DNA from: Candidatus Enterousia sp. | Lineage (GTDB): Bacteria; Pseudomonadota; Alphaproteobacteria; Rs-D84 | Direction: 5' to 3' | Length of the DNA: 64,000 bases | Assembly (NCBI GenBank): GCA_045613315.1 | Contig: JAZLAV010000007.1 | Location: 1,785-65,784 of the forward strand | In this document: positions 1 to 64,000 of the stretch, in pieces | Numbering within the stretch: position 1 is the first letter of the stretch | Layout: every line of letters starts with the position of its first letter | Notes under the pieces: generated by a model | Databases searched by the model: none | Told to the model about the DNA's origin: nothing | Seen by the model: only the letters and a program-made list of their open reading frames with translations | Made by a program: the position numbers and the translations under genes

Positions 1-112
1 CCGGATACGCACGTGGGTACGATGGACTTGGGTGGTCCAGGGCCGTTTTAACGCCACACCCGGCAACCGCCAGTGATAATATAATTAGCAATCCCATAAA
101 TATTTTTTTCAT
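1..112 (-). CDS. small lipoprotein, N-terminal part only (gene runs off the left edge)
   Basis: Not in the ORF track because the window edge truncates it. Reverse-strand ATG at 112-110. It reads MKKIFMGLLIILSLAVAGCGVKTALDHPSPSYPRAYP..., a signal peptide plus lipobox LAVAGC, reminiscent of short LptM/YifL-type lipoproteins. Confidence 0.4.
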   Translation of the reverse strand, partial: MKKIFMGLLIILSLAVAGCGVKTALDHPSPSYPRAYP

Positions 113-251
113 ACGCACATTATAAACCGCGCATACGGCTGTTGTCAAATTGGAATCTGGTTTGTGCGTAAGTCGTTAACGAAATAAATAAAAATACTTT
201 TTCAACTTGCAATGGCTTGTTCTTCAAATATAATGCAAAAAAAGGGCCCAG

Positions 252-587
252 ATGTTCAAAAAAGAATACAAATATCCCAAAAATTGGTTCAAACACAATT
301 TAATTCCTGTTCCTACTGAATTCGTGGGTGGCAATTGCAGTGCATGTATATTTCGTGATATTCCACAATATTGTGAAAAAATGTCATGCACGTATATTGA
401 CAGTCGTTCAGATTCATTGGATGTGGCATCTGTATATTGGGTCGGTCGGGAAACACATGCAAATATGGCAACATGGACCGAATTGAACGATTTCTTTAAT
501 ACTGTACCCAAACAAAGAATACGCGATATCTCAAACGATATCAAGAACTGCGCCATATTGGTACATCGAAAACAAATGGTAAAATAA
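252..587 (+). CDS. hypothetical protein (111 aa, Cys-containing)
   Basis: ORF-track ORF with an ATG start. I recognise no family. It lies in an A+T-rich stretch next to the tRNA pair. Confidence 0.4.
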   Translation: MFKKEYKYPKNWFKHNLIPVPTEFVGGNCSACIFRDIPQYCEKMSCTYIDSRSDSLDVASVYWVGRETHANMATWTELNDFFNTVPKQRIRDISNDIKNCAILVHRKQMVK

Positions 588-690
588 TTCTTTGACCCGT
601 ACCAATATACGTGTGTTTACAATGACAAGTTTGTTGACAAATATCCAAAGTATGTTATTGTTGCGTCATAAATATTGAAAAGGATAAAAT

Positions 691-1011
691 ATGAGCAAAA
701 AGTCAAGTGGATTAAGCGATACAGATACTTATTCTTTGCGGTTCCAAGATTTGATGGATGCAATCCCGGGTTCGACAGTGGCCAAACACATTGACCTGAT
801 TCGTGATGGCGGTGAAATGTATCGTTCAACTACGTGGGTACTTGACGGATATACTGTTTATTCCAATTTGCGGGATGTTTACTCGGTCGATTATAACGGC
901 AGGGAAAAATTTGAATTCTTGTTGAAACGCACGGATTATAAAAAATTTGTGGCGGTGTGCGAAAAAAGACGGGCCGAGATTTCAAAACAAATTACCGTCA
1001 GAAAAAAATAA
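691..1011 (+). CDS. hypothetical protein (106 aa)
   Basis: ATG is preceded by AAAAGGATAAAAT. No recognisable family. Confidence 0.45.
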   Translation: MSKKSSGLSDTDTYSLRFQDLMDAIPGSTVAKHIDLIRDGGEMYRSTTWVLDGYTVYSNLRDVYSVDYNGREKFEFLLKRTDYKKFVAVCEKRRAEISKQITVRKK

Positions 1012-1193
1012 GCAAAGCGATATAAAAAGGTCATGTTCTGTGGCCTTTTAATTTTTATGGGGCCATTGGTTTTGACAAACGATAATCAACCGTAAATGCG
1101 AAAACTCTATTAAGCATATCCGTTTTTGTGGGTTTGCTAATAGTTCATCTGCGTATTGGTCATGCACTTCGCTCTGACCCATCTGTTTGGGGC

Positions 1194-1237
1194 TGCCAAA
1201 ATAAAAAAACCGCAGAAGCGGTTTGTTTATTTTGGCA
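1194..1237. terminator. long nested hairpin (bidirectional terminator-like)
   Basis: CTGCCAAAATAAA...TTTATTTTGGCAG encloses an inner AACCGC-AGAA-GCGGTT hairpin, with A- and T-runs on either side. Confidence 0.45.
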
Positions 1238-1329
1238 GGGCCATCTGTACAATTCACGAGCAGAGTTTATTCGTGAATTGTTGTCGTTCGGGAAAGAAAT
1301 TAAGATATTTTTGAAATTATTTTAACAAA

Positions 1330-1593
1330 TTAATGTGTTTTTTCTTTCAATGCTTTTAGATATATTGGGCAAGGATGCAACATATATTTAGGGCTGGCAT
1401 ATAAACACAAATTTGGTTCGCCCTGCATAATTATTCTTGGACTATGTTGTTCAGCTAAATCATTTATAAATTTAGCATAATCTTGAAAATGTTGTGTTGC
1501 CATCTCACACTTTTCACCTGTTGCAGAACATATATAGCAACCATTTGACCCTTTTTCGTATAGCGGCTCTAAATTTTTCTTTTCATTGGTCAT
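1330..1593 (-). CDS. hypothetical protein (87 aa from the internal Met)
   Basis: The ORF 1330..1734 overlaps the tRNA-Glu region. The internal ATG at 1593 follows AAAAAAGGATATGTA and gives MTNEKKNLEPLYEKGSNGCYICS... Confidence 0.4.
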   Translation of the reverse strand: MTNEKKNLEPLYEKGSNGCYICSATGEKCEMATQHFQDYAKFINDLAEQHSPRIIMQGEPNLCLYASPKYMLHPCPIYLKALKEKTH

Positions 1594-1768
1594 TACATAT
1601 CCTTTTTTGATTTCGCGTATCATTATGCTATAATAAAATATGAAAACAACTTTTTTAAACAGTTCGTAAATGTGTAAAACGGTGGTGGTTTTTGACATCC
1701 AACTTACGAACTTGTGAAAGTATTGGAAATCCAATCAAAAAAACACCCAAACGGGTGTTTTTGATTTT

Positions 1769-1844
1769 TGGCAGCCCCAAACGGATTCGAACCGTTGTTC
1801 TCGCCTTGAAAGGGCGGTGTCCTGGGCCTCTAGACGATGGGGCC
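1769..1844 (-). tRNA. tRNA-Glu (anticodon UUC)
   Basis: The reverse complement is GGCCCCATCGTCTAGAGGCCCAGGACACCGCCCTTTCAAGGCGAGAACAACGGTTCGAATCCGTTTGGGGCTGCCA. It folds as a cloverleaf with a CTTTCAA anticodon loop, a GGTTCGAATCC T-arm and an encoded CCA. Confidence 0.93.
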
Positions 1845-1886
1845 AAAACTTTTATAATACCGCCGATTTATCGGCGGCAAAATAAC

Positions 1887-1964
1887 TGGCGGGATGTAAG
1901 GGGCTCGAACCCTCGACCTTCTGCGTGACAGGCAGACGCTCTAAACCAGCTGAGCTAACACCCC
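1887..1964 (-). tRNA. tRNA-Asp (anticodon GUC)
   Basis: The reverse complement is GGGGTGTTAGCTCAGCTGGTTTAGAGCGTCTGCCTGTCACGCAGAAGGTCGAGGGTTCGAGCCCCTTACATCCCGCCA. The acceptor pairs GGGGTGT with ACATCCC, the anticodon loop is CTGTCAC and CCA is encoded. Confidence 0.92.
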
Positions 1965-2089
1965 GCAAAGCCCACATATCTTATACCGACAAAGTTATAA
2001 ATGCAAGTATTTTTTTACGAAAGTGTATATTCTTGACAATTCGGTGTTTTGTGTTGTAGAGTTGTTGGAAACAGCCCAAGGGGATTATT

Positions 2090-2584
2090 ATGAAAAACTT
2101 TTTAGATGTTTTGGTTAATAAAGTATTCAATGCCAAGCCGAAACAAAAAACATTTGAGCCCGTGGCAAAACCGAAATATGATTTTGTGGAACAATATACA
2201 ATTGTTGATCCCAAAAAGGTATTCTATGGCGGATATGATTCATGGGTTGGGTGTGAAAATATACCGGTCGTGTGTGAAGAACATTACAAAACGCCAAATG
2301 GGGTCGGATACTATGCGGAATTGCCGGCCAAGATAGTTATGGGTTTTTTGATGGAATTGCAACGCAAATCGGCGGCCGAAATTGAAAACCCAAAAATGCG
2401 GACTTTGTCGATAATTCACATTTCGAAACACCATCGTGTGATTATTGGCCCGAATTTTTATTCACCAAAATTCCCTGTGTTTTGGGTGATTACGGATGAC
2501 GCGGACAGGAAAGATTGGGTGTTTTATGTAACGCCCGAAATAAATCGTGCAATTGTTGACGCGTTAAAAATACATACTCGTTAA
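2090..2584 (+). CDS. hypothetical protein (164 aa)
   Basis: ATG is preceded by CAAGGGGATTATT and the gene ends just before a terminator hairpin. No family recognised. Confidence 0.5.
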   Translation: MKNFLDVLVNKVFNAKPKQKTFEPVAKPKYDFVEQYTIVDPKKVFYGGYDSWVGCENIPVVCEEHYKTPNGVGYYAELPAKIVMGFLMELQRKSAAEIENPKMRTLSIIHISKHHRVIIGPNFYSPKFPVFWVITDDADRKDWVFYVTPEINRAIVDALKIHTR

Positions 2585-2585
2585 A

Positions 2586-2616
2586 AACAAGACCCGCATT
2601 TGCGGGTCTTGTTTTA
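2586..2616. terminator. bidirectional intrinsic terminator
   Basis: AAGACCCGCA-TT-TGCGGGTCTT stem flanked by an A-run and a T-run, between convergent genes. Confidence 0.7.
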
Positions 2617-3615
2617 TTTGATTAAACGGCCAATCGTCACGGCGGTGTCGCACATGCGGTTGGAAAATCCCCATTCATTATCATACCACGCCGTCACATG
2701 GACCATTTTATCGCCCAATACTTTTGTTTGTGCGGCATCAAAAATGGAACTGTGTGCGTCGTTGGTAAAATCAACCGAAACCAATGGCTTGTCGTTATAG
2801 CCAAATGTTTCAGATTGTGCAGCACGCATTGCGCTATTAACCGTTTCAACTGTGGCCGATTTTTCCAAATTTGCAACCAATTCAACAACCGAAACATCCG
2901 GTGTTGGAACGCGGATTGCCATACCGTCCATCTTTCCAGCCAGGTTCGGCAACACCAACCCAATCGCACGCGCCGCACCAGTCGATGTCGGTATCATAGA
3001 CATCGCCGCCGCACGTGCACGGCGGAAATCCTTGTGATTCTTGTCCAATAACTGTTGGTCGCCGGTGTATGCATGAACCGTTGTCATCCATGCGGAAACT
3101 ATACCAAACGTTTCGTCCAAAACTTTCGCAACCGGGGCCAGGCAGTTTGTTGTGCACGATGCGTTTGATACAATCAAATCATCTGCGGTCAATGTGTCTT
3201 CGTTCACGCCAAACACGATTGTTTTGTCCGCGCCCGTCGATGGTGCAGATACCAAAACACGTTTTGCCCCCGCGTCCAGATGGACCCGCGCCTTGTCGGC
3301 GGCGGTAAATAACCCCGTGCATTCCATAACAATATCAATACCCAAATCACGCCAAGGCAGTTTTGACGGGTCGCGTTCGGAAACACATTTAATTTTCTGG
3401 TTCCCAACAATTATGTATTCGCCATCCAGTTTCACATCCATTGGCAATTTGCCGTGCACGGAATCATATTCCAATAAATACGCGTTTTGTTCGGCCGGCG
3501 CCAAATCATTGACGGCAACAAATTCAATATCGTCGCGACCAGACATCAATGCCGCGCGCAAAATAAGCCGACCAATACGACCGAATCCGTTGATTGCTAC
3601 TCTTAATTTAGACAT
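2614..3615 (-). CDS. gap: glyceraldehyde-3-phosphate dehydrogenase
   Basis: N-terminus MSKLRVAINGFGRIGR, active site SNASCTTNCLAP, and C-terminal WYDNEWGFSNR. I chose the start at the internal Met after AAGGAAAAAG. Confidence 0.95.
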   Translation of the reverse strand: MSKLRVAINGFGRIGRLILRAALMSGRDDIEFVAVNDLAPAEQNAYLLEYDSVHGKLPMDVKLDGEYIIVGNQKIKCVSERDPSKLPWRDLGIDIVMECTGLFTAADKARVHLDAGAKRVLVSAPSTGADKTIVFGVNEDTLTADDLIVSNASCTTNCLAPVAKVLDETFGIVSAWMTTVHAYTGDQQLLDKNHKDFRRARAAAMSMIPTSTGAARAIGLVLPNLAGKMDGMAIRVPTPDVSVVELVANLEKSATVETVNSAMRAAQSETFGYNDKPLVSVDFTNDAHSSIFDAAQTKVLGDKMVHVTAWYDNEWGFSNRMCDTAVTIGRLIK

Positions 3616-3718
3616 ACTTTTTCCTTTCTTTGTTATTGTTATACGGGTTAATTCTAGCACTATCGGGCGACAGATTACAATTGAATTTTGTCCGTTGCCA
3701 TTTTATAATATTGTCAAT

Positions 3719-4573
3719 ATGAAGTATGACGCATACATTATTACCGGACCAACTGCATCGGGCAAATCATCATTTGCCCACGCGTTGGCACGCGAAATTG
3801 GCGGCACAATTATTAATATCGACAGTGTTCAGATATATCGCGGAATCGAAAATATTTCTGCATCGCCGTTCGCGGGACGCGAAATAACGCCGGAACTAGA
3901 CGGTGTGCCATATCGGCTTTTTTCAATATTGCCGTTAACCGAACAAATAAGTGTGATGGAATATCTGAAATTGGCGCAGGCGGAATATAATGCGGTGATA
4001 AATTCTGGCCGGATTCCGATTTTGGTTGGTGGAACGGGGTATTATATAAACGCAATTATAAATGGTATTTCGCCAATGCCCGATATAGATGCGGATGTGC
4101 GGCAACGGGCGCGTGAAATTGTCGCAAACGATATGGGGGCGGCGCGAAAAATGTTGCCGGCGGATTTTACGGCGACTGATCCACAACGTGTCGCGCGCGC
4201 AATAGAGGTGTTTTTACAAACCGGCAACCATATCACCGAATATCAAAATATGGCGCGCATTGGTGCGGTTGCCCCAAATGCGCATCGGGTTTTGATAAAT
4301 CCACAGGTCGATGTTTTGCGTGCGCGAATTGCGGCGCGTATACCGGAAATGATGGCCGGTGGTGCGTTGGACGAAGCGCGTGCCGTTATGAAATCGGGGT
4401 GGGATGAATCGCGTGCAATTGGCGCGGCCCAGTTGTGTGCATATCTGCGCGGGGAAATCACAATGGATGATGCGATTAAAAACTGGATTACAAAAACAAA
4501 CCAGTATGCCAAACGGCAACGTACTTGGTTTCGTACGCAATTTAATCCAGACGAGATAATTGAACAAATCTAA
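3719..4573 (+). CDS. miaA: tRNA dimethylallyltransferase
   Basis: MKYDAYIITGPTASGKSS P-loop, SVQIYRG, GGTGYY and QYAKRQRTWFR motifs. The track ORF 3152..4573 is an antisense-of-gap extension, so I used the ATG at 3719. Confidence 0.9.
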   Translation: MKYDAYIITGPTASGKSSFAHALAREIGGTIINIDSVQIYRGIENISASPFAGREITPELDGVPYRLFSILPLTEQISVMEYLKLAQAEYNAVINSGRIPILVGGTGYYINAIINGISPMPDIDADVRQRAREIVANDMGAARKMLPADFTATDPQRVARAIEVFLQTGNHITEYQNMARIGAVAPNAHRVLINPQVDVLRARIAARIPEMMAGGALDEARAVMKSGWDESRAIGAAQLCAYLRGEITMDDAIKNWITKTNQYAKRQRTWFRTQFNPDEIIEQI

Positions 4574-4618
4574 TTTTAATATATTGAATTTCATAAAAAA
4601 ACCGGGTATTTTATTGGT

Positions 4619-6826
4619 ATGTTTAATCCCGGTGATGTTGTAAAGGTTTTATTGCCAAATGTCGTAAATACTGGATACGACTATCGTCTTAATGCGCCGG
4701 CGGATATTGGTTCGTTTGTTGAATGTCGTGTTATGAATCGACCGTATATTGGTGTTGTGTGGGGTATTGGCGATTCCGGGTTGCCGGCCGATAAAATCAA
4801 AAGTGTTGTGCGCGTGTTGGATGCAAAATTGCCCGTGTGTGATTTACAATGGATAAAACGTATGTCTGATTGGACACTGATGACGCCGGGTGCGGTATTG
4901 AAACTTATTATAAATATCCCAGATGCTTTTTCGCCACCACGGATGGAACAATTGTATTCGTGGACAACAGATGAAAAAATCAAAATGACTGCCCCGCGCC
5001 AGGCGGTTGCTGATGCGTTTTCATCAAACGATAACGACCCAATGTCGGTAAATGATATTGTGAACATTGCACATGTGTCAAATGCGGTTGTGCGAACGAT
5101 GATAAAAAACGATATTTTGACCCCCGTGGATGTGCGTGCGGTGGAAAATAAAAATCGGTTTTTATATCGGTATCGTGATATGGGAACGGTTGTGTTAAAT
5201 TCGGAACAATCCACCGCCGCAAATAAAATTGGCGATGCAATTGATACCGGTGGTTTTTCGGTGTTTTTGTTGGATGGGATTACCGGTTCTGGTAAAACCC
5301 AGGTGTATTTTGATGCGGCAATTCGTGCATATAATGCGGGAAAATCGGTGTTGTTGATGATGCCGGAAATTGCGTTGACTGCACAATTTATGTCGCGGTT
5401 TGAATCACGGTTCGGGGCCGCGCCCGTTGTGTGGCACAGCAATTTAACCGCGGCGCGTCGTCGTGAAATATGGCGCGGGGTGTTAAGCGGTGAAATACGT
5501 GTTGTCGTTGGTACGCGCAGTGCACTGTTTTTGCCGTGGCAAAATTTGGGTCTGATTGTTGTTGATGAAGAACATGATACATCATATAAACAGGAAGATA
5601 TGGGAAATTATCACGCGCGCGATATGGCAATTTTGCGTGCGGCGATTGCAGGTTTTCCGGTTGTGTTGGCCAGTGCCACCCCATCGGCCGAAACATTGGA
5701 AAATGTGGCAAATGGAAAATATACGGGGCTTAAATTAACATCGCGTTTTGGTGGTGCGACATTACCAAAAATCGAAACAATTGATTTGCGGAACAATCGG
5801 CCGGAACCATACAAAACATCCATCACAGATGACGCGCCAGAAATTGCGGGTGCGTTATCCGCGCCATTGTGCGATGCGATTGCCGACACACTGGATAATC
5901 ATCAACAAATTATGTTGTTCATAAATCGGCGCGGTTTTGCACCGATTGTGCAATGTAAAAAGTGCGGATGGACGGCGACCTGTCCGGATTGCAGTGTGGG
6001 TATGACATACCATAAAAGAATTGGAAAATTGTTGTGCCATATGTGTGGTCGTACCGAACCGTTACCGATTAAATGCGCAAACTGTGGCGGTGATGTGTCA
6101 ATGCGTGGAGTTGGAATTGAAAAAATTCAAGAAGAAATCATGGCGCGTTTCCCCACCGCGCGCACCGCAATCGTGTCCAGTGATACAATCGCATCGCGTC
6201 AGAGCCTGGAACGCATTGTTAATAAAATGGAATCGGGAGAAATCGATATTGTGATTGGGACACAAATTTTGGCCAAGGGACACCATTTCCCGAATTTGAC
6301 ACTGGTGGGGGTGGTGGATGCAGATATGGGGTTGTTTGGAGCCGATTTTCGTGCGGCCGAGCATACTTTCCAACAATTGTTCCAGGTTGCCGGTCGCGCG
6401 GGGCGTGGCGCATTTCCGGGACGCGTGCTATTACAAACATATCAACCCGAACATCCGGTGTTAAATGCAATCTGTGGTGCCAATCGTGATGAATTTATGG
6501 CGACCGATATGGCTGCGCGTCGCATGGCCAAAATGCCACCGTATGGCCAGTTGATTGCGCTGGTTATCGAAGGTGCGCGCGAAAGTGTGTTGCAAAAATA
6601 CTGTGCCGATTTGGCGGTCGTTGCCCCGAATATAAACGGTGGACGAATAATGGGGCCCGTGCCGGCCCAGATTTACCAGATTCGCAATTGGTATCGTATG
6701 CGTTTTTTGGTGTCGGGTGATGTGCGTGCAAAATTACAACCGATTGTTGCTGCGTGGATTGCGCGTGTAAAACAACCCACGAACATTCGTGTAAAAATTG
6801 ATGTGAATCCAGTTAATTTTATGTGA
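4619..6826 (+). CDS. priA: primosomal protein N' (replication restart helicase)
   Basis: GITGSGKTQVY Walker A, DEEHD Walker B, Cys-rich zinc region CKKCGWTATCPDC...CHMCG, and GTQILAKGHHFP. Confidence 0.93.
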   Translation: MFNPGDVVKVLLPNVVNTGYDYRLNAPADIGSFVECRVMNRPYIGVVWGIGDSGLPADKIKSVVRVLDAKLPVCDLQWIKRMSDWTLMTPGAVLKLIINIPDAFSPPRMEQLYSWTTDEKIKMTAPRQAVADAFSSNDNDPMSVNDIVNIAHVSNAVVRTMIKNDILTPVDVRAVENKNRFLYRYRDMGTVVLNSEQSTAANKIGDAIDTGGFSVFLLDGITGSGKTQVYFDAAIRAYNAGKSVLLMMPEIALTAQFMSRFESRFGAAPVVWHSNLTAARRREIWRGVLSGEIRVVVGTRSALFLPWQNLGLIVVDEEHDTSYKQEDMGNYHARDMAILRAAIAGFPVVLASATPSAETLENVANGKYTGLKLTSRFGGATLPKIETIDLRNNRPEPYKTSITDDAPEIAGALSAPLCDAIADTLDNHQQIMLFINRRGFAPIVQCKKCGWTATCPDCSVGMTYHKRIGKLLCHMCGRTEPLPIKCANCGGDVSMRGVGIEKIQEEIMARFPTARTAIVSSDTIASRQSLERIVNKMESGEIDIVIGTQILAKGHHFPNLTLVGVVDADMGLFGADFRAAEHTFQQLFQVAGRAGRGAFPGRVLLQTYQPEHPVLNAICGANRDEFMATDMAARRMAKMPPYGQLIALVIEGARESVLQKYCADLAVVAPNINGGRIMGPVPAQIYQIRNWYRMRFLVSGDVRAKLQPIVAAWIARVKQPTNIRVKIDVNPVNFM

Positions 6827-6854
6827 TAAAGAACGGCACCAAACGGTGTCGGTG

Positions 6855-7136
6855 TTATTTGTTGTGTCCGAGTATTCTTTTCAATGTCATACATAATCTG
6901 GATTTAAATTCGTTTTGCTTTCTTTCGATTTCTTCGAAATAGCGAATTTCTTGTTCTATGGATAACAGTTTTGCCACATACGGCGATTTTTCATTTGGAT
7001 GATTTTTTGCCCATACAGTTGCCATATAGTGATTAAAATCGTTACGACGTGCGTTGATTACATTGCCAAATTCGTCAATCAAATTCAATCGCAGCATTTC
7101 CGCATCTGAACCATCGTATTTAATGTTTTGGGTCAT
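6855..7136 (-). CDS. hypothetical protein (93 aa)
   Basis: Lies directly downstream of the VirB11-like gene on the same strand. No family recognised. Confidence 0.45.
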   Translation of the reverse strand: MTQNIKYDGSDAEMLRLNLIDEFGNVINARRNDFNHYMATVWAKNHPNEKSPYVAKLLSIEQEIRYFEEIERKQNEFKSRLCMTLKRILGHNK

Positions 7137-7156
7137 AGTTTTTATTCCTTTGGTAA

Positions 7157-8134
7157 TTACACGACTTCGGTGACAGCGCGCAACGCGCCATCGCGCGATA
7201 ATTGTACAACACGGATTTTCTTTTTCATTTCATCCATTAACTGGGCGCGGTCGTATGCCGGTTGTGTGTGCAAAATACGATCCGCAAATGCGGCATATGC
7301 GGCTTCGGCACTTTCGGCATGAATAGTTGTGTAAAAATGTTCGTGGCCCGTCCCCAGCATTTCCCACAATACCGACGCGTTGTCCGTTGATATTTCGCCA
7401 CCAATAATCACGTCAGGGGTCATACGTACAACCAAATCCAATAATCGCGCATAGTTAAAATCGTTCGTCTGTTCGGTACGCGAAAGAACGAAATGCACCC
7501 GATTGTCCTGGGGGACACGAATTTCACGTGCGTCTTCGACCGTGATGACACGACTGTTTTGGTCAATAAGGGTCAGCATATGATTCAAAAAAGTTGTTTT
7601 ACCCGTCGCCGTCGCCCCAGATATTAAAATAGGGCTGCCGTCATTTATGGCGGACATTAAACGATCGTACGGGTCGTCGGGTCGAATCTTGGCCCGGGGT
7701 TTAACCTTTAATAACTTTTTCCCGCGTTCCAGATGATAATTTTCAAACGATGTGTCCGGGGCACCGCCACCACGAATACTCATCGCAACGCCACCGGTTA
7801 TATCGCGTTCGTCAAATTGGACATTTGGCCCGGTAATCGCCGAAAAGCGGTGGTTCCCCGGCAAAGTTGCATATACAACCGGCATACCGTGAATTGGGTC
7901 AAATGGGCGTTCATAGATGTTCGCAACCGTATGAATCAAATCGACCAAATATTGTTTCGTTAATTGTGGTGCGTCATATGCAACCCATGGCACGCGTGCC
8001 CCGTGCAGGCGCATCCAAACCTGGCCTGCGTGATTTATGGCGATTTCTTCGACGAATTCGGGTTTATAAAACTCGGCCAGTGGTTCCAACAAAGAATCAA
8101 GTACAACATTTGACATTTGCTTTAATTTTATCAT
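7157..8134 (-). CDS. virB11: VirB11/TrbB-family type IV secretion ATPase
   Basis: Walker A SGATATGKTTFLN, Asp box VITVEDAREI, Walker B RMTPDVIIGGEIS, His box GHEHFYTTIHAES. The 325-aa size is typical of VirB11. Confidence 0.75.
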   Translation of the reverse strand: MIKLKQMSNVVLDSLLEPLAEFYKPEFVEEIAINHAGQVWMRLHGARVPWVAYDAPQLTKQYLVDLIHTVANIYERPFDPIHGMPVVYATLPGNHRFSAITGPNVQFDERDITGGVAMSIRGGGAPDTSFENYHLERGKKLLKVKPRAKIRPDDPYDRLMSAINDGSPILISGATATGKTTFLNHMLTLIDQNSRVITVEDAREIRVPQDNRVHFVLSRTEQTNDFNYARLLDLVVRMTPDVIIGGEISTDNASVLWEMLGTGHEHFYTTIHAESAEAAYAAFADRILHTQPAYDRAQLMDEMKKKIRVVQLSRDGALRAVTEVV

Positions 8135-8194
8135 AAATCGACCCTTGAATCAAAATGCTTTATTTGATAAAATGAAAAAAAAGAGAGAAACAAA

Positions 8195-8755
8195 ATGAAA
8201 AAATCTTTGGTTTTGGCAATATGTTCAATTTTGGCATTGGGTGCGTGTTCCACGGGTGATACACCGTATAATACGGATGATTTTGAACACGGTGGCGCAG
8301 ATGCCCCATTGTACAACGAACGGACCAGCCAATTTATGCAGGCGGAAAACCAGTATTCCAATATCGATTCGTATAAACCTAAAACCGCCGCGGAAAAAGA
8401 ACAAAGCGATAATAAATGGCGCACATCGCGGATGGAAACCCGTTGGCAGGAATACAAGGGGGCAATGGTTCGTGTGCAAATCTTGCTGGGGAACAGCGAT
8501 GTTCGCGAAATGCGTCTGCGGTTAATGCAAAATGCCGATGGTATGGATATTGACGGGGATTCGCGTACCATTTTGGCCAAGGTTGCAGATTACGAAATGA
8601 AACGCATTTGTGGCCGTAACACCGACAGTATCGTTATGATATACGATAAACCGTCGTTTGATGTTATGCGCCCAACCCCGTATTATGATTACAGGATGGA
8701 GGCCGAAGGCGCCACCATGCGCGAATACGGATTTCGTTGCGTTTATAACAATTAA
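8195..8755 (+). CDS. lipoprotein, function unknown
   Basis: MKKSLVLAICSILALGACSTG is a signal peptide plus lipobox. An RBS AAGAGAGAAACAAA lies upstream. Confidence 0.6.
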   Translation: MKKSLVLAICSILALGACSTGDTPYNTDDFEHGGADAPLYNERTSQFMQAENQYSNIDSYKPKTAAEKEQSDNKWRTSRMETRWQEYKGAMVRVQILLGNSDVREMRLRLMQNADGMDIDGDSRTILAKVADYEMKRICGRNTDSIVMIYDKPSFDVMRPTPYYDYRMEAEGATMREYGFRCVYNN

Positions 8756-8847
8756 CAAGATCGGCAATTATGCCGGTTCTTTTTTACTTGCATTTTATGG
8801 TGTCAATTTAATATATTAGATTTGGACAAAAACAAAAGGGGATAATC

Positions 8848-9174
8848 ATGAAAAAATTTATGTCTGTATTGGGTATCTGTGGTGCCGCGTTTTTGGCGGC
8901 GTGCGACAGTAATGCCGGTGCGAAAAACGGTGATACGGTTATTATCGATTTCGCGGGTTACCTGGATGGTGAACAATTCGAAGGCGGTACTGCGGCCGGT
9001 TTCCCATTAAAATTGGGCAGTGGTCAATTCGTTCCGGGATTCGAAGAACAGATTGTCGGTATGAAGGTTGGCGAAACACGTGATATTAACATCACATTCC
9101 CAGAACAGTATGTTGAAAACTTGGCTGGCAAGGCCGTTGTGTTCAAGGTAACAGTTCAGGATATCCAAAAATAA
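8848..9174 (+). CDS. FKBP-type peptidyl-prolyl cis-trans isomerase (lipoprotein)
   Basis: Lipobox FLAACDS. The [20 protein letters not shown]...[16 protein letters not shown] block matches the FKBP / trigger-factor PPIase domain. Confidence 0.8.
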
Positions 9175-9190
9175 TTCATATCTTGTAATT

Positions 9191-9219
9191 AAAAAACCGC
9201 CCAAACGGGCGGTTTTTTA
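9191..9219. terminator. bidirectional intrinsic terminator
   Basis: AAAAAACCGCCC-AAAC-GGGCGGTTTTTT between convergent genes. Confidence 0.75.
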
Positions 9220-10050
9220 ATCAACCGCGACGATGAATATTTTTGCCCGGTTTGCTTCGCGTATTACATTTTCGCGGTCAACAACGAAACATGTTTTTGT
9301 GTTGACCACAATTCCGCGAATGTGCGCCGCCGCAACGGCGTGCACGGTATCAACGCCAATGGCCGGAATGTCGATGCGTAAATCTTGGCCCGGCTTGGTC
9401 ATTTTGGCAAAGACCCCACTTGGGTGGCGTTTGTTTTTGCGCATTTCAACAACCCGATCCAGCATTCGCGCGGTGCCTTCGGCGGCTTCGACTGCGATGA
9501 CCTGTTTGTCGACAACGACCGATGCACCGATGTCCATTTCACCGATTGTATGTGATACTTCCATGGCGCGACGAATATCCGCCATATCCGATTTTGTGGG
9601 TTTGGTTTTTGTCTGGATGCCGGCGTTTTCAAATGTTAATTCCGGTGCTAAATCCTGGGCAGCCAGGACACTGAATCCACGTTTTTCCAATACCTTGTTT
9701 AAAGTGACCGCCATTGAATCGTACCCCCGTTGGTTTTTCATAATGCTTAACAATGCGCCCAGCGACCACAAATCGGGGCGAATGTCATAAAGGTTTGGGT
9801 GCCCAATCGCACCAACAAATGTTAAATTTTTTATACCGCGACGCCGAAATTCGCGTACCGCACGACCCGCGCCACCCAATCGTACAACAATGTCGGGATT
9901 TAATGCCGGATCAACAAAGTTTTTAAGGCCGACAACATACACGTCCCAACCCGCACGACGCAACGCGTCACGCGTAAAGAACGGTAATTGTAATGCGCCG
10001 GCAACCAGTGCAATTTTTTTGTCGCCTGTTTGATTTTTGATTTTTGTCAT
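9217..10050 (-). CDS. lpxI: UDP-2,3-diacylglucosamine pyrophosphatase LpxI (DUF1009 family)
   Basis: N-terminal IALVAGALQLPF. Overall LpxI-like pattern including DIGASVVV and DIPAIGVDTV. Confidence 0.7.
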   Translation of the reverse strand: MTKIKNQTGDKKIALVAGALQLPFFTRDALRRAGWDVYVVGLKNFVDPALNPDIVVRLGGAGRAVREFRRRGIKNLTFVGAIGHPNLYDIRPDLWSLGALLSIMKNQRGYDSMAVTLNKVLEKRGFSVLAAQDLAPELTFENAGIQTKTKPTKSDMADIRRAMEVSHTIGEMDIGASVVVDKQVIAVEAAEGTARMLDRVVEMRKNKRHPSGVFAKMTKPGQDLRIDIPAIGVDTVHAVAAAHIRGIVVNTKTCFVVDRENVIREANRAKIFIVAVD

Positions 10051-10138
10051 AATGTTAAATGGTACGCATAAATCGGGCTGGAATCAAGTTGCAATTTATG
10101 ATAATATTTGTATAAAGTAAAAATTGGGTGTAATGCAT

Positions 10139-10903
10139 ATGAAAAAAATATCTTGTTTAGTTGTTGCGTTGTTGGTGGCTATGCCGGCACACGCGAAATA
10201 CAGTGACAGACAATTCCGGTCAGAAGTTGCACGTGGCATAGATATCGTTGGCGCGGAATTAAATGTCGACGTAATACCAGATGATGCACCGGGTGCATTG
10301 GGACGCGATGTGTACCAGAAGGTTGGTACCGCCGACAATTCCGGTATAACAATGTTTATTCCGACAACAATGTATGTGCGTGCGGGGGCGGGGTTGAATT
10401 TGCCATTTGCAACCGATTATGCCGGTGTTGGTAATGAAAAGCATTCGTCCAGTGGTTCGTACACCGCGCAAATTGGCCTGGGGTGGAATTTGTCATCGTA
10501 TGTGCGTACGGAAATTGACGCACAAACGTCAACATTTACATTTTCCAATGTGAAAAATCGTGTGGCCAATTATCAAACGTTGGGCGGAATGCTGTATTTT
10601 GATTTGGCGCGTCGGTATGTTCAAACGGGTGATATTACGCGTATGCGTCATTTTGTACCATTTATTGGTGTCGGTGCGGGGTTCGGCCATTATGAATTCG
10701 AAGGTGCGGGCGGTTCAGATGGGTTTGTTATTGCGGCACCACGTGCAACGTTCGGGTTTAATATAATGCTGACCGATTTAATCGGTATTGATGTTGCGTA
10801 CCAATATCAAATGATGATTGGTAATGGGTTTGGGTGGAATGTTCGCCATGGTGGTGTTGATAACGTCAGCAACATTATCGCGTCATTTCGTGTAAATTTC
10901 TGA
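10139..10903 (+). CDS. outer-membrane beta-barrel protein
   Basis: Signal peptide MKKISCLVVALLVAMPAHA, alternating-hydrophobic strands, aromatic C-terminus FRVNF. Confidence 0.7.
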   Translation: MKKISCLVVALLVAMPAHAKYSDRQFRSEVARGIDIVGAELNVDVIPDDAPGALGRDVYQKVGTADNSGITMFIPTTMYVRAGAGLNLPFATDYAGVGNEKHSSSGSYTAQIGLGWNLSSYVRTEIDAQTSTFTFSNVKNRVANYQTLGGMLYFDLARRYVQTGDITRMRHFVPFIGVGAGFGHYEFEGAGGSDGFVIAAPRATFGFNIMLTDLIGIDVAYQYQMMIGNGFGWNVRHGGVDNVSNIIASFRVNF

Positions 10904-10916
10904 TGGGGTGAAAGAT

Positions 10917-11579
10917 ATGAAAACAAAATTCTTGATTGGTGCATTATGTTTAATTGCGACATCTGCGAACGCGGCGATTCCGTATCGCGTGCGCCAGGTG
11001 ACAACCCCGCCGGCCGAAATCCCGGGCGGTAATGACGACGAGGCCTTTGCCCGTGTTCACCGATTTTATGTCGGTGGTATGTATGATTTTTCAATGTGGC
11101 AATCATATACAGACAGCGCCGATAAACATTTTAGCGGTAAAAACACATCGTCGTTTGATGTGGTTGCTGGTATTCGCATATATGATACATTCCGGTTGGA
11201 AGCGAACTATACACGTACCCGTGCAGAATTTAGTGATATTAATAGTGATATTAAACTGGATGGGAATACCGTTTTCCTTAATGCGTTTGCGGATGCTCGT
11301 ATCGATAGTATGTATCGTTTGTTTCACTCGCAACATTTGGTGCCGTATGTCGGTGCCGGCGTTGGTTTAAGCGGGAACAAGGCGGATAATGCAAAAATTG
11401 ACGACAAAATAAGCCCCGCGGTCGCGGTGATGGCTGGATTGGGTATCGAATTGGGTGAATATTTCACAATTGATGCGGGATATCGTTATATGTATATGTT
11501 TTCACCAAAATTCAATGTCGTGGATGGGCTGAACCCGACTGCACATCAGTTCCGTATTGGTGCGCGTGTTAATTTTTAG
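10917..11579 (+). CDS. outer-membrane beta-barrel protein (paralogue of the preceding gene)
   Basis: Signal peptide MKTKFLIGALCLIATSANA and C-terminal GARVNF. I preferred ATG 10917 after GGGGTGAAAG to the track's GTG at 10908. Confidence 0.7.
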   Translation: MKTKFLIGALCLIATSANAAIPYRVRQVTTPPAEIPGGNDDEAFARVHRFYVGGMYDFSMWQSYTDSADKHFSGKNTSSFDVVAGIRIYDTFRLEANYTRTRAEFSDINSDIKLDGNTVFLNAFADARIDSMYRLFHSQHLVPYVGAGVGLSGNKADNAKIDDKISPAVAVMAGLGIELGEYFTIDAGYRYMYMFSPKFNVVDGLNPTAHQFRIGARVNF

Positions 11580-11585
11580 TCCAAA

Positions 11586-12509
11586 ATGAAAAGATGTCCG
11601 TTTTTTGGTATTTGTGGTGGATGTAAATATGATTTTACATCGGCCGATTATCACGAACAAAAATTGTCCGTGTTGCGCGATTTACCGGTAATGGATAATC
11701 CCCGGTGGGTCGATGCGGGAACGCGTCGCCGTGGGGATTTTTGCTTTGCCGGGAATCAGTTTGGTTTATTCGAAACGCGGTCCAAAAACATTGTACCGGT
11801 GCGCAACTGTCCAAATATGGTACCGGAAATAAATGCGATTTTGCCACGCGTGGCAACGTTGCCGTGGGGCGCGTCGGGGTCTTGTTTAATTACCGCATGT
11901 GAAAACGGAATTGATATTGTGATAAATGCCGATGTGCCGTATTTTACGCCCGAATTCAAATCGGCGGCGTCGCAGGTCGGCGCGATTCGCGTTGTGTGGA
12001 ACGATAAAACAGTTGTCCAATTTGCCCTGCCAATAATCAAATTTGATGATGTTGCGGTGGATTATCCACCAAATGCGTTTTTACAACCCGGTCGCCAGGG
12101 CGAATCGATATTGCGCGAAATGGTTGTTGATGCGGTTGGCCAATCTGGACATGTTGCAGATTTGTTTTGTGGCCTGGGCAGTTTTACATTTGCAACGGGT
12201 GCCGATGGATTTGATATTGTTGGGGCGGGGGTCAAACGCGATTTGTTCGCGCATCCGTTAACCGTCGGGATGCTGAAAAAATATGATTGTGTGATAATGG
12301 ATCCGCCTCGCGCGGGCGCATTGGCCCAGTGTCGTGAATTGGTTAAATCGGATGTTCCACGCATTGTATATGTTTCGTGTAATCCGCAAACATTTGTGCG
12401 TGATATGAACATATTGGTGCGTGGTGGGTATAAGATGTGTAAACTGGTTCCAGTTGACCAATTTGTTGGCAGTGCCCATTGGGAATTATTTTCTGTATTT
12501 GATAAATAA
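11586..12509 (+). CDS. RumA/TrmA-family RNA (uracil-5)-methyltransferase
   Basis: N-terminal Fe-S cysteines CPFFGICGGCKY, SAM-fold motifs DLFCGLGSF and VIMDPPRAG, and catalytic YVSCNPQT. Confidence 0.8.
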   Translation: MKRCPFFGICGGCKYDFTSADYHEQKLSVLRDLPVMDNPRWVDAGTRRRGDFCFAGNQFGLFETRSKNIVPVRNCPNMVPEINAILPRVATLPWGASGSCLITACENGIDIVINADVPYFTPEFKSAASQVGAIRVVWNDKTVVQFALPIIKFDDVAVDYPPNAFLQPGRQGESILREMVVDAVGQSGHVADLFCGLGSFTFATGADGFDIVGAGVKRDLFAHPLTVGMLKKYDCVIMDPPRAGALAQCRELVKSDVPRIVYVSCNPQTFVRDMNILVRGGYKMCKLVPVDQFVGSAHWELFSVFDK

Positions 12510-12539
12510 AAAAACGCCGCCGTTTCCGGCGGTGTTTTC
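12507..12539. terminator. bidirectional intrinsic terminator
   Basis: ACGCCGCCG-TTTC-CGGCGGTGT stem with an A-run before and a T-run after. It serves the methyltransferase gene (+) and the sRNA candidate (-). Confidence 0.75.
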
Positions 12540-12680
12540 CGAATGCTCTTGAAAGGAAGGAAAGGAGAAAAAGAAATAGAGCATTCTTAACTTGTGTGGG
12601 GCCCAGAGCTCAGAGGAGAGAGAATGTAGGAGGGAGTCTGAATCCCTGAACCCCGTGTCGTTGGGTTTAACCCCTTGGAC
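12510..12680 (-). ncRNA. candidate small RNA (about 170 nt) with anti-Shine-Dalgarno tracts
   Basis: Minus-strand promoter TTGACA (12715-12710), 17-nt spacer, TATATT (12692-12687), and the terminator at 12507-12539. No ORF. It has a GAAUGCUCU/AGAGCAUUC stem with a C/U-rich loop plus CUCCCUCCU and CUCUCCUCU tracts. Confidence 0.5.
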
Positions 12681-12882
12681 AGTTATAATATAAGACAACA
12701 AAAGTTATTTGTCAAGTATTTTGTCAAAAATATTTTTTGGGTGGGTTTTTGTTGCTGCGTTTTTGTGAAAAATGCCGAAAATTCAATATGTTCCTAGGAA
12801 ATGGTGCCTGTTGCGAAACGGGGGGTGTTGGCATAAAATCGTTGGTGAATAAAAAATTTTTTGGCAAAACGGGGGGGACAAA

Positions 12883-13128
12883 ATGACACATGACGAAGTA
12901 TGGCGCGCCATAGAACGATTCGCAACGGAACACGGGATGACTTGTTCGGGGTTGGCAAAATGCAGCGGGTTGGACCCAACAACATTTAATCGCAGTAAAC
13001 GTTGGTCCCGCGCCGGCCAGCCACGTTGGCCATCGACCAACAGTATTTCCAAGATTTTGGCGTCAACGGGATCTTCTATACGCGATTTTACCAAATATAT
13101 TGATATGCCACCGCCCGAACACGAATAA
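12883..13128 (+). CDS. HTH DNA-binding protein resembling the N-terminal domain of S24 (CI/LexA-like) phage repressors, without a peptidase domain
   Basis: The pattern VWRAIERFATEHGMTCSGLAKCSGLDPTTFNRSKR...RWPSTNSISKILASTGSS is typical of alphaproteobacterial prophage-repressor N-termini. At only 81 aa it has no S24 domain. Confidence 0.6.
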   Translation: MTHDEVWRAIERFATEHGMTCSGLAKCSGLDPTTFNRSKRWSRAGQPRWPSTNSISKILASTGSSIRDFTKYIDMPPPEHE

Positions 13129-13134
13129 ATTTAT

Positions 13135-13638
13135 ATGGTTGATATTATTTACCACAATGTTTGTATGTTGTGGTATTTTTTATGGACAACGCAAAATATA
13201 TACTTTATTCTGAACGGTATGTTAAAAGGGATTCGGGTTTATTCCGCCGACAATGTGTGGCGTAACATATTGCGTGATTTGGGCGCAACGGTGTTGGATG
13301 CGCCAACAAATACGGATGTGAACCTGGATTCGTTAAGTATAACGATGCCGATATCCCCATTGGATTTAAAGGCCGCACTTATTACGGCGGCGGACAATTC
13401 GCAAATTATTCGTGATATATTCGGCGCAAATGCACATTTGTCTTATTTGCACACGCAGATTGTTGCGCAACTTTATAAATCGGGCGGTATGGATACAACA
13501 CAACTGAAAACGTCGTTGGGATACAGTGCGGATGCCACAACACATACGGTTGATACGGCAATTTACCAATTGCGTAAAATGTACGGACACAATTTTATCG
13601 TTAATGAAAACGGGGTGTACAAGATTGGTAAATTATAG
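13135..13638 (+). CDS. OmpR/PhoB-type winged-helix DNA-binding protein with a non-receiver N-terminus
   Basis: The C-terminus THTVDTAIYQLRKMYGHNFIVNENGVYKI matches the trans_reg_C recognition helix and wing. The start is uncertain; the alternative is ATG 13219. Confidence 0.55.
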   Translation: MVDIIYHNVCMLWYFLWTTQNIYFILNGMLKGIRVYSADNVWRNILRDLGATVLDAPTNTDVNLDSLSITMPISPLDLKAALITAADNSQIIRDIFGANAHLSYLHTQIVAQLYKSGGMDTTQLKTSLGYSADATTHTVDTAIYQLRKMYGHNFIVNENGVYKIGKL

Positions 13639-14296
13639 GGTTGTTTCTTTTGATAAAATCCCCAGTACGCAAACATATGCGCACGATATGATTGCGGCGG
13701 GAATTGGCGCGGATCATGTTGTGGTTTTGGCGGATGCACAATCGGCTGGACGTGGTCGTTATCAACGCAAATGGGTTTCGCATCATGGTAATTTGTATGC
13801 AAGTTTTATATACGCATGTGAAGAACGTGACGCGCGGTTGGCATATTCGGTTGGCGTCGCGATTGCAGAAACGCTGATTTCGTTTGGTGTTCATGCAACA
13901 ATTAAATGGCCGAACGATATTTTGGTCGATGACAAGAAAATTTCTGGTACACTTATTGAATATTCTGGACGGTTTGTTGTTGTTGGAATTGGTATAAACA
14001 TAAAAACGAATCCCACGGTTCGGGCGTCGTATAAAACGACCAAAATGGATAACTTTGTATCCGTCACCCGGGACGAGGTGTTAAATAAACTTATGCGTAA
14101 TCTGGATCGGTGGCGCAACGCTGATTTTCGTGTCGTGCGTGCACGGTGGACCGAATTGGCAACGGGACTTAATCACAATGTAAAATATCAGGGCGAATCG
14201 GCCGAGCTGATCGGAATAAATGAAAATGGTGCACTTATATTGCGCCGAAAAAGCCGTTATTTATTGGTGTATGGCGATGAAATAATAATGGAATAG
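13604..14296 (+). CDS. birA: biotin-[acetyl-CoA-carboxylase] ligase (group I, no HTH)
   Basis: FDKIPSTQTYA, the signature GRGRYQRKWVS, and KWPNDILVDDKKISGTLIE. The start is uncertain between ATG 13604 and TTG 13625. Confidence 0.85.
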   Translation: MKTGCTRLVNYRVVSFDKIPSTQTYAHDMIAAGIGADHVVVLADAQSAGRGRYQRKWVSHHGNLYASFIYACEERDARLAYSVGVAIAETLISFGVHATIKWPNDILVDDKKISGTLIEYSGRFVVVGIGINIKTNPTVRASYKTTKMDNFVSVTRDEVLNKLMRNLDRWRNADFRVVRARWTELATGLNHNVKYQGESAELIGINENGALILRRKSRYLLVYGDEIIME

Positions 14297-14307
14297 AAAT
14301 ATACATC

Positions 14308-14336
14308 TTGACTTTTATGTCAATTTGTGATATTAT
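14308..14336 (+). promoter_or_regulatory. sigma70-type promoter of the phage-like operon
   Basis: TTGACT (14308-14313), 17-nt spacer, TATTAT (14331-14336). Confidence 0.6.
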
Positions 14337-14362
14337 GTGAGACATCAAAGATAGAGATTTTG

Positions 14363-14418
14363 TCCGCACGAGAGTGTGGATTTTTTAATTCCGCGACCCA
14401 TTATCGGGTCGCTTTTTT
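14363..14418 (+). terminator. two tandem intrinsic terminators in the operon leader
   Basis: Hairpin 1 is TCCGCAC-GAGA-GTGTGGA followed by TTTTTT (14363-14386). Hairpin 2 is GCGACCC-ATTATC-GGGTCGC followed by TTTTTT (14393-14418). Both lie between the promoter and the first RBS. Confidence 0.65.
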
Positions 14419-14445
14419 ATTTACCAATCCACAGGAGAAAGAATA

Positions 14446-14865
14446 ATGGAATTGAACATAATATCAAATCCAGATGTCACCCAATGTCCCGCGTATAAAA
14501 TTGCGCGCGTTATATATGCAGAAACATATATGCCAACATTACCAGCAGTCGAAGCGATGGCGTCAATGATTTCCAATATTGCCAAACAATCAAATCGTGA
14601 TGTTGTTGATGTCGTTGATGATGTTGATATATTCGGGGCCGTTGATTCGAAATCGCCGCGTCATAAATATATGAACGTTTCGGTATCGAACCGCGCGTTC
14701 CAGATGTGTGTGCGTGTTGCAAAACGTATGTTGCGTGGTGTGTTGCCGGATAAATGTTCCGGCGCAACGCGATTCCATCGGGCGGACGAATTGCCTGCGT
14801 GGGCGATGGCACGTGGATATATTGCCGATATTGATGGATTACTGTTTTACATAATGGGGGAATGA
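14446..14865 (+). CDS. cell-wall hydrolase (SleB/Hydrolase_2-like), putative endolysin
   Basis: ARVIYAET..., ...GATRFHRADELPAWA... and YIADIDGLLFY follow the SleB-type hydrolase pattern. RBS is AGGAGAAAG. Confidence 0.6.
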   Translation: MELNIISNPDVTQCPAYKIARVIYAETYMPTLPAVEAMASMISNIAKQSNRDVVDVVDDVDIFGAVDSKSPRHKYMNVSVSNRAFQMCVRVAKRMLRGVLPDKCSGATRFHRADELPAWAMARGYIADIDGLLFYIMGE

Positions 14866-15059
14866 TGCGGGGTGATTTTATTCGTGGCGGAATGTTGTCA
14901 GATAAAAAATCATATGTGATGTTTGGGGTCGGTGTATTATCCGCCATTGCATCATATTTGGTTGGCGACACCGATGTATTCGTTATGTGCCAGGCAATAT
15001 TTACATTGGCGGGTATGTATTTTATTCATAAATCTGATAATACAAACAAAGGGAAATGA
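14862..15059 (+). CDS. holin-like small membrane protein (2 TM)
   Basis: Its start overlaps the hydrolase stop (ATGA). Two hydrophobic segments, VMFGVGVLSAIASYLVG and VFVMCQAIFTLAGMYFI, and a charged C-terminus. Confidence 0.5.
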   Translation: MMRGDFIRGGMLSDKKSYVMFGVGVLSAIASYLVGDTDVFVMCQAIFTLAGMYFIHKSDNTNKGK

Positions 15060-15060
15060 T

Positions 15061-15717
15061 ATGGAAAAAATACCAGAAAAGTTTTTGAACGGTGATGGTA
15101 CACTTAATTCAGATTCGTTATTAAAATCATATAATGAATTGGAAAAGAAAATTGGAACAATGGTGTCCGTGCCAAATTCTGAATCAGATGACGCGACACG
15201 TATGCGGTTTAATCGCGCCATTGGCGTTCCAGATGATACGGCACAATATCCAACCAACGATATGTTTGATGACGAATCGGTTCGACAAAAATTTCGTGAA
15301 ATCGGATTAACCTGTCCACAAGTTGAGCAAATATACAAAATTGCGAACGAATATTTATTACCGCTGTTATCAGATTTATTTGCAATGCAAAATGAAACAA
15401 ATGCATACCAAGAATTGAAAAATTTTTTCGGGTCCACTGAAAAAATGAATGACGCATTACATGCCATAGATGCGTTCGGAAATAAATTTTTACCACACGA
15501 TGCATTTGATGTGTTGTGTTCTACACCTGCCGGAATCCAAGGCGTGTACAAGATGATGCAATCGATGGAACCACATGTTGAAACACAAAAAAATGAAAAC
15601 GAAAATTTAACAGATAATGATTTACGACGTATGATGCGCGATCCAAAATATTGGCGTGACAATGATCCAGAATATGTTCGCAAAATCGAAAATGGTTTTA
15701 AAAAATTGTATTCATAA
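15061..15717 (+). CDS. acidic scaffolding-like protein
   Basis: ATG lies 2 nt after the holin-like stop. The protein is acidic and predicted helical, and it sits before the capsid gene as T7 gp9 does. Confidence 0.45.
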   Translation: MEKIPEKFLNGDGTLNSDSLLKSYNELEKKIGTMVSVPNSESDDATRMRFNRAIGVPDDTAQYPTNDMFDDESVRQKFREIGLTCPQVEQIYKIANEYLLPLLSDLFAMQNETNAYQELKNFFGSTEKMNDALHAIDAFGNKFLPHDAFDVLCSTPAGIQGVYKMMQSMEPHVETQKNENENLTDNDLRRMMRDPKYWRDNDPEYVRKIENGFKKLYS

Positions 15718-15825
15718 AATAAAAAAATTCACTTTCTGCTTTACTATTTTTTTTCTTTCATATAAAATGGAAGTAAGAACAAAGAAAAATTTTGTTCTAT
15801 CCAAAAACAATGAAAGGAGAGAAGA

Positions 15826-16125
15826 ATGGCATTCACATTCTTGAAACCAGCTGCGAAAAAAACTGCTGCAAAGCCAGCGGCGAAACCGGCTGCAAAAAAA
15901 CCGGCTGCTAAAAAAGTAGCTGCAAAAAAACCAGCTGCAAAGAAACCAGTTGCAAAGAAACCAGTTGCAAAAAAACCGGTTGCTAAAAAAGCAGTTGCAA
16001 AGAAACCAGTTGCTAAAAAAGTAGCTGCGAAAAAGCCAGTTGCAAAAAAAGCCGCGGTTAAAAAACCAGTTGCTAAAAAAGCAGTTGCGAAAAAACCATG
16101 CGCAAAATGTGCAAAGAAAAAATAA
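15826..16125 (+). CDS. Lys/Ala/Pro-rich histone H1-like basic protein
   Basis: RBS AAAGGAGAGAAGA. 99 aa made almost entirely of (P/V)AAKK-type repeats, ending [10 protein letters not shown]. Confidence 0.7.
15841..16110 (+). repeat. coding tandem repeat (about 15-nt units, AAGAAACCAGTTGCA-like)
   Basis: Visible repetition of GCAAAGAAACCAGTT / GCTAAAAAAGCAGTT units encoding the [10 protein letters not shown] repeats. Confidence 0.8.
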
Positions 16126-16155
16126 TAAATACCACAATTGTGGTTGTTATTTTCG

Positions 16156-16179
16156 GGGCCGGTTTTCCGGCCCTTTTTT
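16156..16179 (+). terminator. intrinsic terminator
   Basis: GGGCCGG-TTTT-CCGGCCC followed by TTTTTT. Confidence 0.7.
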
Positions 16180-16365
16180 GTTAAAACAATATCAGTCAGA
16201 TTTGCGCAGGTCTGACTGATACTGTTGTTGGACAATCCCGTTTGGGGACCCGTTTGAATTTTTGTTTGTGGCACAGTTTTTCTGTACAACCAAAAACAAA
16301 ATATAAATTGTCGTGCGATGTTTAATCGCACTTTTTCATTTTATAAACACAAAAGGGGTGTATCT

Positions 16366-17181
16366 ATGTCAGTTAGCATAGACCAAGTCTTCGTAAAACA
16401 ATTCGAAGCAGATGTTCATTTGGCTTATCAGCAAATGGGCACAAAATTGCGTTCGTCTGTACGCAGCAAATCGGGCGTCGTTGGCGCAACAACAACCTTT
16501 CAGAAGGTTGGCAAAGGAATCGCCAGTACAAAATCACGTCATGGCATTGTTCCGGTTATGAATCTTAATCATGAACCGGTGGAATGCACATTGGTTGATT
16601 ACTATGCGGGTGATTGGGTTGATGCGTTGGATGAATTGAAAACAAATGTCGATGAACGTCGTGTTGTTGCCGCCGCCGGCGCGTATGCGTTGGGACGCAA
16701 AACAGACGAATTGATTGTTGATGCAATGAAAACAACAACAACCAATGTCGGCAGTTATTCCAATGCTTTTTCCAAAGCGTCGATTTTGGAAGCCATCGAA
16801 CAACTGAATGAAAACGATGTGCCGGATGATGGTCGCCGTTTCGCGGTTGTTGGTGTGCAACAGTGGAATATATTGTTGGGGTTGGATGAATTCGTGTCGG
16901 CGGATTATGTTGGTGATACGCCACTTGCCACCGGGTTCGAATCGAAAAAATGGTTGGGCATTACATGGTTAATGTACAACGGTTTGCCGTTAAGTGGCAC
17001 GCAACGCGATTGCTTTATTTATCACGCGTCCAGTATCGGACACGCCTGTGGCCAAGAAGTCAAAACAGACATTTCGTGGCACGGTGAACGCGCAGCACAC
17101 TTTATCAGCAACAGCATGTCCCAAGGCGCCGTGTTAATAGACAACGACGGTATTGTGCGGGTCAAATGTAAAGAATCATAA
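16366..17181 (+). CDS. major capsid protein, T7 gp10-like
   Basis: RBS AAAGGGG. The blocks VFVKQFEADVHLAY...TFQKVG and VECTLVDYYAGDWVDALDELK...AAAGAYALGRKTDELIV parallel T7 gp10 as I recall it. Confidence 0.65.
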   Translation: MSVSIDQVFVKQFEADVHLAYQQMGTKLRSSVRSKSGVVGATTTFQKVGKGIASTKSRHGIVPVMNLNHEPVECTLVDYYAGDWVDALDELKTNVDERRVVAAAGAYALGRKTDELIVDAMKTTTTNVGSYSNAFSKASILEAIEQLNENDVPDDGRRFAVVGVQQWNILLGLDEFVSADYVGDTPLATGFESKKWLGITWLMYNGLPLSGTQRDCFIYHASSIGHACGQEVKTDISWHGERAAHFISNSMSQGAVLIDNDGIVRVKCKES

Positions 17182-17205
17182 ACATAAAAAATAAATGGGG
17201 AAAAA

Positions 17206-17436
17206 ATGGCATTTCAAAATAAAAGTTTGTCTGTAATTGCATATGCAAATGGTTTTACATTGTGGCACTATGCCGCCGACGAAACGTTAGCGACGATTAC
17301 GACCGCCGGATATTTCAATTCCGTGAAAACGTTGATGAATATTGGCGATATTGTAATTGTTAATGGTTCCGATGACACGTCAATCAAGGTTGTTGGTGTC
17401 GCGAACGATAATATAACACTGGGTGCGTTGGCATAA
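17206..17436 (+). CDS. hypothetical small virion-module protein (76 aa)
   Basis: Lies between the capsid and adaptor genes. RBS GGGGAAAAA. No family recognised. Confidence 0.5.
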   Translation: MAFQNKSLSVIAYANGFTLWHYAADETLATITTAGYFNSVKTLMNIGDIVIVNGSDDTSIKVVGVANDNITLGALA

Positions 17437-17492
17437 AATCAGGGGGTGGCAAATCGCCGCCCCCGGTAATTATTGTAAAAAAAGGCGGGAAA

Positions 17493-26908: not shown

Positions 26909-27169
26909 ATGTCAAACAAACAAAATACGTTATCAAATCTGGTTGATACATTACGGGGCGGGTGGTTTTTAATTGCATTTATTGCCGGTATGGTTTATTG
27001 GGTTGCCCGTCAGGATTTTTCACTGGACGATTTATCGCGTGCAAACGAACGCATAACGGCATTGGAAAACCGCACCACGATTTTGGAAACAGGCATCGGG
27101 CAATTGCAAATGAAAATTGACGGAATCAAAGAAGATGTCACACTTATAAAAAGTGCGGTTATAAAATAA
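26909..27169 (+). CDS. membrane-anchored coiled-coil protein (i-spanin-like or holin-like)
   Basis: N-terminal TM GWFLIAFIAGMVYWVA followed by heptad-like ITALENRTTILETGIGQLQMKIDGIKEDV. Confidence 0.45.
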   Translation: MSNKQNTLSNLVDTLRGGWFLIAFIAGMVYWVARQDFSLDDLSRANERITALENRTTILETGIGQLQMKIDGIKEDVTLIKSAVIK

Positions 27170-27200
27170 AAGAACCCCACAAATGTGGGGTTTGTTTTTT
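27170..27200. terminator. bidirectional intrinsic terminator
   Basis: AACCCCAC-AAAT-GTGGGGTT with an A-run before and a T-run after. Confidence 0.75.
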
Positions 27201-28620
27201 ACTGGTTATTGTTTCCCAAAAAACGGCGATAAACCCTGTCGTTTATTTTTATCGGGTATTCACGAATCAAGAACGAATTGTAATCGTCGGTGATTTGTCG
27301 TGCCGATAATTTTTGGACGTCGGTGGTTGTGTCAGCCATCTTTTTGGTGTTGATGGCCGGTTTTACATCCGATTTAACCGACATAACATAAAACGCATTG
27401 TCGCCCGCAACGATTTCGCTGGATCCGACGTCCGATTTGAATGCCGCAACCAAAACAGCATCCGGTGCGCCGTTTGTGCGTGATACGGTTGCCGATTTTT
27501 TGTTGGCCATATCGCCACCGGCATTAACATCAACCAAAATCTCGTTTGCACGAACATACGCCTGTTTGCGTTTTGAGTCGCGTGTCCAATCCGCCACCAG
27601 CGATTTTTTCACCGTTTCAAATTCGGCGGTGTGTGCGGGTTCTATTTTATCAACACGCATAATTACGAATCCCGATTTTGTTTCAATCATTTCGGATTCC
27701 GTTCCCATATCCATCGACAACAATTTAGATATCATCGCATCGGTCAAAACGTCATCTGTTGGACGATTCTTGGCGGTGAACGGTTTTAATGAAATAAATT
27801 TTGCCTTGTTCTTGGTTGCGGCGTCGACCATGGAATCGCCACCAATAATGGCGTCTTCGACCCGGACCGCGATATCATATGCCGCACCGTATTCATCCGG
27901 TTTTGACATATCCGCCGGCACCAACACATATGACGCAGTGCGCGTTTCATCGACCGTTTGCGGGTTTTGAGCATAGAAATTACGCAAATCTTCATCCGAT
28001 GGGGTGCCCGCCTTGAAATCGTCAAATTTTATTGTTGTGTATTCAATACCACGTTCCGCGTTGCGTGCATTATACATCGCGGTGGTGACAAATGTCGGGG
28101 TTTTTATTGGCGCACCAACCGCCCCCAGCACCATGGAACGTAAAACGGATGCCCGCAGGATTTCTGCAAATTCCGCTTCGGAATAGCCGGAATTACGCAA
28201 AACGGTATCAAATTTCAGTGTTGAAAATGCACCGTTTTCCTGGAATTCTGGATATTCGCGAATTTCGCGTGCGATACGGTGATCGGACACGATAAATCCC
28301 ATTTTTTCGCCACGGTTTTCAACCATTTTCTGGGTGGTTAATTTTGAAATAATGTCATTTTGGAATTTTGCCGACGCGACCGGGTCAACATATATATTGC
28401 GCATTTCGTCGCGTGACATGGTGGCCATTTCGCGTGAACGTTCCAAATTATATTGTTGAACGGAAACATTTTCCGGGCCAACACGCACCAGTGTGGTATC
28501 ACTCATCACATTTCCGAAAATCCATTCTGCAACGCCCCATCCAACAAAAGAAAAGGCCAAAATTGTAATCAAAACTTTCGCAATCGGTTTTTCCGACGCA
28601 TTACGTAAATATTCTAGCAT
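27199..28620 (-). CDS. ppiD: PpiD-like periplasmic chaperone (SurA N-terminal-domain protein)
   Basis: MLEYLRNASEKPIAKVLITILAFSFVGWG is an N-terminal anchor typical of PpiD. Size and overall pattern fit. I saw no clear parvulin signature. Confidence 0.65.
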   Translation of the reverse strand: MLEYLRNASEKPIAKVLITILAFSFVGWGVAEWIFGNVMSDTTLVRVGPENVSVQQYNLERSREMATMSRDEMRNIYVDPVASAKFQNDIISKLTTQKMVENRGEKMGFIVSDHRIAREIREYPEFQENGAFSTLKFDTVLRNSGYSEAEFAEILRASVLRSMVLGAVGAPIKTPTFVTTAMYNARNAERGIEYTTIKFDDFKAGTPSDEDLRNFYAQNPQTVDETRTASYVLVPADMSKPDEYGAAYDIAVRVEDAIIGGDSMVDAATKNKAKFISLKPFTAKNRPTDDVLTDAMISKLLSMDMGTESEMIETKSGFVIMRVDKIEPAHTAEFETVKKSLVADWTRDSKRKQAYVRANEILVDVNAGGDMANKKSATVSRTNGAPDAVLVAAFKSDVGSSEIVAGDNAFYVMSVKSDVKPAINTKKMADTTTDVQKLSARQITDDYNSFLIREYPIKINDRVYRRFLGNNNQ

Positions 28621-28687
28621 TTAATCCCCTTTTGCGATACCATAGCAAAACGATATAATGAAAATCAACGAAAAAAAGGGGAAAATA

Positions 28688-29389
28688 ATGAAAATTATCG
28701 CGGGTAATTGGAAAATGAACGGGTCGCGTTCGGGGGTGCGTGAAATGCAGACCGCGTTGGCGAACATTGACACCGAAAATACCGTGATTTTGTGTGTGCC
28801 GTTTATATTTTTGAACGGTGAATCTGGGCCCGCATTTATTGGTGCCCAGGATGTGTCCCCCCACGACCATGGCGCATTTACGGGCGAAATTTCGGCGTCT
28901 ATGTTGCGGGATGCGGGGGTGAAATATGTCATCGTCGGGCACAGTGAACGCCGTATGTATCACGGCGAAACAAATGAAATTGTCCGGCACAAGGCGGAAA
29001 TGGCCCTGGCGCATGGAATAACACCGATTGTTTGTGTTGGTGAAACTTCTGATGAACGCGATGCGGGCAAAACACTGGAAATTATTGAATCCGGGGTTCG
29101 GGAATCGGTCCCGGAAACGGGTGGTGATGTCATTGTGGCGTACGAACCACGTTGGGCGATTGGGGCGGGAATTACACCCACGGCCGAAGATATTGCGGCG
29201 GCACACACACTTATTGCAGAAATTCTGATGAAAATGGGGCGGGGCGGCACACCGATTTTGTATGGCGCATCGGTTAACGGTTCGAATGCCGCGCAAATTA
29301 TGTCGATTCCGCATGTAGATGGGGTGCTGGTTGGTGGGGCGTCCTTGAAACCGGACGATTTCATACCTATAATAATGGCAACGAAATAG
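28688..29389 (+). CDS. tpiA: triosephosphate isomerase
   Basis: MKIIAGNWKMNG, VGHSERR, AYEPRWAIG and GGASLK. The start follows AAAAGGGGAAAATA. Confidence 0.93.
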   Translation: MKIIAGNWKMNGSRSGVREMQTALANIDTENTVILCVPFIFLNGESGPAFIGAQDVSPHDHGAFTGEISASMLRDAGVKYVIVGHSERRMYHGETNEIVRHKAEMALAHGITPIVCVGETSDERDAGKTLEIIESGVRESVPETGGDVIVAYEPRWAIGAGITPTAEDIAAAHTLIAEILMKMGRGGTPILYGASVNGSNAAQIMSIPHVDGVLVGGASLKPDDFIPIIMATK

Positions 29390-29445
29390 TAATATGTTAA
29401 TAACCGGGGGCGAATCCGCCGCCCCCAAACAGGACAGGTGTTGTT

Positions 29446-29973
29446 ATGGACGAAACAAAAGAAGAAATAAAAATTGATGCCGTATCGGTTGACGACGCGG
29501 GCATAAATACGGAATCCACCGAAACACCGGTGGACGACCCCAAAAACCCAGAAATTGAAAAATTGACCGCAACAATTGCCGAATTAAACGACAAATATTT
29601 GCGGGCGGTGGCGGAATTGGAAAACACGCGCCGTCGTGCGGCGATTGACGCGGACGCATTGGCGCGCAATCGTGCGATGTCGGTGGTGCGGCAATTTTTG
29701 CCGGTGATTGATGCGGTGGCGGCGGCATTGGCGCATACGCCCGATGATGCGGGGTTGCAATCCATGGCGCGTGCGATTGACGCGGCGTGTGGGGCGATTG
29801 GTATGGTAAAAATCGAAACAGTGGGCAAGGTTTTAAACCCCCAATTTCATAACGCAATCCAGGTTGTAGAAACCGCGGACACAGAATCAAATATAATTGT
29901 TGATGAAATGCAGGCGGGGTATATGTTTGGTGATTCTGTTTTACGACCGGCAATGGTTATTGTCAGTAAATAA
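29446..29973 (+). CDS. grpE: nucleotide exchange factor GrpE
   Basis: LRAVAELENTRRR and a GrpE-type C-terminus including FHNAI and LRPAMV. Confidence 0.9.
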   Translation: MDETKEEIKIDAVSVDDAGINTESTETPVDDPKNPEIEKLTATIAELNDKYLRAVAELENTRRRAAIDADALARNRAMSVVRQFLPVIDAVAAALAHTPDDAGLQSMARAIDAACGAIGMVKIETVGKVLNPQFHNAIQVVETADTESNIIVDEMQAGYMFGDSVLRPAMVIVSK

Positions 29974-30000
29974 AAACGCCCAAACGGGCGTTTTTATTTT
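29972..30000. terminator. bidirectional intrinsic terminator
   Basis: AAAAACGCCC-AAAC-GGGCGTTTTT. Confidence 0.75.
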
Positions 30001-30150
30001 TTAGCAACCACCGGTGATATTGCCGATGATTTTAGAAATTGAAATATCTTTGTGCAGCAAGAAATCATATTCGCAATTACCCTGTTTATATGAACCAGTG
30101 CATGCAGCCAATGTCAAAACGGCGAACAATGCCAACATTACTTTTTTCAT
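30001..30150 (-). CDS. small lipoprotein (49 aa)
   Basis: Internal Met of ORF 30001..30372. It reads MKKVMLALFAVLTLAACTGS... with a lipobox, and the RBS is AGGAGACATC. Confidence 0.5.
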   Translation of the reverse strand: MKKVMLALFAVLTLAACTGSYKQGNCEYDFLLHKDISISKIIGNITGGC

Positions 30151-30220
30151 GATGTCTCCTTTCTGTTTAAAAAGTACAAAGACATTATACAGGAATAAAG
30201 TTCGTTGGCAAGGGATATTT

Positions 30221-30580
30221 TCACAATGTTCCGCGCGCCCAATAAATGCGCCACCCCGTGACCAAAATTGCGTCGAAACGTGCGTCGCCCCGCCAACCCG
30301 TTCTCGCGATAAAGTTTTCCGCCGCCCGGCGCAGGCGCACCCGTTGTGCACGCGTGATTGCATCCCATGCAATTTCGATGTTGTGGCGACGTTTTACCTC
30401 GACAAAAATCATTAAATTACGACGGCGCGCAATAATGTCTATCTCTGCGCGACCCGTATTGCGCCCGGTAATATATCGCGACCGCACAATGCGAAATCCG
30501 TGGGCGCGCAAATACATTTTCGCCAAAAATTCAGCAAAAAGTCCAGATTGATATGAATTCATATGAACATTATAGGACAC
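30221..30580 (-). CDS. yraN: YraN-family (UPF0102) endonuclease-like protein
   Basis: GLFAEFLAKMYLRAHGFRIV...GRAEIDIIARRRNLMIFVEVKRR is the UPF0102 PD-(D/E)xK pattern. Confidence 0.8.
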   Translation of the reverse strand: MSYNVHMNSYQSGLFAEFLAKMYLRAHGFRIVRSRYITGRNTGRAEIDIIARRRNLMIFVEVKRRHNIEIAWDAITRAQRVRLRRAAENFIARTGWRGDARFDAILVTGWRIYWARGTL

Positions 30581-30870
30581 TTTATTTCATAAATGACAGC
30601 GTTTTTTTTACCTGCCCCGTGGGGGCGGGACAGATTTACTTACGAACGAATGTGAGTTAGTAAATCTTGGGTGGGGTGACATATTGCGTATTCTGGTAAT
30701 CCGTCTTCGCTTCGCCGAGACTTCGCCCCACCCAAACGTTGCTAAATGTCTGGCGACATTAAGCCAACAGTATCCCGCCCCAATGGGGCGGGTTAAAAAT
30801 GTTCATTATGCAACAAGGTGTTTTTCAAACAATCAGAAAACTGGGCAGGATAAAACCAAAGGAGCAATGC

Positions 30871-31125
30871 ATGTCCAGACAAATTCAAATTCGGCGCGGC
30901 ACCGCGGCGGAACACGAAAACTTTACAGGTGCGATTGGTGAAATAACAATGGATACGACAAACAAAACAATCCGCGTGCATGACGGCGCAACCGCGGGCG
31001 GCACAGTATTGGCAAAACAAAGCGAAATACCGACCGGTTTTTTATCGGTCCCCAATTATGAAAATGGAAGTTCGTATACATTGGGGAATGTATTTACATC
31101 AGACGGGTGGTTAAAATATGTGTAA
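30871..31125 (+). CDS. phage tail-fibre protein fragment with an Mtd-N-type N-terminal domain
   Basis: MSRQIQIRRGTAAEHENFTGAIGEITMDTTNKTIRVHDGATAGG. RBS is AAAGGAGCAATGC. It stops after 84 aa. Confidence 0.6.
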   Translation: MSRQIQIRRGTAAEHENFTGAIGEITMDTTNKTIRVHDGATAGGTVLAKQSEIPTGFLSVPNYENGSSYTLGNVFTSDGWLKYV

Positions 31126-31127
31126 AA

Positions 31128-31343
31128 ATGGGCGTTGCGGGTGCCACACATGATTGCACACTGCAGATAAAAAACCAAAATGGCACGATTTTAACATCTT
31201 TTAACTACTGCGCTCAATATTTGCAAGTAATTGACATAATGATACCGGTAAAAAGTGGATTAAAATGCGAATGCGTGGGTAGTTATAACGAACTGGTTCT
31301 TACTTTTTTCATTGCTAGTTATAAAAATAACTGTCGTCATTGA
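31128..31343 (+). CDS. small Cys-containing protein, possibly the frameshifted distal part of the fibre gene
   Basis: The ORF 31107..31343 overlaps the end of the fibre fragment in another frame. It is beta-rich (CTLQIKNQNGTILTSFNYC...GLKCECVGSYNELVLTF). Confidence 0.35.
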   Translation: MGVAGATHDCTLQIKNQNGTILTSFNYCAQYLQVIDIMIPVKSGLKCECVGSYNELVLTFFIASYKNNCRH

Positions 31344-31357
31344 CGACAGTTATTGGT

Positions 31358-32344
31358 TTACATGAATTGCAATATATTTTTTAAATCTGATACAAACTTG
31401 TCATGATCATTTTCAATAACAGATCTGTAATATGCAAAATCATCAATTTTTGTGTCATAGTTTTTCATACAATCGCGAATTTGATTGATAATAGCATGAA
31501 TGTTGTTTTCTGTGACATCAAACTTGTATTCTGGTTTTATTGGTACATCACCATAAAATACCGCAGAACCACGGTTCCCAACAATAATAATATTGCCCTG
31601 GATGGCGGCTTCGCGGGGGAAACGATCTTTGCCTGGATGATTACCAAAATCTATATATACTTTACTTTCTGCACAAAGCTCTCGAACCTGTTCTGGGGTC
31701 ATGTTTTCTAATGGACGAAAAGTCAAATCTGGTGCCGATTCAATTAACTTTTTTGTAAAATCAAACCCTTTCTTTGGGTTGTATATAACGATGTCTTTTC
31801 GTTTATTGGATTTTAAATAGGCTTTTGTGGCAAAAAAATCATCCCTTAGATAATCCGCAAGGAATGCTTTGTTGCGAACGTGTTTGCGTGCTAAAAAGTC
31901 CATGGCGTATTCAGATTGTGCTAAATGTAAAATATTTTGATCGGATAAACTGATTATGTGTGGATTCTTTTTGTGTGTAATAAATGCCCAAATACGTTTT
32001 TTAAGATTTATCTTTGGTAAATGTTCAAAATAATTATCAACACTTAGCCACCAAAATACCCGTTGGGCAAATTTTACAGAGTTTAAAATATTTGCGAATA
32101 ATTCTGGCACAATGACAACATTGTGTGGCGCATCTTGTATATCAAATACATACGGCACATTAAATATTTTGAACCGTTCGCCAACAACATCTTTTTGATT
32201 TTTGACATCTGTATAATACATAACTGCGTTTACATTTAATTTGCGCATTTCATAGGCCAAGACGTGTAATGCCTCGGTCCCGCCCGTTTGAAACGAAGCG
32301 GGACATGCGATATAAACGATTGTATTATCATAAATCTGTATCAT
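31358..32344 (-). CDS. glycosyltransferase (GT-B fold, group-1-like)
   Basis: The C-terminal IDFGNHPGKDRFPREAAIQGNIIIVGNRGS resembles the GT4 E-x7-E region. 328 aa. Confidence 0.5.
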   Translation of the reverse strand: MIQIYDNTIVYIACPASFQTGGTEALHVLAYEMRKLNVNAVMYYTDVKNQKDVVGERFKIFNVPYVFDIQDAPHNVVIVPELFANILNSVKFAQRVFWWLSVDNYFEHLPKINLKKRIWAFITHKKNPHIISLSDQNILHLAQSEYAMDFLARKHVRNKAFLADYLRDDFFATKAYLKSNKRKDIVIYNPKKGFDFTKKLIESAPDLTFRPLENMTPEQVRELCAESKVYIDFGNHPGKDRFPREAAIQGNIIIVGNRGSAVFYGDVPIKPEYKFDVTENNIHAIINQIRDCMKNYDTKIDDFAYYRSVIENDHDKFVSDLKNILQFM

Positions 32345-32345
32345 C

Positions 32346-32903
32346 TTATTTTCTCTTGGCTTTTAAGACAGGTATAACCCCAAACAATTTATAACTTGTG
32401 TTGCTCTCGGTTTGTTTTATTGTCATTAATGGAATAAAATTAAACAAATAAATCTTATGCTTGGACGTGGGTTTGGAATCTGTTTGCATTTGTTTTTCTA
32501 TCCAGCGTAATCTTGCTTCGTTTTCGTAATTAATGTCCGAACAAATAGAAATAGGATAATTTAAGTTCAAAAACTTTTGATAGTAAGCCTTGATTTGTGG
32601 CATCATATCTTTGTTTTCTTCTCTATGAGAATTATACAGCAAGTGTACCATCAATGCTTTTGGACAAACAACGATGTTTGGTTTATGTTCTTTACACCAC
32701 ATGTGCATTCTGTGTTCGTCTTCATGTGGGGATGCGTTTTCTACAACATTCCAGAATCCTTTTTTAAACAGAATACAGTTAATAGACATTCGTTGTTCGG
32801 GATCAAAGCAGAAATCCGCTTGGTTGCTGCATTTGTTAACATATTCTGGCACATTTAATGTGGTGTGCATGTGCAACCATCTTGCAATATACGGGTAACG
32901 CAT
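32346..32903 (-). CDS. hypothetical protein (possible glycosyltransferase-related, possibly truncated)
   Basis: Lies 1 nt upstream of the GT gene. The longer ORF (to 32996) overlaps the next gene, so I used Met32. No firm family. Confidence 0.35.
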   Translation of the reverse strand: MRYPYIARWLHMHTTLNVPEYVNKCSNQADFCFDPEQRMSINCILFKKGFWNVVENASPHEDEHRMHMWCKEHKPNIVVCPKALMVHLLYNSHREENKDMMPQIKAYYQKFLNLNYPISICSDINYENEARLRWIEKQMQTDSKPTSKHKIYLFNFIPLMTIKQTESNTSYKLFGVIPVLKAKRK

Positions 32904-32955
32904 AATTGTGCCGGCACCCCCACGGATACCGGTTATAAATTGTATGGAACATAAA

Positions 32956-33744
32956 TTAAAATGCGTATGGTTTTGCGTTGAAATGTTCGCGCGCACCCGT
33001 CACATTTGCCGCCGCATCGTTCGCATGGCGACCATTGTCAACCAATTCCAATGCGCCAAAATATGCCGTCATCATCGGATCATAGGCGTTGTTGGATGTT
33101 AACCACCGATCCGTGCCGGAATTCGGGGTGCCGTATTTATCAACCACACCCGACCAAAATGTTAAAATCTTTTTTTGACGTTGGTCCGCGAATTTGGCCG
33201 CCGTGCCTTCGGTTTCATTGGCGTCATTGTTATATTCCACACGCCAAACACGGTTGTCGGTCGCGTTGCTGGTAAAAAATACGTCAATTGTTTCGCCCGT
33301 CAATTCCCGCACCAGATGATATTCCGATACATACATTAAACCACGGTTTTGTGCCAGGCTGCGAATACACTGTTCCAATTGGGCGGGAACAAAAATGTTT
33401 TGCTGTCTGCATTCGTAATCCAAATTATACCGCCAATCGGTCGGAATTGTATATACAACCGCATCAATCGCACGTGGTGCATAAATTCCGCCATCCGCAA
33501 ACAATGTGCGTACATCGTCAAATGACATTCCCAACATAATTCCGGCAATGTCGAACGATTCCACCGCGCGTGGCCATGCACCCGCGTTTATCGAATATGA
33601 ATCGGTCGTAATGTCGGGATCCACACTGTCGGCGATGGCAAAATTGTCAAAATCAAACGGGTCGTCATATTCGGCACCATTCGCCACGGGCGCAAATGCC
33701 GCAAACACAAACAATAAAAATATCAACCGTTTAATCATTTGCAA
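32956..33744 (-). CDS. secreted protein, function unknown
   Basis: Signal peptide MQMIKRLIFLLFVFAAFAPVANGA. It overlaps the upstream gene by 14 nt, which suggests an operon. Confidence 0.55.
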   Translation of the reverse strand: MQMIKRLIFLLFVFAAFAPVANGAEYDDPFDFDNFAIADSVDPDITTDSYSINAGAWPRAVESFDIAGIMLGMSFDDVRTLFADGGIYAPRAIDAVVYTIPTDWRYNLDYECRQQNIFVPAQLEQCIRSLAQNRGLMYVSEYHLVRELTGETIDVFFTSNATDNRVWRVEYNNDANETEGTAAKFADQRQKKILTFWSGVVDKYGTPNSGTDRWLTSNNAYDPMMTAYFGALELVDNGRHANDAAANVTGAREHFNAKPYAF

Positions 33745-34402
33745 TTCGTTCCAAATCAGTCACCAAAAACCGGAATATAACCGCGGGGTCACATTCGGTT
33801 TCAAACCTATTATAACCGCATTTTAAATATTTTCCAATATCTAATGCGGCGCCCCCCAATGTGTCGCGCAGCCCCGGTTCAAATAAAACATTCATTTGTA
33901 ATATGCCACGCGTTATTTGGGGCATCGCCGACATATCATTTGGAACGGTCCATGTTTTTAACACATATGGCACAATCCAATAATCCCCGTCCATATATAT
34001 TTCACCGTTAATATCAACGGTACGCATCATATTGTTTTCGGCCATCGATTTTATACCCGCGGCTTCGCCCCGAATCCACGCGTCAAAAACCGCCGGTGTG
34101 GACATACGGGCCAATGTCGAACGTGACGTACAACGATTTTCAATGTTGTTCGGGTCCGGAACCGCATAGAAATATTCCGTCACATATTTTTTTATCAGCA
34201 TTTCACGCATTGTTGTTTCGTTCATATCCGACAATCGTACCGGATTGCCCGGGCGCATAACCGACAATTCGTTTGTCTGGAAAAAATAGGTTTCAATGTT
34301 TTCCATGGCACCGGTGTCATAAATCGCAGATGCCAAAAACAGCATCGCCATCGTCAGAATCAGCAACAAAATTCCCGCAAAAAATGTGATGATTCTTCTC
34401 AT
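33731..34402 (-). CDS. bitopic membrane protein, VirB8-like architecture (putative)
   Basis: N-terminal TM ITFFAGILLLILTMAMLFLA plus a periplasmic domain of about 190 aa. It is in tandem with, and overlaps by 4 nt, a similarly built gene. Confidence 0.35.
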   Translation of the reverse strand: MRRIITFFAGILLLILTMAMLFLASAIYDTGAMENIETYFFQTNELSVMRPGNPVRLSDMNETTMREMLIKKYVTEYFYAVPDPNNIENRCTSRSTLARMSTPAVFDAWIRGEAAGIKSMAENNMMRTVDINGEIYMDGDYWIVPYVLKTWTVPNDMSAMPQITRGILQMNVLFEPGLRDTLGGAALDIGKYLKCGYNRFETECDPAVIFRFLVTDLERIAND

Positions 34403-35097
34403 TGGCTGATCCGGTATGTGTTAAAGTTGTTGATGTAATACCCCCGCGTCATGGGATAGTATTTCATATTGCGCGCCACCGTGGCATATCCAACAATGTC
34501 CATGGCCGCCACCCCACCATCGGTCAAAATTGTTAACTGGATGCGCCACGTGCCCCCGTCGGACGAAACGGCACCAATCGGATCGATGCGTATGGATTCG
34601 GTCACGGGAAACCATGTCGCGCCCGCAGATTCCATCGCGATATAATTCGGCAAAACACTTTCTGAAAAACGATAAAACAAATCGTCGCCCGACATACAGT
34701 ATATCGCACAATGACGCGTGTCGCCCGTGTCACCCGTACATTGTTCGCGTGCACATTTTGTTTCCCAAACGGCAACATTTCGATTGTGATTGCGCGAAAT
34801 ACCAAACCAATTTCGTGTGAATCGCCAAACCAACGATTGTTGGAATAACTGGGCATCGGTCATTTCCAGTGTCGGTGTTTCCGTGCCCGCCATAACAATT
34901 CGCCATTGGTCGTTAATTCCGTCCGTCGCCAGTATATATGGTTCGACACGTGCGGAACGAATTGTCCATATTAACATCGCGCAAAGAAAGATTATTACAA
35001 GAAAAGCAGACATAATTCCAATACCCATCGCACGGGAAACAGCAATGCTTTTCCCCGCCGGAAATGTCGGTGTATTAAAATCGTCTGGATAATTCAA
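34399..35097 (-). CDS. bitopic membrane protein, VirB8-like (putative)
   Basis: Short cytoplasmic N-terminus, TM GIGIMSAFLVIIFLCAMLIW, then EPYILATDGIN..., LFQQSLVWRFTRNWFGI and C-terminal RGYYINNFNTYRI, paralleling the VirB8 PYVV.VD / YV..RE.Y / NPLGF.V..YR pattern. Confidence 0.4.
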   Translation of the reverse strand: MNYPDDFNTPTFPAGKSIAVSRAMGIGIMSAFLVIIFLCAMLIWTIRSARVEPYILATDGINDQWRIVMAGTETPTLEMTDAQLFQQSLVWRFTRNWFGISRNHNRNVAVWETKCAREQCTGDTGDTRHCAIYCMSGDDLFYRFSESVLPNYIAMESAGATWFPVTESIRIDPIGAVSSDGGTWRIQLTILTDGGVAAMDIVGYATVARNMKYYPMTRGYYINNFNTYRISQ

Positions 35098-35127
35098 TGT
35101 CGTCCCCCCAACAACAATGTTTTAAAA

Positions 35128-35274
35128 CTAGGCCTGGTAAACCATAATGCACGCGCAAGGGCTTAATTTCAGTTCATTATTGTCGTATCCAACGCCAACC
35201 GGTTCACGGTCGTAAACCTGGCCACAGCCGGCCAAAGCCAACGCAACAAATACGCCCAGAATCACTTTTTTCAT
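35128..35274 (-). CDS. small lipoprotein (48 aa), VirB7-like (putative)
   Basis: Too short for the ORF track. Strong RBS AAGGGGGAAATGATT. It reads MKKVILGVFVALALAGCGQVYDREPVGVGYDNNELKLSPCACIMVYQA, with a lipobox and a K-x-SPC motif as in ComB7/VirB7-type lipoproteins (recalled). Confidence 0.4.
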   Translation of the reverse strand: MKKVILGVFVALALAGCGQVYDREPVGVGYDNNELKLSPCACIMVYQA

Positions 35275-35406
35275 AATCATTTCCCCCTTAGATTATTTTG
35301 ATTATAAAAAAATTACGCGCGCCGTGTCAAATGATTATATGGCATAAAAAATTCCAGGGCGGCCAAATCGTCCGTCCTGGAATTTGGTTTTAATAAAACA
35401 ATGTTT

Positions 35407-36660
35407 TTATTTGTCCGATGGGTTTGCAAATGAATAATTCATTTTCAAATGATCGGCATTGTATGTCCCGTTCATAATGGCCAATGTGTCTTCCAAAATA
35501 ACCAATTCTTCGTTGGTGGCAATCATAAACAGTTTTATACGGCTGTCGGTGGTGCTGATTTCTGCTTCGGCGACCCCTTTGCGACCAACCGCGGCGTCGT
35601 TTTTCGTGGTATCCAATTTGATTCCCATTGGTTCCAGGTTTTCCAAACAACGTTGACGGATATATGGATCGTTTTCACCACCGCCGGCGGTAAACACAAT
35701 TGCGTCAACATTACCGTCCAATGTTGCCATATATGCGCCAATCGTTTGGCGAACACTTAAAATCTGTTTTTCCAACGCCATACGGCATTTTTCGTCAGTT
35801 GACATATTGCCTTCGACATCGCGCAGGTCGGAAAATTTGCACATGCCCAACAGTCCCGATTCCTTGTTCAGGTGGGTTGTTGCCTGGGCCGAGGTCAGCC
35901 CCAATTTATCCATCGCATATAACACGGCGGACGTATCCAAATTGCCCGGGCGAGTTCCCATAACCAAACCGGTAATCGGTGTGAACCCCATGGATGTATC
36001 AAAACATTTACCGTTTTTAATTGCCGCGACCGATGCGCCCGAACCCAAATGCACGGTAATCAAATTGCATTCGGATGCCGGTTTGTTCAGCATAACCGCC
36101 GCGCGTTTGGAAACATACAGGTGTGATGTGCCATGATAACCGTATTTGCGGACTTTCAGTTGTGTATACCATGCTTCTGGCACAGCATAACGGAAAACGT
36201 GTTCCGGCATTGTTTGATGGAACGCGGTATCAAAAACCGCCACCTGTTTGGCGTTTGGCATCATTTGCAATGCGGTGTTTATGCCCGCCAACGCCGGTGG
36301 ATTGTGCAACGGTGCGATTTCTGCATATTCACTTATTTTGCGGACAACATCATCGGTAATTTCGCACGAAGACGTCAATTCCGCCCCACCCAGAAGAACG
36401 CGGTGCCCAACACCCCGAATTTCGTTGGTGTCGATGGACGCTTCGCGTAATAATTTCATAACTTCGCTTAATGCTTCGCCATGGTCGCGCATCGGAACGG
36501 TGCGTTCGACTTTGTGTCCGTCAGGATATTTTTGAGAAATTACCGAATCCGGCAATTTGATTTTTTCGGCCAAACCACTTAATACCACGTCCCGTGTGTC
36601 GGCGTCAAACAATTTGTATTTAAGCGATGAAGAACCGCAATTTAACGACAAAACATACAT
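35407..36660 (-). CDS. ackA: acetate kinase
   Basis: MYVLSLNCGSSSLKYKLF, HRVLLGG, YGYHGTSH and EELVI. The start is at the internal Met after AAAAGGAAAGCAA. Confidence 0.92.
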   Translation of the reverse strand: MYVLSLNCGSSSLKYKLFDADTRDVVLSGLAEKIKLPDSVISQKYPDGHKVERTVPMRDHGEALSEVMKLLREASIDTNEIRGVGHRVLLGGAELTSSCEITDDVVRKISEYAEIAPLHNPPALAGINTALQMMPNAKQVAVFDTAFHQTMPEHVFRYAVPEAWYTQLKVRKYGYHGTSHLYVSKRAAVMLNKPASECNLITVHLGSGASVAAIKNGKCFDTSMGFTPITGLVMGTRPGNLDTSAVLYAMDKLGLTSAQATTHLNKESGLLGMCKFSDLRDVEGNMSTDEKCRMALEKQILSVRQTIGAYMATLDGNVDAIVFTAGGGENDPYIRQRCLENLEPMGIKLDTTKNDAAVGRKGVAEAEISTTDSRIKLFMIATNEELVILEDTLAIMNGTYNADHLKMNYSFANPSDK

Positions 36661-36722
36661 TTGCTTTCCTTTTTTATATTTATTTACGACGCGGTCCAGG
36701 TTAGCACCAGTTGTTTTCATTT

Positions 36723-37295
36723 TCAACAATAAATGCGGATTTTTAACCGCCATTCATCATTGGCGACATTTGTTTTTACCCCTGTTGATTTGTGAACCAC
36801 CCAAAACGTCCCGCCACCAATGAAAAGTCGCATATGTAATCCATTGTCGTCGATATATGTGTAATACATTGGGCGTGTATATTCGCCAATGCCGAATGCG
36901 GTTACTTCGTCGCCGGCGGCATATCCTGCGGCATCGGTTTGGCATACCAAAATCGGTCGAATAATAACCGGGTCTGTTGTTATGTTGTCAAAAACATATT
37001 CTGCGTATGCGGTGCCATGTATGGTGACGGGAGTACTGGTATATTCATTGAAAGGGGCGGGGGCAACGCGCGTAACAATTTCCGCCCATTTTGTATCCGA
37101 TACGGAATCGATATCAAAAGGTGTTGTGGTATCTGGTATTTCATCGGCGCGCGCCAACGCGACCCCACCCAGTGTTGCACCATCGTGGACACGAATTGTT
37201 TTTGCAGTTGTATCATAGGTTATTTCACCGACCAATCCGGTAAAATTATCGTTTTGTGCGCCTGTGCCGCGCCGAATTTGTAAAACTCGTGACAT
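36723..37295 (-). CDS. phage tail-fibre / receptor-binding protein with an Mtd-N-type N-terminal domain
   Basis: MSRVLQIRRGTGAQNDNFTGLVGEITYDTTAKTIRVHDGATLGG followed by a beta-rich domain of about 145 aa. It is a paralogue of 30871..31125. Confidence 0.6.
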   Translation of the reverse strand: MSRVLQIRRGTGAQNDNFTGLVGEITYDTTAKTIRVHDGATLGGVALARADEIPDTTTPFDIDSVSDTKWAEIVTRVAPAPFNEYTSTPVTIHGTAYAEYVFDNITTDPVIIRPILVCQTDAAGYAAGDEVTAFGIGEYTRPMYYTYIDDNGLHMRLFIGGGTFWVVHKSTGVKTNVANDEWRLKIRIYC

Positions 37296-37338
37296 ATGTT
37301 ATCCTTTGGTTTAACAAGGTTTGATTAAATGTTTGGAA

Positions 37339-37407
37339 ATAAAAAATGGCGCCGAACAATCGGTGCCAAAGTGGTTGCATTATACCATAAAATCAGGTAA
37401 AAATCAA
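37339..37407 (-). promoter_or_regulatory. promoter followed by a terminator-like leader hairpin, upstream of the fibre gene
   Basis: On the minus strand: TTGATT (37407-37402), 17-nt spacer, TATAAT (37384-37379), then GGCACCGA-TTGT-TCGGCGCC (37367-37348) followed by ATTTTTTATTT. Confidence 0.55.
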
Positions 37408-39788
37408 GCGGCATATGAATAACCGGATAAATAATCGTTGATGATTGTGCACCGTTGGGAATTAAATGCCCCCTGGGCCGATTTTTTACTGCGTGGCAAC
37501 CAATTATACATTTGCCCCATGTGTGAATCGCGTCCGGTTTCCAACATGTCCCAATATGCCATCAGTTCCCTGTATTTGTCCTGGTGTTTTTGGTCCCATT
37601 GGGCCAGTTCGTTATTCAGTTTTGTTTTGTGTTGATTTAATTCCTGGATTCGTTCGGATGCGTCGTGCCATTGTTGCAGTTCTTGGGCCTGGGAATCGGC
37701 GTTGCGTTTGTCGGTTTCGTATTGGGTAACCATATTTTGTTGCGTGGCCCAGTTTGGTGACGTTGTTATGGCGTTCAATTCGTTTGTATAATTGTTCAAA
37801 TTGGCCGTCGCATCATTTAATTGTTGCGTTATTTCCTGGATTTGTGTCCAAATTTCAACCTGGCGCGCATTTCTTGCCGCCGGTGGCATACCATTATATG
37901 TGGCGGGATTACGAAGGGCCTGTTCCAAACTATTTTTTTCGGTTTGTAATGTTGTTATATCATTATGCAATTGCGGTAATGTGTGATTGTTAAGTTCGTC
38001 GAACCGTTGCACATTTGTATTTGCCGTTTGGAAAGCAGGGTCGTTGGCGGTGTTAGCCAATTGTTGTTGGATTCGATCATTCCCAGATTTTAATGTCCCG
38101 TAATTCGCATCGGTAATCGGATTGGTGCGGGTTTGATTTATATTTACCTGGATATTGCGTTGGTTTGTGATTTCAGTATTTGCATTGGTGATTTCGGTAT
38201 TCACATACCGTTCATAATTTGCGCGGTCCGTGGTATTTTGTGTTGCCCATGCATTTTGTGCGCTGGCAATGCGGCCACGTTGACCATTAAATTTGCTGCC
38301 CGACAAACGAATTTCGTTACCAATAATTGTGATGCCGTACCCGATGCCCATAAATGCGGCCTTGATACTTTTGTCCAAAGCGTTGCTGACAAATTGAACA
38401 CCCTGGTTTTTGTTCCACGACAATTTGCCGTCTGAAAACAGTGTTATATCCGATTTGGCCATTGCATCCATTGTTTTGCTGGTGGTGGCGCCATATTTTA
38501 TGACGGATAACACTTCCATTGTGGTTTTGGCTTCGTCTATTTTGCCTTCGCGAACCGCCTTCATAATAATTTCGCCAACAATGGCACGCATTTGACGACC
38601 GTTTTGTAACGCGCCGGCGAATGCCCGTTTCATTGTGCCCGCCATTTCGTTCAGTGTCTTTTCAAACCATTCGAAATGTTTGGTTGCCGTTGGCGATTTA
38701 TATAATAAACTTTTTTTGATATCCGCGGATTTATCCAAAACCCCCTTGATACCATCGGTTGGTTTAATCTTGGCACTGTTGATGGCGCCGACGATGTTTT
38801 CGGCGTTTTTGGAAAAGTACAGGCGATCGCCGTGGAATTTAAGATATTTATCCAATAAATTATCGTATGTGTCATCCGCCCATTTTGATATCTGTTGCCA
38901 TGGGGTTAATTCGTCGTAGCGTTTCGGCGGGACATAATCATCGCTGTTTTTATCATCGTATTTTAATTTTTCGCGTGCGGCGGTTATGCGTCCCGATATT
39001 TTGCCGTCGTCATAGTTTCTGAATACATTAAAAATCTTGTCCTTTTTATACAGGACATTAAGCATCGTTTGGTGGTTGCGTTTAAAATTGTCCAACTTTG
39101 TCGGGTCAATGGTGGTGTCGGCAAATGCGTTGTTCGCAATATCCGACAGGTCTATTCCACTAAACCATCCCGCAACCGTGGGATCTTCGGTGCATTTCCA
39201 CGACAAAAAACCGATAATTTGTATCAGTTGCGCCTGAAACTTGGGGTCTGAATTATATTTTTTGGACCGCAATCCAGATTTTAAATCAGAAAACGATGGT
39301 TCGTTGTATCCGCCCTGGCGCAGGACGTATTCTAATTGCGAATTGGCACCCAACACATTGTTTATGGCGTCCAGTTGTGTGTCGTATCCGGGGGCAACCT
39401 GGGCGTTGGAAAAAAGATGTGTCGCGGACGCACCAAAATATTCGTTGATAAAACCACGGGCATCATCATTTATTTCTTCGTCGCCACGCGCCAATGACGC
39501 AGCCATGCCACGTAATGCCTTTTGATATGCCTTGAAAAGCTTTGCCCATTCGTCGTCGGTTAAATGATAATTCCCGTTGGGGTCCATTGGGTCGGGCAAA
39601 TCGTTCTGGACGTATCGGCCGGTCCCGTCGTCGTGCATAAGTTTTTTCTTCCAATCCTTCATGTTGCCACGAAAATCGTCAGATTTTACATATACATCAT
39701 ATTGGGCGCGAATTTCAGCCGGCATCGCGTTGAAACGCAGCTGCATATAATATTGCAATAAAAAATCTTTCATACCGACGTCTGCCAT
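37404..39788 (-). CDS. large (794 aa) protein with a Q/N-rich coiled-coil C-terminal half, function unknown (candidate secreted effector)
   Basis: No signal peptide or TM. An internal short repeat NTEITNANTEITNQ. Long heptad-like Q/N/T-rich stretch. No family recognised. Confidence 0.6.
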   Translation of the reverse strand: MADVGMKDFLLQYYMQLRFNAMPAEIRAQYDVYVKSDDFRGNMKDWKKKLMHDDGTGRYVQNDLPDPMDPNGNYHLTDDEWAKLFKAYQKALRGMAASLARGDEEINDDARGFINEYFGASATHLFSNAQVAPGYDTQLDAINNVLGANSQLEYVLRQGGYNEPSFSDLKSGLRSKKYNSDPKFQAQLIQIIGFLSWKCTEDPTVAGWFSGIDLSDIANNAFADTTIDPTKLDNFKRNHQTMLNVLYKKDKIFNVFRNYDDGKISGRITAAREKLKYDDKNSDDYVPPKRYDELTPWQQISKWADDTYDNLLDKYLKFHGDRLYFSKNAENIVGAINSAKIKPTDGIKGVLDKSADIKKSLLYKSPTATKHFEWFEKTLNEMAGTMKRAFAGALQNGRQMRAIVGEIIMKAVREGKIDEAKTTMEVLSVIKYGATTSKTMDAMAKSDITLFSDGKLSWNKNQGVQFVSNALDKSIKAAFMGIGYGITIIGNEIRLSGSKFNGQRGRIASAQNAWATQNTTDRANYERYVNTEITNANTEITNQRNIQVNINQTRTNPITDANYGTLKSGNDRIQQQLANTANDPAFQTANTNVQRFDELNNHTLPQLHNDITTLQTEKNSLEQALRNPATYNGMPPAARNARQVEIWTQIQEITQQLNDATANLNNYTNELNAITTSPNWATQQNMVTQYETDKRNADSQAQELQQWHDASERIQELNQHKTKLNNELAQWDQKHQDKYRELMAYWDMLETGRDSHMGQMYNWLPRSKKSAQGAFNSQRCTIINDYLSGYSYAA

Positions 39789-39914
39789 GTGAACCCCCGT
39801 AATATATTACTATATTATAATGCTTTTTATGCCATTTTTCAACTTTTTACGATATAAAAATATGGGGGTTTTGTTCCTGTATCTTTGTTGGGGTGGCGGA
39901 TATAATATGGTGGT

Positions 39915-40592
39915 ATGAAAATAAAATACCGTAATTTATTGCTTAAAACCGTTCCGTATGTGTTGTCGATTGCCGGGGGAATCACAATATACATTATATG
40001 TGCGGACAATGTTCATAACCCAAACATGGCGGATTTGATAAATAATATATCTGCGTCGCTGTTGGCGATACCAGTGGTGTTTTTGCTGTATGATTATTCT
40101 AATTCGCGAATTTCGCGCCAAATGTCCCGGGATATGCAGAAAACTATGTCGGACAAAGTGAATATTATAATGTTTAATATAATTATGTTGTTGCGACAAA
40201 TGATGTCTGTGCGTGGGAAATTAACATTAAATGGGATGAATAAAATGCTGGGGTGGGATGTGGCAAAAATACGAGTGCGATTGGCCATGCGGCCCGTGCA
40301 CATTACCCAGATGCACGAATACCATAAAATGCTGGATGATTTTGTATATCGGGCATCCAACGCCCAGGTTTTTTCCGCAGAACAGTTGCATTTGTTGTCG
40401 GATATCGCACACGAAATGATGCGGATGACCAACACATACAAATTTCGTCGTGATACCAATATTGCGGCCAAGCATCTGGCAATAATAATGGAGAAAATAA
40501 TGGATTGGATGGATTCGGATCGTTTTTCAGAAATGTATATGACCAAAAATATGGAAATGTGGCAATCGGCCGGTGAAGTGGGGGCAAAGTGA
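39915..40592 (+). CDS. membrane protein (2 N-terminal TM) with a helical cytoplasmic domain
   Basis: TM segments VPYVLSIAGGITIYIIC and ISASLLAIPVVFLLY. No family recognised. Confidence 0.5.
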   Translation: MKIKYRNLLLKTVPYVLSIAGGITIYIICADNVHNPNMADLINNISASLLAIPVVFLLYDYSNSRISRQMSRDMQKTMSDKVNIIMFNIIMLLRQMMSVRGKLTLNGMNKMLGWDVAKIRVRLAMRPVHITQMHEYHKMLDDFVYRASNAQVFSAEQLHLLSDIAHEMMRMTNTYKFRRDTNIAAKHLAIIMEKIMDWMDSDRFSEMYMTKNMEMWQSAGEVGAK

Positions 40593-40694
40593 TTTTTTGC
40601 GATTTTTTCTTGCATTTTGATTTTATTTGTGTCAAAATTTGCGCCGAACCACCGAAATAGAATACATTTGTATCGATTTTCGGGGTCCGGTTTT

Positions 40695-40771
40695 GGGACC
40701 ATAGCTCAGTTGGCTAGAGCAACTGACTTTTAATCAGTGGGTCCAGGGTTCAAGTCCCTGTGGTCCCACCA
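40695..40771 (+). tRNA. tRNA-Lys (anticodon UUU)
   Basis: GGGACCATAGCTCAGTTGGCTAGAGCAACTGACTTTTAATCAGTGGGTCCAGGGTTCAAGTCCCTGTGGTCCCACCA folds as a cloverleaf with a CTTTTAA anticodon loop and encoded CCA. A terminator hairpin TGTACGCCCG...CGGGCGTACA follows. Confidence 0.93.
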
Positions 40772-40964
40772 CGAAAACTGTACGCCCGTGCGAATTTTTG
40801 TGCGGGCGTACAATTCAAAATAGCACACCGAACTGTATAATATGGTGTGTGGCGGGCGATTTAATACCGTCGTATACGGTATTTTTTTTGCCCGTTTTTT
40901 ATGAAACAGATTATAACGATTTTTTATACTGAATATTTAAACAAAAGACAAGGTGGGAAAAATA

Positions 40965-42218
40965 ATGAAAACTTTTCAGAAAATTGCGTTGATGGCGGGA
41001 TTGGGCGCGGTGGCGTATGTGTCGTTGGGGCCGAATAAAATAGGTGAGCAAAATGCGTCGGATACAAAAACAACAAAATGGGAAATTCGTATCAAACAAA
41101 ACGCCGATCGTGAAGAAGAAAGAAAACGTGTCGCAGAAGAAGAAAGATTGTTTTTATTTGCTAAACGTGATTCGTTGTTGGACACAATGGGATACAAATT
41201 CGTAAGAAATGGTTCCTTTGACAGGAAAGAAGCCGACAGGTTGTCGGGTATGACACAAATGGACCTTATGTGTGAAATGGTTGATACACTGGTTGCCCAT
41301 AAAACACAGCAATATGCGACCATGATTACGAATTTACTTAATGAGTACGGATTGAATTTTTCCCAAGATGAACATCAAAACGCGTCACCAAATGCGATTT
41401 TGGCCGGCCTTTGTGCACGGCAATATGGCGAAAATTGCGGCAAAGATATCGCAGATATCAAATTGCCACGCGAAATGTTCGATGCCGGGTTTGATTGGGG
41501 CAAATATAACAATGCCATGCAAAGTAAAATCAAGGATGCTGTTTTGGGGGTGTTAATACGCATGGACCAAGATATCGATAAATCAATACCGGATGTCATA
41601 AGAAAATTTGCCAAATATTATCCTGCGTTGGATTTAAGCCGGGTCTCGGCTAAGTATGCCCAATATTGTCTGAAGCTGAAACCATATTCGTGGGAAAAAT
41701 ATTCGGGAACCAGCGAAATGCATTTAAATGCACGTGCGTTAAATGGTGATTTGGTTGTCGGGCGTCGTGTTCGTGTTTATGATTCCCGGTTAACAATGGA
41801 CTTCTTTGGTAAAAATGCCACGTATAAATTGGTCAAAATTGCCAATAATAAATGGCAGGTTGTTCGTAAAGATAAAAACGGTAATGTCGCAAAAACCGAT
41901 GTGTTTGCGCATACAACGGATTACGAAATGTATGCCACGGCACATAAAGGTGCGCCAACCAATTCCAGTTTTGTGGTGGAACCCGGGATTCACAAGGGGG
42001 TGGCAATTTGGGCAAACGATGTTCTTTTTGTGCAATCGCGCCAGGTTTTGGATGATGCGTATCCGGACCCAAATGGTATAATTGCGTCCCGGATTGATTC
42101 ACTGCGCTTGGAAGCATTCGCCAAAGATGCGGAATATAACAAAATGAACGCCATATACAATCGTGCAGATTCATTGGCGCAAATCGCATTGTACCGGTAT
42201 AGACAAAATCGCAAGTAA
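40965..42218 (+). CDS. hypothetical exported or membrane-anchored protein (417 aa)
   Basis: N-terminal hydrophobic MKTFQKIALMAGLGAVAYVSLG. RBS is AAGGTGGGAAAAATA. No family recognised. Confidence 0.55.
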   Translation: MKTFQKIALMAGLGAVAYVSLGPNKIGEQNASDTKTTKWEIRIKQNADREEERKRVAEEERLFLFAKRDSLLDTMGYKFVRNGSFDRKEADRLSGMTQMDLMCEMVDTLVAHKTQQYATMITNLLNEYGLNFSQDEHQNASPNAILAGLCARQYGENCGKDIADIKLPREMFDAGFDWGKYNNAMQSKIKDAVLGVLIRMDQDIDKSIPDVIRKFAKYYPALDLSRVSAKYAQYCLKLKPYSWEKYSGTSEMHLNARALNGDLVVGRRVRVYDSRLTMDFFGKNATYKLVKIANNKWQVVRKDKNGNVAKTDVFAHTTDYEMYATAHKGAPTNSSFVVEPGIHKGVAIWANDVLFVQSRQVLDDAYPDPNGIIASRIDSLRLEAFAKDAEYNKMNAIYNRADSLAQIALYRYRQNRK

Positions 42219-42265
42219 ACAAATGGCCGTGTTTGCGGCCATTTGTTTTTGATTTTTGAATCGTT

Positions 42266-42994
42266 ATGAATTATGATTTGTCTATGTCACAATACATTGA
42301 TGCACATTGCCATATCTTGACCAATTCCGAAATGCGGACCGCGCACGCGCGTGGGGTGTGGCGGTTTATTGTAAATGCGACCCGTCCGGCGGATTGGGGC
42401 GCGGTTGTGGAATTGGCGCGACGTGATGATGTTGTGGGTGCAATTGGTGTGCATCCGTGGTATGTGTCCAAAATATCGGATGGCTGGGATGTCGATTTGA
42501 TAAATTTATTGGTCGCAAATCCCGATTTAATGGTGGGCGAAATCGGGTTGGATAAAAACAGGCCCGATATGGAATTACAGGTGTCTGTATTTTGTCGTCA
42601 AATGCAAATCGCACACGATTTGCACCGTGTGGCGCACGTTCATTGTGTTGGGGCGTGGGGGAAAATGTTGGATGTTTTGCGGGGCATTGAATTGCCCCCG
42701 GCGATTGTATTTCACGCATTTTCGGGTGCGGTCGAATTTGTGCCTGAATTGGTCGAAATGGGGGCGTATTTTTCATTTGGTGTCGGCATTTCTAACAATG
42801 CGCGGGTACGGTTGCACGGTGCGGTGCGCACGGTACCGGTGGCGCGAATACTGGTCGAAAGTGATGCGCCCGATATGGTAATGCCGGATACAATACCGGA
42901 TACAGTTGCAAAGATTGCCGAATTTCGCGGGTGTAATGCGGGATATTTGGCGAACATTATTTACAATAACACAATGGGGTTAATAAATGGATGA
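42266..42994 (+). CDS. tatD: TatD-family metal-dependent hydrolase
   Basis: YIDAHCHI, GEIGLD, VHCV, FHAFSG and ESDAPD motifs. Confidence 0.8.
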   Translation: MNYDLSMSQYIDAHCHILTNSEMRTAHARGVWRFIVNATRPADWGAVVELARRDDVVGAIGVHPWYVSKISDGWDVDLINLLVANPDLMVGEIGLDKNRPDMELQVSVFCRQMQIAHDLHRVAHVHCVGAWGKMLDVLRGIELPPAIVFHAFSGAVEFVPELVEMGAYFSFGVGISNNARVRLHGAVRTVPVARILVESDAPDMVMPDTIPDTVAKIAEFRGCNAGYLANIIYNNTMGLING

Positions 42995-43670
42995 ACGGTT
43001 TATGCGGATTCGTGCGCTGTTGGGGGATGCGGCGATGGAAAAATTGCACAGAGCAACGGTTATGATTGTGGGGTGTGGTGCGGTCGGTTCATTCGCGACA
43101 GAGGCATTGGCCCGCAGTGGCATTGGTAATCTTGTCTTGGTTGATTTTGACACAGTTGAAAAATCAAATATAAATCGGCAGTTGTTCGCACTGGATTCAA
43201 CGATTGGTATGCCCAAAGTGGATGTTGCGCGCAATCGGATTCACGATATAAACCCCGATGCAAATGTGGTTCCGATAAGGGTGTTCTTTGACGAAAATAC
43301 CGACATTAATATCCGACCCGATTTTGTGGTTGATGCAATCGATACGGTTGATTCAAAAATCGCGCTTTACAAATGGTGTGTGGCGCGCAATATCCCGTTT
43401 GTGGCCAGTATGGGCGCGGCACTGAAAAGTGATACATCACAAATAATGTCGGGTCGCATTTATAAAACAGCGGTTTGTCCATTGGCGGCGCGTGTGCGCA
43501 AAATGGCGCGTGATGCGGGATTACCCGATTTTCCGGTTGTTTATTCGACCGAATCCCCAAAAAAATCGGCCGCCACAGCCGGCCGTGTGTTTGGTTCGAT
43601 TGTCACAATAACCGGGGCGTTCGGATTACGTGTCGCAGATATGGTGATACATGAATTGGTTGTTTCATAA
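42987..43670 (+). CDS. tcdA: tRNA threonylcarbamoyladenosine dehydratase (ThiF/MoeB-like, TcdA/CsdL)
   Basis: VMIVGCGAVGSFATEALARSGIGNLVLVDFDTVEKSNINRQ, then DAIDTVDSKIAL. It overlaps tatD by 8 nt. Confidence 0.75.
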   Translation: MDERFMRIRALLGDAAMEKLHRATVMIVGCGAVGSFATEALARSGIGNLVLVDFDTVEKSNINRQLFALDSTIGMPKVDVARNRIHDINPDANVVPIRVFFDENTDINIRPDFVVDAIDTVDSKIALYKWCVARNIPFVASMGAALKSDTSQIMSGRIYKTAVCPLAARVRKMARDAGLPDFPVVYSTESPKKSAATAGRVFGSIVTITGAFGLRVADMVIHELVVS

Positions 43671-43699
43671 ACGATAAAAATCTGATACAATCATATCCC

Positions 43700-44626
43700 A
43701 TGATGGTGAATATATTTTTTTTGATTTTGGGTTTTGTTTTATTAACCCGTGGGGCCGATGTCTTTGTTGATGGTGCAGCGGCGATTTCGCGACGCCTGCA
43801 TATTCCGGAAATAATAATTGGATTAACGGTTGTTGCCATGGGAACCAGTGCGCCCGAAGCCGCCATCAGCATCCAGGGCGCATTGCGTGACGCGTCGGGA
43901 ATATCCATCGGCAACATAATCGGCAGTAATATTGCCAACATTTTACTTATATTGGGTGTGGCGGCATGTATATCGACATTGCGGGTTGGTCGCAATACAT
44001 TGCGGTATGAAATGCCGTTTATGGTGTTCATAACGTGTGTATTGGGAATTGTTGGCGCAAATTTTGGCGAAATTAACCGTGTCGGCGCGGCGATATTGTT
44101 CGGATTGTTTATTGTATTTTTGGGGTATTTGTTCGCAACGACCACACCAGATGCGTCGGACGGCCAAATCGAAAAAATATCTGGGGTTCATATTGTTGTA
44201 ATGATTGTGGCGGGGCTGGCCGCACTTGTTATTGGCAGTAATATGATAATAGAATCCGCAACGGAAATCGCGTTGTGTCTCGGCGTTTCGGAACGCACGG
44301 TCGGATTAAGTATTGTGGCATTTGGCACAAGTTTGCCAGAATTATCAACATGTGTTTCCGCGGCTATAAAGAAAAAATCAGATTTGGTAATCGGAAATAT
44401 TATAGGTTCCAACATATTTAATATTTTGTTTGTGTTGGGAATTGCGGGTATGGTTGAAACGATACCATTTGATTCCCGGTTTGTTGGCGACACAATGTTC
44501 GCGATTTTGATGGCCATAATGTTGTGGGTGGCATCTATGGGCAAAAAACACGAATTGGGTCGATTTACGGGTGTTTTGTTTGTTGTATTGTATGTGATTT
44601 ACATCGTATATATTATTGTGATGTAA
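43700..44626 (+). CDS. CaCA-family cation/Ca2+ antiporter (YrbG-like)
   Basis: Two alpha-repeats, GNIIGSNIANILLILG and GNIIGSNIFNILFVLG. Polytopic. Confidence 0.8.
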   Translation: MMVNIFFLILGFVLLTRGADVFVDGAAAISRRLHIPEIIIGLTVVAMGTSAPEAAISIQGALRDASGISIGNIIGSNIANILLILGVAACISTLRVGRNTLRYEMPFMVFITCVLGIVGANFGEINRVGAAILFGLFIVFLGYLFATTTPDASDGQIEKISGVHIVVMIVAGLAALVIGSNMIIESATEIALCLGVSERTVGLSIVAFGTSLPELSTCVSAAIKKKSDLVIGNIIGSNIFNILFVLGIAGMVETIPFDSRFVGDTMFAILMAIMLWVASMGKKHELGRFTGVLFVVLYVIYIVYIIVM

Positions 44627-44775
44627 ATGTGGCAATTTGTTCGCGGTTTTTATATGGCGATTCCCAACAAGAACCTTTTCCTAAATGCCGTATTATGTTT
44701 GCGTGTGATATAAAAAGCGGTTATAATGTTTGGGTCCATTATGGACAAATACAAACCTTGAAAGGAGAAAAACAG

Positions 44776-44985
44776 ATGAGAGGATTTAATCATTACGTTC
44801 TTGTTCCATTGATGTTCATCGGGGCGCTTAACTGGGGGCTGGTTGGAATCTTTGGATTTGATTTAGTGGCATTTTTGTTCGGGCCGGCAACATTACTGAC
44901 GAACATTGTATACGCCATTATCGGAATCGCCGCAATTTCGTGGTTGATTATTGGTTCAATCGATCGTCCAACAAATGCACGATAA
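44776..44985 (+). CDS. DUF378-family small membrane protein
   Basis: RBS GAAAGGAGAAAAACAG. GALNWGLVGIFGFDLVAFLFG is the DUF378 signature. Confidence 0.7.
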   Translation: MRGFNHYVLVPLMFIGALNWGLVGIFGFDLVAFLFGPATLLTNIVYAIIGIAAISWLIIGSIDRPTNAR

Positions 44986-45042
44986 AAACTAAATGCAAAA
45001 TGTTTTCATGTCAATCGCCCCATATTGATATGAGGGCGTTTT

Positions 45043-45450
45043 TTATTCCACAAAATGCGCATCCAAAAACATGGATTGCGATAACGCATTAAAGAAATTT
45101 TGATATGCGGTCGGATTTGTTATTTCCCGCAGGTTTGATTGCGCGTTTGCACGAACAATCGTTTGCTTGTCACCGGTTGTTCGCACAGAAACGGTCATTT
45201 TGGAACCATTTGCAAATGATGTGCCACTGACCGTGCCCAATTTTTCATCCGCCCGTTCAATGATAAAATCTAAATCCTGCATTGTTGCGATTATCGAACG
45301 CATAACCGCCGATTTGTCGCCTGTTTCGAACATACGCGATTGATAGTTGCGGGTGGCAACCTGGGAGCTGGATGTGTTTAATGCCTGGTAATCGGTCATG
45401 CAACCCGTTAAACAAATTGCTAAACACGATGCGATTAAAATACGTTTCAT
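45043..45450 (-). CDS. lipoprotein, function unknown
   Basis: MKRILIASCLAICLTGC lipobox. It is a paralogue of the next gene through the shared ...Q.F....SQS.FL.A... C-terminus. Confidence 0.6.
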   Translation of the reverse strand: MKRILIASCLAICLTGCMTDYQALNTSSSQVATRNYQSRMFETGDKSAVMRSIIATMQDLDFIIERADEKLGTVSGTSFANGSKMTVSVRTTGDKQTIVRANAQSNLREITNPTAYQNFFNALSQSMFLDAHFVE

Positions 45451-45464
45451 TTTACAGCCCCATT

Positions 45465-45986
45465 TTACAAATCGTTTGCATTTAAGAACAACGATTGACT
45501 TAATTTATCAAAAAATTCTGAATACATACTTTGCGAATCCATTTGTTCGACACGACTGTCGCCGGTGTTGTCCCAAACAACGCGTCCAAATTTTACGCGG
45601 ACATTATATCCAGAATTCGTTTTGCTTTTTGTGGAAACGGTGGTCGCATATATACGTTGCCGAACGTCATAAACAGGTTGTGTGTTTTTGCCCGCCGATG
45701 CGGCCAAAAAGATAACAGCCATCTTTTGCGCGGTACTGCCGGCCTCGCGATCTTTGATGCCCGTGACCAACCCCAATTCGGTTTCACTTTCGTCAATGGT
45801 GTATCCCAAATCCTGTAAAACGGCGGCGGTGGCGGATAATATTTCGTCCTCGGTTTTCGCTTCGAACCGACGGGTTTCCATTTGGCGCATGGCCTGGTAA
45901 TTGTCCGGCAATTGGTAATAACCGTCCATCGACACGCATGCCGACAATCCCGATATGGCGCCAAAAATCACGGTTTTTTTAAGCAT
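45465..45986 (-). CDS. lipoprotein, paralogue of 45043..45450
   Basis: Lipobox ISGLSAC. Shared blocks are ILSATAAVLQDLGYTIDESETELGLVTG and FFDKLSQSLFLNA. Confidence 0.6.
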   Translation of the reverse strand: MLKKTVIFGAISGLSACVSMDGYYQLPDNYQAMRQMETRRFEAKTEDEILSATAAVLQDLGYTIDESETELGLVTGIKDREAGSTAQKMAVIFLAASAGKNTQPVYDVRQRIYATTVSTKSKTNSGYNVRVKFGRVVWDNTGDSRVEQMDSQSMYSEFFDKLSQSLFLNANDL

Positions 45987-45998
45987 TATGTTTCGTAA

Positions 45999-46403
45999 TT
46001 AAAATGTTGATGTGCGGTATGCAAAATCACGAACGCGATTATCTTCGTCAAACTTTACAATGATGGTCAGTGTGCGTTGTGTACTGGTGTATTTATGATT
46101 GTCTGTACCGGCCCCCATAACCAGCAACCACACACCTGCACCCGAATTTGATGACTGGACAGTTGTGGAAACACGGTCATAAACCCATGTCTCACGGCGT
46201 TTCGCATCCGTTGTGACCATGTTTGGGGAACCCAAAACTTCAATTACTTCGGCGGATGTCATACCGATTTTTATTTCGCGTTGTGCCATCGCAATGGTCA
46301 TATTGTCCGCCACAACCGGATCGGTGTTGCGTACGCATGCGGTCATTGTTGACATTGTTATGGTCAGCGCAATTAACATGGGTAATTTCGCAAATATTTT
46401 CAT
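45999..46403 (-). CDS. BamE/SmpA-OmlA-like lipoprotein
   Basis: Lipobox MSTMTAC. IKIGMTSAEVIEVLGSPN matches the BamE-type domain. Confidence 0.5.
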   Translation of the reverse strand: MKIFAKLPMLIALTITMSTMTACVRNTDPVVADNMTIAMAQREIKIGMTSAEVIEVLGSPNMVTTDAKRRETWVYDRVSTTVQSSNSGAGVWLLVMGAGTDNHKYTSTQRTLTIIVKFDEDNRVRDFAYRTSTF

Positions 46404-46550
46404 TTTTTGTCCTTTCGTTGTGTGGGTATTATATTACGCACGAATATAAAAATCAAAGGATTATTTACGGGGGCAAAAATGACAAAACGTCAAACGAACG
46501 TGGTGTCGGTGCTAGATAAAAATACCCCCACCAATCGGTGGGGTTTGGTA

Positions 46551-47726
46551 TTATAATGTTTTTGTTTGGCGCATCGGTATAACCCAACAAACAAATATTA
46601 TGGCGGCACATATTGCGATTGCATATGGCATATGCGTGTATGCAAAACCGCCCAAGGCAACTGTTAAGCCCGACGCTATTATCGGGGTTAAAAATTGTGA
46701 TAGATATAATGCAGCCGATAATAGTGGCATTACGGTCATCATCGCATTTTTACCGGCGACAGCCGAAGCGCTGGATATTATAAATGGTATTCCCAATCCG
46801 TTTGCAAATCCGATAAGTGCAGAACCAATAATAACTGTTGTCCATCCTGGCGAAGCCATCAATAAACAGTATCCGCACAGAAACATCATTGGCGCTATAA
46901 ATCTTACAGTATGCGCCATACGTGATTTAACCCGCACATAACAAAGCCCACCAATAAACGCAATTAAATCCATAGATGCCATTATTATCGGAATATATTT
47001 TGCATCGATAACATCATCAGAAGCGGTAATAATTGCAAAATTACATGGATATATAAAGAACACAAACATTAACAAAAACATTGCGACTATAAATTTATAG
47101 TATTTTTTTATCTGGGCAAAGATTGACTTGTGTTCGCTGTTGATTGCAGGTTCGTTTGAAATCATTCTTTCATTTGGCATAAATATTGCACACAAAATAA
47201 TACTGATAAGCCCCATCAGGTATACCAGAAAACTGGCGCGCCAACTGATTGTGCTTAACATTCCCGACAGTAATGTAGCGACAACGCCACCCATCTGGTT
47301 CATTGCCGAAGATAAACCCAATAATTTATCGTGCTTATCACGGGTGTAATAGTATGTCAGCAACCCCGTGGACATAGGCATAATAATTCCAACACCAATA
47401 CCGACCAATGCCCGAGCAAACAAAACCATATAAATATTGCTGAAAGCACCAGCCGCACATCCACCAATTGTATACAATAACAACCCAATCATAACCAGGG
47501 TTCGTGTTTTGAATATCGTGCATAATTTTGGAAACACCAGATTTGTTAAAACGATGAACAGTGCCGGGATACTGATAATCAGTTGAACCAATAATTTTGG
47601 AACATCGGCAAAATATTCAGATATAACATTTAATGCCGGTGCAATCGCCGCGCCCGCCATAACCGTCAATAACGATAGCGACAAAATCGAAAGTGTGAAT
47701 AAATGTTTTCTGTCTTTATGGTTCAT
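46551..47726 (-). CDS. MFS transporter
   Basis: About 12 hydrophobic segments. The start is taken at MNHKDRKHLF. Confidence 0.7.
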   Translation of the reverse strand: MNHKDRKHLFTLSILSLSLLTVMAGAAIAPALNVISEYFADVPKLLVQLIISIPALFIVLTNLVFPKLCTIFKTRTLVMIGLLLYTIGGCAAGAFSNIYMVLFARALVGIGVGIIMPMSTGLLTYYYTRDKHDKLLGLSSAMNQMGGVVATLLSGMLSTISWRASFLVYLMGLISIILCAIFMPNERMISNEPAINSEHKSIFAQIKKYYKFIVAMFLLMFVFFIYPCNFAIITASDDVIDAKYIPIIMASMDLIAFIGGLCYVRVKSRMAHTVRFIAPMMFLCGYCLLMASPGWTTVIIGSALIGFANGLGIPFIISSASAVAGKNAMMTVMPLLSAALYLSQFLTPIIASGLTVALGGFAYTHMPYAIAICAAIIFVCWVIPMRQTKTL

Positions 47727-48140
47727 TTTATATCCTTTTTTTGCAAAAAAAATACGCAAGCCAAATTCAGTTTGGACTTACGCTAATGCGGCTACACAAC
47801 CATAGGATATTATACAGATTAAAAAAAATAATTCAATTTTTTTGTTGGCGTATAAAAAACGAGCAACCCCCACAAACAAAAACTAGCTAGAAAATTTTGG
47901 ATATTTTGGTAAAGAAATAAAATTGTCATTGTGAAGTTATACCATAATCGTATAACAAATGTATAACTGCGAATATGTAATACGTGTTTAACATTTTGTT
48001 TATTTGTTGGGGGTATTATAGGGTAGTGCGGTGGAAAAGCGTATATAAAACATTGCCGTAGTTGTGGCGGTTTTCTGCGGAAAGTTTCAGATTTGTAATG
48101 ATGTGGGGAGGTGCCACTCTGGCCGTTAACGGGCCGGTCC

Positions 48141-48340
48141 AAAAAATCGTAAAAATTTTATACACGCCTTCGCAATGCCACAGAATCTGCGGGCTTTGGC
48201 AGGTGTAGTTGTGTATTCGCTGTGTAGCAGAATTTCATTGTGTAGCTTTTGTGTAGAAAAAATTGCGCTATCGTGTAGCCACATGTGCCAAAATATACAA
48301 AAACAAGCCATCTAAAAATCTACTATGCGGAATTTTTGTT
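48141..48340 (+). repeat. TGTGTAGC-box module I
   Basis: Six direct boxes start at 48202, 48210, 48221, 48239, 48250 and 48272 (GGTGTAGT, TGTGTATT, TGTGTAGC, TGTGTAGC, TGTGTAGA, CGTGTAGC), preceded by CCACAGAATCTGCGGG. It is about 85-90 percent similar by eye to modules II and III. Confidence 0.8.
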
Positions 48341-48341
48341 T

Positions 48342-48767
48342 TTACAAATGTACGATTTCAACATCTGGAATTTGGCTTGCGATGTATTCAGCCGCTAATC
48401 GTCTGTGACACATATCTGCTGTCTTTTCTGTGCAAAGCAAACATATCCTATCAAGTTTAGATATGTCACAATTCTGTAAAGGATTGCGTTTTTGCAATAA
48501 TTCCCGATATGATCTTTCGTATTCAGACCAAGTAATTTTTTTATCTTTATATTCAGCCAAAATATCCGATGTTGGTGCAAATTCTGGATGATATTCATAA
48601 CGATTGCCCAGCACCGCCGCCAGATTATCACCATTATAATACGGGACATAAGTACTTGTCCGCCAAAGCCGAATATCCCATACGCAACTTATACGCGCTG
48701 CGTCCAATACTTCCAGGAAAACTTCTGGCTTTTTACCACTAAAACCAATCGTAAATATCTTTGTCAT
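48342..48767 (-). CDS. DUF488-family protein (copy 1)
   Basis: MTKIFTIGFSGK..., YEYHPEFAPT..., ICLLCTEKTADMCHRRLAAEYI: the DUF488 pattern including the conserved C..E....CHR. Confidence 0.75.
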   Translation of the reverse strand: MTKIFTIGFSGKKPEVFLEVLDAARISCVWDIRLWRTSTYVPYYNGDNLAAVLGNRYEYHPEFAPTSDILAEYKDKKITWSEYERSYRELLQKRNPLQNCDISKLDRICLLCTEKTADMCHRRLAAEYIASQIPDVEIVHL

Positions 48768-48771
48768 AAAA

Positions 48772-49107
48772 TCAGTATTTAATTTTATCCAGTATCAAAT
48801 AAAAATCAGGAATATTTTTGGGTTTCATACCATTTAATAAATCAACGGAAGCAACAGATCCGAATGGCGCATAAAAATTGTCATTAAATTCATAATATTC
48901 ACGAATTGCCCCATTGATTTTATTTTCTAATTCGGGCATCTGCATATGAATCATCATAGTCCAAACTTTTTCCTGAATTTCATCATATTTATAATTACTA
49001 AATCTGTAATTATCCCAAAAATAAGACAAAATTTGTTTTGCTTGTTTTTCATTTAAATCTTTTATTGATTTTGGAAAATTATAGCGAGGATGCGTAGCCC
49101 GATACAT
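48772..49107 (-). pseudogene. fragment related to the middle of a GH108-type muramidase
   Basis: ATHPRYNFPKSIKDLNEKQAKQILSYFWDNYRF parallels ADHPEFHFPDNVKDLTGEQAQQIYGEDYYDERH of 49301..49789. It lacks the catalytic N-terminus and the PG-binding C-terminus. Confidence 0.45.
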
Positions 49108-49300
49108 ATCAAGTTTTTCTTGATTTACACTATAGGCATTTATACGTCCAGTATAATGGTTGCTTTGCGTATTTTCATATTCAAGTATTTTGTTAAAAAA
49201 TCACTGCGCCTATCGGCAATAACAACCATCGGGAGCAGCAATAATAATACCAATACTAACTTTTTCATACACTTATTATTGCAGGATATACATCAAAAAA

Positions 49301-49789
49301 TCAATATCTATTTGTACGACTTGTCCAATCATCTCCATATTTATCCCATCCAGATAATCCACGCAAATATTCAATTCTGTTTTCTTTTAAATTGTCCATA
49401 AAATCGTCAATTTTATCGTCGGGTATATTGTTCAAGGCATTGATTGTATTATCACCAATTTTACCGTCAACTTTTAAGTTTGCACCCATTGAATCGTTTA
49501 ATGTTTCTTGAACAATTTTTCCTACATTGTTAAAGTTGCTCATAACTCCCATATCAAATACAGCATTCGCAATCCGTTCGTTTTCTATTTCGCCAATATG
49601 GCGTTCGTCATAATAATCTTCACCATAGATTTGCTGTGCTTGTTCGCCAGTTAAATCTTTTACATTATCCGGAAAATGAAACTCTGGATGGTCCGCATTA
49701 TATTTATCCAATGTTGGTTGTGTTATGCCAGAATTTGTTGGTTGGTCTATTATATTTGGGGTGTCAGCATAGCCGCCTTCTTCCGCCAT
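49301..49789 (-). CDS. GH108-type lysozyme with a PG_binding_3 domain (possibly degenerate)
   Basis: EEGGYADTP...NSGITQ (GH108 N-terminal motif, GG to NS variant) and LKVDGKIGDNTINAL (PG_binding_3). The reading frame stays open upstream to 49978 through a MuF-like CEEC...HHPNCRC motif. Confidence 0.55.
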   Translation of the reverse strand: MAEEGGYADTPNIIDQPTNSGITQPTLDKYNADHPEFHFPDNVKDLTGEQAQQIYGEDYYDERHIGEIENERIANAVFDMGVMSNFNNVGKIVQETLNDSMGANLKVDGKIGDNTINALNNIPDDKIDDFMDNLKENRIEYLRGLSGWDKYGDDWTSRTNRY

Positions 49790-49978
49790 AGTTTTATGAA
49801 TAATGTCTTGTTTGCGATTATCTATAACAGGCTTGTCATTATCATCTAATTCAATTTCTTCTATCCAACACCGACAATTTGGGTGGTGTGGGTGTTCTGG
49901 TATATCTTCTCCATTCTCATAAATTGTTTCAGAGTATTCTAGGCATTCTTCACACGTTCTTTCGTCTATTTCTGCGTG

Positions 49979-50206
49979 CTAAATCCAGGCTTTTCTTATT
50001 GCTACGTTGCGTCCAGTTGCATCAATCGTGCTATTGCCATATTTATTTTCAAAATAATTATCAGTATGCAACGATTTTCTAAAGAAGCGTCTTTTACCGT
50101 TAACGTATGGTAATTCAATCATATAATAGAAGATATTTTTACGCAAGATTATTCGTGGTTTTGGTCCAAATGTACCACAGGGCGTATCACACTTTTCAAA
50201 CAACAT
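49979..50206 (-). pseudogene. N-terminal fragment of a tyrosine integrase (arm-binding region)
   Basis: RKNIFYYMIELPYVNGKRRFFRKSLHTDNYFE is typical of integrase N-termini. It ends at a TAG that is in frame with the MuF/GH108 frame downstream. Confidence 0.5.
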
Positions 50207-50533
50207 ACTTTTTAGTCCGTTCGATGTTTAACCAGTGATACAAAAGTGTTGAAAATCCAATGTTTTTGAATTTTTGGGTTTTGGAAATTGCTGTTTCCCA
50301 GCAAAGCCCAAGCCATTTATTCAAAAAATACCATAGAATAAAGAAAACCCAACGATTTCGCTGGGTCTACAATATCATAAAATTTCTTGGCTCACAGGTT
50401 TAAATAATCTTCGAACGACATACAGACAAGATGTCCTAATGATGAAAAATATATTTAACCAAGAAAATCCAATAAAAATTGATACAAGTACTGAAAATCT
50501 AACAAATATTGACTAAAATATGCATCCACCCAA

Positions 50534-50759
50534 CCGACATACGGATTAACAGCAAGCCCGCAGGTTGCCCTGATTTTCTTGGGTTGCAGCGTGTAAGACG
50601 CATGAATCAGCCACTTTTTCGCATATAGCTGTGTAGCCATTGTGTAGCTGTTTTTTTATGTGTAGCTCCTGTGTAGCAAAAAAATTGCACTATCGTGTAG
50701 CCACATGTGCCAAAAACATACAAAAGAGAGAATGCACAAACCAACTTTTACGGAATATT
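50534..50759 (+). repeat. TGTGTAGC-box module II
   Basis: It begins CGACATACGGATTAACAG. Boxes start at 50630, 50641, 50659, 50670 and 50694 with 11/18/11/24 spacing. The tail CACATGTGCCAAAAACATACAAAAGAGAGAATGCACAAA is shared with module III. Confidence 0.8.
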
Positions 50760-51182
50760 TTATAAATGCGTAATTTCAATGTCTGGTAATATTTCTGCAA
50801 TATATTCTGCCGCTAATCGACGATGACACTGTATAGCGGTCTTTTCTGTGCACAGCAAACATATTCTATCAAGTTTAGATATATCGCAATTTTGTAACGG
50901 ATTGCGTTTTTGCAACAATTCACGATACATTTTTTCATATTCAGCCCAGGTGATCTTTTTATCTTTGTATCCTGCCAAGATATCTGATGTTGGCGCAAAC
51001 TCCGGGTGATATTCATAACGATTGCCCAGAACATACGCCAAATTATCACCGTTATAATATGGAACATAAGTACTGGTTCGCCATTGCCGAATATCCCACA
51101 CGCAACTTATGCGTGCCGCGTTCAGCACATCCAGAAATGCTTCTGGGCTTTTACCACTGAAACCAATCGTGAATATCTTTGT
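50760..51182 (-). CDS. DUF488-family protein (copy 2)
   Basis: MTKIFTIGFSGKSPEAFLDVL...ICLLCTEKTAIQCHRRLAAEYI. It is about 80-85 percent identical to copy 1 by eye. Confidence 0.75.
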   Translation of the reverse strand, partial: TKIFTIGFSGKSPEAFLDVLNAARISCVWDIRQWRTSTYVPYYNGDNLAYVLGNRYEYHPEFAPTSDILAGYKDKKITWAEYEKMYRELLQKRNPLQNCDISKLDRICLLCTEKTAIQCHRRLAAEYIAEILPDIEITHL

Positions 51183-51186
51183 CATA

Positions 51187-51837
51187 TCAATACAAAAATA
51201 GCCCATTAAGCATTAAATAGCAATGATTTTCCTGAATCAAAAATTTACGCGCCAAACCAATTCTGCAATGTGCATATTGTGATTCAGCAACCATGTTATT
51301 CAACACAACAACATCTTTAGTTTTATCAAAAATGTCCCGTAAATATTTGCAACTGACTTTCATATCATATTTTTGTTTAGAAAAGTCGGTTATGCTGGCA
51401 CGCAATTTGCCATCTTCTGTAAAAAATTCTATATCTCGTGCAGAAACTACTATTGCCCCAAGTGACGGACATTTTGTATTTTGCAACACATAAGATTTTT
51501 CTTTTACATGATGATTAAATATGGATTGAATATCTTTTGAAACTGTATCCTTTAAACAATCGGCTAATTCTTTGCCTGGTTCAAAGAATTTTATAATTTC
51601 TATGGAATTATAATTTATATTCACATCTTCGGTTCTGTGCGGGTAATCACGTGGTTCATCAAAAGGTTCATTTTCAACCATTATTTGACAATAAGTTTTT
51701 GGAATTTGATTTTCGTCCCAGTATCCACTATCAATCATTAGCCGCTTCATGCGTTTTTCATATGTGTCGAAACCGGCAATACAAAACTTTTCTTTCATAC
51801 ATGTTATATCTGAAATAATAATATTTGATTTTTTCAT
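51187..51837 (-). CDS. hypothetical protein (216 aa), operon partner of DUF488
   Basis: Its stop lies 4 nt before the DUF488 start. Motifs are ISDITCMKEKFCIAGFD and DYPHRTEDVNI. No family recognised. Confidence 0.6.
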   Translation of the reverse strand: MKKSNIIISDITCMKEKFCIAGFDTYEKRMKRLMIDSGYWDENQIPKTYCQIMVENEPFDEPRDYPHRTEDVNINYNSIEIIKFFEPGKELADCLKDTVSKDIQSIFNHHVKEKSYVLQNTKCPSLGAIVVSARDIEFFTEDGKLRASITDFSKQKYDMKVSCKYLRDIFDKTKDVVVLNNMVAESQYAHCRIGLARKFLIQENHCYLMLNGLFLY

Positions 51838-52047
51838 TTTATATCCTTTGTTAAACGAAAAAAAGCCCGCATAAAGCGAGCCATAAAAAACGGCACAAAA
51901 TGTGCCTTTGAAGTTGAGAGCATTATATCACGAAACAACAAAAAAATCAATATGTTTATATGTGTAACGAATATGTCGTATGTTAACAAAATACCTTGCT
52001 TAAATCAGTATAAATGGCTATGCTAGTGATGATTTAATAATGGTGAT

Positions 52048-52332
52048 ATGATGATAAAATCATTTAATTGTCGCGAAACGGAAAAGATCTTTCGGGGTGA
52101 ACGGTCTAAGAAATTCCCAACCGATATTCAGCGACGGGCATTTCAAAAATTGGCTATGCTGGATGCATCTGAAAATGTGGACGATTTGCGTATTCCTCCA
52201 TCCAATATGTTAGAAACCCTGTCTGGTGACCGTAAAGGGCAATGGTCTATTCGTATCAATCATAAATATCGGATTTGTTTTACATGGGCTGACCACGAAG
52301 CAAATAATGTTGAAATAGTAGAATATCATTGA
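52048..52332 (+). CDS. higB: HigB-type toxin (plasmid maintenance system killer, RelE/ParE superfamily)
   Basis: MIKSFNCRETEKIF...LETLSGDRKGQWSIRINHKYRICFTW...VEIVEYH matches the HigB pattern. Confidence 0.85.
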   Translation: MMIKSFNCRETEKIFRGERSKKFPTDIQRRAFQKLAMLDASENVDDLRIPPSNMLETLSGDRKGQWSIRINHKYRICFTWADHEANNVEIVEYH

Positions 52333-52399
52333 AAAAGCGCTTGACTTTTATGTGTTATATATTATATAATACATAACAAGATAAGCAAGAGGTATCAAA

Positions 52400-52729
52400 A
52401 TGTCTAATTATATCGATATTGACCATGTTGGAACAATTTTGCGTGAAGAGTTTATGGAACCGTTGGGGTTGTCCATGAATGCTTTGGCACGTGCGATTGA
52501 TGTCCCGGCAAACTATATTCATGGTATCGTGCATGGAACACGTGGTATTTCTGCTGCAATAGATTTGCGACTTACTCGTTACTTTGGTTTATCCCAAGGA
52601 TACTTTCTGCGTATTCAAACGCATTATGATATGGTGTTGGCCTCTCGTAATATAAGCGATAAAGAACTGGCAAAAATTATCCCACTTGACCGACCGGCAA
52701 ATAGTGATTTGAATGTTGCTGTGATGTAG
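52400..52729 (+). CDS. higA: HigA-type antitoxin (XRE HTH)
   Basis: HVGTILREEFMEPLGLSMNALARAIDVPANYIHGIVHGTRGISAAIDLRLTRYFG matches the HigA/VapI pattern. Confidence 0.85.
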   Translation: MSNYIDIDHVGTILREEFMEPLGLSMNALARAIDVPANYIHGIVHGTRGISAAIDLRLTRYFGLSQGYFLRIQTHYDMVLASRNISDKELAKIIPLDRPANSDLNVAVM

Positions 52730-52925
52730 CGTTGGTTCGTTTTTTGAATGACACTCCCTATGAGGCGTGTTTTTTTATTGTATATGTTGTGTAATGTGCT
52801 TTGTGTAGCTAATATGTAGATTTTTGTTTTTTTGGCGGTGTTCTGCTATAAATATAGAAAATTTGTAGCAGACACACGGACTGCAGTGCCTGTTTCCTGC
52901 AGGTTTTAAGAGTTTTTTTATTGTG

Positions 52926-52947
52926 ACATACGGACTAGTCCGTATGT
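52926..52947. repeat. perfect 22-bp palindrome ACATACGGACTAGTCCGTATGT
   Basis: Read directly from the sequence. The half-site GACATACGGA recurs at the start of modules II (50537) and III (53062, GACATATGGA). Confidence 0.9.
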
Positions 52948-53061
52948 TTAGGGATGTTTTTTGTAAAAATGGCCATTTTTATGCTTTTATAAACAATCAA
53001 TATTTTATCAAAATTTCGCAGAAATCTGCTGTTTTTGCACGTGTAATTTATCTGGCAAAGT

Positions 53062-53290
53062 GACATATGGATTAACAGTGGCCCCCAGAAAATCGCTAAA
53101 TTTTTATACGCGTCTTCGCAACGCCACAGAATCTGCGGGTTTTAGCGTGTGTAGCTGTGTATCCACTGTGTAGCAGAATTTCATTGTGTAGCTTCTGTGT
53201 AGCAAAAAAATTGCACTATCGTGTAGCCACATGTGCCAAAAACATACAAAAGAGAGAATGCACAAAGCAACTTTTACGGAATATTTTTGA
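53062..53290 (+). repeat. TGTGTAGC-box module III
   Basis: It begins GACATATGGATTAACAG, followed by CCACAGAATCTGCGGG. Boxes start at 53148, 53156, 53167, 53185, 53196 and 53220. Confidence 0.8.
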
Positions 53291-53297
53291 TGGTTAT

Positions 53298-53356
53298 TAC
53301 ACAAAAGTCGTCCGGAAAATGTGCTATAAATACACAAAAGTCGTCCGGAAAATGTG
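53298..53356 (+). repeat. two 26-bp direct repeats TACACAAAAGTCGTCCGGAAAATGTG (33-bp period), putative operator or activator sites
   Basis: Exact copies at 53298-53323 and 53331-53356, immediately upstream of a consensus promoter. Confidence 0.85.
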
Positions 53357-53363
53357 TTTTTGG

Positions 53364-53392
53364 TTGATTTTTAGTAAAATTTGATGTATAAT
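53364..53392 (+). promoter_or_regulatory. sigma70-type promoter of the AAA ATPase gene
   Basis: TTGATT (53364-53369), 17-nt spacer, TATAAT (53387-53392). Confidence 0.6.
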
Positions 53393-53414
53393 GCAGTCGG
53401 ATGAAAAGGGGAGA

Positions 53415-54731
53415 ATGATGAAAAGATATGCACTAAAACAATTAAAAGATTGGAAAAATAGCAAGATAAGAAAACCTTTGCTCGTTCAAGGGGCGAGACA
53501 GGTTGGAAAAACTTGGTTATTAAAAGAATTTGGCAGAGAGTGCTACGAAAATACAGCTTATGTTAATTTTTATGATACTCCAGAAGCACATAATGTATTT
53601 GAAGGATCTTATAATGTTGCAAATATAATTTCTGCTCTAGGATCAATCACTAATGAGCAAATTGTTCCAGGTAACACTTTAATAATACTCGATGAAATTC
53701 AAGAATGCGAACGTGCTTTAAACGCTTTAAAATTTTTCAAAGAAAATGCACCGCAATATCATATAGCTGTGGCTGGGAGCCTTTTGGGTGTTGCGCTAAA
53801 CCATAATAAAATGTCTTTTCCTGTCGGACAAGTGGATTTTATGACGCTACATCCATTAAGTTTTTGTGAGTTTTTAGAAGCGGTTGGTAAAGAGGTGTTA
53901 GCAAAAAATATACAAGAAAATAATATTGATGTGTTGCGTATGCTTCATAATGACAGTGTTCAATTACTAAAACAGTATATGGTTATAGGTGGTATGCCGG
54001 AAGCTGTCAAAACCTTTATAGAAACAAGAGATTACGAGAGTGCACAAAAGATTCATAAAGATATTTTGGTCAGCTATCAAAATGATTTCGCTAAATATAC
54101 AACAGGGAATAATGCGGCAAAAATAATGGCTGTTTGGAACTCTGTTCCTGTACAATTAGCAAAACAAACTAGAAAAACGAAAAGATTCTTTTTCTCAGAC
54201 GTATTCCCTGGTGCCAGATCTCGTAACTTAGAAGATGCGATAGAATGGTTAAGATTATCGGGGCTTATACACTTAGTTCCAAAAGTATCAAAGCCTAGTT
54301 TACCTTTGGCTAGTTATATAGAATCTGGAGTGTTTAAGGTATATATGATAGATACGGGCTTGTTAAGCACCATGTCTGGTTTAGCAGCAAAGACAGTTAT
54401 CGATGGCGATCGGATATTTCAAGAGTTTAAAGGTTCTCTGACTGAACAATACGTATTGCAAGAGTTGGTACTGAATGATATACGGTTGAATTATTGGGCA
54501 TCTGAAAGTGAATCAGAGATAGATTTTATGTTCCAACATGAAGGCGACATTGTACCAGTTGAGGTTAAGGCGAATATAAGTTTGCAGGCAAAAAGTTTGC
54601 ATGTTTATCGGCAGAAGTATAAACCAAAATTCTCTGTGCGAACGTCTTTAGCGGGGTACGAAGTAAACAACGGCTTGTACAATATCCCATTATACATGAT
54701 AGGGAATGTACTAAGAATTATTTCGGAATAG
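53415..54731 (+). CDS. AAA-family ATPase (AAA_14 plus DUF4143) with a PD-(D/E)xK-like C-terminus
   Basis: Walker A GARQVGKTW, Walker B LIILDEIQ, C-terminal SESEIDFMFQHEGDIVPVEVKAN. RBS is GAAAAGGGGAGA. Confidence 0.75.
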   Translation: MMKRYALKQLKDWKNSKIRKPLLVQGARQVGKTWLLKEFGRECYENTAYVNFYDTPEAHNVFEGSYNVANIISALGSITNEQIVPGNTLIILDEIQECERALNALKFFKENAPQYHIAVAGSLLGVALNHNKMSFPVGQVDFMTLHPLSFCEFLEAVGKEVLAKNIQENNIDVLRMLHNDSVQLLKQYMVIGGMPEAVKTFIETRDYESAQKIHKDILVSYQNDFAKYTTGNNAAKIMAVWNSVPVQLAKQTRKTKRFFFSDVFPGARSRNLEDAIEWLRLSGLIHLVPKVSKPSLPLASYIESGVFKVYMIDTGLLSTMSGLAAKTVIDGDRIFQEFKGSLTEQYVLQELVLNDIRLNYWASESESEIDFMFQHEGDIVPVEVKANISLQAKSLHVYRQKYKPKFSVRTSLAGYEVNNGLYNIPLYMIGNVLRIISE

Positions 54732-55372
54732 TTTGCTATTGCGTTTATCTGCTTCTTCTGTAGAACAAAGGTTTGCTTCTGCATAATTACGGCTGTCACA
54801 AAAGTCGTCACAGTCCCATTCTAGCCCACGATCAAATTGGTCGCGTGGAGTTAACTTTGGTTTAAACGTTGAAAAAGATTGGTGCCTATCCGGTATTGCT
54901 CGATATCTTAGCATACACATCTGATCGCACAGTTTTTGTTGTCGCACATGGTTATATCTGGCATTTTTGTCTCCTTTGCTGTGTGTATTAGCAGGTTAAG
55001 TTGGTTTAATCAACATAAAACACACTTATTTTTGCGCTGGTATTTTTATAGAAAAAAGCACACATTTTTCTATAAAAATCGATTCGTTTGAAAGTGATAA
55101 TTTTTTTGTTGGGTGACGCCGATGAACAAATTTTATAAAATTTAACAAAACTGTATTTAGATGCGTTTGAATATGCTTTTATATGCTTTTGATACATTAT
55201 GATACAATTTCATTGCTAAAAAAAGTTATATTTTCTGCGGCTTTTACAAGACTTTTATTTTTTAGCATGCTATAATTTGCATGTAAGGATATCAAAAATT
55301 GCTGTGAGTTTAGATGATACTTTATAGCGTTTTTGAACCGAACAAAACCATCAAAACCCAAAGGAGAAAAAC

Positions 55373-55636
55373 ATGGAACATGAGTTCTTGAATTATGGGG
55401 GGATGGAGAGAGAAGAAACAGATTACAGATTCATAAATATAAAGGAAGACGTTTTGGAAGGTAGACTTCTTAAACCAAGAGAAGCGGCTGCATATCTCGG
55501 ATCATCTGTTTCGGCATTAAGCCAATATCGTGCGCTGGGGATTGGACCAGAATACTTCAAAGTCGGCAAAATGGTACGATATCGCAGGTCTGATATAGAC
55601 AAGTGGCTTGAGCAGAAGAAAAGCAGCAAAAAATAG
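55373..55636 (+). CDS. AlpA/excisionase-family HTH protein
   Basis: LLKPREAAAYLGSSVSALSQYRALGIGPEYFKVGKMVRYRRSDIDKWL. It lies directly upstream of the integrase. An extended -10 TGCTATAAT sits at about 55267-55275. Confidence 0.65.
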   Translation: MEHEFLNYGGMEREETDYRFINIKEDVLEGRLLKPREAAAYLGSSVSALSQYRALGIGPEYFKVGKMVRYRRSDIDKWLEQKKSSKK

Positions 55637-55702
55637 TTGTTTCTACTGGATATTCCGTATTTATCGTGCATTGTTGTGTAGCTGTAACAAAGGAGTACAC
55701 AT

Positions 55703-56911
55703 ATGGCAGAACAATGGAAATGTTATACCAAGGCGTTTCGCGATACATGGATACGTCTGTTAAATTCGGATATCAATTTGCAGGTCAGTGATGGGACAAT
55801 ACCGGGGCTTTTCCTGCGATATTCGGCGGCAACACGCGCCATTAGGTTTTTTCTGGGCTGTAAAATCGATAACAAGAAATGTAATTTATATATTGGGCGA
55901 TATAACGATTATTCAATCAAAGATATTCGCGATATGGCGTGGAATATGCGACACCAGCTTGCCCAGGGACATGATCCACGTCGTGAGAAAATAGAACAAC
56001 AAATGAAAGAAAAAGAGGCTCTTGGCGAAAAATTCCAAGACCTTTTCCCGCAATATATGGATAAATATTCCAAGATTTATAAGAAACCAAGAACACAAGA
56101 TTCCAACTGGGGACAATATCGACTTTATATCGGCCCGCTATTTGGCAAGATGTACATGCGTCAGATAGAAGAAAAGCATGTAATGGACGCTTATACCAAA
56201 TGGGTAAAAAGGACGTCGTTTTCAACAGCCAACAAAGCATTATCACTATTATCTAACTTTTGGGACTGGTGCGAAATGTACAAATACGTAGATCGCAATA
56301 CAAACCCTTGCAAATATGTCCGCAAGGGCGCAAATAAAGTTTATAAACCGCAAATATTGGATCAAGAAGGATACAGGGCATTATCGCATGCGCTGGATGT
56401 TGGACCAGAAGTGTCTAAGATGCATCCGCGTTTGTTCAATGCATTGCGAGTGTTGATGCTAACTGGCTGTCGTGCATCTGAAATCACAGGACTAGAAGTG
56501 GACGAGCTTGTCCTTATGCATAAAGTGATACATTTGAAAGACAGTAAAACAGGAGCCCGAGATGTGAAACTGTCTGATGCGGTTATACCATATTTACAAA
56601 CTGCGTTGGATGAAGCTGTTGCACTAGGTAGCAAATATGTATTCCCAGGTGTTGGTAATATACGACGTCCGATAAATAATATCCGCAAACCGTTTGAATG
56701 GGCGCTTGAATATGCAAAGTTGCCACACATGCGGATACACGACCTGAGACACTCGTTCATCAGTATGGGGGCGAATATCGGCGAAAATATGGCCGCCATG
56801 AAGGAGGCAGCAGGCCACAGTCGCATAACCACTACCGAAGGCTATACTCATATCATGGACAGCAGTACTTACAAAGCCATCAATAACGTTGCTAATGCAA
56901 TATGTGGTTAA
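55703..56911 (+). CDS. int: tyrosine site-specific integrase (P4-like)
   Basis: C-terminal catalytic region TGCRASEI, HDLRHSFISMGAN and GHSRITTTEGYTH. A TGTGTAGC box (55675-55682) lies 20 bp upstream of the ATG. Confidence 0.9.
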   Translation: MAEQWKCYTKAFRDTWIRLLNSDINLQVSDGTIPGLFLRYSAATRAIRFFLGCKIDNKKCNLYIGRYNDYSIKDIRDMAWNMRHQLAQGHDPRREKIEQQMKEKEALGEKFQDLFPQYMDKYSKIYKKPRTQDSNWGQYRLYIGPLFGKMYMRQIEEKHVMDAYTKWVKRTSFSTANKALSLLSNFWDWCEMYKYVDRNTNPCKYVRKGANKVYKPQILDQEGYRALSHALDVGPEVSKMHPRLFNALRVLMLTGCRASEITGLEVDELVLMHKVIHLKDSKTGARDVKLSDAVIPYLQTALDEAVALGSKYVFPGVGNIRRPINNIRKPFEWALEYAKLPHMRIHDLRHSFISMGANIGENMAAMKEAAGHSRITTTEGYTHIMDSSTYKAINNVANAICG

Positions 56912-56970
56912 TTGTGCGCTGGTGCATCGTGGTGAGTCGCTTTTACCCCTTTTGGGGCTTTTTATTTAGG

Positions 56971-57104
56971 GGGTAACGGCGAGCGCAACACCTTGTCACA
57001 CACAGCAGTCCAAAATGTGTTCGCAGTTCGCACTTTGGGGTTGTAAACCGCAGAAATCTAAGAAATATGGGGTGCGAACACATGCGAACACCTAGTGCGA
57101 ACAC
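56971..57104 (+). repeat. iteron cassette A (unit GTTCGCAC)
   Basis: GGGTAACGGCGAGCGC (56971-56986); GTTCGCAGTTCGCAC (57019-57033); about 38-bp spacer containing CGCAGAAATCT; inverted GTGCGAAC at 57072, TGCGAAC at 57083, GTGCGAAC at 57095. Confidence 0.8.
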
Positions 57105-57118
57105 ATATCATCAAATTA

Positions 57119-57403
57119 TTAAAAAGTATATTTGCGACCTTTGTTCTGGCCGGTGGCAGTCAAAAAGCCTTTATTTACCAAAACAGTAAACAATTGACGG
57201 ACTCGTTGGGGTGATTTACCAGTCATCCTTACCGCGTCTGCGGCGGCGATTTCACCTTTGCTAATAATGACTGCTGCGATGGTTACAAAGAACCTGCGTT
57301 CGGTATCGCTCAGCATATCGATAGATTTATCGCTAGTTATATCGCTAACTTTTTTATCGCTACTAGCGATATATTGGTCACAATTGGAATTTTTATCATA
57401 CAT
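57119..57403 (-). CDS. small winged-helix DNA-binding protein
   Basis: The C-terminal AADAVRMTGKSPQRVRQLFTVLVNKGFLTATGQNKGRKYTF is wHTH-like. It lies between iteron cassettes A and B. Confidence 0.5.
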   Translation of the reverse strand: MYDKNSNCDQYIASSDKKVSDITSDKSIDMLSDTERRFFVTIAAVIISKGEIAAADAVRMTGKSPQRVRQLFTVLVNKGFLTATGQNKGRKYTF

Positions 57404-57534
57404 AAATTTGTGCCTTTTCTTTGATTCTAACCCATTTTTACGGAAAATCTAGTTTTTTAATAATTGCATAACAGCCCTGTATCGTGATGTATCATCGAAT
57501 ATAAAAAGGTACTGTCGGGACATTTTTCTACTGA

Positions 57535-57664
57535 GGGTAACGGCGAGCGAGGCACTTCGCTAGCGTCAGGAATAAAAAAATGGTTCGCAGGTTCGCACTT
57601 TGGGGATTTATTGCGTAAAAACAAAGCATTAAGTGCGAACCTAAGGTGCGAACCAGGTTCGCAC
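57535..57664 (+). repeat. iteron cassette B (unit GGTTCGCAC)
   Basis: GGGTAACGGCGAGCG (57535-57549); GGTTCGCAGGTTCGCAC (57582-57598); spacer; inverted GTGCGAACC at 57633 and 57646; direct GGTTCGCAC at 57656. Confidence 0.8.
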
Positions 57665-57945
57665 CCTAAATACAAAACAAATTCTCTGATTTCAATTCTG
57701 AAATCAATACTGAAATCAGATATGATATCGTGAGTAATAGAAGAAAGAAGAAAAGAAAATAAAATATAAAATAAATAAAAATAAAATTAAAAGAAGAGAA
57801 AGAAGTAATGTGTGTTCAAATTGTTGAAAAATTGTTGAAAACTCACGTACATCTGTTGGTATAAGTTATAATGCTTTGCAATGTGTTTATAGCAATCTTA
57901 ATCAATAATAATGTCAATAATCTATGGTAATGTATTGCTTTGCAA

Positions 57946-58074
57946 GGGTGATTACTAGCGCAACACCTTGTCACACACTGCAACAAAAAATAGGTGCGCA
58001 GGTGCGCACTTTGGATATTTATTCCGTAAAAACAAATAACTAAGTGCGTACCAAGGGTGCGTACCAAGTGCGCA
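57946..58074 (+). repeat. iteron cassette C (unit GGTGCGCAC / GTGCGTACC)
   Basis: GGGTGATTACTAGCGC plus AACACCTTGTCACACAC, shared with cassette A; GGTGCGCAGGTGCGCAC (57993-58009); spacer; GTGCGTACC at 58044 and 58057; GTGCGCA at 58068. Confidence 0.8.
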
Positions 58075-58113
58075 TCAAAACAAAAAAGGTACTGTGACGG
58101 AAGTTTTTATCAA

Positions 58114-58251
58114 GGGTAACGGCGAGCGCGGCACCTCGCTACACACAGAAATAAATTTTAAGCCGCAGGCCGCACTTTTTCTTTCTGTGTTGCAGAAATC
58201 TGGGATTTTAGTGCGGCTTTGTGCCGCGGCAGTGCCGCACTTATGCCGCAC
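58114..58251 (+). repeat. iteron cassette D (unit GCCGCAC)
   Basis: GGGTAACGGCGAGCGC (58114-58129); GCCGCAGGCCGCAC (58162-58175); spacer with TGCAGAAATCT; GTGCGGC at 58211, GTGCCGC at 58221, GTGCCGCAC at 58232, TGCCGCAC at 58244. Confidence 0.8.
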
Positions 58252-58602
58252 CAACACCTTAAATTAGCCTGAAATTAGACTTGATATTAGCGGTAAAGAT
58301 AAAGAAAAGTAGTATAGAAAAAGATAATGATAAAGATAAAAAAATTGATAATTGTAAAGAAAAAGAAAGTAGTATATACCGGTTCACAGTTGAAAATTTG
58401 TTGAAAAATTACGTGCATATGTTGGTATAAATTGTAATGTGTTAATCTGTTTTCAGATAAATCTATATCCAAAAATTTCTTATTTTTTTATCCAAATGTA
58501 TCGTGGTGTATCATAATGTGTCAACCCTAAAACGCGCAGAAAATAAGGACTTTACAAATCAAATTTTTTCATGCATGGTGGTGATGAAGCAAAGGATTTT
58601 TT

Positions 58603-58983
58603 ATGAACGATTTTGAGTTTGTTGTTGATTTGTTAAGCAAAACAGGAGCTGTTGGCAATTGCCTTATAGACCTGGAAATAACAAAACGGAATTTTATCGC
58701 TTTAAAGGGTAAAAATGATGTGCGGATACAAAAACAACTCAACATCAGTTTGCAAAGATATCACAATGAAATTGACGAACTGCACAGAATGGTTGGTGTC
58801 AATCTGCCATCACCAAACGAACCAATAAACCATAACCCCAGAAACGAATTGGAATACATAACTGACAGAATCCCAGCATATGTTGCTTTGCGTGAATTAA
58901 AAGGCGAAGTTAGAGAACGTACAATAGAATACCTGTTACCCAGATTATATCCAGAATGTAAAAACGAGGGAGACATAGGATAA
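58603..58983 (+). CDS. hypothetical protein (126 aa), first gene of the R-M-like operon
   Basis: RBS AAAGGATTTTTT before the ATG. No family recognised. Confidence 0.55.
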   Translation: MNDFEFVVDLLSKTGAVGNCLIDLEITKRNFIALKGKNDVRIQKQLNISLQRYHNEIDELHRMVGVNLPSPNEPINHNPRNELEYITDRIPAYVALRELKGEVRERTIEYLLPRLYPECKNEGDIG

Positions 58984-59011
58984 TATGGGATGTTCTACTT
59001 GACTTTATCCC

Positions 59012-60040
59012 TTGTTTTGGGCTAAGTTTTTAAGAAAGGAAAGGTTAGATCTCGTGGAATATGAAATTGATGTAAAAGAGAACATGATTTTGCAAAAGTG
59101 GCCTGATTTATTGGGAATCCTTTTGCGTGACCATACCACGGGAAAAAACATATTCTGGGCTACGGATCTTTATGAACAACAATATGGCCACCGTTACGCA
59201 TTTCGTTCTCAAATAATGCCAGAGTTAATCACTGGTGAAAATGGCAACATTATTAAGCCGCGTGTTGCAAAAACGAAGAAAGCACAACAAGACAGAGTTA
59301 AAGATAAGGCTGAAGTTTTTACACCGGCATGGATTTGCAATAAACAAAACAACCTGATTGATAACGATTGGTTCGGTTATGAAGGTGTTTTTAATAACGA
59401 AAAAGATGATAATACTTGGATGGCCACCAAGAAGCCTGTTGTATTCCCAGAAAACAAAACATGGGTTGATTATGTTCGCGAATTGCGTTTAGAAGTTGCT
59501 TGTGGTGAAGCACCGTATCTTGTTAGCCGTTACGATATCACCACAGGCAAAAAAATAAAATTACAAAATAGAATTGGATTATTGGATCGTAAAATACGCA
59601 TAGTAAACGAAAACGCGGCCAGCGATAGTGAGTGGCTTGCGATGGTAAAATGGGCATTCAAAAGCACATATGGATACGAATGGCAAGGAGATAATTTATT
59701 ACTTGCTCGCGAAAATCTGTTGTTTACATTTATCGATTATTTTGAAGACAGATTTGGCAAAGAACCAGATCTGGATTTGTTAAAAGAAATAGCAGAAATA
59801 ATCTCTTGGAACATCTGGCAGATGGATGGCATCCGTGGTGTGCTGCCATGTACATGTTGTAATTCAAAATATATAGATTTGTTCGGCGAAAAGACAATGG
59901 ATTGTTGTCTTGGATGCAAAACGGGTGACATTCATAGCCATAACGGAAAGTACTGCTATATCGGTGATTGGAACAAAATGACATCGAAAGGCCAACCAAC
60001 AAGAATTAAATATATTTCATTACTAAAGGGTAAAAAATGA
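59012..60040 (+). CDS. methyltransferase-fold-like protein with degenerate motifs and a C-terminal Cys/His cluster
   Basis: AEVFTPAWICNKQNN resembles MTase motif X. RLEVACGEAPYLVS sits where motif I (LEPACGSGAFL) would be. There is no NPPY. The C-terminus reads CTCCNSKY...CCLGCKTGDIHSHNGKYC. The track start is TTG; GTG 59054 after GGAAAGG is an alternative. Confidence 0.6.
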   Translation: MFWAKFLRKERLDLVEYEIDVKENMILQKWPDLLGILLRDHTTGKNIFWATDLYEQQYGHRYAFRSQIMPELITGENGNIIKPRVAKTKKAQQDRVKDKAEVFTPAWICNKQNNLIDNDWFGYEGVFNNEKDDNTWMATKKPVVFPENKTWVDYVRELRLEVACGEAPYLVSRYDITTGKKIKLQNRIGLLDRKIRIVNENAASDSEWLAMVKWAFKSTYGYEWQGDNLLLARENLLFTFIDYFEDRFGKEPDLDLLKEIAEIISWNIWQMDGIRGVLPCTCCNSKYIDLFGEKTMDCCLGCKTGDIHSHNGKYCYIGDWNKMTSKGQPTRIKYISLLKGKK

Positions 60041-63000
60041 GTAACTTTGAATCAGCTTTCAGTGGATATAAACTTATTTACGTTTTTAGCATGCCTTACG
60101 CAGATCACGAGGGCGCGTTAAAGATTGGTGAAGCAACAATAAACACTGATGGTTCGCCAGATGCTCTGACACCAAATTGCCAAGAGTTAAATGCTGCCGC
60201 TAACAAACGTATTAAGCAATATACACAAACAGCAGGCCTGAGGTACGATTTGTTATACACAGAACTTGCTAAGACAAACGCTGGTAAGGCTTTTTCTGAT
60301 CATGATGTTCATAAAGTTTTAAATCGTTCAAACATAAAGAAAAAACAATTTGAAGAAGTTGATGGATCTAAAGAATGGTATATAGTTGGTTTGGATGTTG
60401 TCAAAAATGCGATACAAGCCGTTAAAGAAGATAGAAAATCATTAGATCCGAACGAAGTGATTTCGTCTTGTACACCAATTCATTTGCGTGATGAACAGAA
60501 AGATGCAGTAAAGAAGACAATTAAACGCTTCAAATCTGGACACAATCGTATGTTGTGGTACGCAAAAATGCGTTTTGGTAAAACTTTGACAGCAATGTCT
60601 TTAGTTGGCGAGCTTGGGTTAAAGCGCACGATAATTATTACACACAGACCGGTGGTAAAAGATGGTTGGTATGACGATTTTAAAAAGCTGTTTTGTGATA
60701 AACCAGAATATAAATTTGCATCTCGTACCGTTGGGGAAAATTTTGCAGATGTAGAACGTGATGCGAAGCACGATAGATGTAAATATTTGTATTTTGCGTC
60801 TATCCAAGATCTGCGTGGAGCAGAAGCCGCTGGTGGGAAATTTGATAAAAATGATGCCATCTTCAGTACCGATTGGGATATGGTCATTATTGATGAAGCA
60901 CACGAAGGAACTCAAACAGAACTTGGCAAAAACATAGCCGAATTGTTAGTCAAAGACAAAACATACTTGTTGCAATTGTCGGGTACACCGTTCAACTTGT
61001 TGGATAATATAGACGAGGACGAGGTCTATACCTGGGATTATATTATGGAACAACGTGCCAAAGCAGACTGGCATAAAAAACATCTTGGTGAACCAAATCC
61101 GTACGCATCATTACCTAAGATGAATATATTCACTTACGATATGAGCCAAATAGAGGGTGGTAAATATGGATCTTATACCGAAGATAAATATTTCAACTTT
61201 TCTGAATTTTTCAAGACCAAACCTAACGGTGATTTTGTTCATGAAGACGATATACGTGGTTTCTTGAACTTATTAGTGAATGATAAAACAGATAGCAATT
61301 ATCCTTTTTCTAAACAGGAATATCGTGATAATTTCAGACATTCTTTGTGGATGGTACCTGGCGTTAAAGAAGCTAAAGCACTAAGTAAATTGCTTAAAGA
61401 ACACCCTGTGTTTGGAAAGTTCAATATCGCTAACGTGGCTGGTGATGGTGACGAAGAAACAAACTTTAAAGATGCGCTAGATTTAGTGCGTAAAGCGATT
61501 ACAGATCATCCACAAGACACATATTCCATAACGATTTCTTGTGGTCGTTTAACAACAGGTGTAACTGTACCAGAATGGACAGCGGTGTTTATGTTGGCTG
61601 GTGCATACTCAACGGCTGCATCAACATATATGCAAACTATATTCCGTGTTCAATCTGCGGCAAATATCAATGGGCGTATCAAAGAAAATTGCTTTGTGTT
61701 TGATTTTGCACCGGATCGTACATTGAAATGTGTTGCGGAATCAGTTAAAGTTTCAACTCGTGCCGGTAAAACGCGTGCTACAGATCGTGTAATAATGGAA
61801 GATTTGTTGCAATTCTGCCCGATTATTTCGGTAACAGGTTCACATATGAACCCATATAATGTCAATGGTATGCTTGAACAGTTAAAGCGTGCGTATATTG
61901 ATCGAATTGTTACGCATGGATTTGAAGATCCAAACCTGTTCAATCGCGATATGTTGTTGCAGTTGGACAAATCGGCAGTTGAAAAATTTGACGCACTACA
62001 ACAATTGGTCGGAAGTTCCACGTCTAAAAGTTCTGACACAGATAAAGCAAAAAAGATTATTGTTACAGATAACGGCATGAATCCAGATGGTGCAAAACAA
62101 ACCAATCAGCCGCCGCAAACACCTCTAACAGATGCTGAACGTGCTGCGCTGGAAGAACGTAAAGAGGCTAAATCTAAACGTGAAAAGGCGTTAAAAGCTT
62201 TAAAAGGTGTTGCTATTCGTATACCCATGTTGATTTATGGTGCAGATATTGATGTGAACCAAGATATTGACTTGGAACAGTTTGTCGACATGGTTGATCC
62301 GATTTCTTGGGATGAATTTATGCCACGTGGTATAGATAAAGAAGTATTCAAACAATTTATTCCATATTTTGATCGTGATGCATTTATTGGTGCTGGTAAA
62401 GAGATACGGCAACGTATTAAACGTGCTGACCGTATGGAACCAACAACCAGAACGCGTTTTATGACCGCACTGTTCTCCACCTTTAAGAACCCTGACAAGG
62501 AAACAGTTTTAACACCATGGCGCGTTGTAAATATGCATATGGGTGATTGTTTGGGCGGATATAATTTCTATGACTCGGAATACAAAAATCCAATTCCAGA
62601 TACCGAAGATGTAAGGTATATGGACATCCCAGATGTCACAGACGAAGTGTTTGGGCCAAAAGACACCAAGATTTTAGAAATAAATTCAAAATCTGGATTA
62701 TATCCATTATACGTTACATATACAATTTGGCGCAAAAGATGTACGGAAAATAATATTGATATAACAAAATTAACCGAAGATGATACGTTGTTTGCCAAGG
62801 CTCTTGAAACATGGGATAGCGTTGTTCAGAATAATGTTTATATCATATGTAAAACTCAAATGGCAAAAAGCATTACACAAAGGACATTATGTGGGTATCG
62901 TGATGTAAAAATAAATGCACATGCTTTTGATAATTTGATTACAATGATTAAAGATGGTAAAAGTAATAAGTTTATAGAAAAAGCTACCTCTTGTGATACA

Positions 63001-64000
63001 TACAATTCTAAATGCAAGGAGAAGAATATGAAATTTAACGCAGTAGTAGGAAACCCTCCTTATCAGGTTAGTGATGGTGGTGGTACTGGAGATAGTGCAA
63101 AACCAATATATAATTTATTTGTAGATGCAGCTAAATTGTTAAACCCACAATTCGTATCTATGATTATGCCTTCTAGATGGTTAAAAAAGGGTAAGGGTTT
63201 AGACTCATTTAGAGCAGAAATGATGTCTGATACAAGAATACGGACAATTCATGATTTTGCTGACGAACATGAGTGTTTTCCAGGAGGTGTGCATATTGAT
63301 GGTGGTATAATGTTCTTTTTATGGGACAAGCATTATGATGGTAAAGTAAAATACTTATTCAAGCCGGCTAATGGTGAATTAGAGGTTTCTGAAAGGTTCT
63401 TAAAAACAGATCTTTCAAGCACGGTTGTGAGAGACGCCAGACAAATATCCATTCTAGAGAAAATAGCAAAACATAAAAAAACGTCATTTAGTCAGCTTGT
63501 ATCTATAAGAAATAATTATGGTTTTGCAACGGATTTATTCAATAGACCGCAAAATTATCCAGACGCACATCTTTGTTTGGAAAAACAAAACAAAAATTTT
63601 GTAAAAATATATGGCGTAAAGGGTAACAAAGGCGGAGCTAAACGTGTAATAGGCTATGTCGATAAAAATAGTATAAAAAAAGATTTGTCTTCAGTAAATC
63701 TGTATAAATTGTTCTTTTCTTATGCTTACTCAACTGGGGCAACTGTGCCACCGGAAATTATTGTTGGGAAACCAGGAGAAATTGCCACAGAAACGTTTTT
63801 ACGTATAGGACCATTTGATAATGAATTATATTGTAAGAACTGTTTAAATTACATGAAATCGAAGTTCTTTAGAGCATTGTTATTTTTTAACAGAATATCA
63901 AAAAATTCGTCACAGACTACTTTTGAACTTATACCTGTTCAAGATTTCACAGATAAGTCTGACATAGATTGGTCTAAATCTATTGCTGAAATAGACAAAC
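60037..64000 (+). CDS. fusion protein of T5orf172/GIY-YIG-like domain, SF2 helicase and gamma-class N6-adenine DNA methyltransferase (Type ISP-like); 3' end beyond the window
   Basis: Absent from the ORF track because it has no stop in the window. I read 1,321 codons without a stop from ATG 60037, which overlaps the upstream TGA. N-terminus: KLIYVFSMP..GALKIGEAT...DHDVHKVL...GSKEWYIV. Helicase: LWYAKMRFGKTLTA (motif I), VIIDEAHEG (II), LSGTP (III), TISCGRLTTGVTVPEW and QTIFRV (VI). Methyltransferase: ILEINSKSGLYPL (degenerate motif I) and FNAVVGNPPYQ (motif IV). Confidence 0.8.
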   Translation, partial: MSNFESAFSGYKLIYVFSMPYADHEGALKIGEATINTDGSPDALTPNCQELNAAANKRIKQYTQTAGLRYDLLYTELAKTNAGKAFSDHDVHKVLNRSNIKKKQFEEVDGSKEWYIVGLDVVKNAIQAVKEDRKSLDPNEVISSCTPIHLRDEQKDAVKKTIKRFKSGHNRMLWYAKMRFGKTLTAMSLVGELGLKRTIIITHRPVVKDGWYDDFKKLFCDKPEYKFASRTVGENFADVERDAKHDRCKYLYFASIQDLRGAEAAGGKFDKNDAIFSTDWDMVIIDEAHEGTQTELGKNIAELLVKDKTYLLQLSGTPFNLLDNIDEDEVYTWDYIMEQRAKADWHKKHLGEPNPYASLPKMNIFTYDMSQIEGGKYGSYTEDKYFNFSEFFKTKPNGDFVHEDDIRGFLNLLVNDKTDSNYPFSKQEYRDNFRHSLWMVPGVKEAKALSKLLKEHPVFGKFNIANVAGDGDEETNFKDALDLVRKAITDHPQDTYSITISCGRLTTGVTVPEWTAVFMLAGAYSTAASTYMQTIFRVQSAANINGRIKENCFVFDFAPDRTLKCVAESVKVSTRAGKTRATDRVIMEDLLQFCPIISVTGSHMNPYNVNGMLEQLKRAYIDRIVTHGFEDPNLFNRDMLLQLDKSAVEKFDALQQLVGSSTSKSSDTDKAKKIIVTDNGMNPDGAKQTNQPPQTPLTDAERAALEERKEAKSKREKALKALKGVAIRIPMLIYGADIDVNQDIDLEQFVDMVDPISWDEFMPRGIDKEVFKQFIPYFDRDAFIGAGKEIRQRIKRADRMEPTTRTRFMTALFSTFKNPDKETVLTPWRVVNMHMGDCLGGYNFYDSEYKNPIPDTEDVRYMDIPDVTDEVFGPKDTKILEINSKSGLYPLYVTYTIWRKRCTENNIDITKLTEDDTLFAKALETWDSVVQNNVYIICKTQMAKSITQRTLCGYRDVKINAHAFDNLITMIKDGKSNKFIEKATSCDTYNSKCKEKNMKFNAVVGNPPYQVSDGGGTGDSAKPIYNLFVDAAKLLNPQFVSMIMPSRWLKKGKGLDSFRAEMMSDTRIRTIHDFADEHECFPGGVHIDGGIMFFLWDKHYDGKVKYLFKPANGELEVSERFLKTDLSSTVVRDARQISILEKIAKHKKTSFSQLVSIRNNYGFATDLFNRPQNYPDAHLCLEKQNKNFVKIYGVKGNKGGAKRVIGYVDKNSIKKDLSSVNLYKLFFSYAYSTGATVPPEIIVGKPGEIATETFLRIGPFDNELYCKNCLNYMKSKFFRALLFFNRISKNSSQTTFELIPVQDFTDKSDIDWSKSIAEIDK

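Follow-up and report, generated by a model that had tools for sequence, protein, structure and literature searches.

In a gut alphaproteobacterium, the spacer that separates birA from the opening gene of a T7-like structural cluster carries a near-consensus sigma70 promoter followed by two tandem intrinsic terminators, and the comparison of 68 aligned spacers indicates clearly that promoter and terminators have been conserved under selection across orthologous loci. We consider it highly probable that this leader is a functional promoter plus tandem-terminator gate. By analogy with the PR′–tR′ region of phage lambda, the gate might be opened by processive antitermination, a proposal for which we regard the chances as evenly balanced; conditional, Q-like processive antitermination is the most coherent explanation of the leader and has close precedents in alphaproteobacterial GTAs. 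Positions given below are those of the window, that is, the whole stretch of 64,000 nucleotides that was analysed.

Architecture and conservation of the leader

All elements of the leader lie on the + strand. An UP-element-like A+T-rich tract (14297–14306) stands 5′ of the −35 hexamer and corresponds to an AAAATAT-like block conserved at −12 to −5 from the −35 in the 68 loci. It precedes a near-consensus sigma70 promoter (14307–14336) with the layout C-TTGACT-TT, 17-bp spacer, TGTG extended −10 and TATTAT, in which the −35 hexamer TTGACT occupies 14308–14313, TGTG 14326–14329 and the −10 hexamer TATTAT 14331–14336. Column counts in the alignment define a conserved start-site block, CAT(A/C)AA(A/C)AG, at 14343–14351, and the A of its CAT (14344) is the most likely transcription start as predicted from the distance to the −10. 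A purine-rich tract with a −10-like hexamer (GAGATT at 14354–14359 or GATTTT at 14356–14361) then spans 14353–14361; this tract may serve as a sigma-dependent pause element or else as an A/T stretch pairing with the T-run. GATTTT adjoins the stem of the first terminator on its upstream side. This terminator, t1 (14362–14386, approximately +20 to +43 of the predicted transcript), has a 7–8 bp stem, a GAGA loop and T6 (hairpin 1, TCCGCAC/GAGA/GTGTGGA, at 14363–14380; T6 at 14381–14386), and the second, t2 (14393–14418, approximately +50 to +75), has a 7-bp stem with six GC pairs, a 6-nt loop and T6 (hairpin 2, GCGACCC/ATTATC/GGGTCGC, at 14393–14412; T6 at 14413–14418). The RBS AGGAG (14433–14437) and the ATG (14446) of the first operon gene complete the region (14433–14448). 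Thus the promoter TTGACT-N17-TATTAT at 14308–14336, the two hairpin-plus-T6 elements and the RBS and start codon of the hydrolase gene behind them, all described in an earlier sequence-only reading of this DNA, are present where that reading had placed them.

A consensus scan of the window scored the promoter 10 out of 12 plus TG and also listed both terminators; the promoter pattern had a single occurrence in the window and was found in 0 of 100 shuffles. Folding of the 105-nt leader RNA gave −30 kcal/mol compared with −18.0 ± 3.3 kcal/mol in shuffles (z = −3.7), and the MFE and centroid folds both contained the two hairpins. On the transcribed strand t1 and t2 each form a GC-rich hairpin followed by a U-tract, as intrinsic terminators do, and the same was found in the 68 loci. 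Generic promoter/terminator matches across the region were weakly enriched over shuffles (44 versus 35.8 expected; 34 versus 19.2), so a lone match in a single sequence is little proof.

The alignment set consisted of 68 birA–hydrolase spacers, the window and 67 further loci, anchored on the −35 hexamer. The promoter was almost invariant, with a 17-bp spacer in 68/68 orthologous loci: TTGAC, T-R-T-G and TA..AT were common to all of them, and the invariant positions were TTGAC, T18, T20, G21, T23, A24 and T28. A C directly preceded the −35 hexamer in 63 of the 68 loci, with the AAAATAT-like tract farther upstream. TTGACT-17-TGTGATATTAT was invariant across loci and, judged by its sequence only, fits an activator-independent sigma70 promoter. 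Five to six bases past the −10 came the start block C-A-T-(A/C)-A-A-(A/C)-A-G, and next to it a purine-rich stretch and T-rich bases.

Two hairpin-plus-T-run elements followed the promoter in all 68 spacers. An RNAfold-based rule called two terminators past the −10 in 62 of them, and the remaining six had a second GC hairpin and then T5. Hairpin 1 was fixed in position, its stem starting between +18 and +22 in almost every locus (element approximately +20 to +37). RNAalifold gave it six pairs, all six with double (compensatory) substitutions, one of them being CG in 26 sequences, AU in 22, GC in five and UA in three. Its stem sequence (YCCRCA) was more conserved than that of hairpin 2, for which 43 distinct 5′-arm hexamers were counted among the 53 t2 stems scored, showing that here the structure was kept and the sequence was not; hairpin 2 was GC-rich in all 68 loci (median −12.9 kcal/mol), with a T-run next to it. 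For the terminator structures, compensatory double changes were observed in 10/10 pairs tested. Pairing on the MAFFT alignment was found in 87.3% of cells versus 72.3% after shuffling (0/500), and the covariation score was 0.488 versus 0.241 shuffled (0/500) and ≤0.13 when the partners were slid by 1–3 columns. The search for the same leader upstream of orthologous clusters, which the sequence-only reading had suggested as a check, therefore returned the promoter and two hairpins in 68/68 loci, and the lack of hairpin conservation that it had named as a refuting outcome was not seen, covariation being well above both controls. These data also bear on whether the elements could be a chance juxtaposition without function. 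Promoter-like and terminator-like matches are indeed common in A+T-rich DNA, as the generic counts above illustrate; however, order, spacing and structure were kept in 68/68 loci while the sequence of t2 turned over, so that this explanation is refuted in practice and retains a negligible probability.

A deeper relative (L133, capsid 74% identical) had the promoter and one terminator only. Scanning metagenome contigs with the promoter plus CATAAACAG yielded 18 matches, eight of which were unrelated promoters without hairpins; the other ten were Rs-D84 leaders, with t1, t2 and a downstream hydrolase gene in 10/10. In a viral collection the bare promoter design was generic, occurring in many unrelated phages, and the double terminator was added to it in Enterousia-type loci only. 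The leader was absent from free phage-like relatives (L136–L160, capsid approximately 60% identical), in which the structural operon begins beside a divergent S24 repressor. A second leader copy before the other particle loci of the window was rejected: none was found before the terminase C-terminal half and portal at 24.6 kb, nor at a possible third particle locus at 31–40 kb, where the 794-aa gene at 39788 is preceded by an ordinary TTGAAA-17-TATAAT promoter that lacks hairpins. The tie of the 31–40 kb locus to the particle rests on one tail-like domain.

The downstream cluster and its host lineage

The window is part of the chromosome of a gut alphaproteobacterium, as its genes for LpxI, BirA, DnaB, PriA, GAPDH, AckA and tRNAs show. 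The host lineage is Candidatus Enterousia in the order Rs-D84, whose genomes are 0.75–1.0 Mb in size (PMC12306168). The first cluster gene (14446–14865, + strand) encodes an endolysin-like hydrolase (phrog_938 endolysin, E = 1.3e-6) with an orthologue in all loci, and the earlier statement that the promoter and two terminators are followed by the first gene of a particle operon was right in every orthologous locus. Also on the + strand are the genes for a 65-aa membrane protein (14862–15059), which its position and hydrophobic stretch suggest to be holin-like, a T7-type scaffold protein (15061–15717, PF05396), a Lys/Ala/Pro-rich histone-H1-like protein (15826–16125, PF07382) and the major capsid protein (16366–17181; PF19821, E = 1e-70). 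The real start of the capsid protein is probably M17 of the ORF at 16318–17181, since the orthologue alignments begin at residue 17. A gene for a small capsid-associated protein lies 3′ of the major capsid gene on the same strand, and 17493–21264 (+ strand) encodes tail tubular proteins A and B, p116, a fibre N-terminal domain and the N-terminal half of the terminase large subunit. The large terminase of this leader-proximal cluster is of T7 type and consists of the N-terminal half only; the C-terminal nuclease half and the portal are found 3.3 kb farther on, at 24.6–26.7 kb, and the two terL halves are separated by p219, the double-HTH gene and dnaB on the other strand.

Loci that contain birA as well as the hydrolase gene numbered 67, from species-level genomes, and have in common the gene order p81–p139–birA–(spacer)–hyd–small–scaffold–(histone-like)–capsid–tubA–tubB–p116–(fibre)–terL-N, with p219, HTH and dnaB beyond it. 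Amino-acid identity across these loci was 45–90%, and the synteny with the host genes birA and dnaB was the same. Capsid relatives numbered at least 567 among GTDB species genomes, and the best 80 of them all came from Alphaproteobacteria MAGs of gut or rumen origin, many of which bear the name Candidatus Enterousia. As read from its genes, the cluster belongs to a domesticated phage, is fixed in place and inherited vertically, and is GTA-like in its genomics, and the fact that the operon has been kept across dozens of species despite strong genome reduction implies that it is useful to the host. Our literature search found no paper tying Rs-D84 or Enterousia to such a cluster; a 2026 paper calls FpGTA of Faecalibacterium the first podovirus-like GTA-like element (PMC12946183).

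Further terminator-like elements were found inside the operon. The consensus scan placed an internal terminator, t3, 3′ of the histone-like gene (16155–16180, + strand), and the scaffold–capsid interval contained a GC hairpin plus T-run in 62/70 loci. Directly behind t3 is a conserved, structured 5′ leader of the capsid gene (16181–16365, + strand; 23 pairs, 19 with compensatory changes), which includes a palindrome, TCAGTCAGA..GTCTGACTGA, at 16190–16221 and a further hairpin plus T-run at 16313–16336, directly 5′ of the capsid RBS. On the strength of its covariation, this capsid-proximal spacer is a conserved structured RNA-like element. The scan also listed a GC hairpin after capsid/p76 (17442–17464, + strand), a position like that of Tphi in T7; the hairpin in the capsid–tubA spacer was conserved, with a T-rich tail in 64/80. 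No conserved −35/−10 pair was detected in the aligned spacer before the capsid gene, and no internal promoter was recognisable in the operon.

Proposed control of the operon by the leader

We propose that the segment acts in cis as a transcriptional gate for the domesticated T7-like particle and lysis operon. Its sigma70 promoter of maximal strength (UP-like tract, TTGACT, 17-bp spacer, TRTG and TATTAT) would fire without an activator, transcription would start near 14344, and nearly every RNA polymerase would halt at t1, with an RNA of ~44 nt, or at the back-up t2 (~75 nt). The endolysin, holin-like, scaffold, capsid and tail genes would hence be silent by default. The operon would be expressed only once polymerase had become terminator-resistant near the promoter, probably during a pause on the conserved +1 to +18 region, and a polymerase modified in this way would pass t1, t2 and the internal terminators, as in processive antitermination of the lambda Q, BrrG or GafZ type. 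By re-engaging at the −10-like hexamer, sigma70 could cause a pause at approximately +26 to +29, before hairpin 1 forms, a position estimated by analogy with the spacing of the corresponding elements of lambda and phage 82; this would be the place for loading of a factor. The motif NANNNT was moderately conserved in this region, being present at +13 to +18 in 69% of the 68 loci and at +11 to +16 in 59%.

The space between t2 and the RBS is 10–30 nt, which is too short for a promoter, so any transcription of the operon must pass both t1 and t2, and tight silencing makes sense in view of the lysis-type first genes. Because t2 lacks sequence conservation, a factor specific for t2, or one acting on each terminator individually, is unlikely, and a processive mechanism is favoured. 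Likewise, with several conserved terminators and no recognisable internal promoter, a single modification of the polymerase is the most economical explanation.

No Q-like gene had been obvious to the sequence-only reading, and we found none in the window by Pfam or from the models of p219 and p139. Pfam searches of ~65 of the larger ORFs of the window detected no member of the Q, AlpA, GafZ or NusG-paralogue families. Nor did the window yield an RfaH-like protein, and none of the neighbour proteins tested showed a BrrG/Q21-like fold. The three genes that had been named as DNA-binding candidates all turned out to be of DNA-binding types (XRE remnant, winged helix and double HTH), but none was Q-like. 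The first, p81 (12883–13128, + strand), is an HTH-only remnant of a CI/LexA-type repressor (HTH_26 and PDB 3b7h, both weak). Its homologues in phage-like relatives, where terL is contiguous, are the N-domain of 207–210-aa S24-peptidase repressors, indicating that p81 is a truncated repressor, and its XRE (Cro/CI-type) HTH ruled it out as a Q-like protein. The winged-helix protein p139 (13219–13638, + strand) is coupled to birA; the true start of the ORF at 13135–13638 is 13219, giving 139 aa as in the homologues. At its C-terminus the AF2 model (pLDDT 88) shows a winged helix resembling that of OmpR/PhoB, though with weak matches only, and as a generic winged helix with no Q-like PDB match p139 was ruled out as well. 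The third, a 348-aa candidate regulator (21955–23001, − strand; previously delimited as 21955–22962), was excluded as Q-like by its two XRE HTH domains. The model of the all-alpha p219 (21265–21924; pLDDT 85) had no PDB structural match, and p219 was likewise dropped as a Q-like candidate. Homologues of p139, p219 and the double-HTH protein were not found in the phage-like relatives, which makes these three proteins plausible domestication-specific regulators, although they show no similarity to any known antiterminator.

The sigma70 holoenzyme contacts the UP element, the −35, the extended −10 and the −10. Conservation in the leader falls on the positions of the sigma70, extended −10 and UP consensus and reveals no additional dyad, so no Q-binding DNA element could be separated. 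Since every conserved promoter position is explained by sigma70 contacts, a factor site would be inseparable from the promoter. Thus, of the earlier suggestion of a Q-type architecture, the promoter, the terminators and the late-gene order stand, whereas no Q-like gene was found in the window and no Q-binding element could be told apart from the sigma70 contacts.

The leader could also be read as a small RNA gene, in which the promoter and t1, with t2 as a back-up, produce an abundant RNA of ~44 or 75 nt whose 5′ end (AUMAAMAG...) is a seed acting in trans, while the operon is expressed by leak or from elsewhere. Such a gene would have a strong promoter and terminator of its own, as is the case here, and the combination of a conserved unpaired 5′ block with a covarying hairpin behind it is classic for seed-type sRNAs. 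However, in the 68 genome loci and in 10/10 metagenome matches the full leader was always accompanied by the hydrolase gene, and no second copy or conserved complementary site was seen in the loci. Rfam 15 gave tRNAs only in the window and nothing significant at 12400–14500, so a known RNA family was rejected for the leader. In addition, 44 nt is unusually short for an sRNA, and the operon would be left without any promoter. We therefore think a small RNA gene unlikely. Local, non-processive antitermination or a mini-riboswitch, with a protein or ligand that binds the +1 to +19 RNA together with hairpin 1 and blocks t1, would agree with the better sequence conservation of the hairpin 1 stem (YCCRCA) relative to hairpin 2. 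Even so, t2 and the internal terminators, which have no conserved sequence, would still stop transcription, the fold contains no alternative antiterminator pairing and there is no Rfam match; this mechanism appears very improbable.

The promoter might instead be under repressor control, exerted by p139, the double-HTH protein or the p81 remnant, with t1 and t2 as constitutive attenuators and no dedicated antiterminator. The terminators would then cut the leak and noise of a lethal lysis operon and end the birA transcripts, and the expression after derepression would be a small read-through fraction. It is true that three conserved DNA-binding proteins flank the cluster, that in the window no separate terminator for birA precedes the promoter, and that the conserved block overlaps the start site, a possible place for an operator. 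No dyad or repeated operator was found at or around the promoter, however. The CATMAAMAG block was rejected as a repeated operator, its enrichment within the loci being confined to the leader, and an inverted repeat around the −10 (GATGxx...xxCATC) was rejected too, as it showed no complementarity beyond column composition. Furthermore, at least four successive terminators after a maximal promoter would leave very little expression of the capsid and tail genes, and t1 and t2 are both retained even in the many loci where birA has a distinct hairpin ahead of the promoter. Repressor control with simple attenuation is thus given a rather low probability.

Processive antitermination remains the reading that we prefer for the gate. 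In a wider interpretation, which we consider less likely than not, the leader would serve as master switch for a hitherto undescribed particle system, GTA-like and of T7 type, that is fixed throughout Rs-D84. It would be opened either by a processive antiterminator of a novel type (not Q-, GafZ- or NusG-like) or by a factor-independent mechanism residing in the 45-nt promoter-proximal RNA. Lineage-specific p139, p219 or the double-HTH protein are possible candidates for the former, and the system would stand out by its split terminase, by a histone-like protein as cargo, by the structured leader RNA of the capsid gene and by the dispersal of its loci. Should the gate act in the manner proposed, it would provide a short, sharply delimited handle of ~110 bp on the control of a lethal phage-derived operon in uncultured, genome-reduced gut symbionts; the leader is also small enough to be assayed with reporters in a surrogate host. 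If true, the emerging antitermination rule of alphaproteobacterial GTAs would be extended to a third, unrelated domestication, of T7-like (podovirus-type) origin, and as no known antiterminator is nearby, the leader may lead to a new one.

Comparison with known leaders

In the lambda PR′–tR′ region, which is governed by Q (as related regions are by Q21 and Q82), a short terminated RNA is made by default from a constitutive promoter, and the initially transcribed region contains a −10-like hexamer. The leader described here is similar in having a near-consensus sigma70 promoter and an intrinsic terminator ahead of lysis and morphogenesis genes. It differs in that its terminators begin at ~+20 and are two in tandem, compared with ~+190 in lambda, that no separable Q-binding element is visible, and that the structural module is T7-like and not lambdoid. 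Upstream lie birA, a winged-helix gene and an HTH remnant but no gene of the Q family, and the Q-family protein that belongs to a Q module was absent within the window. The put RNA of phage HK022 offers a different precedent, as it mediates factor-independent antitermination by two stem-loops without U-runs just past a phage promoter. Two stem-loops directly downstream of the promoter are also found here, but these hairpins carry canonical T6–T9 tails and are therefore terminators, whereas the put stems act against termination.

Among domesticated clusters of alphaproteobacteria, the BaGTA leader of Bartonella (P_bgtA-K) has a constitutive TTGACA-N17-TATCAT promoter, a required NANNNT just downstream and a terminator, and its BrrG is a Q21-like processive antiterminator (bioRxiv 10.1101/2024.11.20.624540). 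The two systems thus share a domesticated phage cluster in an alphaproteobacterium, a similar promoter and a leader terminator. However, the BaGTA leader measures 864 nt and has one weak predicted terminator (−6 kcal/mol), compared with ~100 nt and two strong terminators here, and no BrrG/Q21-like fold was present among the neighbours tested. In Caulobacter crescentus, the GTA is activated by GafY/IHF, and GafZ lets polymerase bypass the cluster terminators (PMC11150451). Terminators within the cluster are common to both, and in Caulobacter they are bypassed by means of a promoter-loaded factor (PMC11150451). The Caulobacter promoter needs activators, and its terminator, composed of 150-bp repeats, follows the first gene. 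In contrast, the promoter here looks activator-independent, the terminators precede the first gene and the window has no GafYZ homologue.

AlpA is a small winged-helix/MerR-like processive antiterminator of a lysis locus. In the account cited in PMC11150451, this promoter-loaded DNA-binding protein of Pseudomonas aeruginosa allows the terminators before the lysis genes to be bypassed. No AlpA family match was found here, and the similarity of p139 is that of a generic winged helix only. Compared with these known cases, the leader of the Rs-D84 cluster is shorter, with terminators at +20 and +50, carries two terminators in tandem, precedes a T7-type module and belongs to another host lineage.

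Candidate RNA elements in and near the particle cluster

The spacer upstream of the capsid gene (16181–16365) forms a highly structured and conserved RNA-like element. RNAalifold analysis of 42 loci gave 23 base pairs, 19 of them with compensatory changes. The element comprises a long hairpin of conserved sequence (TCAGTCAGA..GTCTGACTGA), a second hairpin (GGAYAAUCC..GGACCC), a helix (GGCGCA..UGCAUAACC) and, immediately 5′ of the capsid RBS, a hairpin followed by a T-run. In contig L134 the capsid gene is likewise preceded by a motif GGCGC..GCAYAACC, which possibly occurs at this place also in two contigs of the phage-like relatives, L139 and L147. Comparison of the element with Rfam gave no match, and we regard it as a candidate for a new cis-regulatory or processing RNA.

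A possible small RNA lies on the minus strand at 12510–12715, where a near-consensus promoter (TTGACA-17-TATATT, 12715–12687) and a terminator (12532–12517) are separated by approximately 170 nt containing no ORF. Matches of this region to Rfam were all sub-threshold.

Individual genes of the cluster and its neighbourhood

The T7-type large terminase is encoded in the window by two separate ORFs lying 3.3 kb apart, the N-terminal ATPase half at 20623–21264 (plus strand) and the C-terminal RNaseH-like nuclease half at about 24608–25430 (plus strand), the latter followed by the portal gene (25244–26689). Between the two halves, on the opposite (minus) strand, are the genes for the all-alpha protein p219, the double-HTH protein and the replicative helicase DnaB (21265–24583). 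The split is kept in the orthologous loci, and terL is contiguous in the phage-like relatives.

No protein of the neighbourhood is better conserved than the HTH protein p81 (12883–13128), with 77–91% identity except in the three most divergent loci. Related phage-like elements encode S24-peptidase (LexA/CI-like) repressors, on the minus strand of contigs L144 (1–633) and L138 (656–1279), and p81 matches their HTH domain alone, indicating that it is a repressor whose self-cleavage domain was lost.

Between the scaffold and capsid genes, a histone-H1/HC2-like protein of 99 residues, rich in lysine, alanine and proline, is encoded at 15826–16125. Its length and sequence vary strongly from locus to locus, and the phage-like relatives lack it. 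Possible roles are condensation of DNA or that of an internal protein of the particle.

Other loci in the window

A series of unannotated minus-strand genes (31358–39788) may belong to the particle system as its third locus, with fibre or internal proteins. One 190-residue product carries an Mtd_N/tail-protein N-terminal domain, a 794-residue product had no family match, and the promoter is a plain TTGAAA-17-TATAAT with no leader terminators. The low-GC segment at 46000–64000 (35–39%) contains a tyrosine integrase (55703–56911), a GH108 lysozyme (49301–49789), two DUF488 genes and an AAA/DUF4143 ATPase. It probably represents another element, integrated independently in the vicinity of tRNA-Lys (40695–40771).

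A promoter-proximal terminator in an unrelated phage

The same generic strong promoter was observed in an unrelated phage, on the viral-collection contigs L269 and L285 (IMG/VR 3300045988_070690 and 3300029845_000055), where a single hairpin with a T-run at about +13 precedes the RBS of a gene. Gates of this promoter-proximal terminator type may thus be more common among phages.

Follow-up and report, generated by a model that had tools for sequence, protein, structure and literature searches.

In seroconverting podoviruses such as P22, the tailspike gene adjoins gtrABC, an operon for O-antigen modification. The invertible segments Mu G/Gin, P1 C/Cin and e14 P/Pin carry oppositely oriented alternative fibre C-termini. 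In some T7-like podoviruses, receptor-binding proteins (RBPs) belong to adapter or anchor-branch systems, such as the gp37 adapter with two tailspikes of K1-5, K1E and SP6, gp66 and gp63.1 of G7C, and those of the Klebsiella KP32, KP34 and JD001 groups (PMC6872550; PMC13352976). Mtd of BPP-1 is the tropism protein of a short-tailed phage (PMC2408619), and RcGTA has a multilocus 'genome' (PMC5026251; PMC10218006).

We analyzed a window of 64,000 nucleotides from Candidatus Enterousia (order Rs-D84), a gut alphaproteobacterium with a small genome. The genome has three short tip genes that are paralogues of one another. fibA, which is frameshifted, and fibB face each other in the window, and fibC is on a separate contig. 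On balance, we favour an adapter-type two-piece fibre, in which dispersed, co-gated Mtd_N tips would be mounted on the anchor 'stub' of a host-fixed T7-like particle.

The two facing Mtd_N genes and the DNA between them

The features from fibA to the gene upstream of fibB were as follows.
30871..31125, forward strand: fibA N-terminal ORF (84 aa), Mtd_N head and start of a type-2 tip, with a frameshift-made stop
31107..31343 (alternative start 31128), forward strand: fibA C-terminal ORF in the -1 frame, the remaining tip (71-78 aa), Cys-rich and beta-rich
31327..31353, no strand assigned: perfect hairpin where fibA and the 328-aa gene converge, found by sequence inspection
31358..32996, reverse strand: pair of strain-specific genes (328 aa, 216 aa) that converge on fibA
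32956..35280, reverse strand: host envelope operon (262-aa secreted protein, bitopic proteins of 223 aa and 232 aa, 50-aa lipoprotein)
35407..36753, reverse strand: ackA (acetate kinase)
36723..37295, reverse strand: fibB (190 aa), with a conserved beta-sandwich tip after the Mtd_N head and one helix
37404..39788, reverse strand: gene for an orphan 794-aa protein with a globular N-terminal half and a Q/N-rich coiled coil

The original prediction placed two homologous N-termini at 30871 (forward strand) and 37295 (reverse strand), and both the homology and the coordinates were right: the two proteins share 38 of 54 residues (70%; BLASTP E 9e-26). Its assignment to the Mtd N-terminal domain was also confirmed. 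Both proteins exceeded the Pfam Mtd_N gathering cut-off of 26.3 bits (fibA, 61.2 bits, E 8.9e-17; fibB, 44.1 bits, E 1.9e-11), and a profile of fibB homologues matched the solved BPP-1 Mtd N-terminus (PDB 1yu0-1yu4) with an E value of 2e-15. By these matches, the N-termini of fibA and fibB are a genuine phage fibre module. The fibA N-terminal ORF also matched the tail family phrog_9648 (E 1.9e-12), and the fibC tip matched Gp53-like_C across the whole profile with a score below the cut-off. fibA and fibB lie 3.7 kb and 10.1 kb past the end of the particle cluster (about 27.2 kb) and about 5.5 kb apart, close to the predicted 4, 10 and 5.6 kb.

The inverted N-terminal stretches were 69% identical over 130 nt, in agreement with the roughly 70% over about 130 bp first estimated by eye, and 65% identical over 162 nt. 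Since the genes are convergent and their homologous 5' ends lie outermost, the geometry would permit the Mtd_N repeats to recombine and invert the 5.5-kb segment, swapping the tip behind promoter and head as in Mu G and P1 C, and a small serine recombinase is encoded elsewhere in the genome (C17:20515-21204). However, this inversion, which had been suggested from the arrangement, is extremely improbable. The longest exact run common to the repeats was 17 nt, and identity was 74%, 80% and 41% at the first, second and third codon positions; the genes appear to be old paralogues with no sign of homogenisation. Family searches found no recombinase in or adjoining the segment, which contains ackA and a conserved envelope operon. 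In the relatives examined, each gene occupies a conserved locus of its own, the two being often on different contigs, and no inverted or chimeric version was seen; the outcome of inversion would be a mere exchange of two heads that are 70% identical.

The bracketed DNA was a mosaic of host operons and strain-specific genes. The label 'glycosyltransferases' for 31358-32996 was not supported, as neither the 328-aa nor the 216-aa gene gave a Pfam or NCBIfam match, but the sole homologue of the 328-aa gene among 200 genus genomes does adjoin a UDP-galactopyranose mutase (GLF) gene and a GT1 gene. Both genes are probably glycan-related. The label 'VirB7/VirB8-like' was not confirmed either: the genes concerned had no family matches, with no VirB8 among them, and lie directly downstream of bamA in two relatives; the 50-aa lipoprotein showed a weak, sub-threshold LPAM_1 match. 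Homologues of this operon were present in G004, G012 and G005, where the genes run bamA, 232-aa, 223-aa and 262-aa genes, yraN, and judged by sequence the operon is outside the fibre system. The identification of ackA was correct (Pfam Acetate_kinase, E 2.6e-135, residues 33-419), and its real start is probably near 36660.

fibB had 241 full-length homologues of constant length, and its position was kept in most genus genomes. Its AF2 model (pLDDT 84.7) had a tip resembling podophage tail-fibre tips in BFVD, e.g. that of Pseudomonas phage phi2 (D7GN32, TMq 0.41). Of the 23 genus genomes that carry the 794-aa gene, 17 had a fibB-type gene directly after it, and in G003 fibB was cleanly absent between the 794-aa gene and ackA. 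The 794-aa protein had no family or PDB matches, and its gene has an ungated promoter. The setting of fibB, with this orphan gene on one side and ackA on the other, is odd for a virion gene.

Tip variability and the broken fibA copy

The C-terminal hypervariability expected across strains was found. In T1-type fibres, mean identity was 66% in the head, 72% in the collar and 21% in the distal tip, while fibB showed 75% in the head and 37% in the remainder. The hypervariable distal tips were those of the A/C type; they are swapped where the Mtd_N module stops, and almost invariably face genes for glycan synthesis. The neighbouring glycan/LPS synthesis blocks include GT1, GT2, GT4, GT8, GT11, WavE, GDP-mannose dehydratase and DegT. 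Homology between this genome and its close relative G005 stopped right after the Mtd_N module, beyond which this genome has a different tip and two extra genes; the fibA tip and the 328-aa and 216-aa genes form one cassette that is absent in G005. The proposed exchange of C-terminal parts was thus seen between lineages at the module end, on an evolutionary scale, and not between fibA and fibB.

By position and 5'UTR, fibA is orthologous to the cluster-end fibre genes of relatives. Its two ORFs overlap by 19 nt, and the C-terminal one had no homologues by word search or among 1.84 billion representative proteins. The fibA stop codon sits within the loop of the 31327..31353 hairpin, which is likely a two-way terminator. 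Upstream, two further features were recorded.
30590..30830, forward strand: GC-rich palindromes (about 240 bp, inverted repeats I2 and I6) inserted in the fibA leader
30835..30870, forward strand: fibA 5'UTR, TTCAAACAATCAGAAAA...AAAGGAG, common to the cluster-end fibre genes of relatives

The palindrome block was missing at the equivalent site of G005 and had matches of at most 18 nt elsewhere in the genome. Comparison of upstream regions (loci L002, L006, L009 and L050) showed no promoter-plus-terminator gate in the fibA 5'UTR. fibA may be non-functional in this genome, because of its frameshift, the palindromes in its leader and its separation from the particle cluster by ppiD-tpiA-grpE.

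Common leaders, the anchor stub and co-occurrence

The remaining features concern the particle cluster and the fibB leader.
14308..14427, forward strand: particle-operon leader, a promoter and two terminators
20133..20678, forward strand: stub (181 aa), a tail-fibre anchor without a tip, encoded within the particle cluster
37330..37407, reverse strand: fibB leader, a promoter and then an immediate terminator

The fibB promoter consists of TTGATT (37407-37402), N17 and TGgTATAAT (37387-37379), and the terminator of a hairpin (37367-37348) followed by T6ATTTCCAAA (37346-37332). This promoter-then-terminator design was common to the leaders of fibB, fibC and the particle operon, and the tail of the second particle-operon terminator, TTTTTTATTTACCAA, matched the fibre-gene leaders. 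The leader-tail motif had six matches in the 826 kb genome, three of which were the fibB, fibC and particle leaders, against 0-1 in shuffles. In relatives, most dispersed fibre genes, fused ones included, were preceded by the same promoter and one or two terminators, and the fibA-type gene was the last gene after portal, with no gate of its own. fibB and fibC would be made only upon termination override, because a strong promoter is directly followed by an intrinsic terminator. Such an override would switch on both genes together with the particle, and from the common leader we infer their co-expression with the particle operon.

The stub, the only fibre component in the particle cluster, has a T7 gp17-type N-domain (residues 1-105), a helical stalk and a C-terminal tail that is invariant yet predicted to be disordered. 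It matched long-fibre N-termini by profile (E 7.8e-25), its PDB profile matches were 9efk and Dpo31, and its homologues carry PF03906 as a precomputed annotation. Foldseek matched its AF2 model, in which the stalk was modelled at low confidence, to LME-1, Carin-1, Kp7 and the T7 gp17 N-terminus (7boz, 7ey9; probability 1.00). By profile and model, the stub is a fibre anchor. It was cleanly absent between the 118-aa gene and terL-N in five relatives (G003, G004, G012, G018 and G020). In G003, G018 and G020, we found instead fibres in which the gp17-N domain is fused to a coiled coil and a T1 tip; in G004, a 302-aa protein with the gp17-N domain is encoded outside the cluster.

Among 201 genus genomes, 109 had both Mtd_N genes and the stub C-terminal domain, 83 had neither, 8 had Mtd_N only and 1 had the stub only. 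Five of the 8 Mtd_N-only genomes were under 86% complete and one had a decayed cluster; G044, G097 and G191 are fairly complete and have Mtd_N genes with no match to the stub C-domain, which a decayed cluster explains for G044 only. The Fisher value for this co-occurrence is inflated by shared ancestry, as independent transitions numbered from 1 (well-supported branches) to 4-5 (best tree) on a poorly resolved capsid tree. The loci were absent from some genomes that carry the cluster: 84 of the 201 genus genomes lacked Mtd_N, and in a 41-genome sample checked for capsid all 24 same-genus genomes had it, 6 of them without Mtd_N. To that extent the loci and the cluster separate. However, all five Mtd_N-less genomes inspected also lacked the stub, and in three of them the T1-type tip was found fused to the anchor domain, so that by gene content these genomes strengthen the link rather than break it. 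An A/C-type gene directly followed portal and an 86-aa gene in G006, G013, G017 and G024, and in G015 it was about 10 kb from capsid (contig coordinates). Position in relatives, the common leader and co-occurrence with the anchor support a tie between the Mtd_N genes and the particle cluster.

These data also bear on whether the Mtd_N genes are orphan prophage remnants, left by unrelated phages and retained either fortuitously or for a different role such as a surface lectin. Their place among housekeeping genes, the broken fibA and their absence from those 84 genomes fit this reading, but we consider it distinctly improbable, given the constancy of fibB in length and position, the near-perfect co-occurrence with the stub, the leader common to the particle operon, the A-type gene at the cluster end in several relatives and the fusion, in other genomes, of the same T1 tip with a gp17-type anchor. 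In addition, no signal peptide was seen by eye in the N-termini of the Mtd_N proteins.

The Mtd_N proteins could alternatively be particle parts located off the stub, for instance bound directly at the nozzle or forming head spikes in the manner of RcGTA GhsA/B, while the stub would be a short fibre or plug of its own. In favour of this, the stub showed no T4gp10-like branching domain, and in RcGTA the head spikes are distinct from the tail fibres, with both encoded off its main cluster (PMC5026251, PMC10218006). Nevertheless, this arrangement seems unlikely. The stub and the Mtd_N genes are gained and lost together, and where both are absent the T1 tip and the gp17-type anchor domain are parts of a single polypeptide, the pattern predicted if one fibre is made of the stub and an Mtd_N protein. 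The tail of the stub, invariant and predicted to be disordered, also fits a docking peptide.

A proposed two-piece fibre and its relation to known systems

The two-piece reading builds on direct observations: the identity of the domains, the positions, leaders and distribution of the genes, the variability of the tips and a single cassette swap. fibA, fibB and fibC would encode short receptor-binding tip subunits for the T7-like particle, each with an Mtd_N head of about 50 aa followed by a small beta-sandwich tip. The gp17-type N-domain of the stub would bind the tail, and tip trimers would dock through Mtd_N on its distal part, as the co-occurrence suggests, so that two-piece fibres with as many as three alternative specificities would result. 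The one conserved genus-wide would come from fibB, and the hypervariable ones from the fibA-type and fibC-type genes. The receptors may be glycans, and specificity would shift by recombination at the Mtd_N module end, sometimes together with adjoining glycan genes.

As in the T7-like adapter systems, a gp17-type anchor without a receptor-binding part of its own would carry separately encoded RBPs, several per particle, with a conserved N-terminal docking module and diverse C-termini. The JD001 group is similar in its docking domain of about 70 aa and in an anchor without a T4gp10-like domain; the other adapter systems differ from the stub in this domain. The docking module here would be Mtd_N; the RBP genes are scattered in the chromosome with their own gated leaders, outside the structural module; the particle genes are host-fixed rather than part of a free phage; and the tips are tiny (about 110-140 aa past the head), with no depolymerase domain. 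BPP-1 Mtd shares the homologous N-terminal domain and, as the tips here would, sets the tropism of a short-tailed particle, but no C-type-lectin variable domain, reverse transcriptase or template repeat was found here, the proteins are half its size or less, and diversity appears to arise by module exchange instead of a diversity-generating retroelement.

RcGTA is likewise a domesticated particle with co-regulated fibre and spike genes off the main cluster and a surface polysaccharide as receptor (PMC5026251; PMC10218006), the last two features being suggested here by leaders and gene neighbourhoods. In contrast, RcGTA is siphovirus-like and controlled by CtrA, GafA and quorum sensing, whereas the present system is T7-like with a common promoter-then-terminator leader, its fibre genes physically abut glycan genes, and any gene transfer by its particle would be putative. 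Compared with the Mu G, P1 C and e14 P segments, there are no near-identical crossover sites, adjacent invertase or common constant part, and every gene is complete and has a start codon of its own. As in P22, a receptor-binding gene adjoins genes that alter the surface glycan likely recognised; in place of a three-gene modification cassette, however, the neighbours are whole host glycan/LPS synthesis blocks, which could serve either to make or to mask the receptor.

Mtd_N genes and the segment between fibA and fibB

Two facing ORFs, fibA and fibB, were confirmed by sequence reading at the positions of the original prediction, and a third paralogue, fibC, was found in the same genome (G000).

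fibA: 30871..31125, + strand, 84 aa
fibB: 37295..36723, - strand, 190 aa
fibC: contig C18, 162 aa, third paralogue

Over the first 54 residues fibA and fibB were 70% identical (BLASTP, E 9e-26). The Pfam domain Mtd_N (PF18454, gathering score 26.3 bits) scored 61.2 bits in fibA (E 8.9e-17), 44.1 bits in fibB (E 1.9e-11) and 60.4 bits in fibC, and the PHROG tail family phrog_9648 was matched by both fibA and fibB. A profile of 35 fibB-homologue sequences matched BPP-1 Mtd in the PDB (1yu0-1yu4, E 1.9e-15), and Mtd entries ranked top for the fibB model in Foldseek. Because Pfam, PHROG and the profile match to solved Mtd agreed, the N-terminal signature attributed to Mtd represents real homology. 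The alignment to Mtd covered the N-terminal part only. In the AF2 model of fibB (pLDDT 84.7), residues 80-190 formed a confident beta-sandwich, preceded by the strands of Mtd_N and a single helix. When this model was searched against the PDB, the matches were limited to the N-termini of Mtd and HylP and none was obtained for the tip, and in BFVD the sandwich aligned with podophage tail-fibre proteins, for example that of Pseudomonas phage phi2 (TMq 0.41-0.47). A DGR was considered and rejected, since no reverse transcriptase was found (the 826-kb assembly, 94.5% complete, gave no match to RVT_1) and the modelled fibB tip is a different beta-sandwich, not a C-type-lectin fold.

Nucleotide alignment of the two genes showed 69% identity over 130 nt of the inverted stretches, which agreed with the earlier estimate by eye of about 70% over about 130 bp, and 65% over 162 nt. 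The identity at codon positions 1, 2 and 3 was 74%, 80% and 41%. It had been proposed that these facing repeats allow inversion of the intervening segment of about 5.5 kb, or exchange of C-terminal parts. The data gave no support to even a rare inversion of the segment. Near-identical crossover sites were absent, the longest exact run being 17 nt at 65-69% identity, and the repeats, which were not among the 25 longest inverted repeats listed, resemble old paralogues under protein-level constraint rather than crossover sites. No ORF from 30.8 to 39.8 kb carried a recombinase domain, and the two serine recombinases of G000 are located on contigs C17 and C18 only. Nor was any inverted or chimeric arrangement seen in the relatives examined, in which fibA and fibB belong to separate conserved loci. 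One of these recombinases (229 aa, 20515-21204 in G000:C17:16000-23062) lies between two very large surface-protein genes (1468 and 622 aa), in what could be a phase-variation or mobile-element module, and has no connection with the fibre locus.

The DNA between fibA and fibB was a mosaic of ackA, an envelope operon and two strain-specific genes (328 and 216 aa). Genes for 232-, 223- and 262-aa proteins and a 50-aa lipoprotein at window 32956-35280 (- strand) look like an envelope operon, with frr-uppS-cdsA-rseP-bamA upstream in relatives G004 and G012. In these two genomes the three larger genes follow bamA and precede yraN, and in G005 the operon adjoins the fibre gene. The original labels of this segment did not hold: the 'VirB7/VirB8-like' genes, which follow bamA in relatives, had no Pfam or NCBIfam match and no VirB8 family, and the 'glycosyltransferase' label was likewise without Pfam or NCBIfam support. 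A sigma-70 promoter matching the consensus at 12 of 12 positions (TTGACA, N18, TATAAT) was observed at window 35301-35330 (- strand), before the 50-aa lipoprotein gene.

The fibB locus has a conserved order, in which a 225-aa gene on the opposite strand is followed by a 794-aa gene, fibB and ackA. Of the 23 genus genomes with the 794-aa gene, 17 had a fibB-type gene directly after it, and fibB of relatives aligned over the full length with 47-52% identity to that of G000. The protein collection held 241 full-length fibB homologues of about 190 aa, and fibB relatives belong to MAGs whose titles read Candidatus Enterousia sp. or uncultured Alphaproteobacteria; a paper on reduced-genome gut lineages that includes these genomes does not mention phage genes (PMC12306168). 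A role of the 794-aa neighbour as a virion core protein gained no support, there being no family, PHROG or PDB match; its promoter is ungated, and it also occurs in genomes without Mtd_N. As the acetate kinase domain begins at residue 33 of the 448-aa ackA ORF and ackA of relatives has 413-428 aa, ackA probably starts at the Met near 36660, and its apparent 31-nt overlap with fibB is likely not real.

A tip-less anchor and its fused counterparts

Upstream of fibA, Pfam identified a T7-type structural cluster with scaffold, capsid, tubular protein A and a terminase fragment. Five well-assembled genus genomes contained the capsid and no Mtd_N gene. A search of these five with fibC detected, in G003, G018 and G020, the T1 tip, a type shared by many fibA/fibC-like (A/C-type) fibres of relatives, on proteins of 271-355 aa with a different N-terminus (fused fibres). 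This N-terminus matched Pfam Phage_T7_tail weakly (E 1.9e-4). A profile of the fused-fibre N-termini found a 181-aa ORF within the particle cluster, the stub, at 20133-20678 (E 7.8e-25), and counterparts of the stub in 23 of 24 genus genomes.

Several stub homologues had a precomputed PF03906 match. A stub profile run against the PDB picked out 9efk (E 6e-7), the fibre chain in the tail complex of LME-1, as well as the N-termini of Klebsiella phage Dpo31/36. In the AF2 model, residues 1-70 formed a beta-sandwich (pLDDT about 90), followed by three helices and a C-terminal tail that is invariant but disordered, and Foldseek matched this model to the N-terminal fibre anchors in LME-1, Carin-1, P-SCSP1u, Kp7, PhiM1 and T7 gp17 (7boz, 7ey9); 8ck1 and 7y22 were further structure matches listed for the anchor domain. 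On the basis of PF03906, the PDB profile, the model and the Foldseek matches, the stub is a gp17-type tail-fibre anchor without any receptor-binding part. The stub had no Pfam match, a T4gp10-like branching domain included, and beyond the anchor domain the model consists of helices and a disordered tail. The last 20 residues (162-181; window 20620-20678), DYG..PAP.EN.DDYG.L, were almost invariant in 30 homologues that were otherwise 65-88% identical; a tail that is invariant yet predicted to be disordered is the signature of a peptide folding on a partner.

The stub-specific C-terminal domain (window 20448-20675) was scanned together with Mtd_N across the 201 genus genomes. Both were present in 109/201 and neither in 83/201, while Mtd_N alone occurred in 8/201 and the stub domain alone in 1/201. 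Five of the eight Mtd_N-only genomes were under 86% complete, and another, G044, had a visibly decayed cluster. G003, G004, G012, G018 and G020 cleanly lacked the stub at its site between the 118-aa gene and terL-N, the gap there measuring 15-30 nt in G003, G004 and G012; G003 in addition cleanly lacked fibB between the 794-aa gene and ackA. The raw Fisher value for co-occurrence, 8e-46, is not readable as a probability given the capsid tree, which was poorly resolved and required five state changes on the best tree and at least two on strongly supported branches. Independent contrasts numbered four on the best capsid tree and one on well-supported branches, and all were concordant. This is the pattern expected if the stub and an Mtd_N protein are the two-gene equivalent of a fused fibre. 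The anchor domain and the T1 tip are common to both forms, which differ in the middle only, where the two-gene form has a stalk and the Mtd_N head and the fused form a coiled coil.

In the decayed cluster of G044 (L116, G044:C1:30000-49999, about 9990-16200), the capsid was cut to 191 aa and adjoined a fragment of terL-N, neither tube A and B nor the 118-aa gene, the stub or the portal remained, and an Mtd_N fibre gene was still present after the terL-C fragment. The particle cluster is thus not kept in every lineage.

Leaders, fibre loci and variable tips

The leaders of fibB and fibC were built alike, from TTGATT, N17, (TG)TATAAT, about 12 nt, a GC hairpin, TTTTTTATT(T)CCAAA and the RBS, in this order. 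In the particle-operon leader, the second terminator ends in TTTTTTATTTACCAA. The leader-tail pattern had six matches in the genome (826-kb assembly), three of which were the fibB, fibC and particle-operon leaders, and 0-1 matches in shuffled genomes. A promoter followed by a terminator, often by two, stood before most of the dispersed Mtd_N genes in relatives, and each of the seven fused fibre genes examined had it as well (7/7). Since a promoter before a terminator is sensible only with a conditional override, the dispersed tips look like members of the gated regulon of the particle, as far as leader sequences can tell. Another of the six matches lies before a 148-aa gene on contig C21 (G000:C21:16523-17000, - strand), which follows a hairpin and TTTTTTTATTACCAA and has an M15-peptidase-like H-x6-D motif without a Pfam match; this gene may be a further regulon member, for example an endolysin, or may merely lie after the terminator of the upstream gene.

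Cluster-end fibre genes, including fibA, had no promoter-then-terminator leader and shared a short 5'UTR, TTCAAACAATCAGAAAA..AAAGGA, which is consistent with read-through from the operon. Comparison with G005 showed that the fibA leader in G000 holds about 240 bp of inserted GC palindromes. This block was rejected as a repeated mobile element, for it had just 18-nt matches elsewhere in the genome.

Synteny was analyzed by tblastn of the window proteins against 20-kb stretches from relatives. The A/C-type gene directly followed the portal and an 86-aa gene as the last cluster gene in G006, G013, G017 and G024, and in G015 it lay about 10 kb from the capsid in contig coordinates. In G017, yraN was the sole gene between the cluster end and the A/C-type fibre gene; G000 differs by an insertion of ppiD-tpiA-grpE that separates yraN from the cluster end. 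A small lipoprotein gene (DUF4223, E 1e-12) was observed between grpE and yraN at window 30001-30147 (- strand). In G019 (L064, G019:C35:24000-37651, about 10242-12100), a fibB-type gene stood immediately after the portal and a 112-aa gene, with ackA as the very next gene. The loci bracketing the G000 segment can thus be fused, which hints that the ancestral order was cluster, fibre, ackA. Other genus genomes carried up to five Mtd_N genes each, and two tandem Mtd_N genes, about 690 nt apart on one strand, were seen at G165:C34:775-1574.

The C-terminal parts, whose comparison across strains had been suggested, were hypervariable in the A/C type. In most A/C-type proteins the end varied beyond a common collar, DYV.E.Q.PTAENNYTWYRKYKSGWVEQGG, and their mean pairwise identity was 66% in the head, 72% in the collar and 21% in the distal tip. 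For fibB it was 75% in the head and 37% in the remainder. At least three tip types were found on the same Mtd_N head. fibC covered the whole Gp53-like_C profile with a score below the cut-off (E 0.0019).

The fibA tip was a rarer type (type 2) without detectable relatives. Its reading frame was broken, and a -1-frame ORF (31107/31128..31343) carried on after the first ORF and ran to a perfect hairpin at 31327-31353. A word-based search with the read-through protein gave no relatives, a full HMMER scan of the second ORF returned just two short repetitive matches, and BLASTP of fibA against the type-2 tip of G010 gave a convincing alignment limited to the head. The ORF layout and a resemblance by eye of the motifs PDY.NG and P.DG suggest a two-ORF read-through. 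Programmed frameshifting was thought unlikely, as the overlap contained A4 and A5 runs only and no X XXY YYZ heptamer. fibA in G000 is probably a pseudogene; an assembly error is the less probable explanation of the break.

G005 is a close relative whose capsid is 90% identical to that of G000. At the fibA site it has yraN, a fibre with the T1 tip and then the 262-aa gene. Nucleotide homology between G000 and G005 extended through yraN and the Mtd_N module and ended right after the codons for 'SEIP', past which G000 has a different tip and the 328- and 216-aa genes. The 328-aa gene occurred once more among 200 genus genomes, beside a UDP-galactopyranose mutase and a GT1 gene. The next downstream gene was convergent in 17 of 21 A/C-type loci, and one GT2 cluster had members in 11 A/C-type downstream blocks. 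All representative downstream blocks tested consisted of glycan genes (GDP-mannose dehydratase, GT11, DegT, GT1, GT2, GT4), and the fused fibres faced GT2 and acetyltransferase, WavE or GT8 genes. Two of about five glycosyltransferase loci in G000 adjoin fibA and fibC.

Tip similarity was 0.66 bits per residue for loci sharing at least two downstream clusters, 0.55 for one and 0.36 for none, and tip similarity was highest in the pairs G014-G019 and G006-G022, which shared three and two clusters. This figure, which ignores relatedness, is suggestive of more similar tips at loci with common downstream genes. It is conceivable, if rather unlikely, that hypervariable tips and the facing glycan/LPS genes form linked 'lock-and-key' cassettes, in which the sugar would be recognised by the tip or would mask its receptor. 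In favour of this stand the glycan blocks facing A/C-type and fused fibres, the position of two of the few glycosyltransferase loci of G000 beside fibA and fibC, the joint change of a tip and two adjacent genes between G000 and G005, and the downstream genes common to the most similar tip pairs. A new glycotype and the matching particle specificity would then be acquired in one recombination event, and particle-mediated DNA delivery would be confined to the same glycotype, as a built-in kin recognition.

Proposed role and comparison with known systems

fibA, fibB and fibC most likely encode the tips by which the particle binds its receptor. The tips would dock through Mtd_N on the stub, would be gated together with the particle operon and would diversify by module exchange beside surface-glycan loci. 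A T7-like particle cluster is kept across a whole genus of small-genome gut bacteria, and whether the particle can move DNA, and between which cells, depends on its binding target and on the evolution of its specificity. Its likely receptor-binding parts have now been identified, apart from the anchor and scattered in the chromosome, with the putative transcriptional gate of the cluster in common. The stub, the three tips and the leader motif provide handles for experiments, and the distinction between stub plus Mtd_N tips and fused fibres provides a genomic signature for sorting hundreds of uncultured genomes. If the putative docking holds, the adapter-type receptor-binding architecture would now also include the Mtd_N domain and a domesticated element.

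Among domesticated particles, the nearest parallel is RcGTA, which is multilocus and has a polysaccharide as receptor (PMC5026251, PMC10218006). RcGTA has structural genes outside its main cluster under common control; the dispersed genes described here share a promoter-then-terminator leader and may likewise be controlled together with the particle operon. In design, the proposed fibre comes closest to the adapter, or anchor-branch, RBP systems that T7-like phages use (PMC6872550). Unlike adapter anchors that carry a T4gp10-like branching domain, the stub has none, and JD001-type anchors also lack it (PMC6872550). As in the adapter systems of T7-like podoviruses, the stub is an anchor with a gp17-type N-terminal tail-binding domain, and the Mtd_N head is conserved (66-75%) while the distal tip is diverse (21%).

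Follow-up and report, generated by a model that had tools for sequence, protein, structure and literature searches.

The A+T-rich right-hand part of the window (the whole stretch of 64,000 nucleotides that was analysed) very probably belongs to a genomic island built at the single tRNA-Asn(GTT) gene by repeated site-specific integration, with later internal deletion and exchange of cargo. Stacks of integrative-element pieces at a tRNA gene are a well-known kind of structure, and here the anatomy is clear. The host, Candidatus Enterousia, is a gut alphaproteobacterium with a small genome (0.83 Mb); its sequence is a MAG of 22 contigs and 826 kb, with the order of the array taken from one assembly. 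Features beyond the window carry window-equivalent coordinates (position on contig C7 minus 1784), and the contig stops 4.5 kb beyond the tRNA gene.

The original prediction had an A+T-rich island starting at 47760. As a compositional edge this position was confirmed by quantitative analysis: the G+C content is 0.366 in 47760-64000 and 0.363 from 47760 to the contig end, as compared with 0.444 in the remaining genome, while 26-kb background windows average 0.438 (sd 0.016, minimum 0.389). The tetranucleotide composition is strongly deviant as well, with an L1 distance of 0.384 versus 0.087 ± 0.037 (maximum 0.22) in background windows. By synteny, however, the variable region begins at 44985, where a small gene terminates after which the synteny with most relatives ends. 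Neither a displaced tRNA 3' half nor a recognizable attachment site was found in the outer left end (44985-48100), and the left boundary is therefore drawn from synteny and composition only. The three-gene block of the leftmost segment S0 resides elsewhere in the closest relatives (G005, G010), between genes that lie on contig C18 of the present genome (31575/31589), and the MFS gene that follows gave no match in the 40 genus genomes searched.

The right end lies beyond the window, as had been anticipated, and extension of the analysis revealed the right attachment site at tRNA-Asn(GTT), ~5 kb past the window, along with direct copies of its core to the left. No other tRNA-Asn gene is present in the genome, and this one shows 100% identity to its counterparts in other genus members; its 3' end points toward the island. 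The statement that the left junction lacks a tRNA stands insofar as the nearest one is tRNA-Lys (40695-40771), yet the island is tRNA-anchored all the same, on its right side. The P arm adjoining tRNA-Asn is 84-90% identical in G019, G004, G057 and G058, and the same TTAACAG is the point at which right arms join the tRNA, or else its 5' half. In G057, G058, G059 and G061 the integrase is followed after 13-17 kb by the tRNA-Asn gene, in the same orientation; for the first two, whose DNA was retrieved, the P arm is 90% identical to that of the island. Low-G+C DNA runs on beyond the tRNA as a further segment (S4), whose homologue in G007:C2 ends in boxes of the type TGTGTAGC and a copied tRNA 5' half.

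Three homologous modules of ~200 bp had been noticed, and they are indeed found at ~48095-48300, 50536-50761 and 53059-53300, 80-97% alike in parts. Module 1 begins with a variant of the anticodon loop alone, modules 2 and 3 with a 17-21-nt copy of the anticodon arm. These two copies (cores 2 and 3), directly left of modules 2 and 3 and in direct orientation to tRNA-Asn, are bordered on their left by non-tRNA sequence; outside tRNA genes they represent the best two matches to tRNA-Asn in the 826-kb genome, with core 3 first and core 2 second. The tRNA positions matched by core 2 comprise the anticodon loop, the 3' strand of the anticodon stem and the variable loop. Because the cores copy the anticodon region of tRNA-Asn, and modules of relatives abut the tRNA 3' half, the modules can be assigned as left attachment sites, each consisting of a core and an arm with 5-6 boxes. 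The window holds 14 TGTGTAGC boxes compared to 0.92 expected, a number reached in 0 of 100 shuffles. All of them fall within 47791-58145, including the reverse-oriented copy reported earlier at the left edge, and genome-wide 16 boxes are concentrated in 21 kb (47.8-69 kb) versus 3 in the other ~750 kb. Both arms carry boxes, and so does the stretch upstream of the integrase gene.

The left flank of core 3 carries TGTGTAGC at 52802 and ATATGTAG at 52812, with a box-to-core distance of 257-259 nt that is kept in L124, L125, L158 and G058; this flank is probably the preceding segment's P arm. A short palindromic remnant resembling an anticodon stem near 52923-52947 is at background level by score alone. 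The right end of S0 matches G007:C1 with 76% identity over 179 nt, and in that genome the matching stretch adjoins TTAACAG and the 5' half of tRNA-Asn. The non-tRNA sequence to the left of cores 2 and 3 counts against the proposed island anatomy, and reading it as a decayed tRNA half finds little support: 13 of 27 positions match, 24 of 2000 shuffles do as well, and in relatives the match is poorer still.

Features of the island and its surroundings (positions beyond 64000 are window equivalents)
Feature	Position	Strand	Remarks
Segment S0	44986-47760		G+C 0.417, near host level; in variable region by synteny
Three small genes	45043-46403	-	S0; last one BamE-like
MFS transporter	46551-47759	-	S0
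Island stretch	~47.76 kb to contig end at 73642		Low G+C throughout; ends 9.6 kb past window
Isolated TGTGTAGC box	47791-47798	-	Compositional left edge; chance rate ~0.014 boxes per kb
P-arm-like right end of S0	47925-48104	+	Homology to G007:C1
Module 1	48105-48300	+	Variant core TTAACGG; P' arm with 2 exact TGTGTAGC and GTGTAG variants
Segment S1 cargo	48342-50535	-	DUF488a, GH108-like fragment, broken MuF-like/GH108 gene; no integrase
DUF488a	48342-48767	-	S1
Weaker GH108-like piece	48772-49107	-	S1
GH108 + PG_binding_3	49301-49789	-	S1
Broken MuF-like/GH108 gene	49301-50206	-	S1
Core copy 2, GACATACGGATTAACAG	50536-50552	+	17/17 identical to tRNA-Asn positions 32-48
Module 2 P' arm	50553-50761	+	Four exact TGTGTAGC (spacing 11, 18, 11); GTGTAGC at 50695
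Segment S2 cargo	50760-52729		DUF488b, 216-aa ORF, HigB/HigA; no integrase
DUF488b	50760-51206	-	S2
216-aa ORF	51187-51837	-	S2
HigB	52048-52332	+	S2
HigA-like HTH_3	52400-52729	+	S2
Left flank of core 3	52802-53058	+	~257 nt, conserved
Core copy 3, AGTGACATATGGATTAACAGT	53059-53079	+	20/21 identical to tRNA-Asn anticodon region
Module 3 P' arm	53080-53300	+	Four exact TGTGTAGC; GTGTAGC at 53221
AAA_14/DUF4143 ATPase	53391-54731	+	PADLOC candidate defence family PDC-S01; slot just inside P' arm
HTH_17 (AlpA/excisionase-like) gene	55373-55636	+	Pfam 41.1 bits; PHROG 66
TGTGTAGC box	55675-55682	+	21 nt before integrase start codon
Tyrosine integrase	55703-56911	+	Arm-DNA-bind_3, SAM-like/central and catalytic domains
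Repeat region	56971-58169		Four related ~90-nt repeat units
Small ORF	57119-57403	-	Conserved in relatives
Conserved reverse TGTGTAGC box	58138	-	Within 56971-58169
Restriction-modification cargo of S3	from 58603	+	Starts with 126-aa ORF
Type II methyltransferase	59012-60040	+	S3
ResIII + Eco57I fusion, 1345 aa	60037-64074	+	S3
151-aa ORF	64089-64544		S3, beyond window
AAA_13 (PADLOC PDC-S06/PrrC-like)	64483-66867		S3, beyond window
111-aa ORF	66924-67259		S3, beyond window
DUF4238	67265-68239	-	S3, beyond window
150-aa ORF	68282-68734	-	S3, beyond window
P arm of right site	68900-69063		TGTGTAGC at 68937 and 68948, adjoining tRNA-Asn
tRNA-Asn(GTT)	69064-69139	-	Right attachment site
Segment S4	69140-73642 (contig end)		Past tRNA; two GGTGTAGAC repeats near 69253-69275
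NUDIX	69508-69900		S4
Schlafen-type helicase (PDC-S41)	69897-71867		S4
DUF2130	71857-73086		S4

Gene calls were annotated by Pfam and PADLOC, and the cargo consists mostly of anti-phage defence genes. The accessory genes named beforehand were recovered, that is the two DUF488 copies (88% identical), the GH108 fragments, the 216-aa gene, higBA, the AAA/DUF4143 ATPase, the AlpA-like gene with its integrase, and the R-M-like operon, which comprises a Type II methyltransferase and a ResIII/Eco57I fusion. The proposed integrase fragment did not hold up: the ORF at 49979-50206 is unlike integrase and forms, together with GH108, the broken version of a MuF-like/GH108/PG_binding_3 gene, whose 308-aa protein is unbroken in the relative G013. 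According to a genome-wide six-frame PF00589 scan the island has one integrase, and tblastn with this resident enzyme gave no second copy; no relative of it was found in a viral contig collection. The gene is intact, with matches to Arm-DNA-bind_3 (36.6 bits) and to the catalytic domain (69.6 bits) and with the R, H-x-x-R, H and Y residues present. In relatives it is invariably preceded by the HTH_17 gene, whose PHROG label reads 'excisionase and transcriptional regulator', and the box upstream of the integrase keeps its position in relatives with 93-100% identical integrases.

Comparison with relatives supports the proposal that related integrative elements accreted in tandem, with the modules as att regions. 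The complete 3' half of tRNA-Asn precedes the module, ending at TTAACAG, in G011, G016, G019 and 9 of 24 integrase loci, and among relatives the sequences diverge right after this heptanucleotide, the anticodon loop. The layout of core and module, 0.5-3 kb of DNA, HTH_17 gene and integrase recurs in 37 species-level genomes, all of this lineage. The block is patchy, 5 of the 24 other genomes of the genus having the module, and thus differs from conserved synteny in all. Across species the integrase is 90-99%, HigA 98%, the 216-aa ORF 98-99% and the restriction enzyme 91-96% identical, far above housekeeping genes (DnaB 70-80% in the same genomes), which argues that parts of the island move horizontally. 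In L123, 97% identical from 55075 onward, homology begins at 53061, two bases into core 3, and the left flank is unrelated. Cargo past 58.6 kb varies, with restriction-modification genes here and NUDIX plus Schlafen helicase in relatives. On the other hand, several species share left sites that consist of the core alone and have the same flank, so that some of the array may be old and fixed and not mobile at present.

It can be rationalized from these features that the integrase would recombine at the 7-nt anticodon loop TTAACAG, aided by the excisionase-like HTH_17 protein, and that its N-terminal arm-binding domain would bind the phased boxes, of which the P' arm has 5-6 and the P arm next to the tRNA has 2. 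S3 (53059-69139, 16.1 kb) is the one unit with the full set of parts, from the left site through the excisionase-like gene, integrase and cargo to the P arm and the tRNA 3' half, which makes the gene complete, and it may still be active. S1 and S2 (2.4 and 2.5 kb) are integrase-less, att-bounded remnants or cassettes, and S0 and S4, the latter beyond the tRNA, further accreted segments. No spare 3' half of tRNA-Asn was found in the genome, and excision here should therefore break the gene: whichever module recombined with the tRNA, only a truncated tRNA-Asn would remain, and this would presumably be harmful.

S1, S2 and the 2-4-kb units of relatives might instead be mobile integrase-less cassettes, captured and mobilised in trans by the resident integrase on an integron-like platform at tRNA-Asn, a reading we regard as unlikely but worth keeping in mind. 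It would account for the unit of core, module, DUF488 and 216-aa ORF that occupies differing positions across species at 98-99% amino acid identity, in L140 and L142 directly beside the integrase module, for arrays in G007, G044 and G002 whose 2-4-kb units have tRNA halves and boxes at their borders, and for the gene-sized cargo exchanged just inside the P' arm, where different DNA fills 53288-55075 in elements that are 93-97% identical to either side of it. The same picture is expected, however, from deletion derivatives of full elements, this cargo swap lacks bounding cores, and the enzyme is not an integron integrase (TIGR02249 38.6 bits versus a cut-off of 265).

The modules could also be operator or promoter arrays, for HTH_17 or another repressor, spread by segmental duplication of DUF488 and resembling the tRNA incidentally. 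The box so close to the integrase start codon recalls autoregulation, and a DUF488 paralogue follows both module 1 and module 2, as duplication predicts; none follows module 3, however. In many independent genomes modules abut tRNA-Asn halves exactly at the anticodon loop, the homology of near-identical elements begins at the core, and the arm beside the tRNA bears boxes too, which makes this interpretation improbable; regulatory and arm-site roles are in any case compatible.

Joining of foreign low-GC DNA by metagenome mis-assembly or binning comes to mind for a MAG with a sharp compositional step and gene families widespread in gut bacteria, yet it is very improbable: the step falls within a single contig, the tRNA-Asn is the only one in the genome and matches that of the genus exactly, and the same integrase, modules and cargo stand beside the same tRNA in dozens of independent MAGs of this lineage only. 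Moreover, the gene ending at 44985 and a 227-aa gene (42987-43670) lie 1.4-6 kb from tRNA-Asn fragments in G005 and G022, the 227-aa gene also 2.9 kb from one in G014. That the boxes, phased direct repeats with 11-nt spacing accompanied by more repeat units at 56971-58169, are iterons of the replication origin of an integrated plasmid-like element is hardly credible, as Pfam and PHROGs disclosed no replication initiator, primase or partition gene in the island and arrays stand to either side of the recombination core, like arm-type sites.

Returning to accretion at tRNA-Asn, several known systems are comparable. Islands with P4-type (Arm-DNA-bind_3/DUF4102) integrases occupy enterobacterial asn tRNA genes, e.g. 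the Yersinia high-pathogenicity island, and duplicate ~17-20 nt at the tRNA 3' end. The present island shares with them the integrase domain architecture (by description), the tRNA-Asn target and the AlpA-like HTH gene accompanying the integrase, but its crossover lies in the anticodon loop instead of the tRNA 3' end, its cargo consists of defence genes, and its host is a 0.83-Mb gut alphaproteobacterium. ICESt1/ICESt3 of Streptococcus thermophilus exemplify accretion of ICEs and cis-mobilisable elements (CIMEs) at the 3' end of fda; tandem stacking at one site and integrase-less att-flanked remnants, putatively mobilisable in trans, are common to both cases, whereas the island is devoid of conjugation genes and targets a tRNA gene. 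P4-like satellites and P2-like prophages of E. coli reportedly contain hot spots of defence genes (work attributed to Rousset et al. 2022). Here, too, a conserved integrative backbone offers a slot for unrelated defence genes (53288-55075), but without satellite genes (primase, capsid-size, packaging functions).

Among the tRNA-gene islands compiled with Islander, 2083 of 3919 fall into the anticodon-centred crossover class, tandem arrays with at least two members number 125, and 159 islands carry 5' fragments (Hudson, Lau and Williams 2015, PMC4383910); tandem islands in tRNA genes are also covered by Williams 2002, as cited in that article. A tyrosine integrase, an intact tRNA at one end with direct-orientation fragments at the other, and an anticodon-centred crossover are shared features. 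The fragments here comprise only the 17-21-nt core, though, and the displaced 3' half is missing from this genome. With an integrase in one of at least four segments, the Islander rule for tandems (an integrase per member) would not call the array, and, as a further difference, the segments here lie on both sides of the tRNA.

The assembly comprises 826 kb in 22 contigs and is 94.5% complete; contig C7, which carries the window (C7:1785-65784), continues for 9.6 kb past it and ends at 73642 (positions beyond the window are given as window-equivalent coordinates). Over 47760-73642 the G+C content is 0.363 versus 0.444 in the remaining genome (background 26-kb windows: mean 0.438, sd 0.016), and the tetranucleotide distance amounts to 0.384 against 0.087 ± 0.037 in background windows, which bears out the A+T-rich island of the original prediction in quantitative terms. 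Its right end had been placed outside the window, and indeed the low-G+C DNA goes on to the contig end, with an intact tRNA-Asn(GTT) gene at one island end (69064-69139, minus strand; 74.1 bits; Rfam and ARAGORN).

Of the 44 tRNA genes in the assembly, no other encodes tRNA-Asn. The 3' end of this one faces into the island, with two additional copies of the box motif TGTGTAGC about 120 nt to its left. The direct repeats to be sought by extending the window were found as copies of the attachment core, in direct orientation and immediately left of two of the modules (left attachment sites of about 200 bp), at 50536-50552 (17/17, module 2) and at 53059-53079 (20/21, module 3). The shared piece, GACATACGGATTAACAG, of 17-21 nt, takes in the anticodon loop together with the 3' stem strand next to it and the variable loop, and, other tRNA genes aside, these two copies are the top matches to tRNA-Asn genome-wide. 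Module 1 has a variant core, TTAACGG, and its left flank is homologous to the sequence adjoining TTAACAG and a tRNA 5' half on contig C1 of a related genome, G007. Displaced fragments in this genome consist of the core only, full 3' halves being confined to relatives. A reading in which decayed 3' halves flank cores 2 and 3 on the left was not relied upon (best ungapped match 13/27, equalled by 24 of 2000 shuffles), and two remnants, one palindromic (52923-52947) and one possible (near 50408-50435), are unproven as extra cores, their scores equalling the genome background. A 16-nt near-copy of the core occurs at 41081-41096 on contig C8.

The genome is that of a Candidatus Enterousia (order Rs-D84, Alphaproteobacteria), a genus of farm-animal gut bacteria whose genomes are below 1 Mb in size (PMC12306168). 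The module is present in 5 of the 24 other genus genomes searched; in three genomes (G011, G016, G019) a complete 3' half of tRNA-Asn that ends at TTAACAG stands before it, while this genome and G002 retain the core alone, and in all left-site variants the similarity stops directly after TTAACAG. The right arm, or P arm, is joined to the full tRNA here and in G019, to a displaced 3' half that gives way to unrelated sequence in G004, and to the tRNA 5' half only in G044, G007 and G002. Since all right-site joints lie at the same TTAACAG, the predicted crossover falls in the 7-nt anticodon loop, between the two strands of its stem; this loop is the commonest crossover sublocation in the Islander listing (PMC4383910). 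Wherever flanking sequence was available, core and module lie 0.5-3 kb upstream of the integrase gene, with a full 3' half at nine integrase loci and the core only at about fifteen. In four genomes with long contigs, tRNA-Asn follows the integrase in the same orientation at a distance of 13-17 kb downstream, and the P arm of the two from which DNA was fetched (G057, G058) shares 90% identity with ours. Among the fetched loci the 3' halves vary only at two T-stem pairs, with three compensatory states (ACTGG/CCAGT, GCTGG/CCAGC and GTTGG/CCAAC) seen in full genes and displaced halves across the genus; copies of the 5' half are mostly 100% identical, those on G007:C1 and one on G019:C7 being 95-97% identical.

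The three homologous modules described earlier are real. They are arrays of direct repeats, in which no inverted repeats of at least 30 nt were found, and the window contains 14 copies of the box TGTGTAGC (0.92 expected), all of them within 47791-58145; two more lie beyond the window at 68937 and 68948, and the remaining genome has just three. Each P' arm, the part of the module next to the core, carries 5-6 copies and the P arm two, so that a short motif distinct from the core is present on both arms; these boxes are putative arm-type sites for the N-terminal domain of the integrase, and one of them, located 21 nt before the start codon of the integrase gene, could serve autoregulation. The integrase itself combines an N-terminal arm-binding domain of the P4-like Arm-DNA-bind_3 type (PF13356, 36.6 bits) with SAM-like/central (PF22022, 28.6; PF14659, 27.0) and catalytic domains (PF00589, 69.6, cut-off 27.1), and its catalytic R, HxxR, H and Y align to XerA (5hxy). 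This family (82-100% identical) occurs in 37 species-level genomes, all of this lineage, and no relatives of the integrase were found in viral_contigs; across the 37 genomes the integrase gene is in every case preceded by that of an HTH_17 protein, which matches excisionase/regulator families.

Other recombinases were observed at the same target. A second Arm-DNA-bind_3 family, whose members share 75-82% identity with one another and about 23% with our integrase, adjoins tRNA-Asn cores or halves in relatives, which indicates that at least two integrase lineages use tRNA-Asn. Pairs of HTH_17 and integrase genes, 45-53% identical to ours, were also seen 5' of tRNA-Asn or of a 38-nt 5'-half copy; this arrangement points to elements with a substitute 5' half, and presumably the tRNA promoter, of their own, and it is the rarer one in Islander (159 of 3919 islands; PMC4383910). 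Truncated or interrupted integrase copies lie beside an intact HTH_17 gene in several relatives (L159/L122, G017:C17 2409-2597; L157; L109), so that decay of the recombinase appears common in this element family.

The segmentation that follows from cores, modules and arms is compiled in the table, in which S0 to S4 denote the island segments from left to right.

Segments of the tRNA-Asn island and related integrase loci of other genomes
Feature	Position	Content
S0	44986-48104	three small genes, MFS transporter, P-arm-like end
Module 1 + S1	48105-50535	DUF488a, GH108 debris
Core 2 + module 2 + S2	50536-53058	DUF488b, 216-aa ORF, HigBA, conserved 257-nt flank with own box
Core 3 + module 3 + S3	53059-69139	PDC-S01 ATPase, HTH_17, integrase, repeats
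S3, continued	within 53059-69139	methyltransferase, ResIII-Eco57I enzyme, AAA_13, DUF4238, 150-aa ORF, P arm, tRNA
S4	69140 to contig end	NUDIX, Schlafen-type helicase, DUF2130
Second integrase family, L094 (G005:C8)	8889-10030	
Second integrase family, L110 (G014)		
Second integrase family, L121 (G007:C15)		
5'-side HTH_17 + integrase pair, L098 (G022:C33)	10115-11817	
5'-side HTH_17 + integrase pair, L109 (G044:C7)	5708-6438	

Pfam and PADLOC confirmed the gene list of the original prediction except for its integrase fragment, of which nothing was found in 47.8-53 kb; the ORF at 49979-50206 is part of a broken gene that, together with the GH108 gene, represents a 308-aa MuF-like/GH108/PG_binding_3 protein intact in G013. 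An NCBIfam search of the island proteins gave no finer names, and Rfam returned tRNAs and nothing else over the window and its extension. The counterpart of S4 on G007:C2 ends in boxes and a copy of the tRNA 5' half, from which it follows that in this genus elements build up on either side of the tRNA, and 38-nt 5' halves form arrays in G007, G002 and G044. Between the integrase and the restriction-modification genes, the stretch 56971-58169 contains four related repeats, each about 90 nt long, whose starts are 564, 411 and 168 nt apart and which overlap small minus-strand ORFs; a reverse TGTGTAGC at 58138 is conserved in position among relatives.

The similarity of the island proteins between species is far above that of the housekeeping protein DnaB, only 70-80% identical among the genomes compared: the integrase reaches 90-99%, HigA 98%, the 216-aa ORF 98-99% and the restriction enzyme 91-96%. 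The element at L123, a locus from a relative, is 97% identical from 55075 on, its homology starting at 53061, two bases inside the core, and other DNA replaces 53288-55075 with the PDC-S01 gene, the same slot being used at L124. It follows that the core has recently undergone site-specific exchange and that cargo inside the P' arm has recently been replaced. At least 26 kb at the tRNA-Asn locus, about 3% of the genome, are horizontally exchanged DNA, mainly defence genes.

As to excision, S3 could leave as a circle, and any recombination between a module and the tRNA would here join the tRNA 5' half to non-tRNA DNA. Beyond the gene itself no copy of tRNA positions 51-76 was found in the 94.5%-complete assembly, and excision would not restore the gene; as this 3' half occurs only once, loss of S3 should destroy the only tRNA-Asn. 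That an element provides the sole 3' half of an essential tRNA suggests a simple route to island fixation.

The Enterousia array is clearly a tRNA-linked island, in a little-studied lineage. By the Islander criteria, an integrase inside, an intact tRNA and a direct fragment are all present, but the gene is not restored on excision. Anticodon-loop targeting, tandem arrays and 5'-fragment islands are already known for tRNA-linked islands, as are P4-like integrases with an AlpA-like partner and defence cargo (PMC4383910); less ordinary are the integrase-less, att-bounded units of 2.4-2.5 kb, the cargo slot and the apparent lock via the tRNA half. These features may also be read as a gene-capture platform, in which the P4-like integrase, with TGTGTAGC as its arm sites, would insert, excise and reshuffle integrase-less cassettes of 2-4 kb, delimited in each case by a TTAACAG core with arm boxes and many carrying defence or toxin-antitoxin genes, while the element-borne 3' half of the essential tRNA would lock the platform in place. 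If true, this would be a functional parallel to integrons, yet with a tRNA-derived site and a different recombinase family; it is an improbable reading, and the data can be explained without such an integron-like platform. The element is neither an integron, nor a conjugative element, nor a recognisable prophage or satellite: the integrase scores 38.6 bits with TIGR02249 (cut-off 265) and has a P4-like domain set instead, the modules, in which no inverted repeats of at least 30 nt were found, are not attC sites, the imperfect palindromes that bound each cassette, and among the ORFs from 46.5 kb to the contig end Pfam and PHROGs gave no relaxase, coupling protein or type IV secretion genes. Capsid, terminase, primase and other phage-module genes were likewise not found, the functional PHROG matches being integrase and excisionase only and the broken MuF-like/GH108 gene the sole phage-like relic. 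What the tRNA-linked island offers is a precise hot-spot map (core, arms, integrase, cargo slots and outer limits) in a little-studied gut lineage with reduced genomes, and the predicted recombination site TTAACAG with the arm motif could become an integration tool for uncultured hosts.

Regarding the outer limits, the compositional step lies at about 47.76 kb and the loss of synteny comes earlier, the gene ending at 44985 being the last one shared with most relatives, with nothing in common past it; the MFS gene was not found in the 40 genus genomes searched. Downstream of the homologue of the 44985 gene, tRNA-Asn fragments occur within 1.4-6 kb in G005 and G022, and in G014 the neighbouring 227-aa gene lies 2.9 kb from such a fragment. 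In G003 and G017 the 5' side of tRNA-Asn adjoins genes found on our contig C16, with no element signs within the DNA fetched. The full array probably extends from 44985 to an unassembled junction with C16, the end of which, the ancestral neighbour on the tRNA's 5' side in G003 and G017, was searched for a right outer attachment site and showed no tRNA fragment.

Adjoining the island, a block at 45043-46403 holds two paralogous small ORFs and a BamE-like gene. Of 41 genomes searched, only three have it; in the two besides ours, G005 and G010 (the closest relatives), it is flanked by genes that adjoin each other on our contig C18 (31575-31589). Its position here reflects either translocation to the hot spot or a fault of the assembly. 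In G005 a FolD gene (L094, G005:C8 7594-8430) stands between the homologue of the 44985 gene and the att core; tblastn found none in our assembly. Directly after tRNA-Lys(TTT) (40695-40771), a 421-aa ORF without Pfam match (40953-42218) is missing in G005, where the homologue of 42266-42994 follows the tRNA immediately, and the region 40772-42271 may be a second small tRNA-linked insertion. Further low-G+C patches (0.33-0.39) were noted in the window at 31001-33000, 15001-16000 and 1-2000, and the 1-kb windows below 0.39, 15 on C18 and 9 on C8, may mark further islands on these contigs.

Follow-up and report, generated by a model that had tools for sequence, protein, structure and literature searches.

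A probable accretion array of att-bounded units with tRNA-Asn-derived cores in an uncultured gut alphaproteobacterium

Tandem islands at tDNAs have precedents, and only four arrays of three or more were found by Islander (PMC4383910); Asn tDNAs are listed among the known hotspots in one report (PMC4891358). Accretion of CIMEs, att-flanked elements whose integrase was lost, has likewise been documented (PMC5704250). In KplE1 and P4, arm-type sites overlap the int promoter, which results in autorepression (PMC2951348). Here, a stretch of 64,000 nt of Candidatus Enterousia DNA (the window) was analyzed, in which three modules with direct repeats of the box TGTGTAGC precede an integrase gene. Probably, the modules are integrase-proximal att arms with a tRNA-Asn core and with the boxes as integrase arm-type sites, in an accretion array of three units. 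An array of att-bounded islands is a well-known kind of structure, found here in an uncultured gut bacterium.

Exact copies of TGTGTAGC number 14 in the window, compared with a mean of 0.92 (maximum 5) in dinucleotide-preserving shuffles; when exact matches or 1–2 mismatches were accepted, each module contained six boxes (Table 1), the consensus across the family being YGTGTAGC. From start to start, the boxes of module I are spaced 8/11/18/11/22 and those of modules II and III 8/11/18/11/24, which bears out the three homologous modules of the first-pass annotation. Its proposal that the boxes lie on the same helical face holds for the 11-nt pairs only because 18 and 22–24 nt are no multiples of 11. 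The single boxes it had listed at 47791 (reverse strand), 52802, and 55675 are all present, the conserved tail following the boxes was found in all three modules (repeat family D6), and the imperfect palindrome it had seen in modules I and III was found at those two places only. The modules begin further left than it had placed them, at a 17-nt core. The 14th exact match (58138, reverse strand) lies within another repeat family and is probably a chance match, as the bases differ at this place in sister units of the window; it recurs at the equivalent position in relatives in which the whole unit is conserved (L006 and L094–L097).

Table 1. Predicted features of the array; positions are those of the window.
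Feature	Position	Strand	Details
Unit I	~48113-50535		without int, decayed
Degenerate att core, left edge of unit I	48113..48132	+	gccactctggccgttaacgg; aligns in core column, many mismatches
Module I, putative integrase-proximal att arm, type A	48133..48340	+	hairpin CCACAGAATCTGCGGG 48178-48193; six boxes
Module I boxes	48202 (GGTGTAGT), 48210 (TGTGTATT), 48221, 48239, 48250 (TGTGTAGA), 48272 (CGTGTAGC)		
Unit I cargo	48342..50535	-	DUF488 gene 48342-48767; 111-aa ORF; GH108-like fragment 49301-49789; other broken ORFs
Unit II	50536-53061		without int; core, both arms, second core
att core II	50536..50552	+	GACATACGGATTAACAG
Module II, putative integrase-proximal att arm, type B	50553..50759	+	six boxes
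Module II boxes	50622 (CATATAGC), 50630, 50641, 50659, 50670, 50694 (CGTGTAGC)		
Unit II cargo, whole span	50760..52729		
DUF488 / PDC-M45C candidate defence gene	50760-51206	-	unit II cargo
216-aa ORF	51187-51837	-	unit II cargo
HigB	52048-52332	+	unit II cargo
HigA	52400-52729	+	unit II cargo
Putative integrase-distal att arm (type 1) of unit II	52730..53061	+	box pair TGTGTAGCtaaTATGTAGA 52802-52820; TTTGTAGC 52862
Distal arm, other features			palindrome gacatacggactagtccgtatgt 52925-52947; hairpin + T-run ~53017-53040
Unit III	53062 to beyond 64000		alpA-int plus defence cargo
att core III	53062..53078	+	GACATATGGATTAACAG
Module III, putative integrase-proximal att arm of int-carrying unit	53079..53290	+	left type A, tail like module II; hairpin (CCACAGAATCTGCGGG) 53124-53139
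Module III boxes	53148, 53156 (TGTGTATC), 53167, 53185, 53196, 53220 (CGTGTAGC)		
Unit III variable cargo slot, arm to alpA	53391..54947		AAA_14/DUF4143 ATPase (PDC-S01 candidate defence gene); 78-aa ORF
alpA-like gene, candidate excisionase (recombination directionality factor)	55373..55636	+	Pfam HTH_17; PHROG 66 'excisionase and transcriptional regulator'
Single TGTGTAGC box	55675..55682	+	ends 20 nt before int ATG
Tyrosine integrase	55703..56911	+	Pfam Arm-DNA-bind_3 (N-terminal), Phage_int_SAM_3, Phage_int_M, Phage_integrase

The modules are mosaics, not simple copies: modules I and III share their left part (87% identity) and modules II and III their right part (90–92%). That modules I and III are of type A and module II is of type B, and that the DUF488 genes adjoining modules I and II are only 80% identical, fits separate acquisitions and not local duplication. 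Comparison with the att regions of related islands, as the first-pass annotation had suggested, revealed that core, arm types, box register, and the box before int recur: module I is 80–90% identical to type-A modules of five other loci (L007, L009, L010, L014, and L015), and module II 90–95% identical to type-B modules of ten (L001–L006, L008, L011, L012, and L016). The identical register is kept in 20 distinct arrays of three types, with 1.63 bits in box columns versus 1.03 bits in spacer columns (Mann–Whitney p=2e-5), a statistic drawn from related sequences that were retrieved with a search pattern including box 6 and seven bases of box 5, and aligned with box 5 as the anchor. The segment between core and boxes (roughly 70 nt) is constant in length and variable in sequence; the consensuses of types A and B have almost nothing in common there. 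As the core-proximal sequence is unrelated among the three module types while the register is the same, selection appears to act on the boxes and their spacing. In the module tail, CATACAAAAG is nearly invariant. No promoter-like site was found in the modules, and searches against Rfam and against plasmid and phage collections returned no match.

The left border of the modules is formed by the 17-nt core GACATA[C/T]GGATTAACAG, of which the module I copy is degenerate and gave no match in a core search allowing up to 3 mismatches. In reverse complement, core II matches the tRNA-Asn segment that runs from the anticodon loop through the 3′ strand of its stem into the variable loop. In two related loci (L002 and L010), the core runs on through the rest of a tRNA 3′ half, with T-arm, acceptor, and CCA, and a terminator hairpin comes next. 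Bases 1–34 of this tRNA sequence match annotated E. coli tRNA-Asn genes at 100% identity, and as ARAGORN found no intact tRNA there, it is a displaced fragment. The flank of L010 encodes MetK, a housekeeping gene, which places that locus on the chromosome. Thus, in these related gut Alphaproteobacteria (Ca. Enterousia), the continuation of the core into the tRNA-Asn 3′ half, the terminator, and, in one locus, a housekeeping gene marks a classical island end. To its left, a single core 17-mer is found in at least eight different contexts, and to its right stand three unrelated module types (A, B, and C) or non-module DNA, in many combinations; the core behaves as a recombination joint. No tRNA-Asn gene was found in the 64-kb window, nor were an empty attB, an excised circle, or a regenerated tRNA-Asn found; in the relatives, the 10 kb to the right of int contained no second core. 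The far border of unit III falls outside the window. Because the left end of the window's own array has only the degenerate core, without a tRNA fragment, unit I at least is a fossil, and activity may have been lost in the array as a whole.

The first-pass annotation had found it unusual that a single island holds three copies, but the premise of one island was wrong; the locus instead consists of three tandem att-bounded units, two of 2.4–2.5 kb without an integrase and one with alpA-int, and the predicted cargo of all three is defence or toxin–antitoxin. On the right side of unit I, no boxes were found. Unit II resembles a CIME, as it lacks int yet has two cores and both arms. Its distal arm is 87–95% conserved in four relatives (L006, L012, L014, and L016) and also conserved in L103. 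Only two good boxes are present on this arm, a pair ∼260–266 nt left of the core, and their position is kept in L006, L012, L014, and L103. The T-arm and acceptor are absent from this type-1 arm, the commonest distal arm, so that integration into a real tRNA-Asn gene would not rebuild the gene, which is atypical, though known for some phages (PMC10865867).

The integrase is of the P4 type, with 1122 homologues at E<=1e-20. Of the 16 module loci, 6 have the module 1.5–4 kb upstream of an orthologous alpA-int pair, as do all long-enough contigs with 92%-identical integrases; in relatives, the slot between arm and alpA carries other genes (PIN-domain proteins, DUF8370, and a long ORF that is HipA-like by eye). 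Integrases at 57–59% identity are those of prophages with the same junction, that is, tRNA-Asn 3′ half, core, arm, alpA, and int. A more distant relative (L110; 52% integrase identity) carries an intact tRNA-Asn between the displaced 3′ fragment and alpA-int, with fragment and core ∼245 nt further. The single box before int occupies the same place in all close relatives (L002, L003, L004, L006, L008, L013, and L092–L102).

Of the functions that the first-pass annotation had offered for the boxes (integrase arm-type sites, replication iterons, or an operator array), the context favors the first, given the tRNA-Asn-derived core at every module, the Arm-DNA-bind_3 domain, and boxes on both sides. 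The sequences show the anatomy, the tRNA origin of the core, its linkage to this integrase family, the kept box register, and the array structure; from these, we infer that the integrase is the box-binding protein. Its N-terminal Arm-DNA-bind_3 domain would bind the TGTGTAGC boxes as arm-type sites, and its catalytic domain would act at the core, about 85 nt away. The intasome would then comprise the six boxes of the proximal arm and the pair on the distal arm ∼260 nt beyond the core, with the ∼70-nt segment between core and boxes bending so that one integrase molecule could bridge arm site and core, as in the lambda, P4, and KplE1 intasomes. Via the lone box before its start codon, the integrase (with or without AlpA) would probably repress its own gene, and the tandem array would have grown by accretion, with one unit after another integrating site-specifically at an att site already present.

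Alternatively, and rather improbably, the modules are att arms in which the AlpA-like HTH_17 protein occupies the boxes; it would polymerize on the phased repeats, bend the arm, and direct excision; the arm sites of the integrase would then be something else, for example, the CATACAAAAG or TTGCACTAT segment. The alpA gene is located immediately upstream of int, matches the PHROG 'excisionase and transcriptional regulator', and is separated from int by the single box; directionality factors such as Xis, TorI, and RdfS are reported to bind direct repeats lying close together on a single arm (PMC2951348; PMC11963761), and TorI binds the intS promoter region, too (PMC2951348). A second type of site does exist, as the arm of the 59%-identical prophage integrase has 3–4 CATACAAA repeats besides TGTGTAG-type boxes and CATACAAAAG is nearly invariant. 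However, the boxes are present on both att arms, whereas directionality-factor sites are normally confined to one, and six sites that span 80 nt and include gaps of 18 and 24 nt have the look of dispersed arm-type sites, not of a contiguous Xis-type filament. Moreover, the arm-binding domain of the integrase needs sites, and no other repeat is present on both arms.

Very improbable is that the modules are iteron arrays for replication origin or copy control, with the boxes as binding sites of an island-encoded initiator and the additional arrays as a means of handcuffing or incompatibility, like P1 incA or P4 ori/crr. Phased direct 8-mers followed by an A-tract are indeed iteron-like, and IMG/VR arrays of the identical 8-mer are located at the 3′ end of primase/helicase genes in unrelated phage contigs (L019, AAA_25; L031, D5_N+DUF5906; L081, PriCT_2+AAA_25). 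These phage arrays have the 8-mer by chance, though, as scrambled control 8-mers yielded 8 and 1 independent array families versus 4. Neither in the window's island nor in the flanks of relatives was a primase, helicase, Rep, or initiator gene found, every module is fixed beside a tRNA-derived core, modules are present also in units without integrase, and the boxes lack a flanking AT-rich unwinding region. Least probable are operator arrays through which a transcription factor (e.g., HigA or the 94-aa wHTH-like protein) controls cargo genes, with core adjacency incidental: although the single box just upstream of int is placed to affect transcription and, in this narrow sense, may serve autoregulation as in KplE1 IntS (PMC2951348), the modules have no promoter-like site, the genes adjoining modules I and II converge (3′ end toward the module), cargo genes of many kinds adjoin a given module type, and HigBA and the 94-aa gene are missing from many module loci.

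Compared with known systems, the locus shares with lambda/P4-type heterobivalent integrases (especially IntS of KplE1/CPS-53 and P4 Int) an N-terminal arm-binding and a catalytic domain, short direct repeats (putative arm-type sites) flanking a tRNA-derived core on both sides, a small HTH candidate excisionase gene adjoining int, and a putative arm-type site just upstream of int. Unlike in those systems, the YGTGTAGC box and its 8/11/18/11/24 layout are specific to the present family, and the host is an uncultured gut alphaproteobacterium. In the related prophages, the arm is next to alpA-int, whereas variable cargo of 1.5–4 kb lies between them in the islands.

As in other tRNA-gene islands (Islander; asn-tDNA hotspots of Klebsiella and Yersinia), a displaced tRNA 3′ fragment marks the island end, the core starts in the anticodon loop (a class comprising 2083 of 3919 islands), and one site holds a stack of several islands (PMC4383910). 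In contrast, the shared core is only 17 nt here, and with the commonest distal arm, the tRNA would not be rebuilt; two of the three units lack the integrase that Islander requires of each, and would not be counted by it. Like CIMEs and the accreted ICEs/IMEs of streptococci, att-bounded units that lost their integrase or never had one stand in tandem with an integrase-encoding element, and accretion explains the repeated att sites (PMC5704250), but no conjugation or mobilization genes were seen, and the integrase-less units are very small, with defence or toxin–antitoxin cargo. The tRNA-dependent lysogeny of mycobacteriophage Fionnbharth also involves an arm-binding tyrosine integrase and a short core inside a tRNA gene that is not rebuilt (PMC10865867), and the intact tRNA-Asn of L110 is reminiscent of it, whereas the window has no island-borne tRNA-Asn. 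Integrons differ in having an IntI-type recombinase and folded attC palindromes as sites, where this locus has a recombinase of another type, tRNA-derived cores with direct-repeat arms, and units of several genes that bring their own promoters; what is shared with cassette arrays is the succession of short recombinase-less units, each ending in a recombination site, beside a single tyrosine recombinase gene.

The 8-mer TGTGTAGC occurs 14 times in the window, compared with a mean of 0.92 (maximum 5) in dinucleotide-preserving shuffles. Ten of these exact copies lie inside the three box arrays (modules I, II, and III), where the other positions are occupied by variants with one or two mismatches. 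The start-to-start spacing of the boxes is 8/11/18/11/22 in module I versus 8/11/18/11/24 in modules II and III. The first-pass annotation had described three homologous modules with box arrays at these spacings, a conserved tail, an imperfect palindrome in modules I and III, and single boxes at 47791 (minus strand), 52802, and 55675. The spacings were reproduced, the tail was found in the modules, the palindrome corresponds to the CCACAGAATCTGCGGG hairpin of modules I and III, and all three single boxes are present, that at 47791 being without support in relatives and compatible with chance. The box at 58138 is a member of a different repeat family.

The modules are homologous yet mosaic: I and III have their left part in common (87% identity), II and III their right part (90–92% identity). 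Across relatives, three module types (A, B, and C) were distinguished, which have almost nothing in common over the ∼70 nt beside the core, the 17-nt segment to the left of each module; the length of this stretch is constant within about 2 nt, and the 10-nt and 3-nt spacers also differ among the types. The register of the boxes is identical in 20 distinct arrays across the three types; sites and spacing are thus kept while the surrounding sequence diverges. Information content averaged 1.63 bits in box columns versus 1.03 bits in spacer columns (Mann–Whitney p=2e-5), a comparison made on related sequences, with the search pattern covering box 6 and seven of the bases in box 5, and with box 5 serving as the alignment anchor.

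Scanning 185,579 species-representative genomes with one box plus the invariant tail as the query returned 16 loci, all from MAGs of gut or rumen Alphaproteobacteria (Candidatus Enterousia and relatives). In every locus extending far enough, the module starts directly after the core, GACA[T/C]A[C/T]GGATTAACAG. Two exact copies of the 17-mer are present in the window, one at the left edge of module II (50536) and one at that of module III (53062); module I is preceded by a degenerate copy. In two of the related loci (L002 and L010), the 17-mer runs on leftwards into TGGCTCGGGCA.CTGGACTCGAACCAG and a hairpin; the opposite strand reads as anticodon loop, T-arm, acceptor, and CCA, with a terminator after them. 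A BLAST search of annotated E. coli genomes showed that bases 1–34 of this fragment match the tRNA-Asn genes annotated there with 100% identity. Because ARAGORN found no intact tRNA in either locus, the fragment is considered a displaced 3′ half; the flank in L010 is considered chromosomal because the neighboring gene encodes MetK. Three further relatives (L104, L108, and L110) also carry a displaced tRNA fragment at one end. The tRNA remnants of the window comprise the two exact cores and the degenerate copy, without T-arm or acceptor, and no tRNA-Asn gene lies within it, the far end of the array being located beyond position 64000. The left partners of the 17-mer are at least eight different sequences, including the tRNA 3′ half, a conserved arm (type 1), and several others; its right partners are the three module types or, once, non-module DNA, and both sides occur in many combinations. 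Judged from these junctions, the 17-mer behaves like a site-specific recombination core. The palindrome gacatacggactagtccgtatgt, situated ∼137 nt left of the core of module III, is built from the initial 10 nt of the core (GACATACGGA) in two inverted copies. Its conservation extends to L012 and L014 and, in part, to the metagenomic contig L103; the palindrome could be an extra core-type integrase site or a relic of another att site.

The tyrosine integrase encoded by int contains the Pfam domains Arm-DNA-bind_3 (E=5e-9), SAM-like, and catalytic (Phage_integrase), that is, a P4-like architecture. The 87-aa gene just upstream (alpA) is of the HTH_17/AlpA type and its product matches an excisionase PHROG. 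Exact-protein look-ups of Int and DUF488-II retrieved nothing on record. A module is found 1.5–4 kb upstream of orthologous alpA-int in 6 of the 16 loci and, wherever they are long enough, in contigs encoding 92%-identical integrases (L092–L102); the space between the module and alpA-int is filled with different cargo genes among relatives. L104 and L108, with integrases 57–59% identical, are prophages with terminase and portal genes, and their left junction has the order terminator, tRNA-Asn 3′ half, core, an arm of 350–600 nt, alpA, int. In L110 (52%-identical integrase; 9200–9760), an intact tRNA-Asn gene lies ∼245 nt beyond a displaced tRNA-Asn 3′ fragment with the core, and another ∼180 nt separate this gene from alpA and int; the alternatives are a very small island remnant between fragment and gene, or an island that brings along the tRNA 5′ half or a whole tRNA-Asn. 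From these junctions it follows that the whole integrase family targets the anticodon region of tRNA-Asn. The subfamily of the window is set apart by an acquired cargo slot between the arm and alpA.

Boxes are present on both arms: six on the proximal one (the module), and the pair TGTGTAGCtaaTATGTAGA, with 11-nt spacing, on the distal one, ∼260 nt away. This pair is conserved in L006, L012, L014, and L103, and the distal arm itself is 87–95% conserved in the same loci and in L016. Every close relative also retains the lone box located 20 nt ahead of the int ATG; the integrases of KplE1 and P4, together with the excisionase, repress their own genes through arm-type sites that overlap the int promoter (PMC2951348). 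As boxes lie on both arms, at a fixed distance to the core, and the integrase possesses an arm-binding domain, they are best explained as putative arm-type sites, to which we infer that the integrase binds. The suggestion placed first in the initial annotation was essentially right.

The main alternative is that the AlpA-like protein, rather than the integrase, binds the boxes. The other options considered initially fared less well. That the modules are replication-origin iterons could be argued from arrays of the same 8-mer beside primase/helicase genes in unrelated IMG/VR contigs. Among these contigs (L017–L091), four independent phage families carry arrays of five to seven exact TGTGTAGC copies, which in two of the four adjoin primase/helicase genes (D5_N+DUF5906; PriCT_2+AAA_25), and in a fifth contig (L019) a less strict array lies next to the gene for an AAA_25 helicase; the phage arrays are likely to be origin iterons. 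However, two composition-matched scrambled 8-mers retrieved eight and one independent array families, versus four for TGTGTAGC; the 8-mer is, therefore, shared with the phage arrays by coincidence. Moreover, neither the island of the window nor the 10 kb around the modules in relatives contain an initiator or helicase gene, and an iteron function of the modules is not supported. As the comparison shows, arm sites and iterons cannot be told apart by box phasing alone; what separates them is the tRNA-core context. A universal TGTGTAGC-binding factor was also dropped because the scrambled 8-mers yielded as many independent array families.

That the modules are operator arrays for cargo genes is unlikely: they contain no promoter-like site (33 such sites in the region versus 35.5 expected), the genes adjoining them in units I and II (the tandem att-bounded units of the island) converge on the module, and a single module type is found beside a variety of cargo genes. 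Tn7- and Mu-like ends have multiple transposase sites beginning with TGT, but a transposon end was rejected as there is neither a transposase nor a matching inverted end and the modules adjoin a tRNA core. A plasmid or phage origin of the module was rejected as well (no blastn match of module III in PLSDB or INPHARED), and a search for structured RNA (Rfam at E≤1 over 40–64 kb) gave only tRNA-Lys.

The putative arm-type sites are repeated in the window because whole units are stacked. The three module copies, initially taken to reside within one island, instead belong to three tandem att-bounded units (Table). Att sites are present on both sides of unit II, the right end of which is a complete type-1 distal arm ending at the next core, and in part on those of unit I (degenerate left core, boxless right arm), which looks like a fossil. 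Between 48342 and 52729 (units I and II), ORF and Pfam searches revealed DUF488, a GH108 fragment, HigBA, and unknowns; integrase or transfer genes were absent. As the modules are of two types, and the DUF488 genes adjoining modules I and II are only 80% identical, the array did not result from local duplication; different elements were stacked, and recombination between them followed. The G+C content is lower from ∼47.8 kb to the end of the window (∼0.35 versus ∼0.45). None of the fetched loci contains a homologue of the low-GC stretch that separates module I from the MFS transporter gene.

Features of the island region, in window positions
Feature	Position	Description
Inverted repeat cccccacaaacaaaa / ttgtttatttgttggggg	47869-47885 and 47997-48015	encloses ∼110 nt; low-GC stretch, MFS transporter gene to module I
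Unit I	∼48113-50535	degenerate core, type-A arm, DUF488, broken ORFs; no boxes on right side
Degenerate core	∼48113-48132	
Module I	∼48133-48340	
Short minus-strand ORFs	48772-50206	111 aa; 162-aa GH108/PG_binding_3 lysozyme-like fragment; 75 aa
Unit II	50536-53061	core, type-B arm, DUF488 (PADLOC candidate PDC-M45C), 216-aa ORF, HigBA; no integrase
Module II	∼50553-50759	
Type-1 distal arm	52730-53061	
Palindrome gacatacggactagtccgtatgt	52925-52947	in distal arm
Unit III	53062 to beyond 64000	type-A arm, PDC-S01 ATPase, alpA-int, second repeat family, methyltransferase-like gene, and type IIG restriction-modification gene running off the window
Module III	∼53079-53290	
Repeats TACACAAAAGTCGTCCGGAAAATGTG	53298-53323, 53331-53356	perfect 26-nt direct repeats between module III and promoter of PDC-S01 ATPase gene
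Word cacaaaagtcgtc	∼54795	related to 26-nt repeat
int	55703-56911	tyrosine integrase
Second repeat family, downstream of int	56971-57115, 57535-57676, 57946-58087, 58114-58260	four ∼145-nt units
Methyltransferase-like gene	59012-60040	type II
Type IIG gene	after 60040	ORF >1322 aa, ResIII helicase + Eco57I methylase

The commonest distal arm, type 1, lacks a tRNA T-arm or acceptor; an intact tRNA-Asn gene would, therefore, not survive integration. Non-restoring integration is documented for mycobacteriophages carrying a compensating tRNA (PMC10865867). An arm without a tRNA part may mean that resident att sites, and not the tRNA gene, serve as the integration targets of these units. In none of the relatives was a second core found within 10 kb to the right of int. 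Scanning metagenomes for distal arm, core, and TCCG returned a single contig, L103, which lacks the tRNA 5′ half; it is the only candidate far junction, its core and TCCGT being followed by non-tRNA DNA. Viral-contig scans for the core joined to type A and to type B/C gave no match, and neither a far end of the array nor an empty site or an excised circle was found in the window, the relatives, or the metagenome and viral scans. A more far-reaching proposal, which we consider improbable, is a cassette platform, formed by the tRNA-Asn-derived core of these small-genome gut Alphaproteobacteria, at which one arm-binding integrase would capture, stack, shuffle, and excise small integrase-less units in trans. 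Each cassette would comprise 2–3 kb, in which one proximal and one distal arm enclose a few genes for defence or toxin-antitoxin systems, and the process would amount to integron-like gene capture from lambda-type att sites instead of attC hairpins. Possible signs would be the sharp common boundary ACGGAAT[A/G]TTTT between the module and many cargo genes, module types assorting freely with cargo, and a distal arm no longer rebuilding the tRNA.

With its restriction-modification genes, PDC-M45C, PDC-S01, and HigBA, the array is a defence island. DUF488 cargo occurs in differing module contexts in L014 (∼5590–5700) and L016 (∼3620–3700): a full module accompanies it in units I and II of the window and in L001, the tail only, from exactly GCCACATGTG, in L014, and no module in L016. 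Module type (A/B) and tail/cargo variants assort independently, and the switch lies near the 8-bp palindrome CACATGTG, a pattern that may have arisen through homologous exchange within the invariant 45 nt or from a second breakpoint. The minus-strand ORFs within unit I look like one or more pseudogenised genes. The 26-nt repeats TACACAAAAGTCGTCCGGAAAATGTG probably constitute the operator of the PDC-S01 ATPase cargo gene; upstream of the orthologous ATPase in L013, the repeat is present twice in full and a third time with its start only. The ∼145-nt units downstream of int are composed of GGGTAACGGCGAGCG, two direct heptamers (GTTCGCA, GTGCGCA, or GCCGCA, varying between units), a ∼35-nt spacer, and two to four further, mostly inverted copies, with AT-rich stretches after units 2 and 4. 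They fold as hairpins (z −1.5 to −3.9) and have no Rfam match. In relatives, one such unit lies ∼55 nt past the int stop and another across a variable cargo slot, occupied by SACS/NOV_C, a reverse transcriptase, or just a 94–95-aa gene. An origin, a second recombination site, or a hotspot of cargo exchange are possible roles for these units.

Taken together, the attachment site, its target in the anticodon region of tRNA-Asn, and a probable arm-site code (YGTGTAGC at 8/11/18/11/24) are defined for one integrase family, which mobilizes prophages and defence islands in uncultured Alphaproteobacteria of the gut and rumen (Ca. Enterousia); precise island boundaries can, therefore, be drawn in Enterousia MAGs. 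The core may also explain contig ends, as several of the contigs with 92%-identical integrases stop within ∼40–800 nt of it. Three natural arm variants with identical box geometry are available for probing spacing constraints on intasome assembly.

The structure is an ordinary one: att-site arms that belong to a P4-type integrase family targeting tRNA-Asn are repeated through tandem stacking of units. The host lineage is poorly studied, the kind of structure is already known, and the current understanding of site-specific recombination is unchanged by these findings. An integron requires an IntI-type recombinase and imperfect-palindrome attC sites, neither of which is seen here; this candidate was rejected because the P4-like integrase possesses an arm-binding domain and its sites consist of direct repeats beside a tRNA-derived core. 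Tandem islands at tDNAs have been described, and in the Islander survey, in which an integrase was required per unit, arrays with at least three members were rare (4 of 3919 islands; PMC4383910). The array also provides a compact example of accretion, integrase-less stacked units being combined with candidate defence genes (PDC-M45C and PDC-S01), HigBA, and restriction-modification genes. It fits both the accretion model and the concept of CIMEs, in which integrase-less att-flanked elements are stacked with an integrase-bearing element (PMC5704250): units without an integrase lie beside an integrase-bearing one, by which they would putatively be mobilized in cis.
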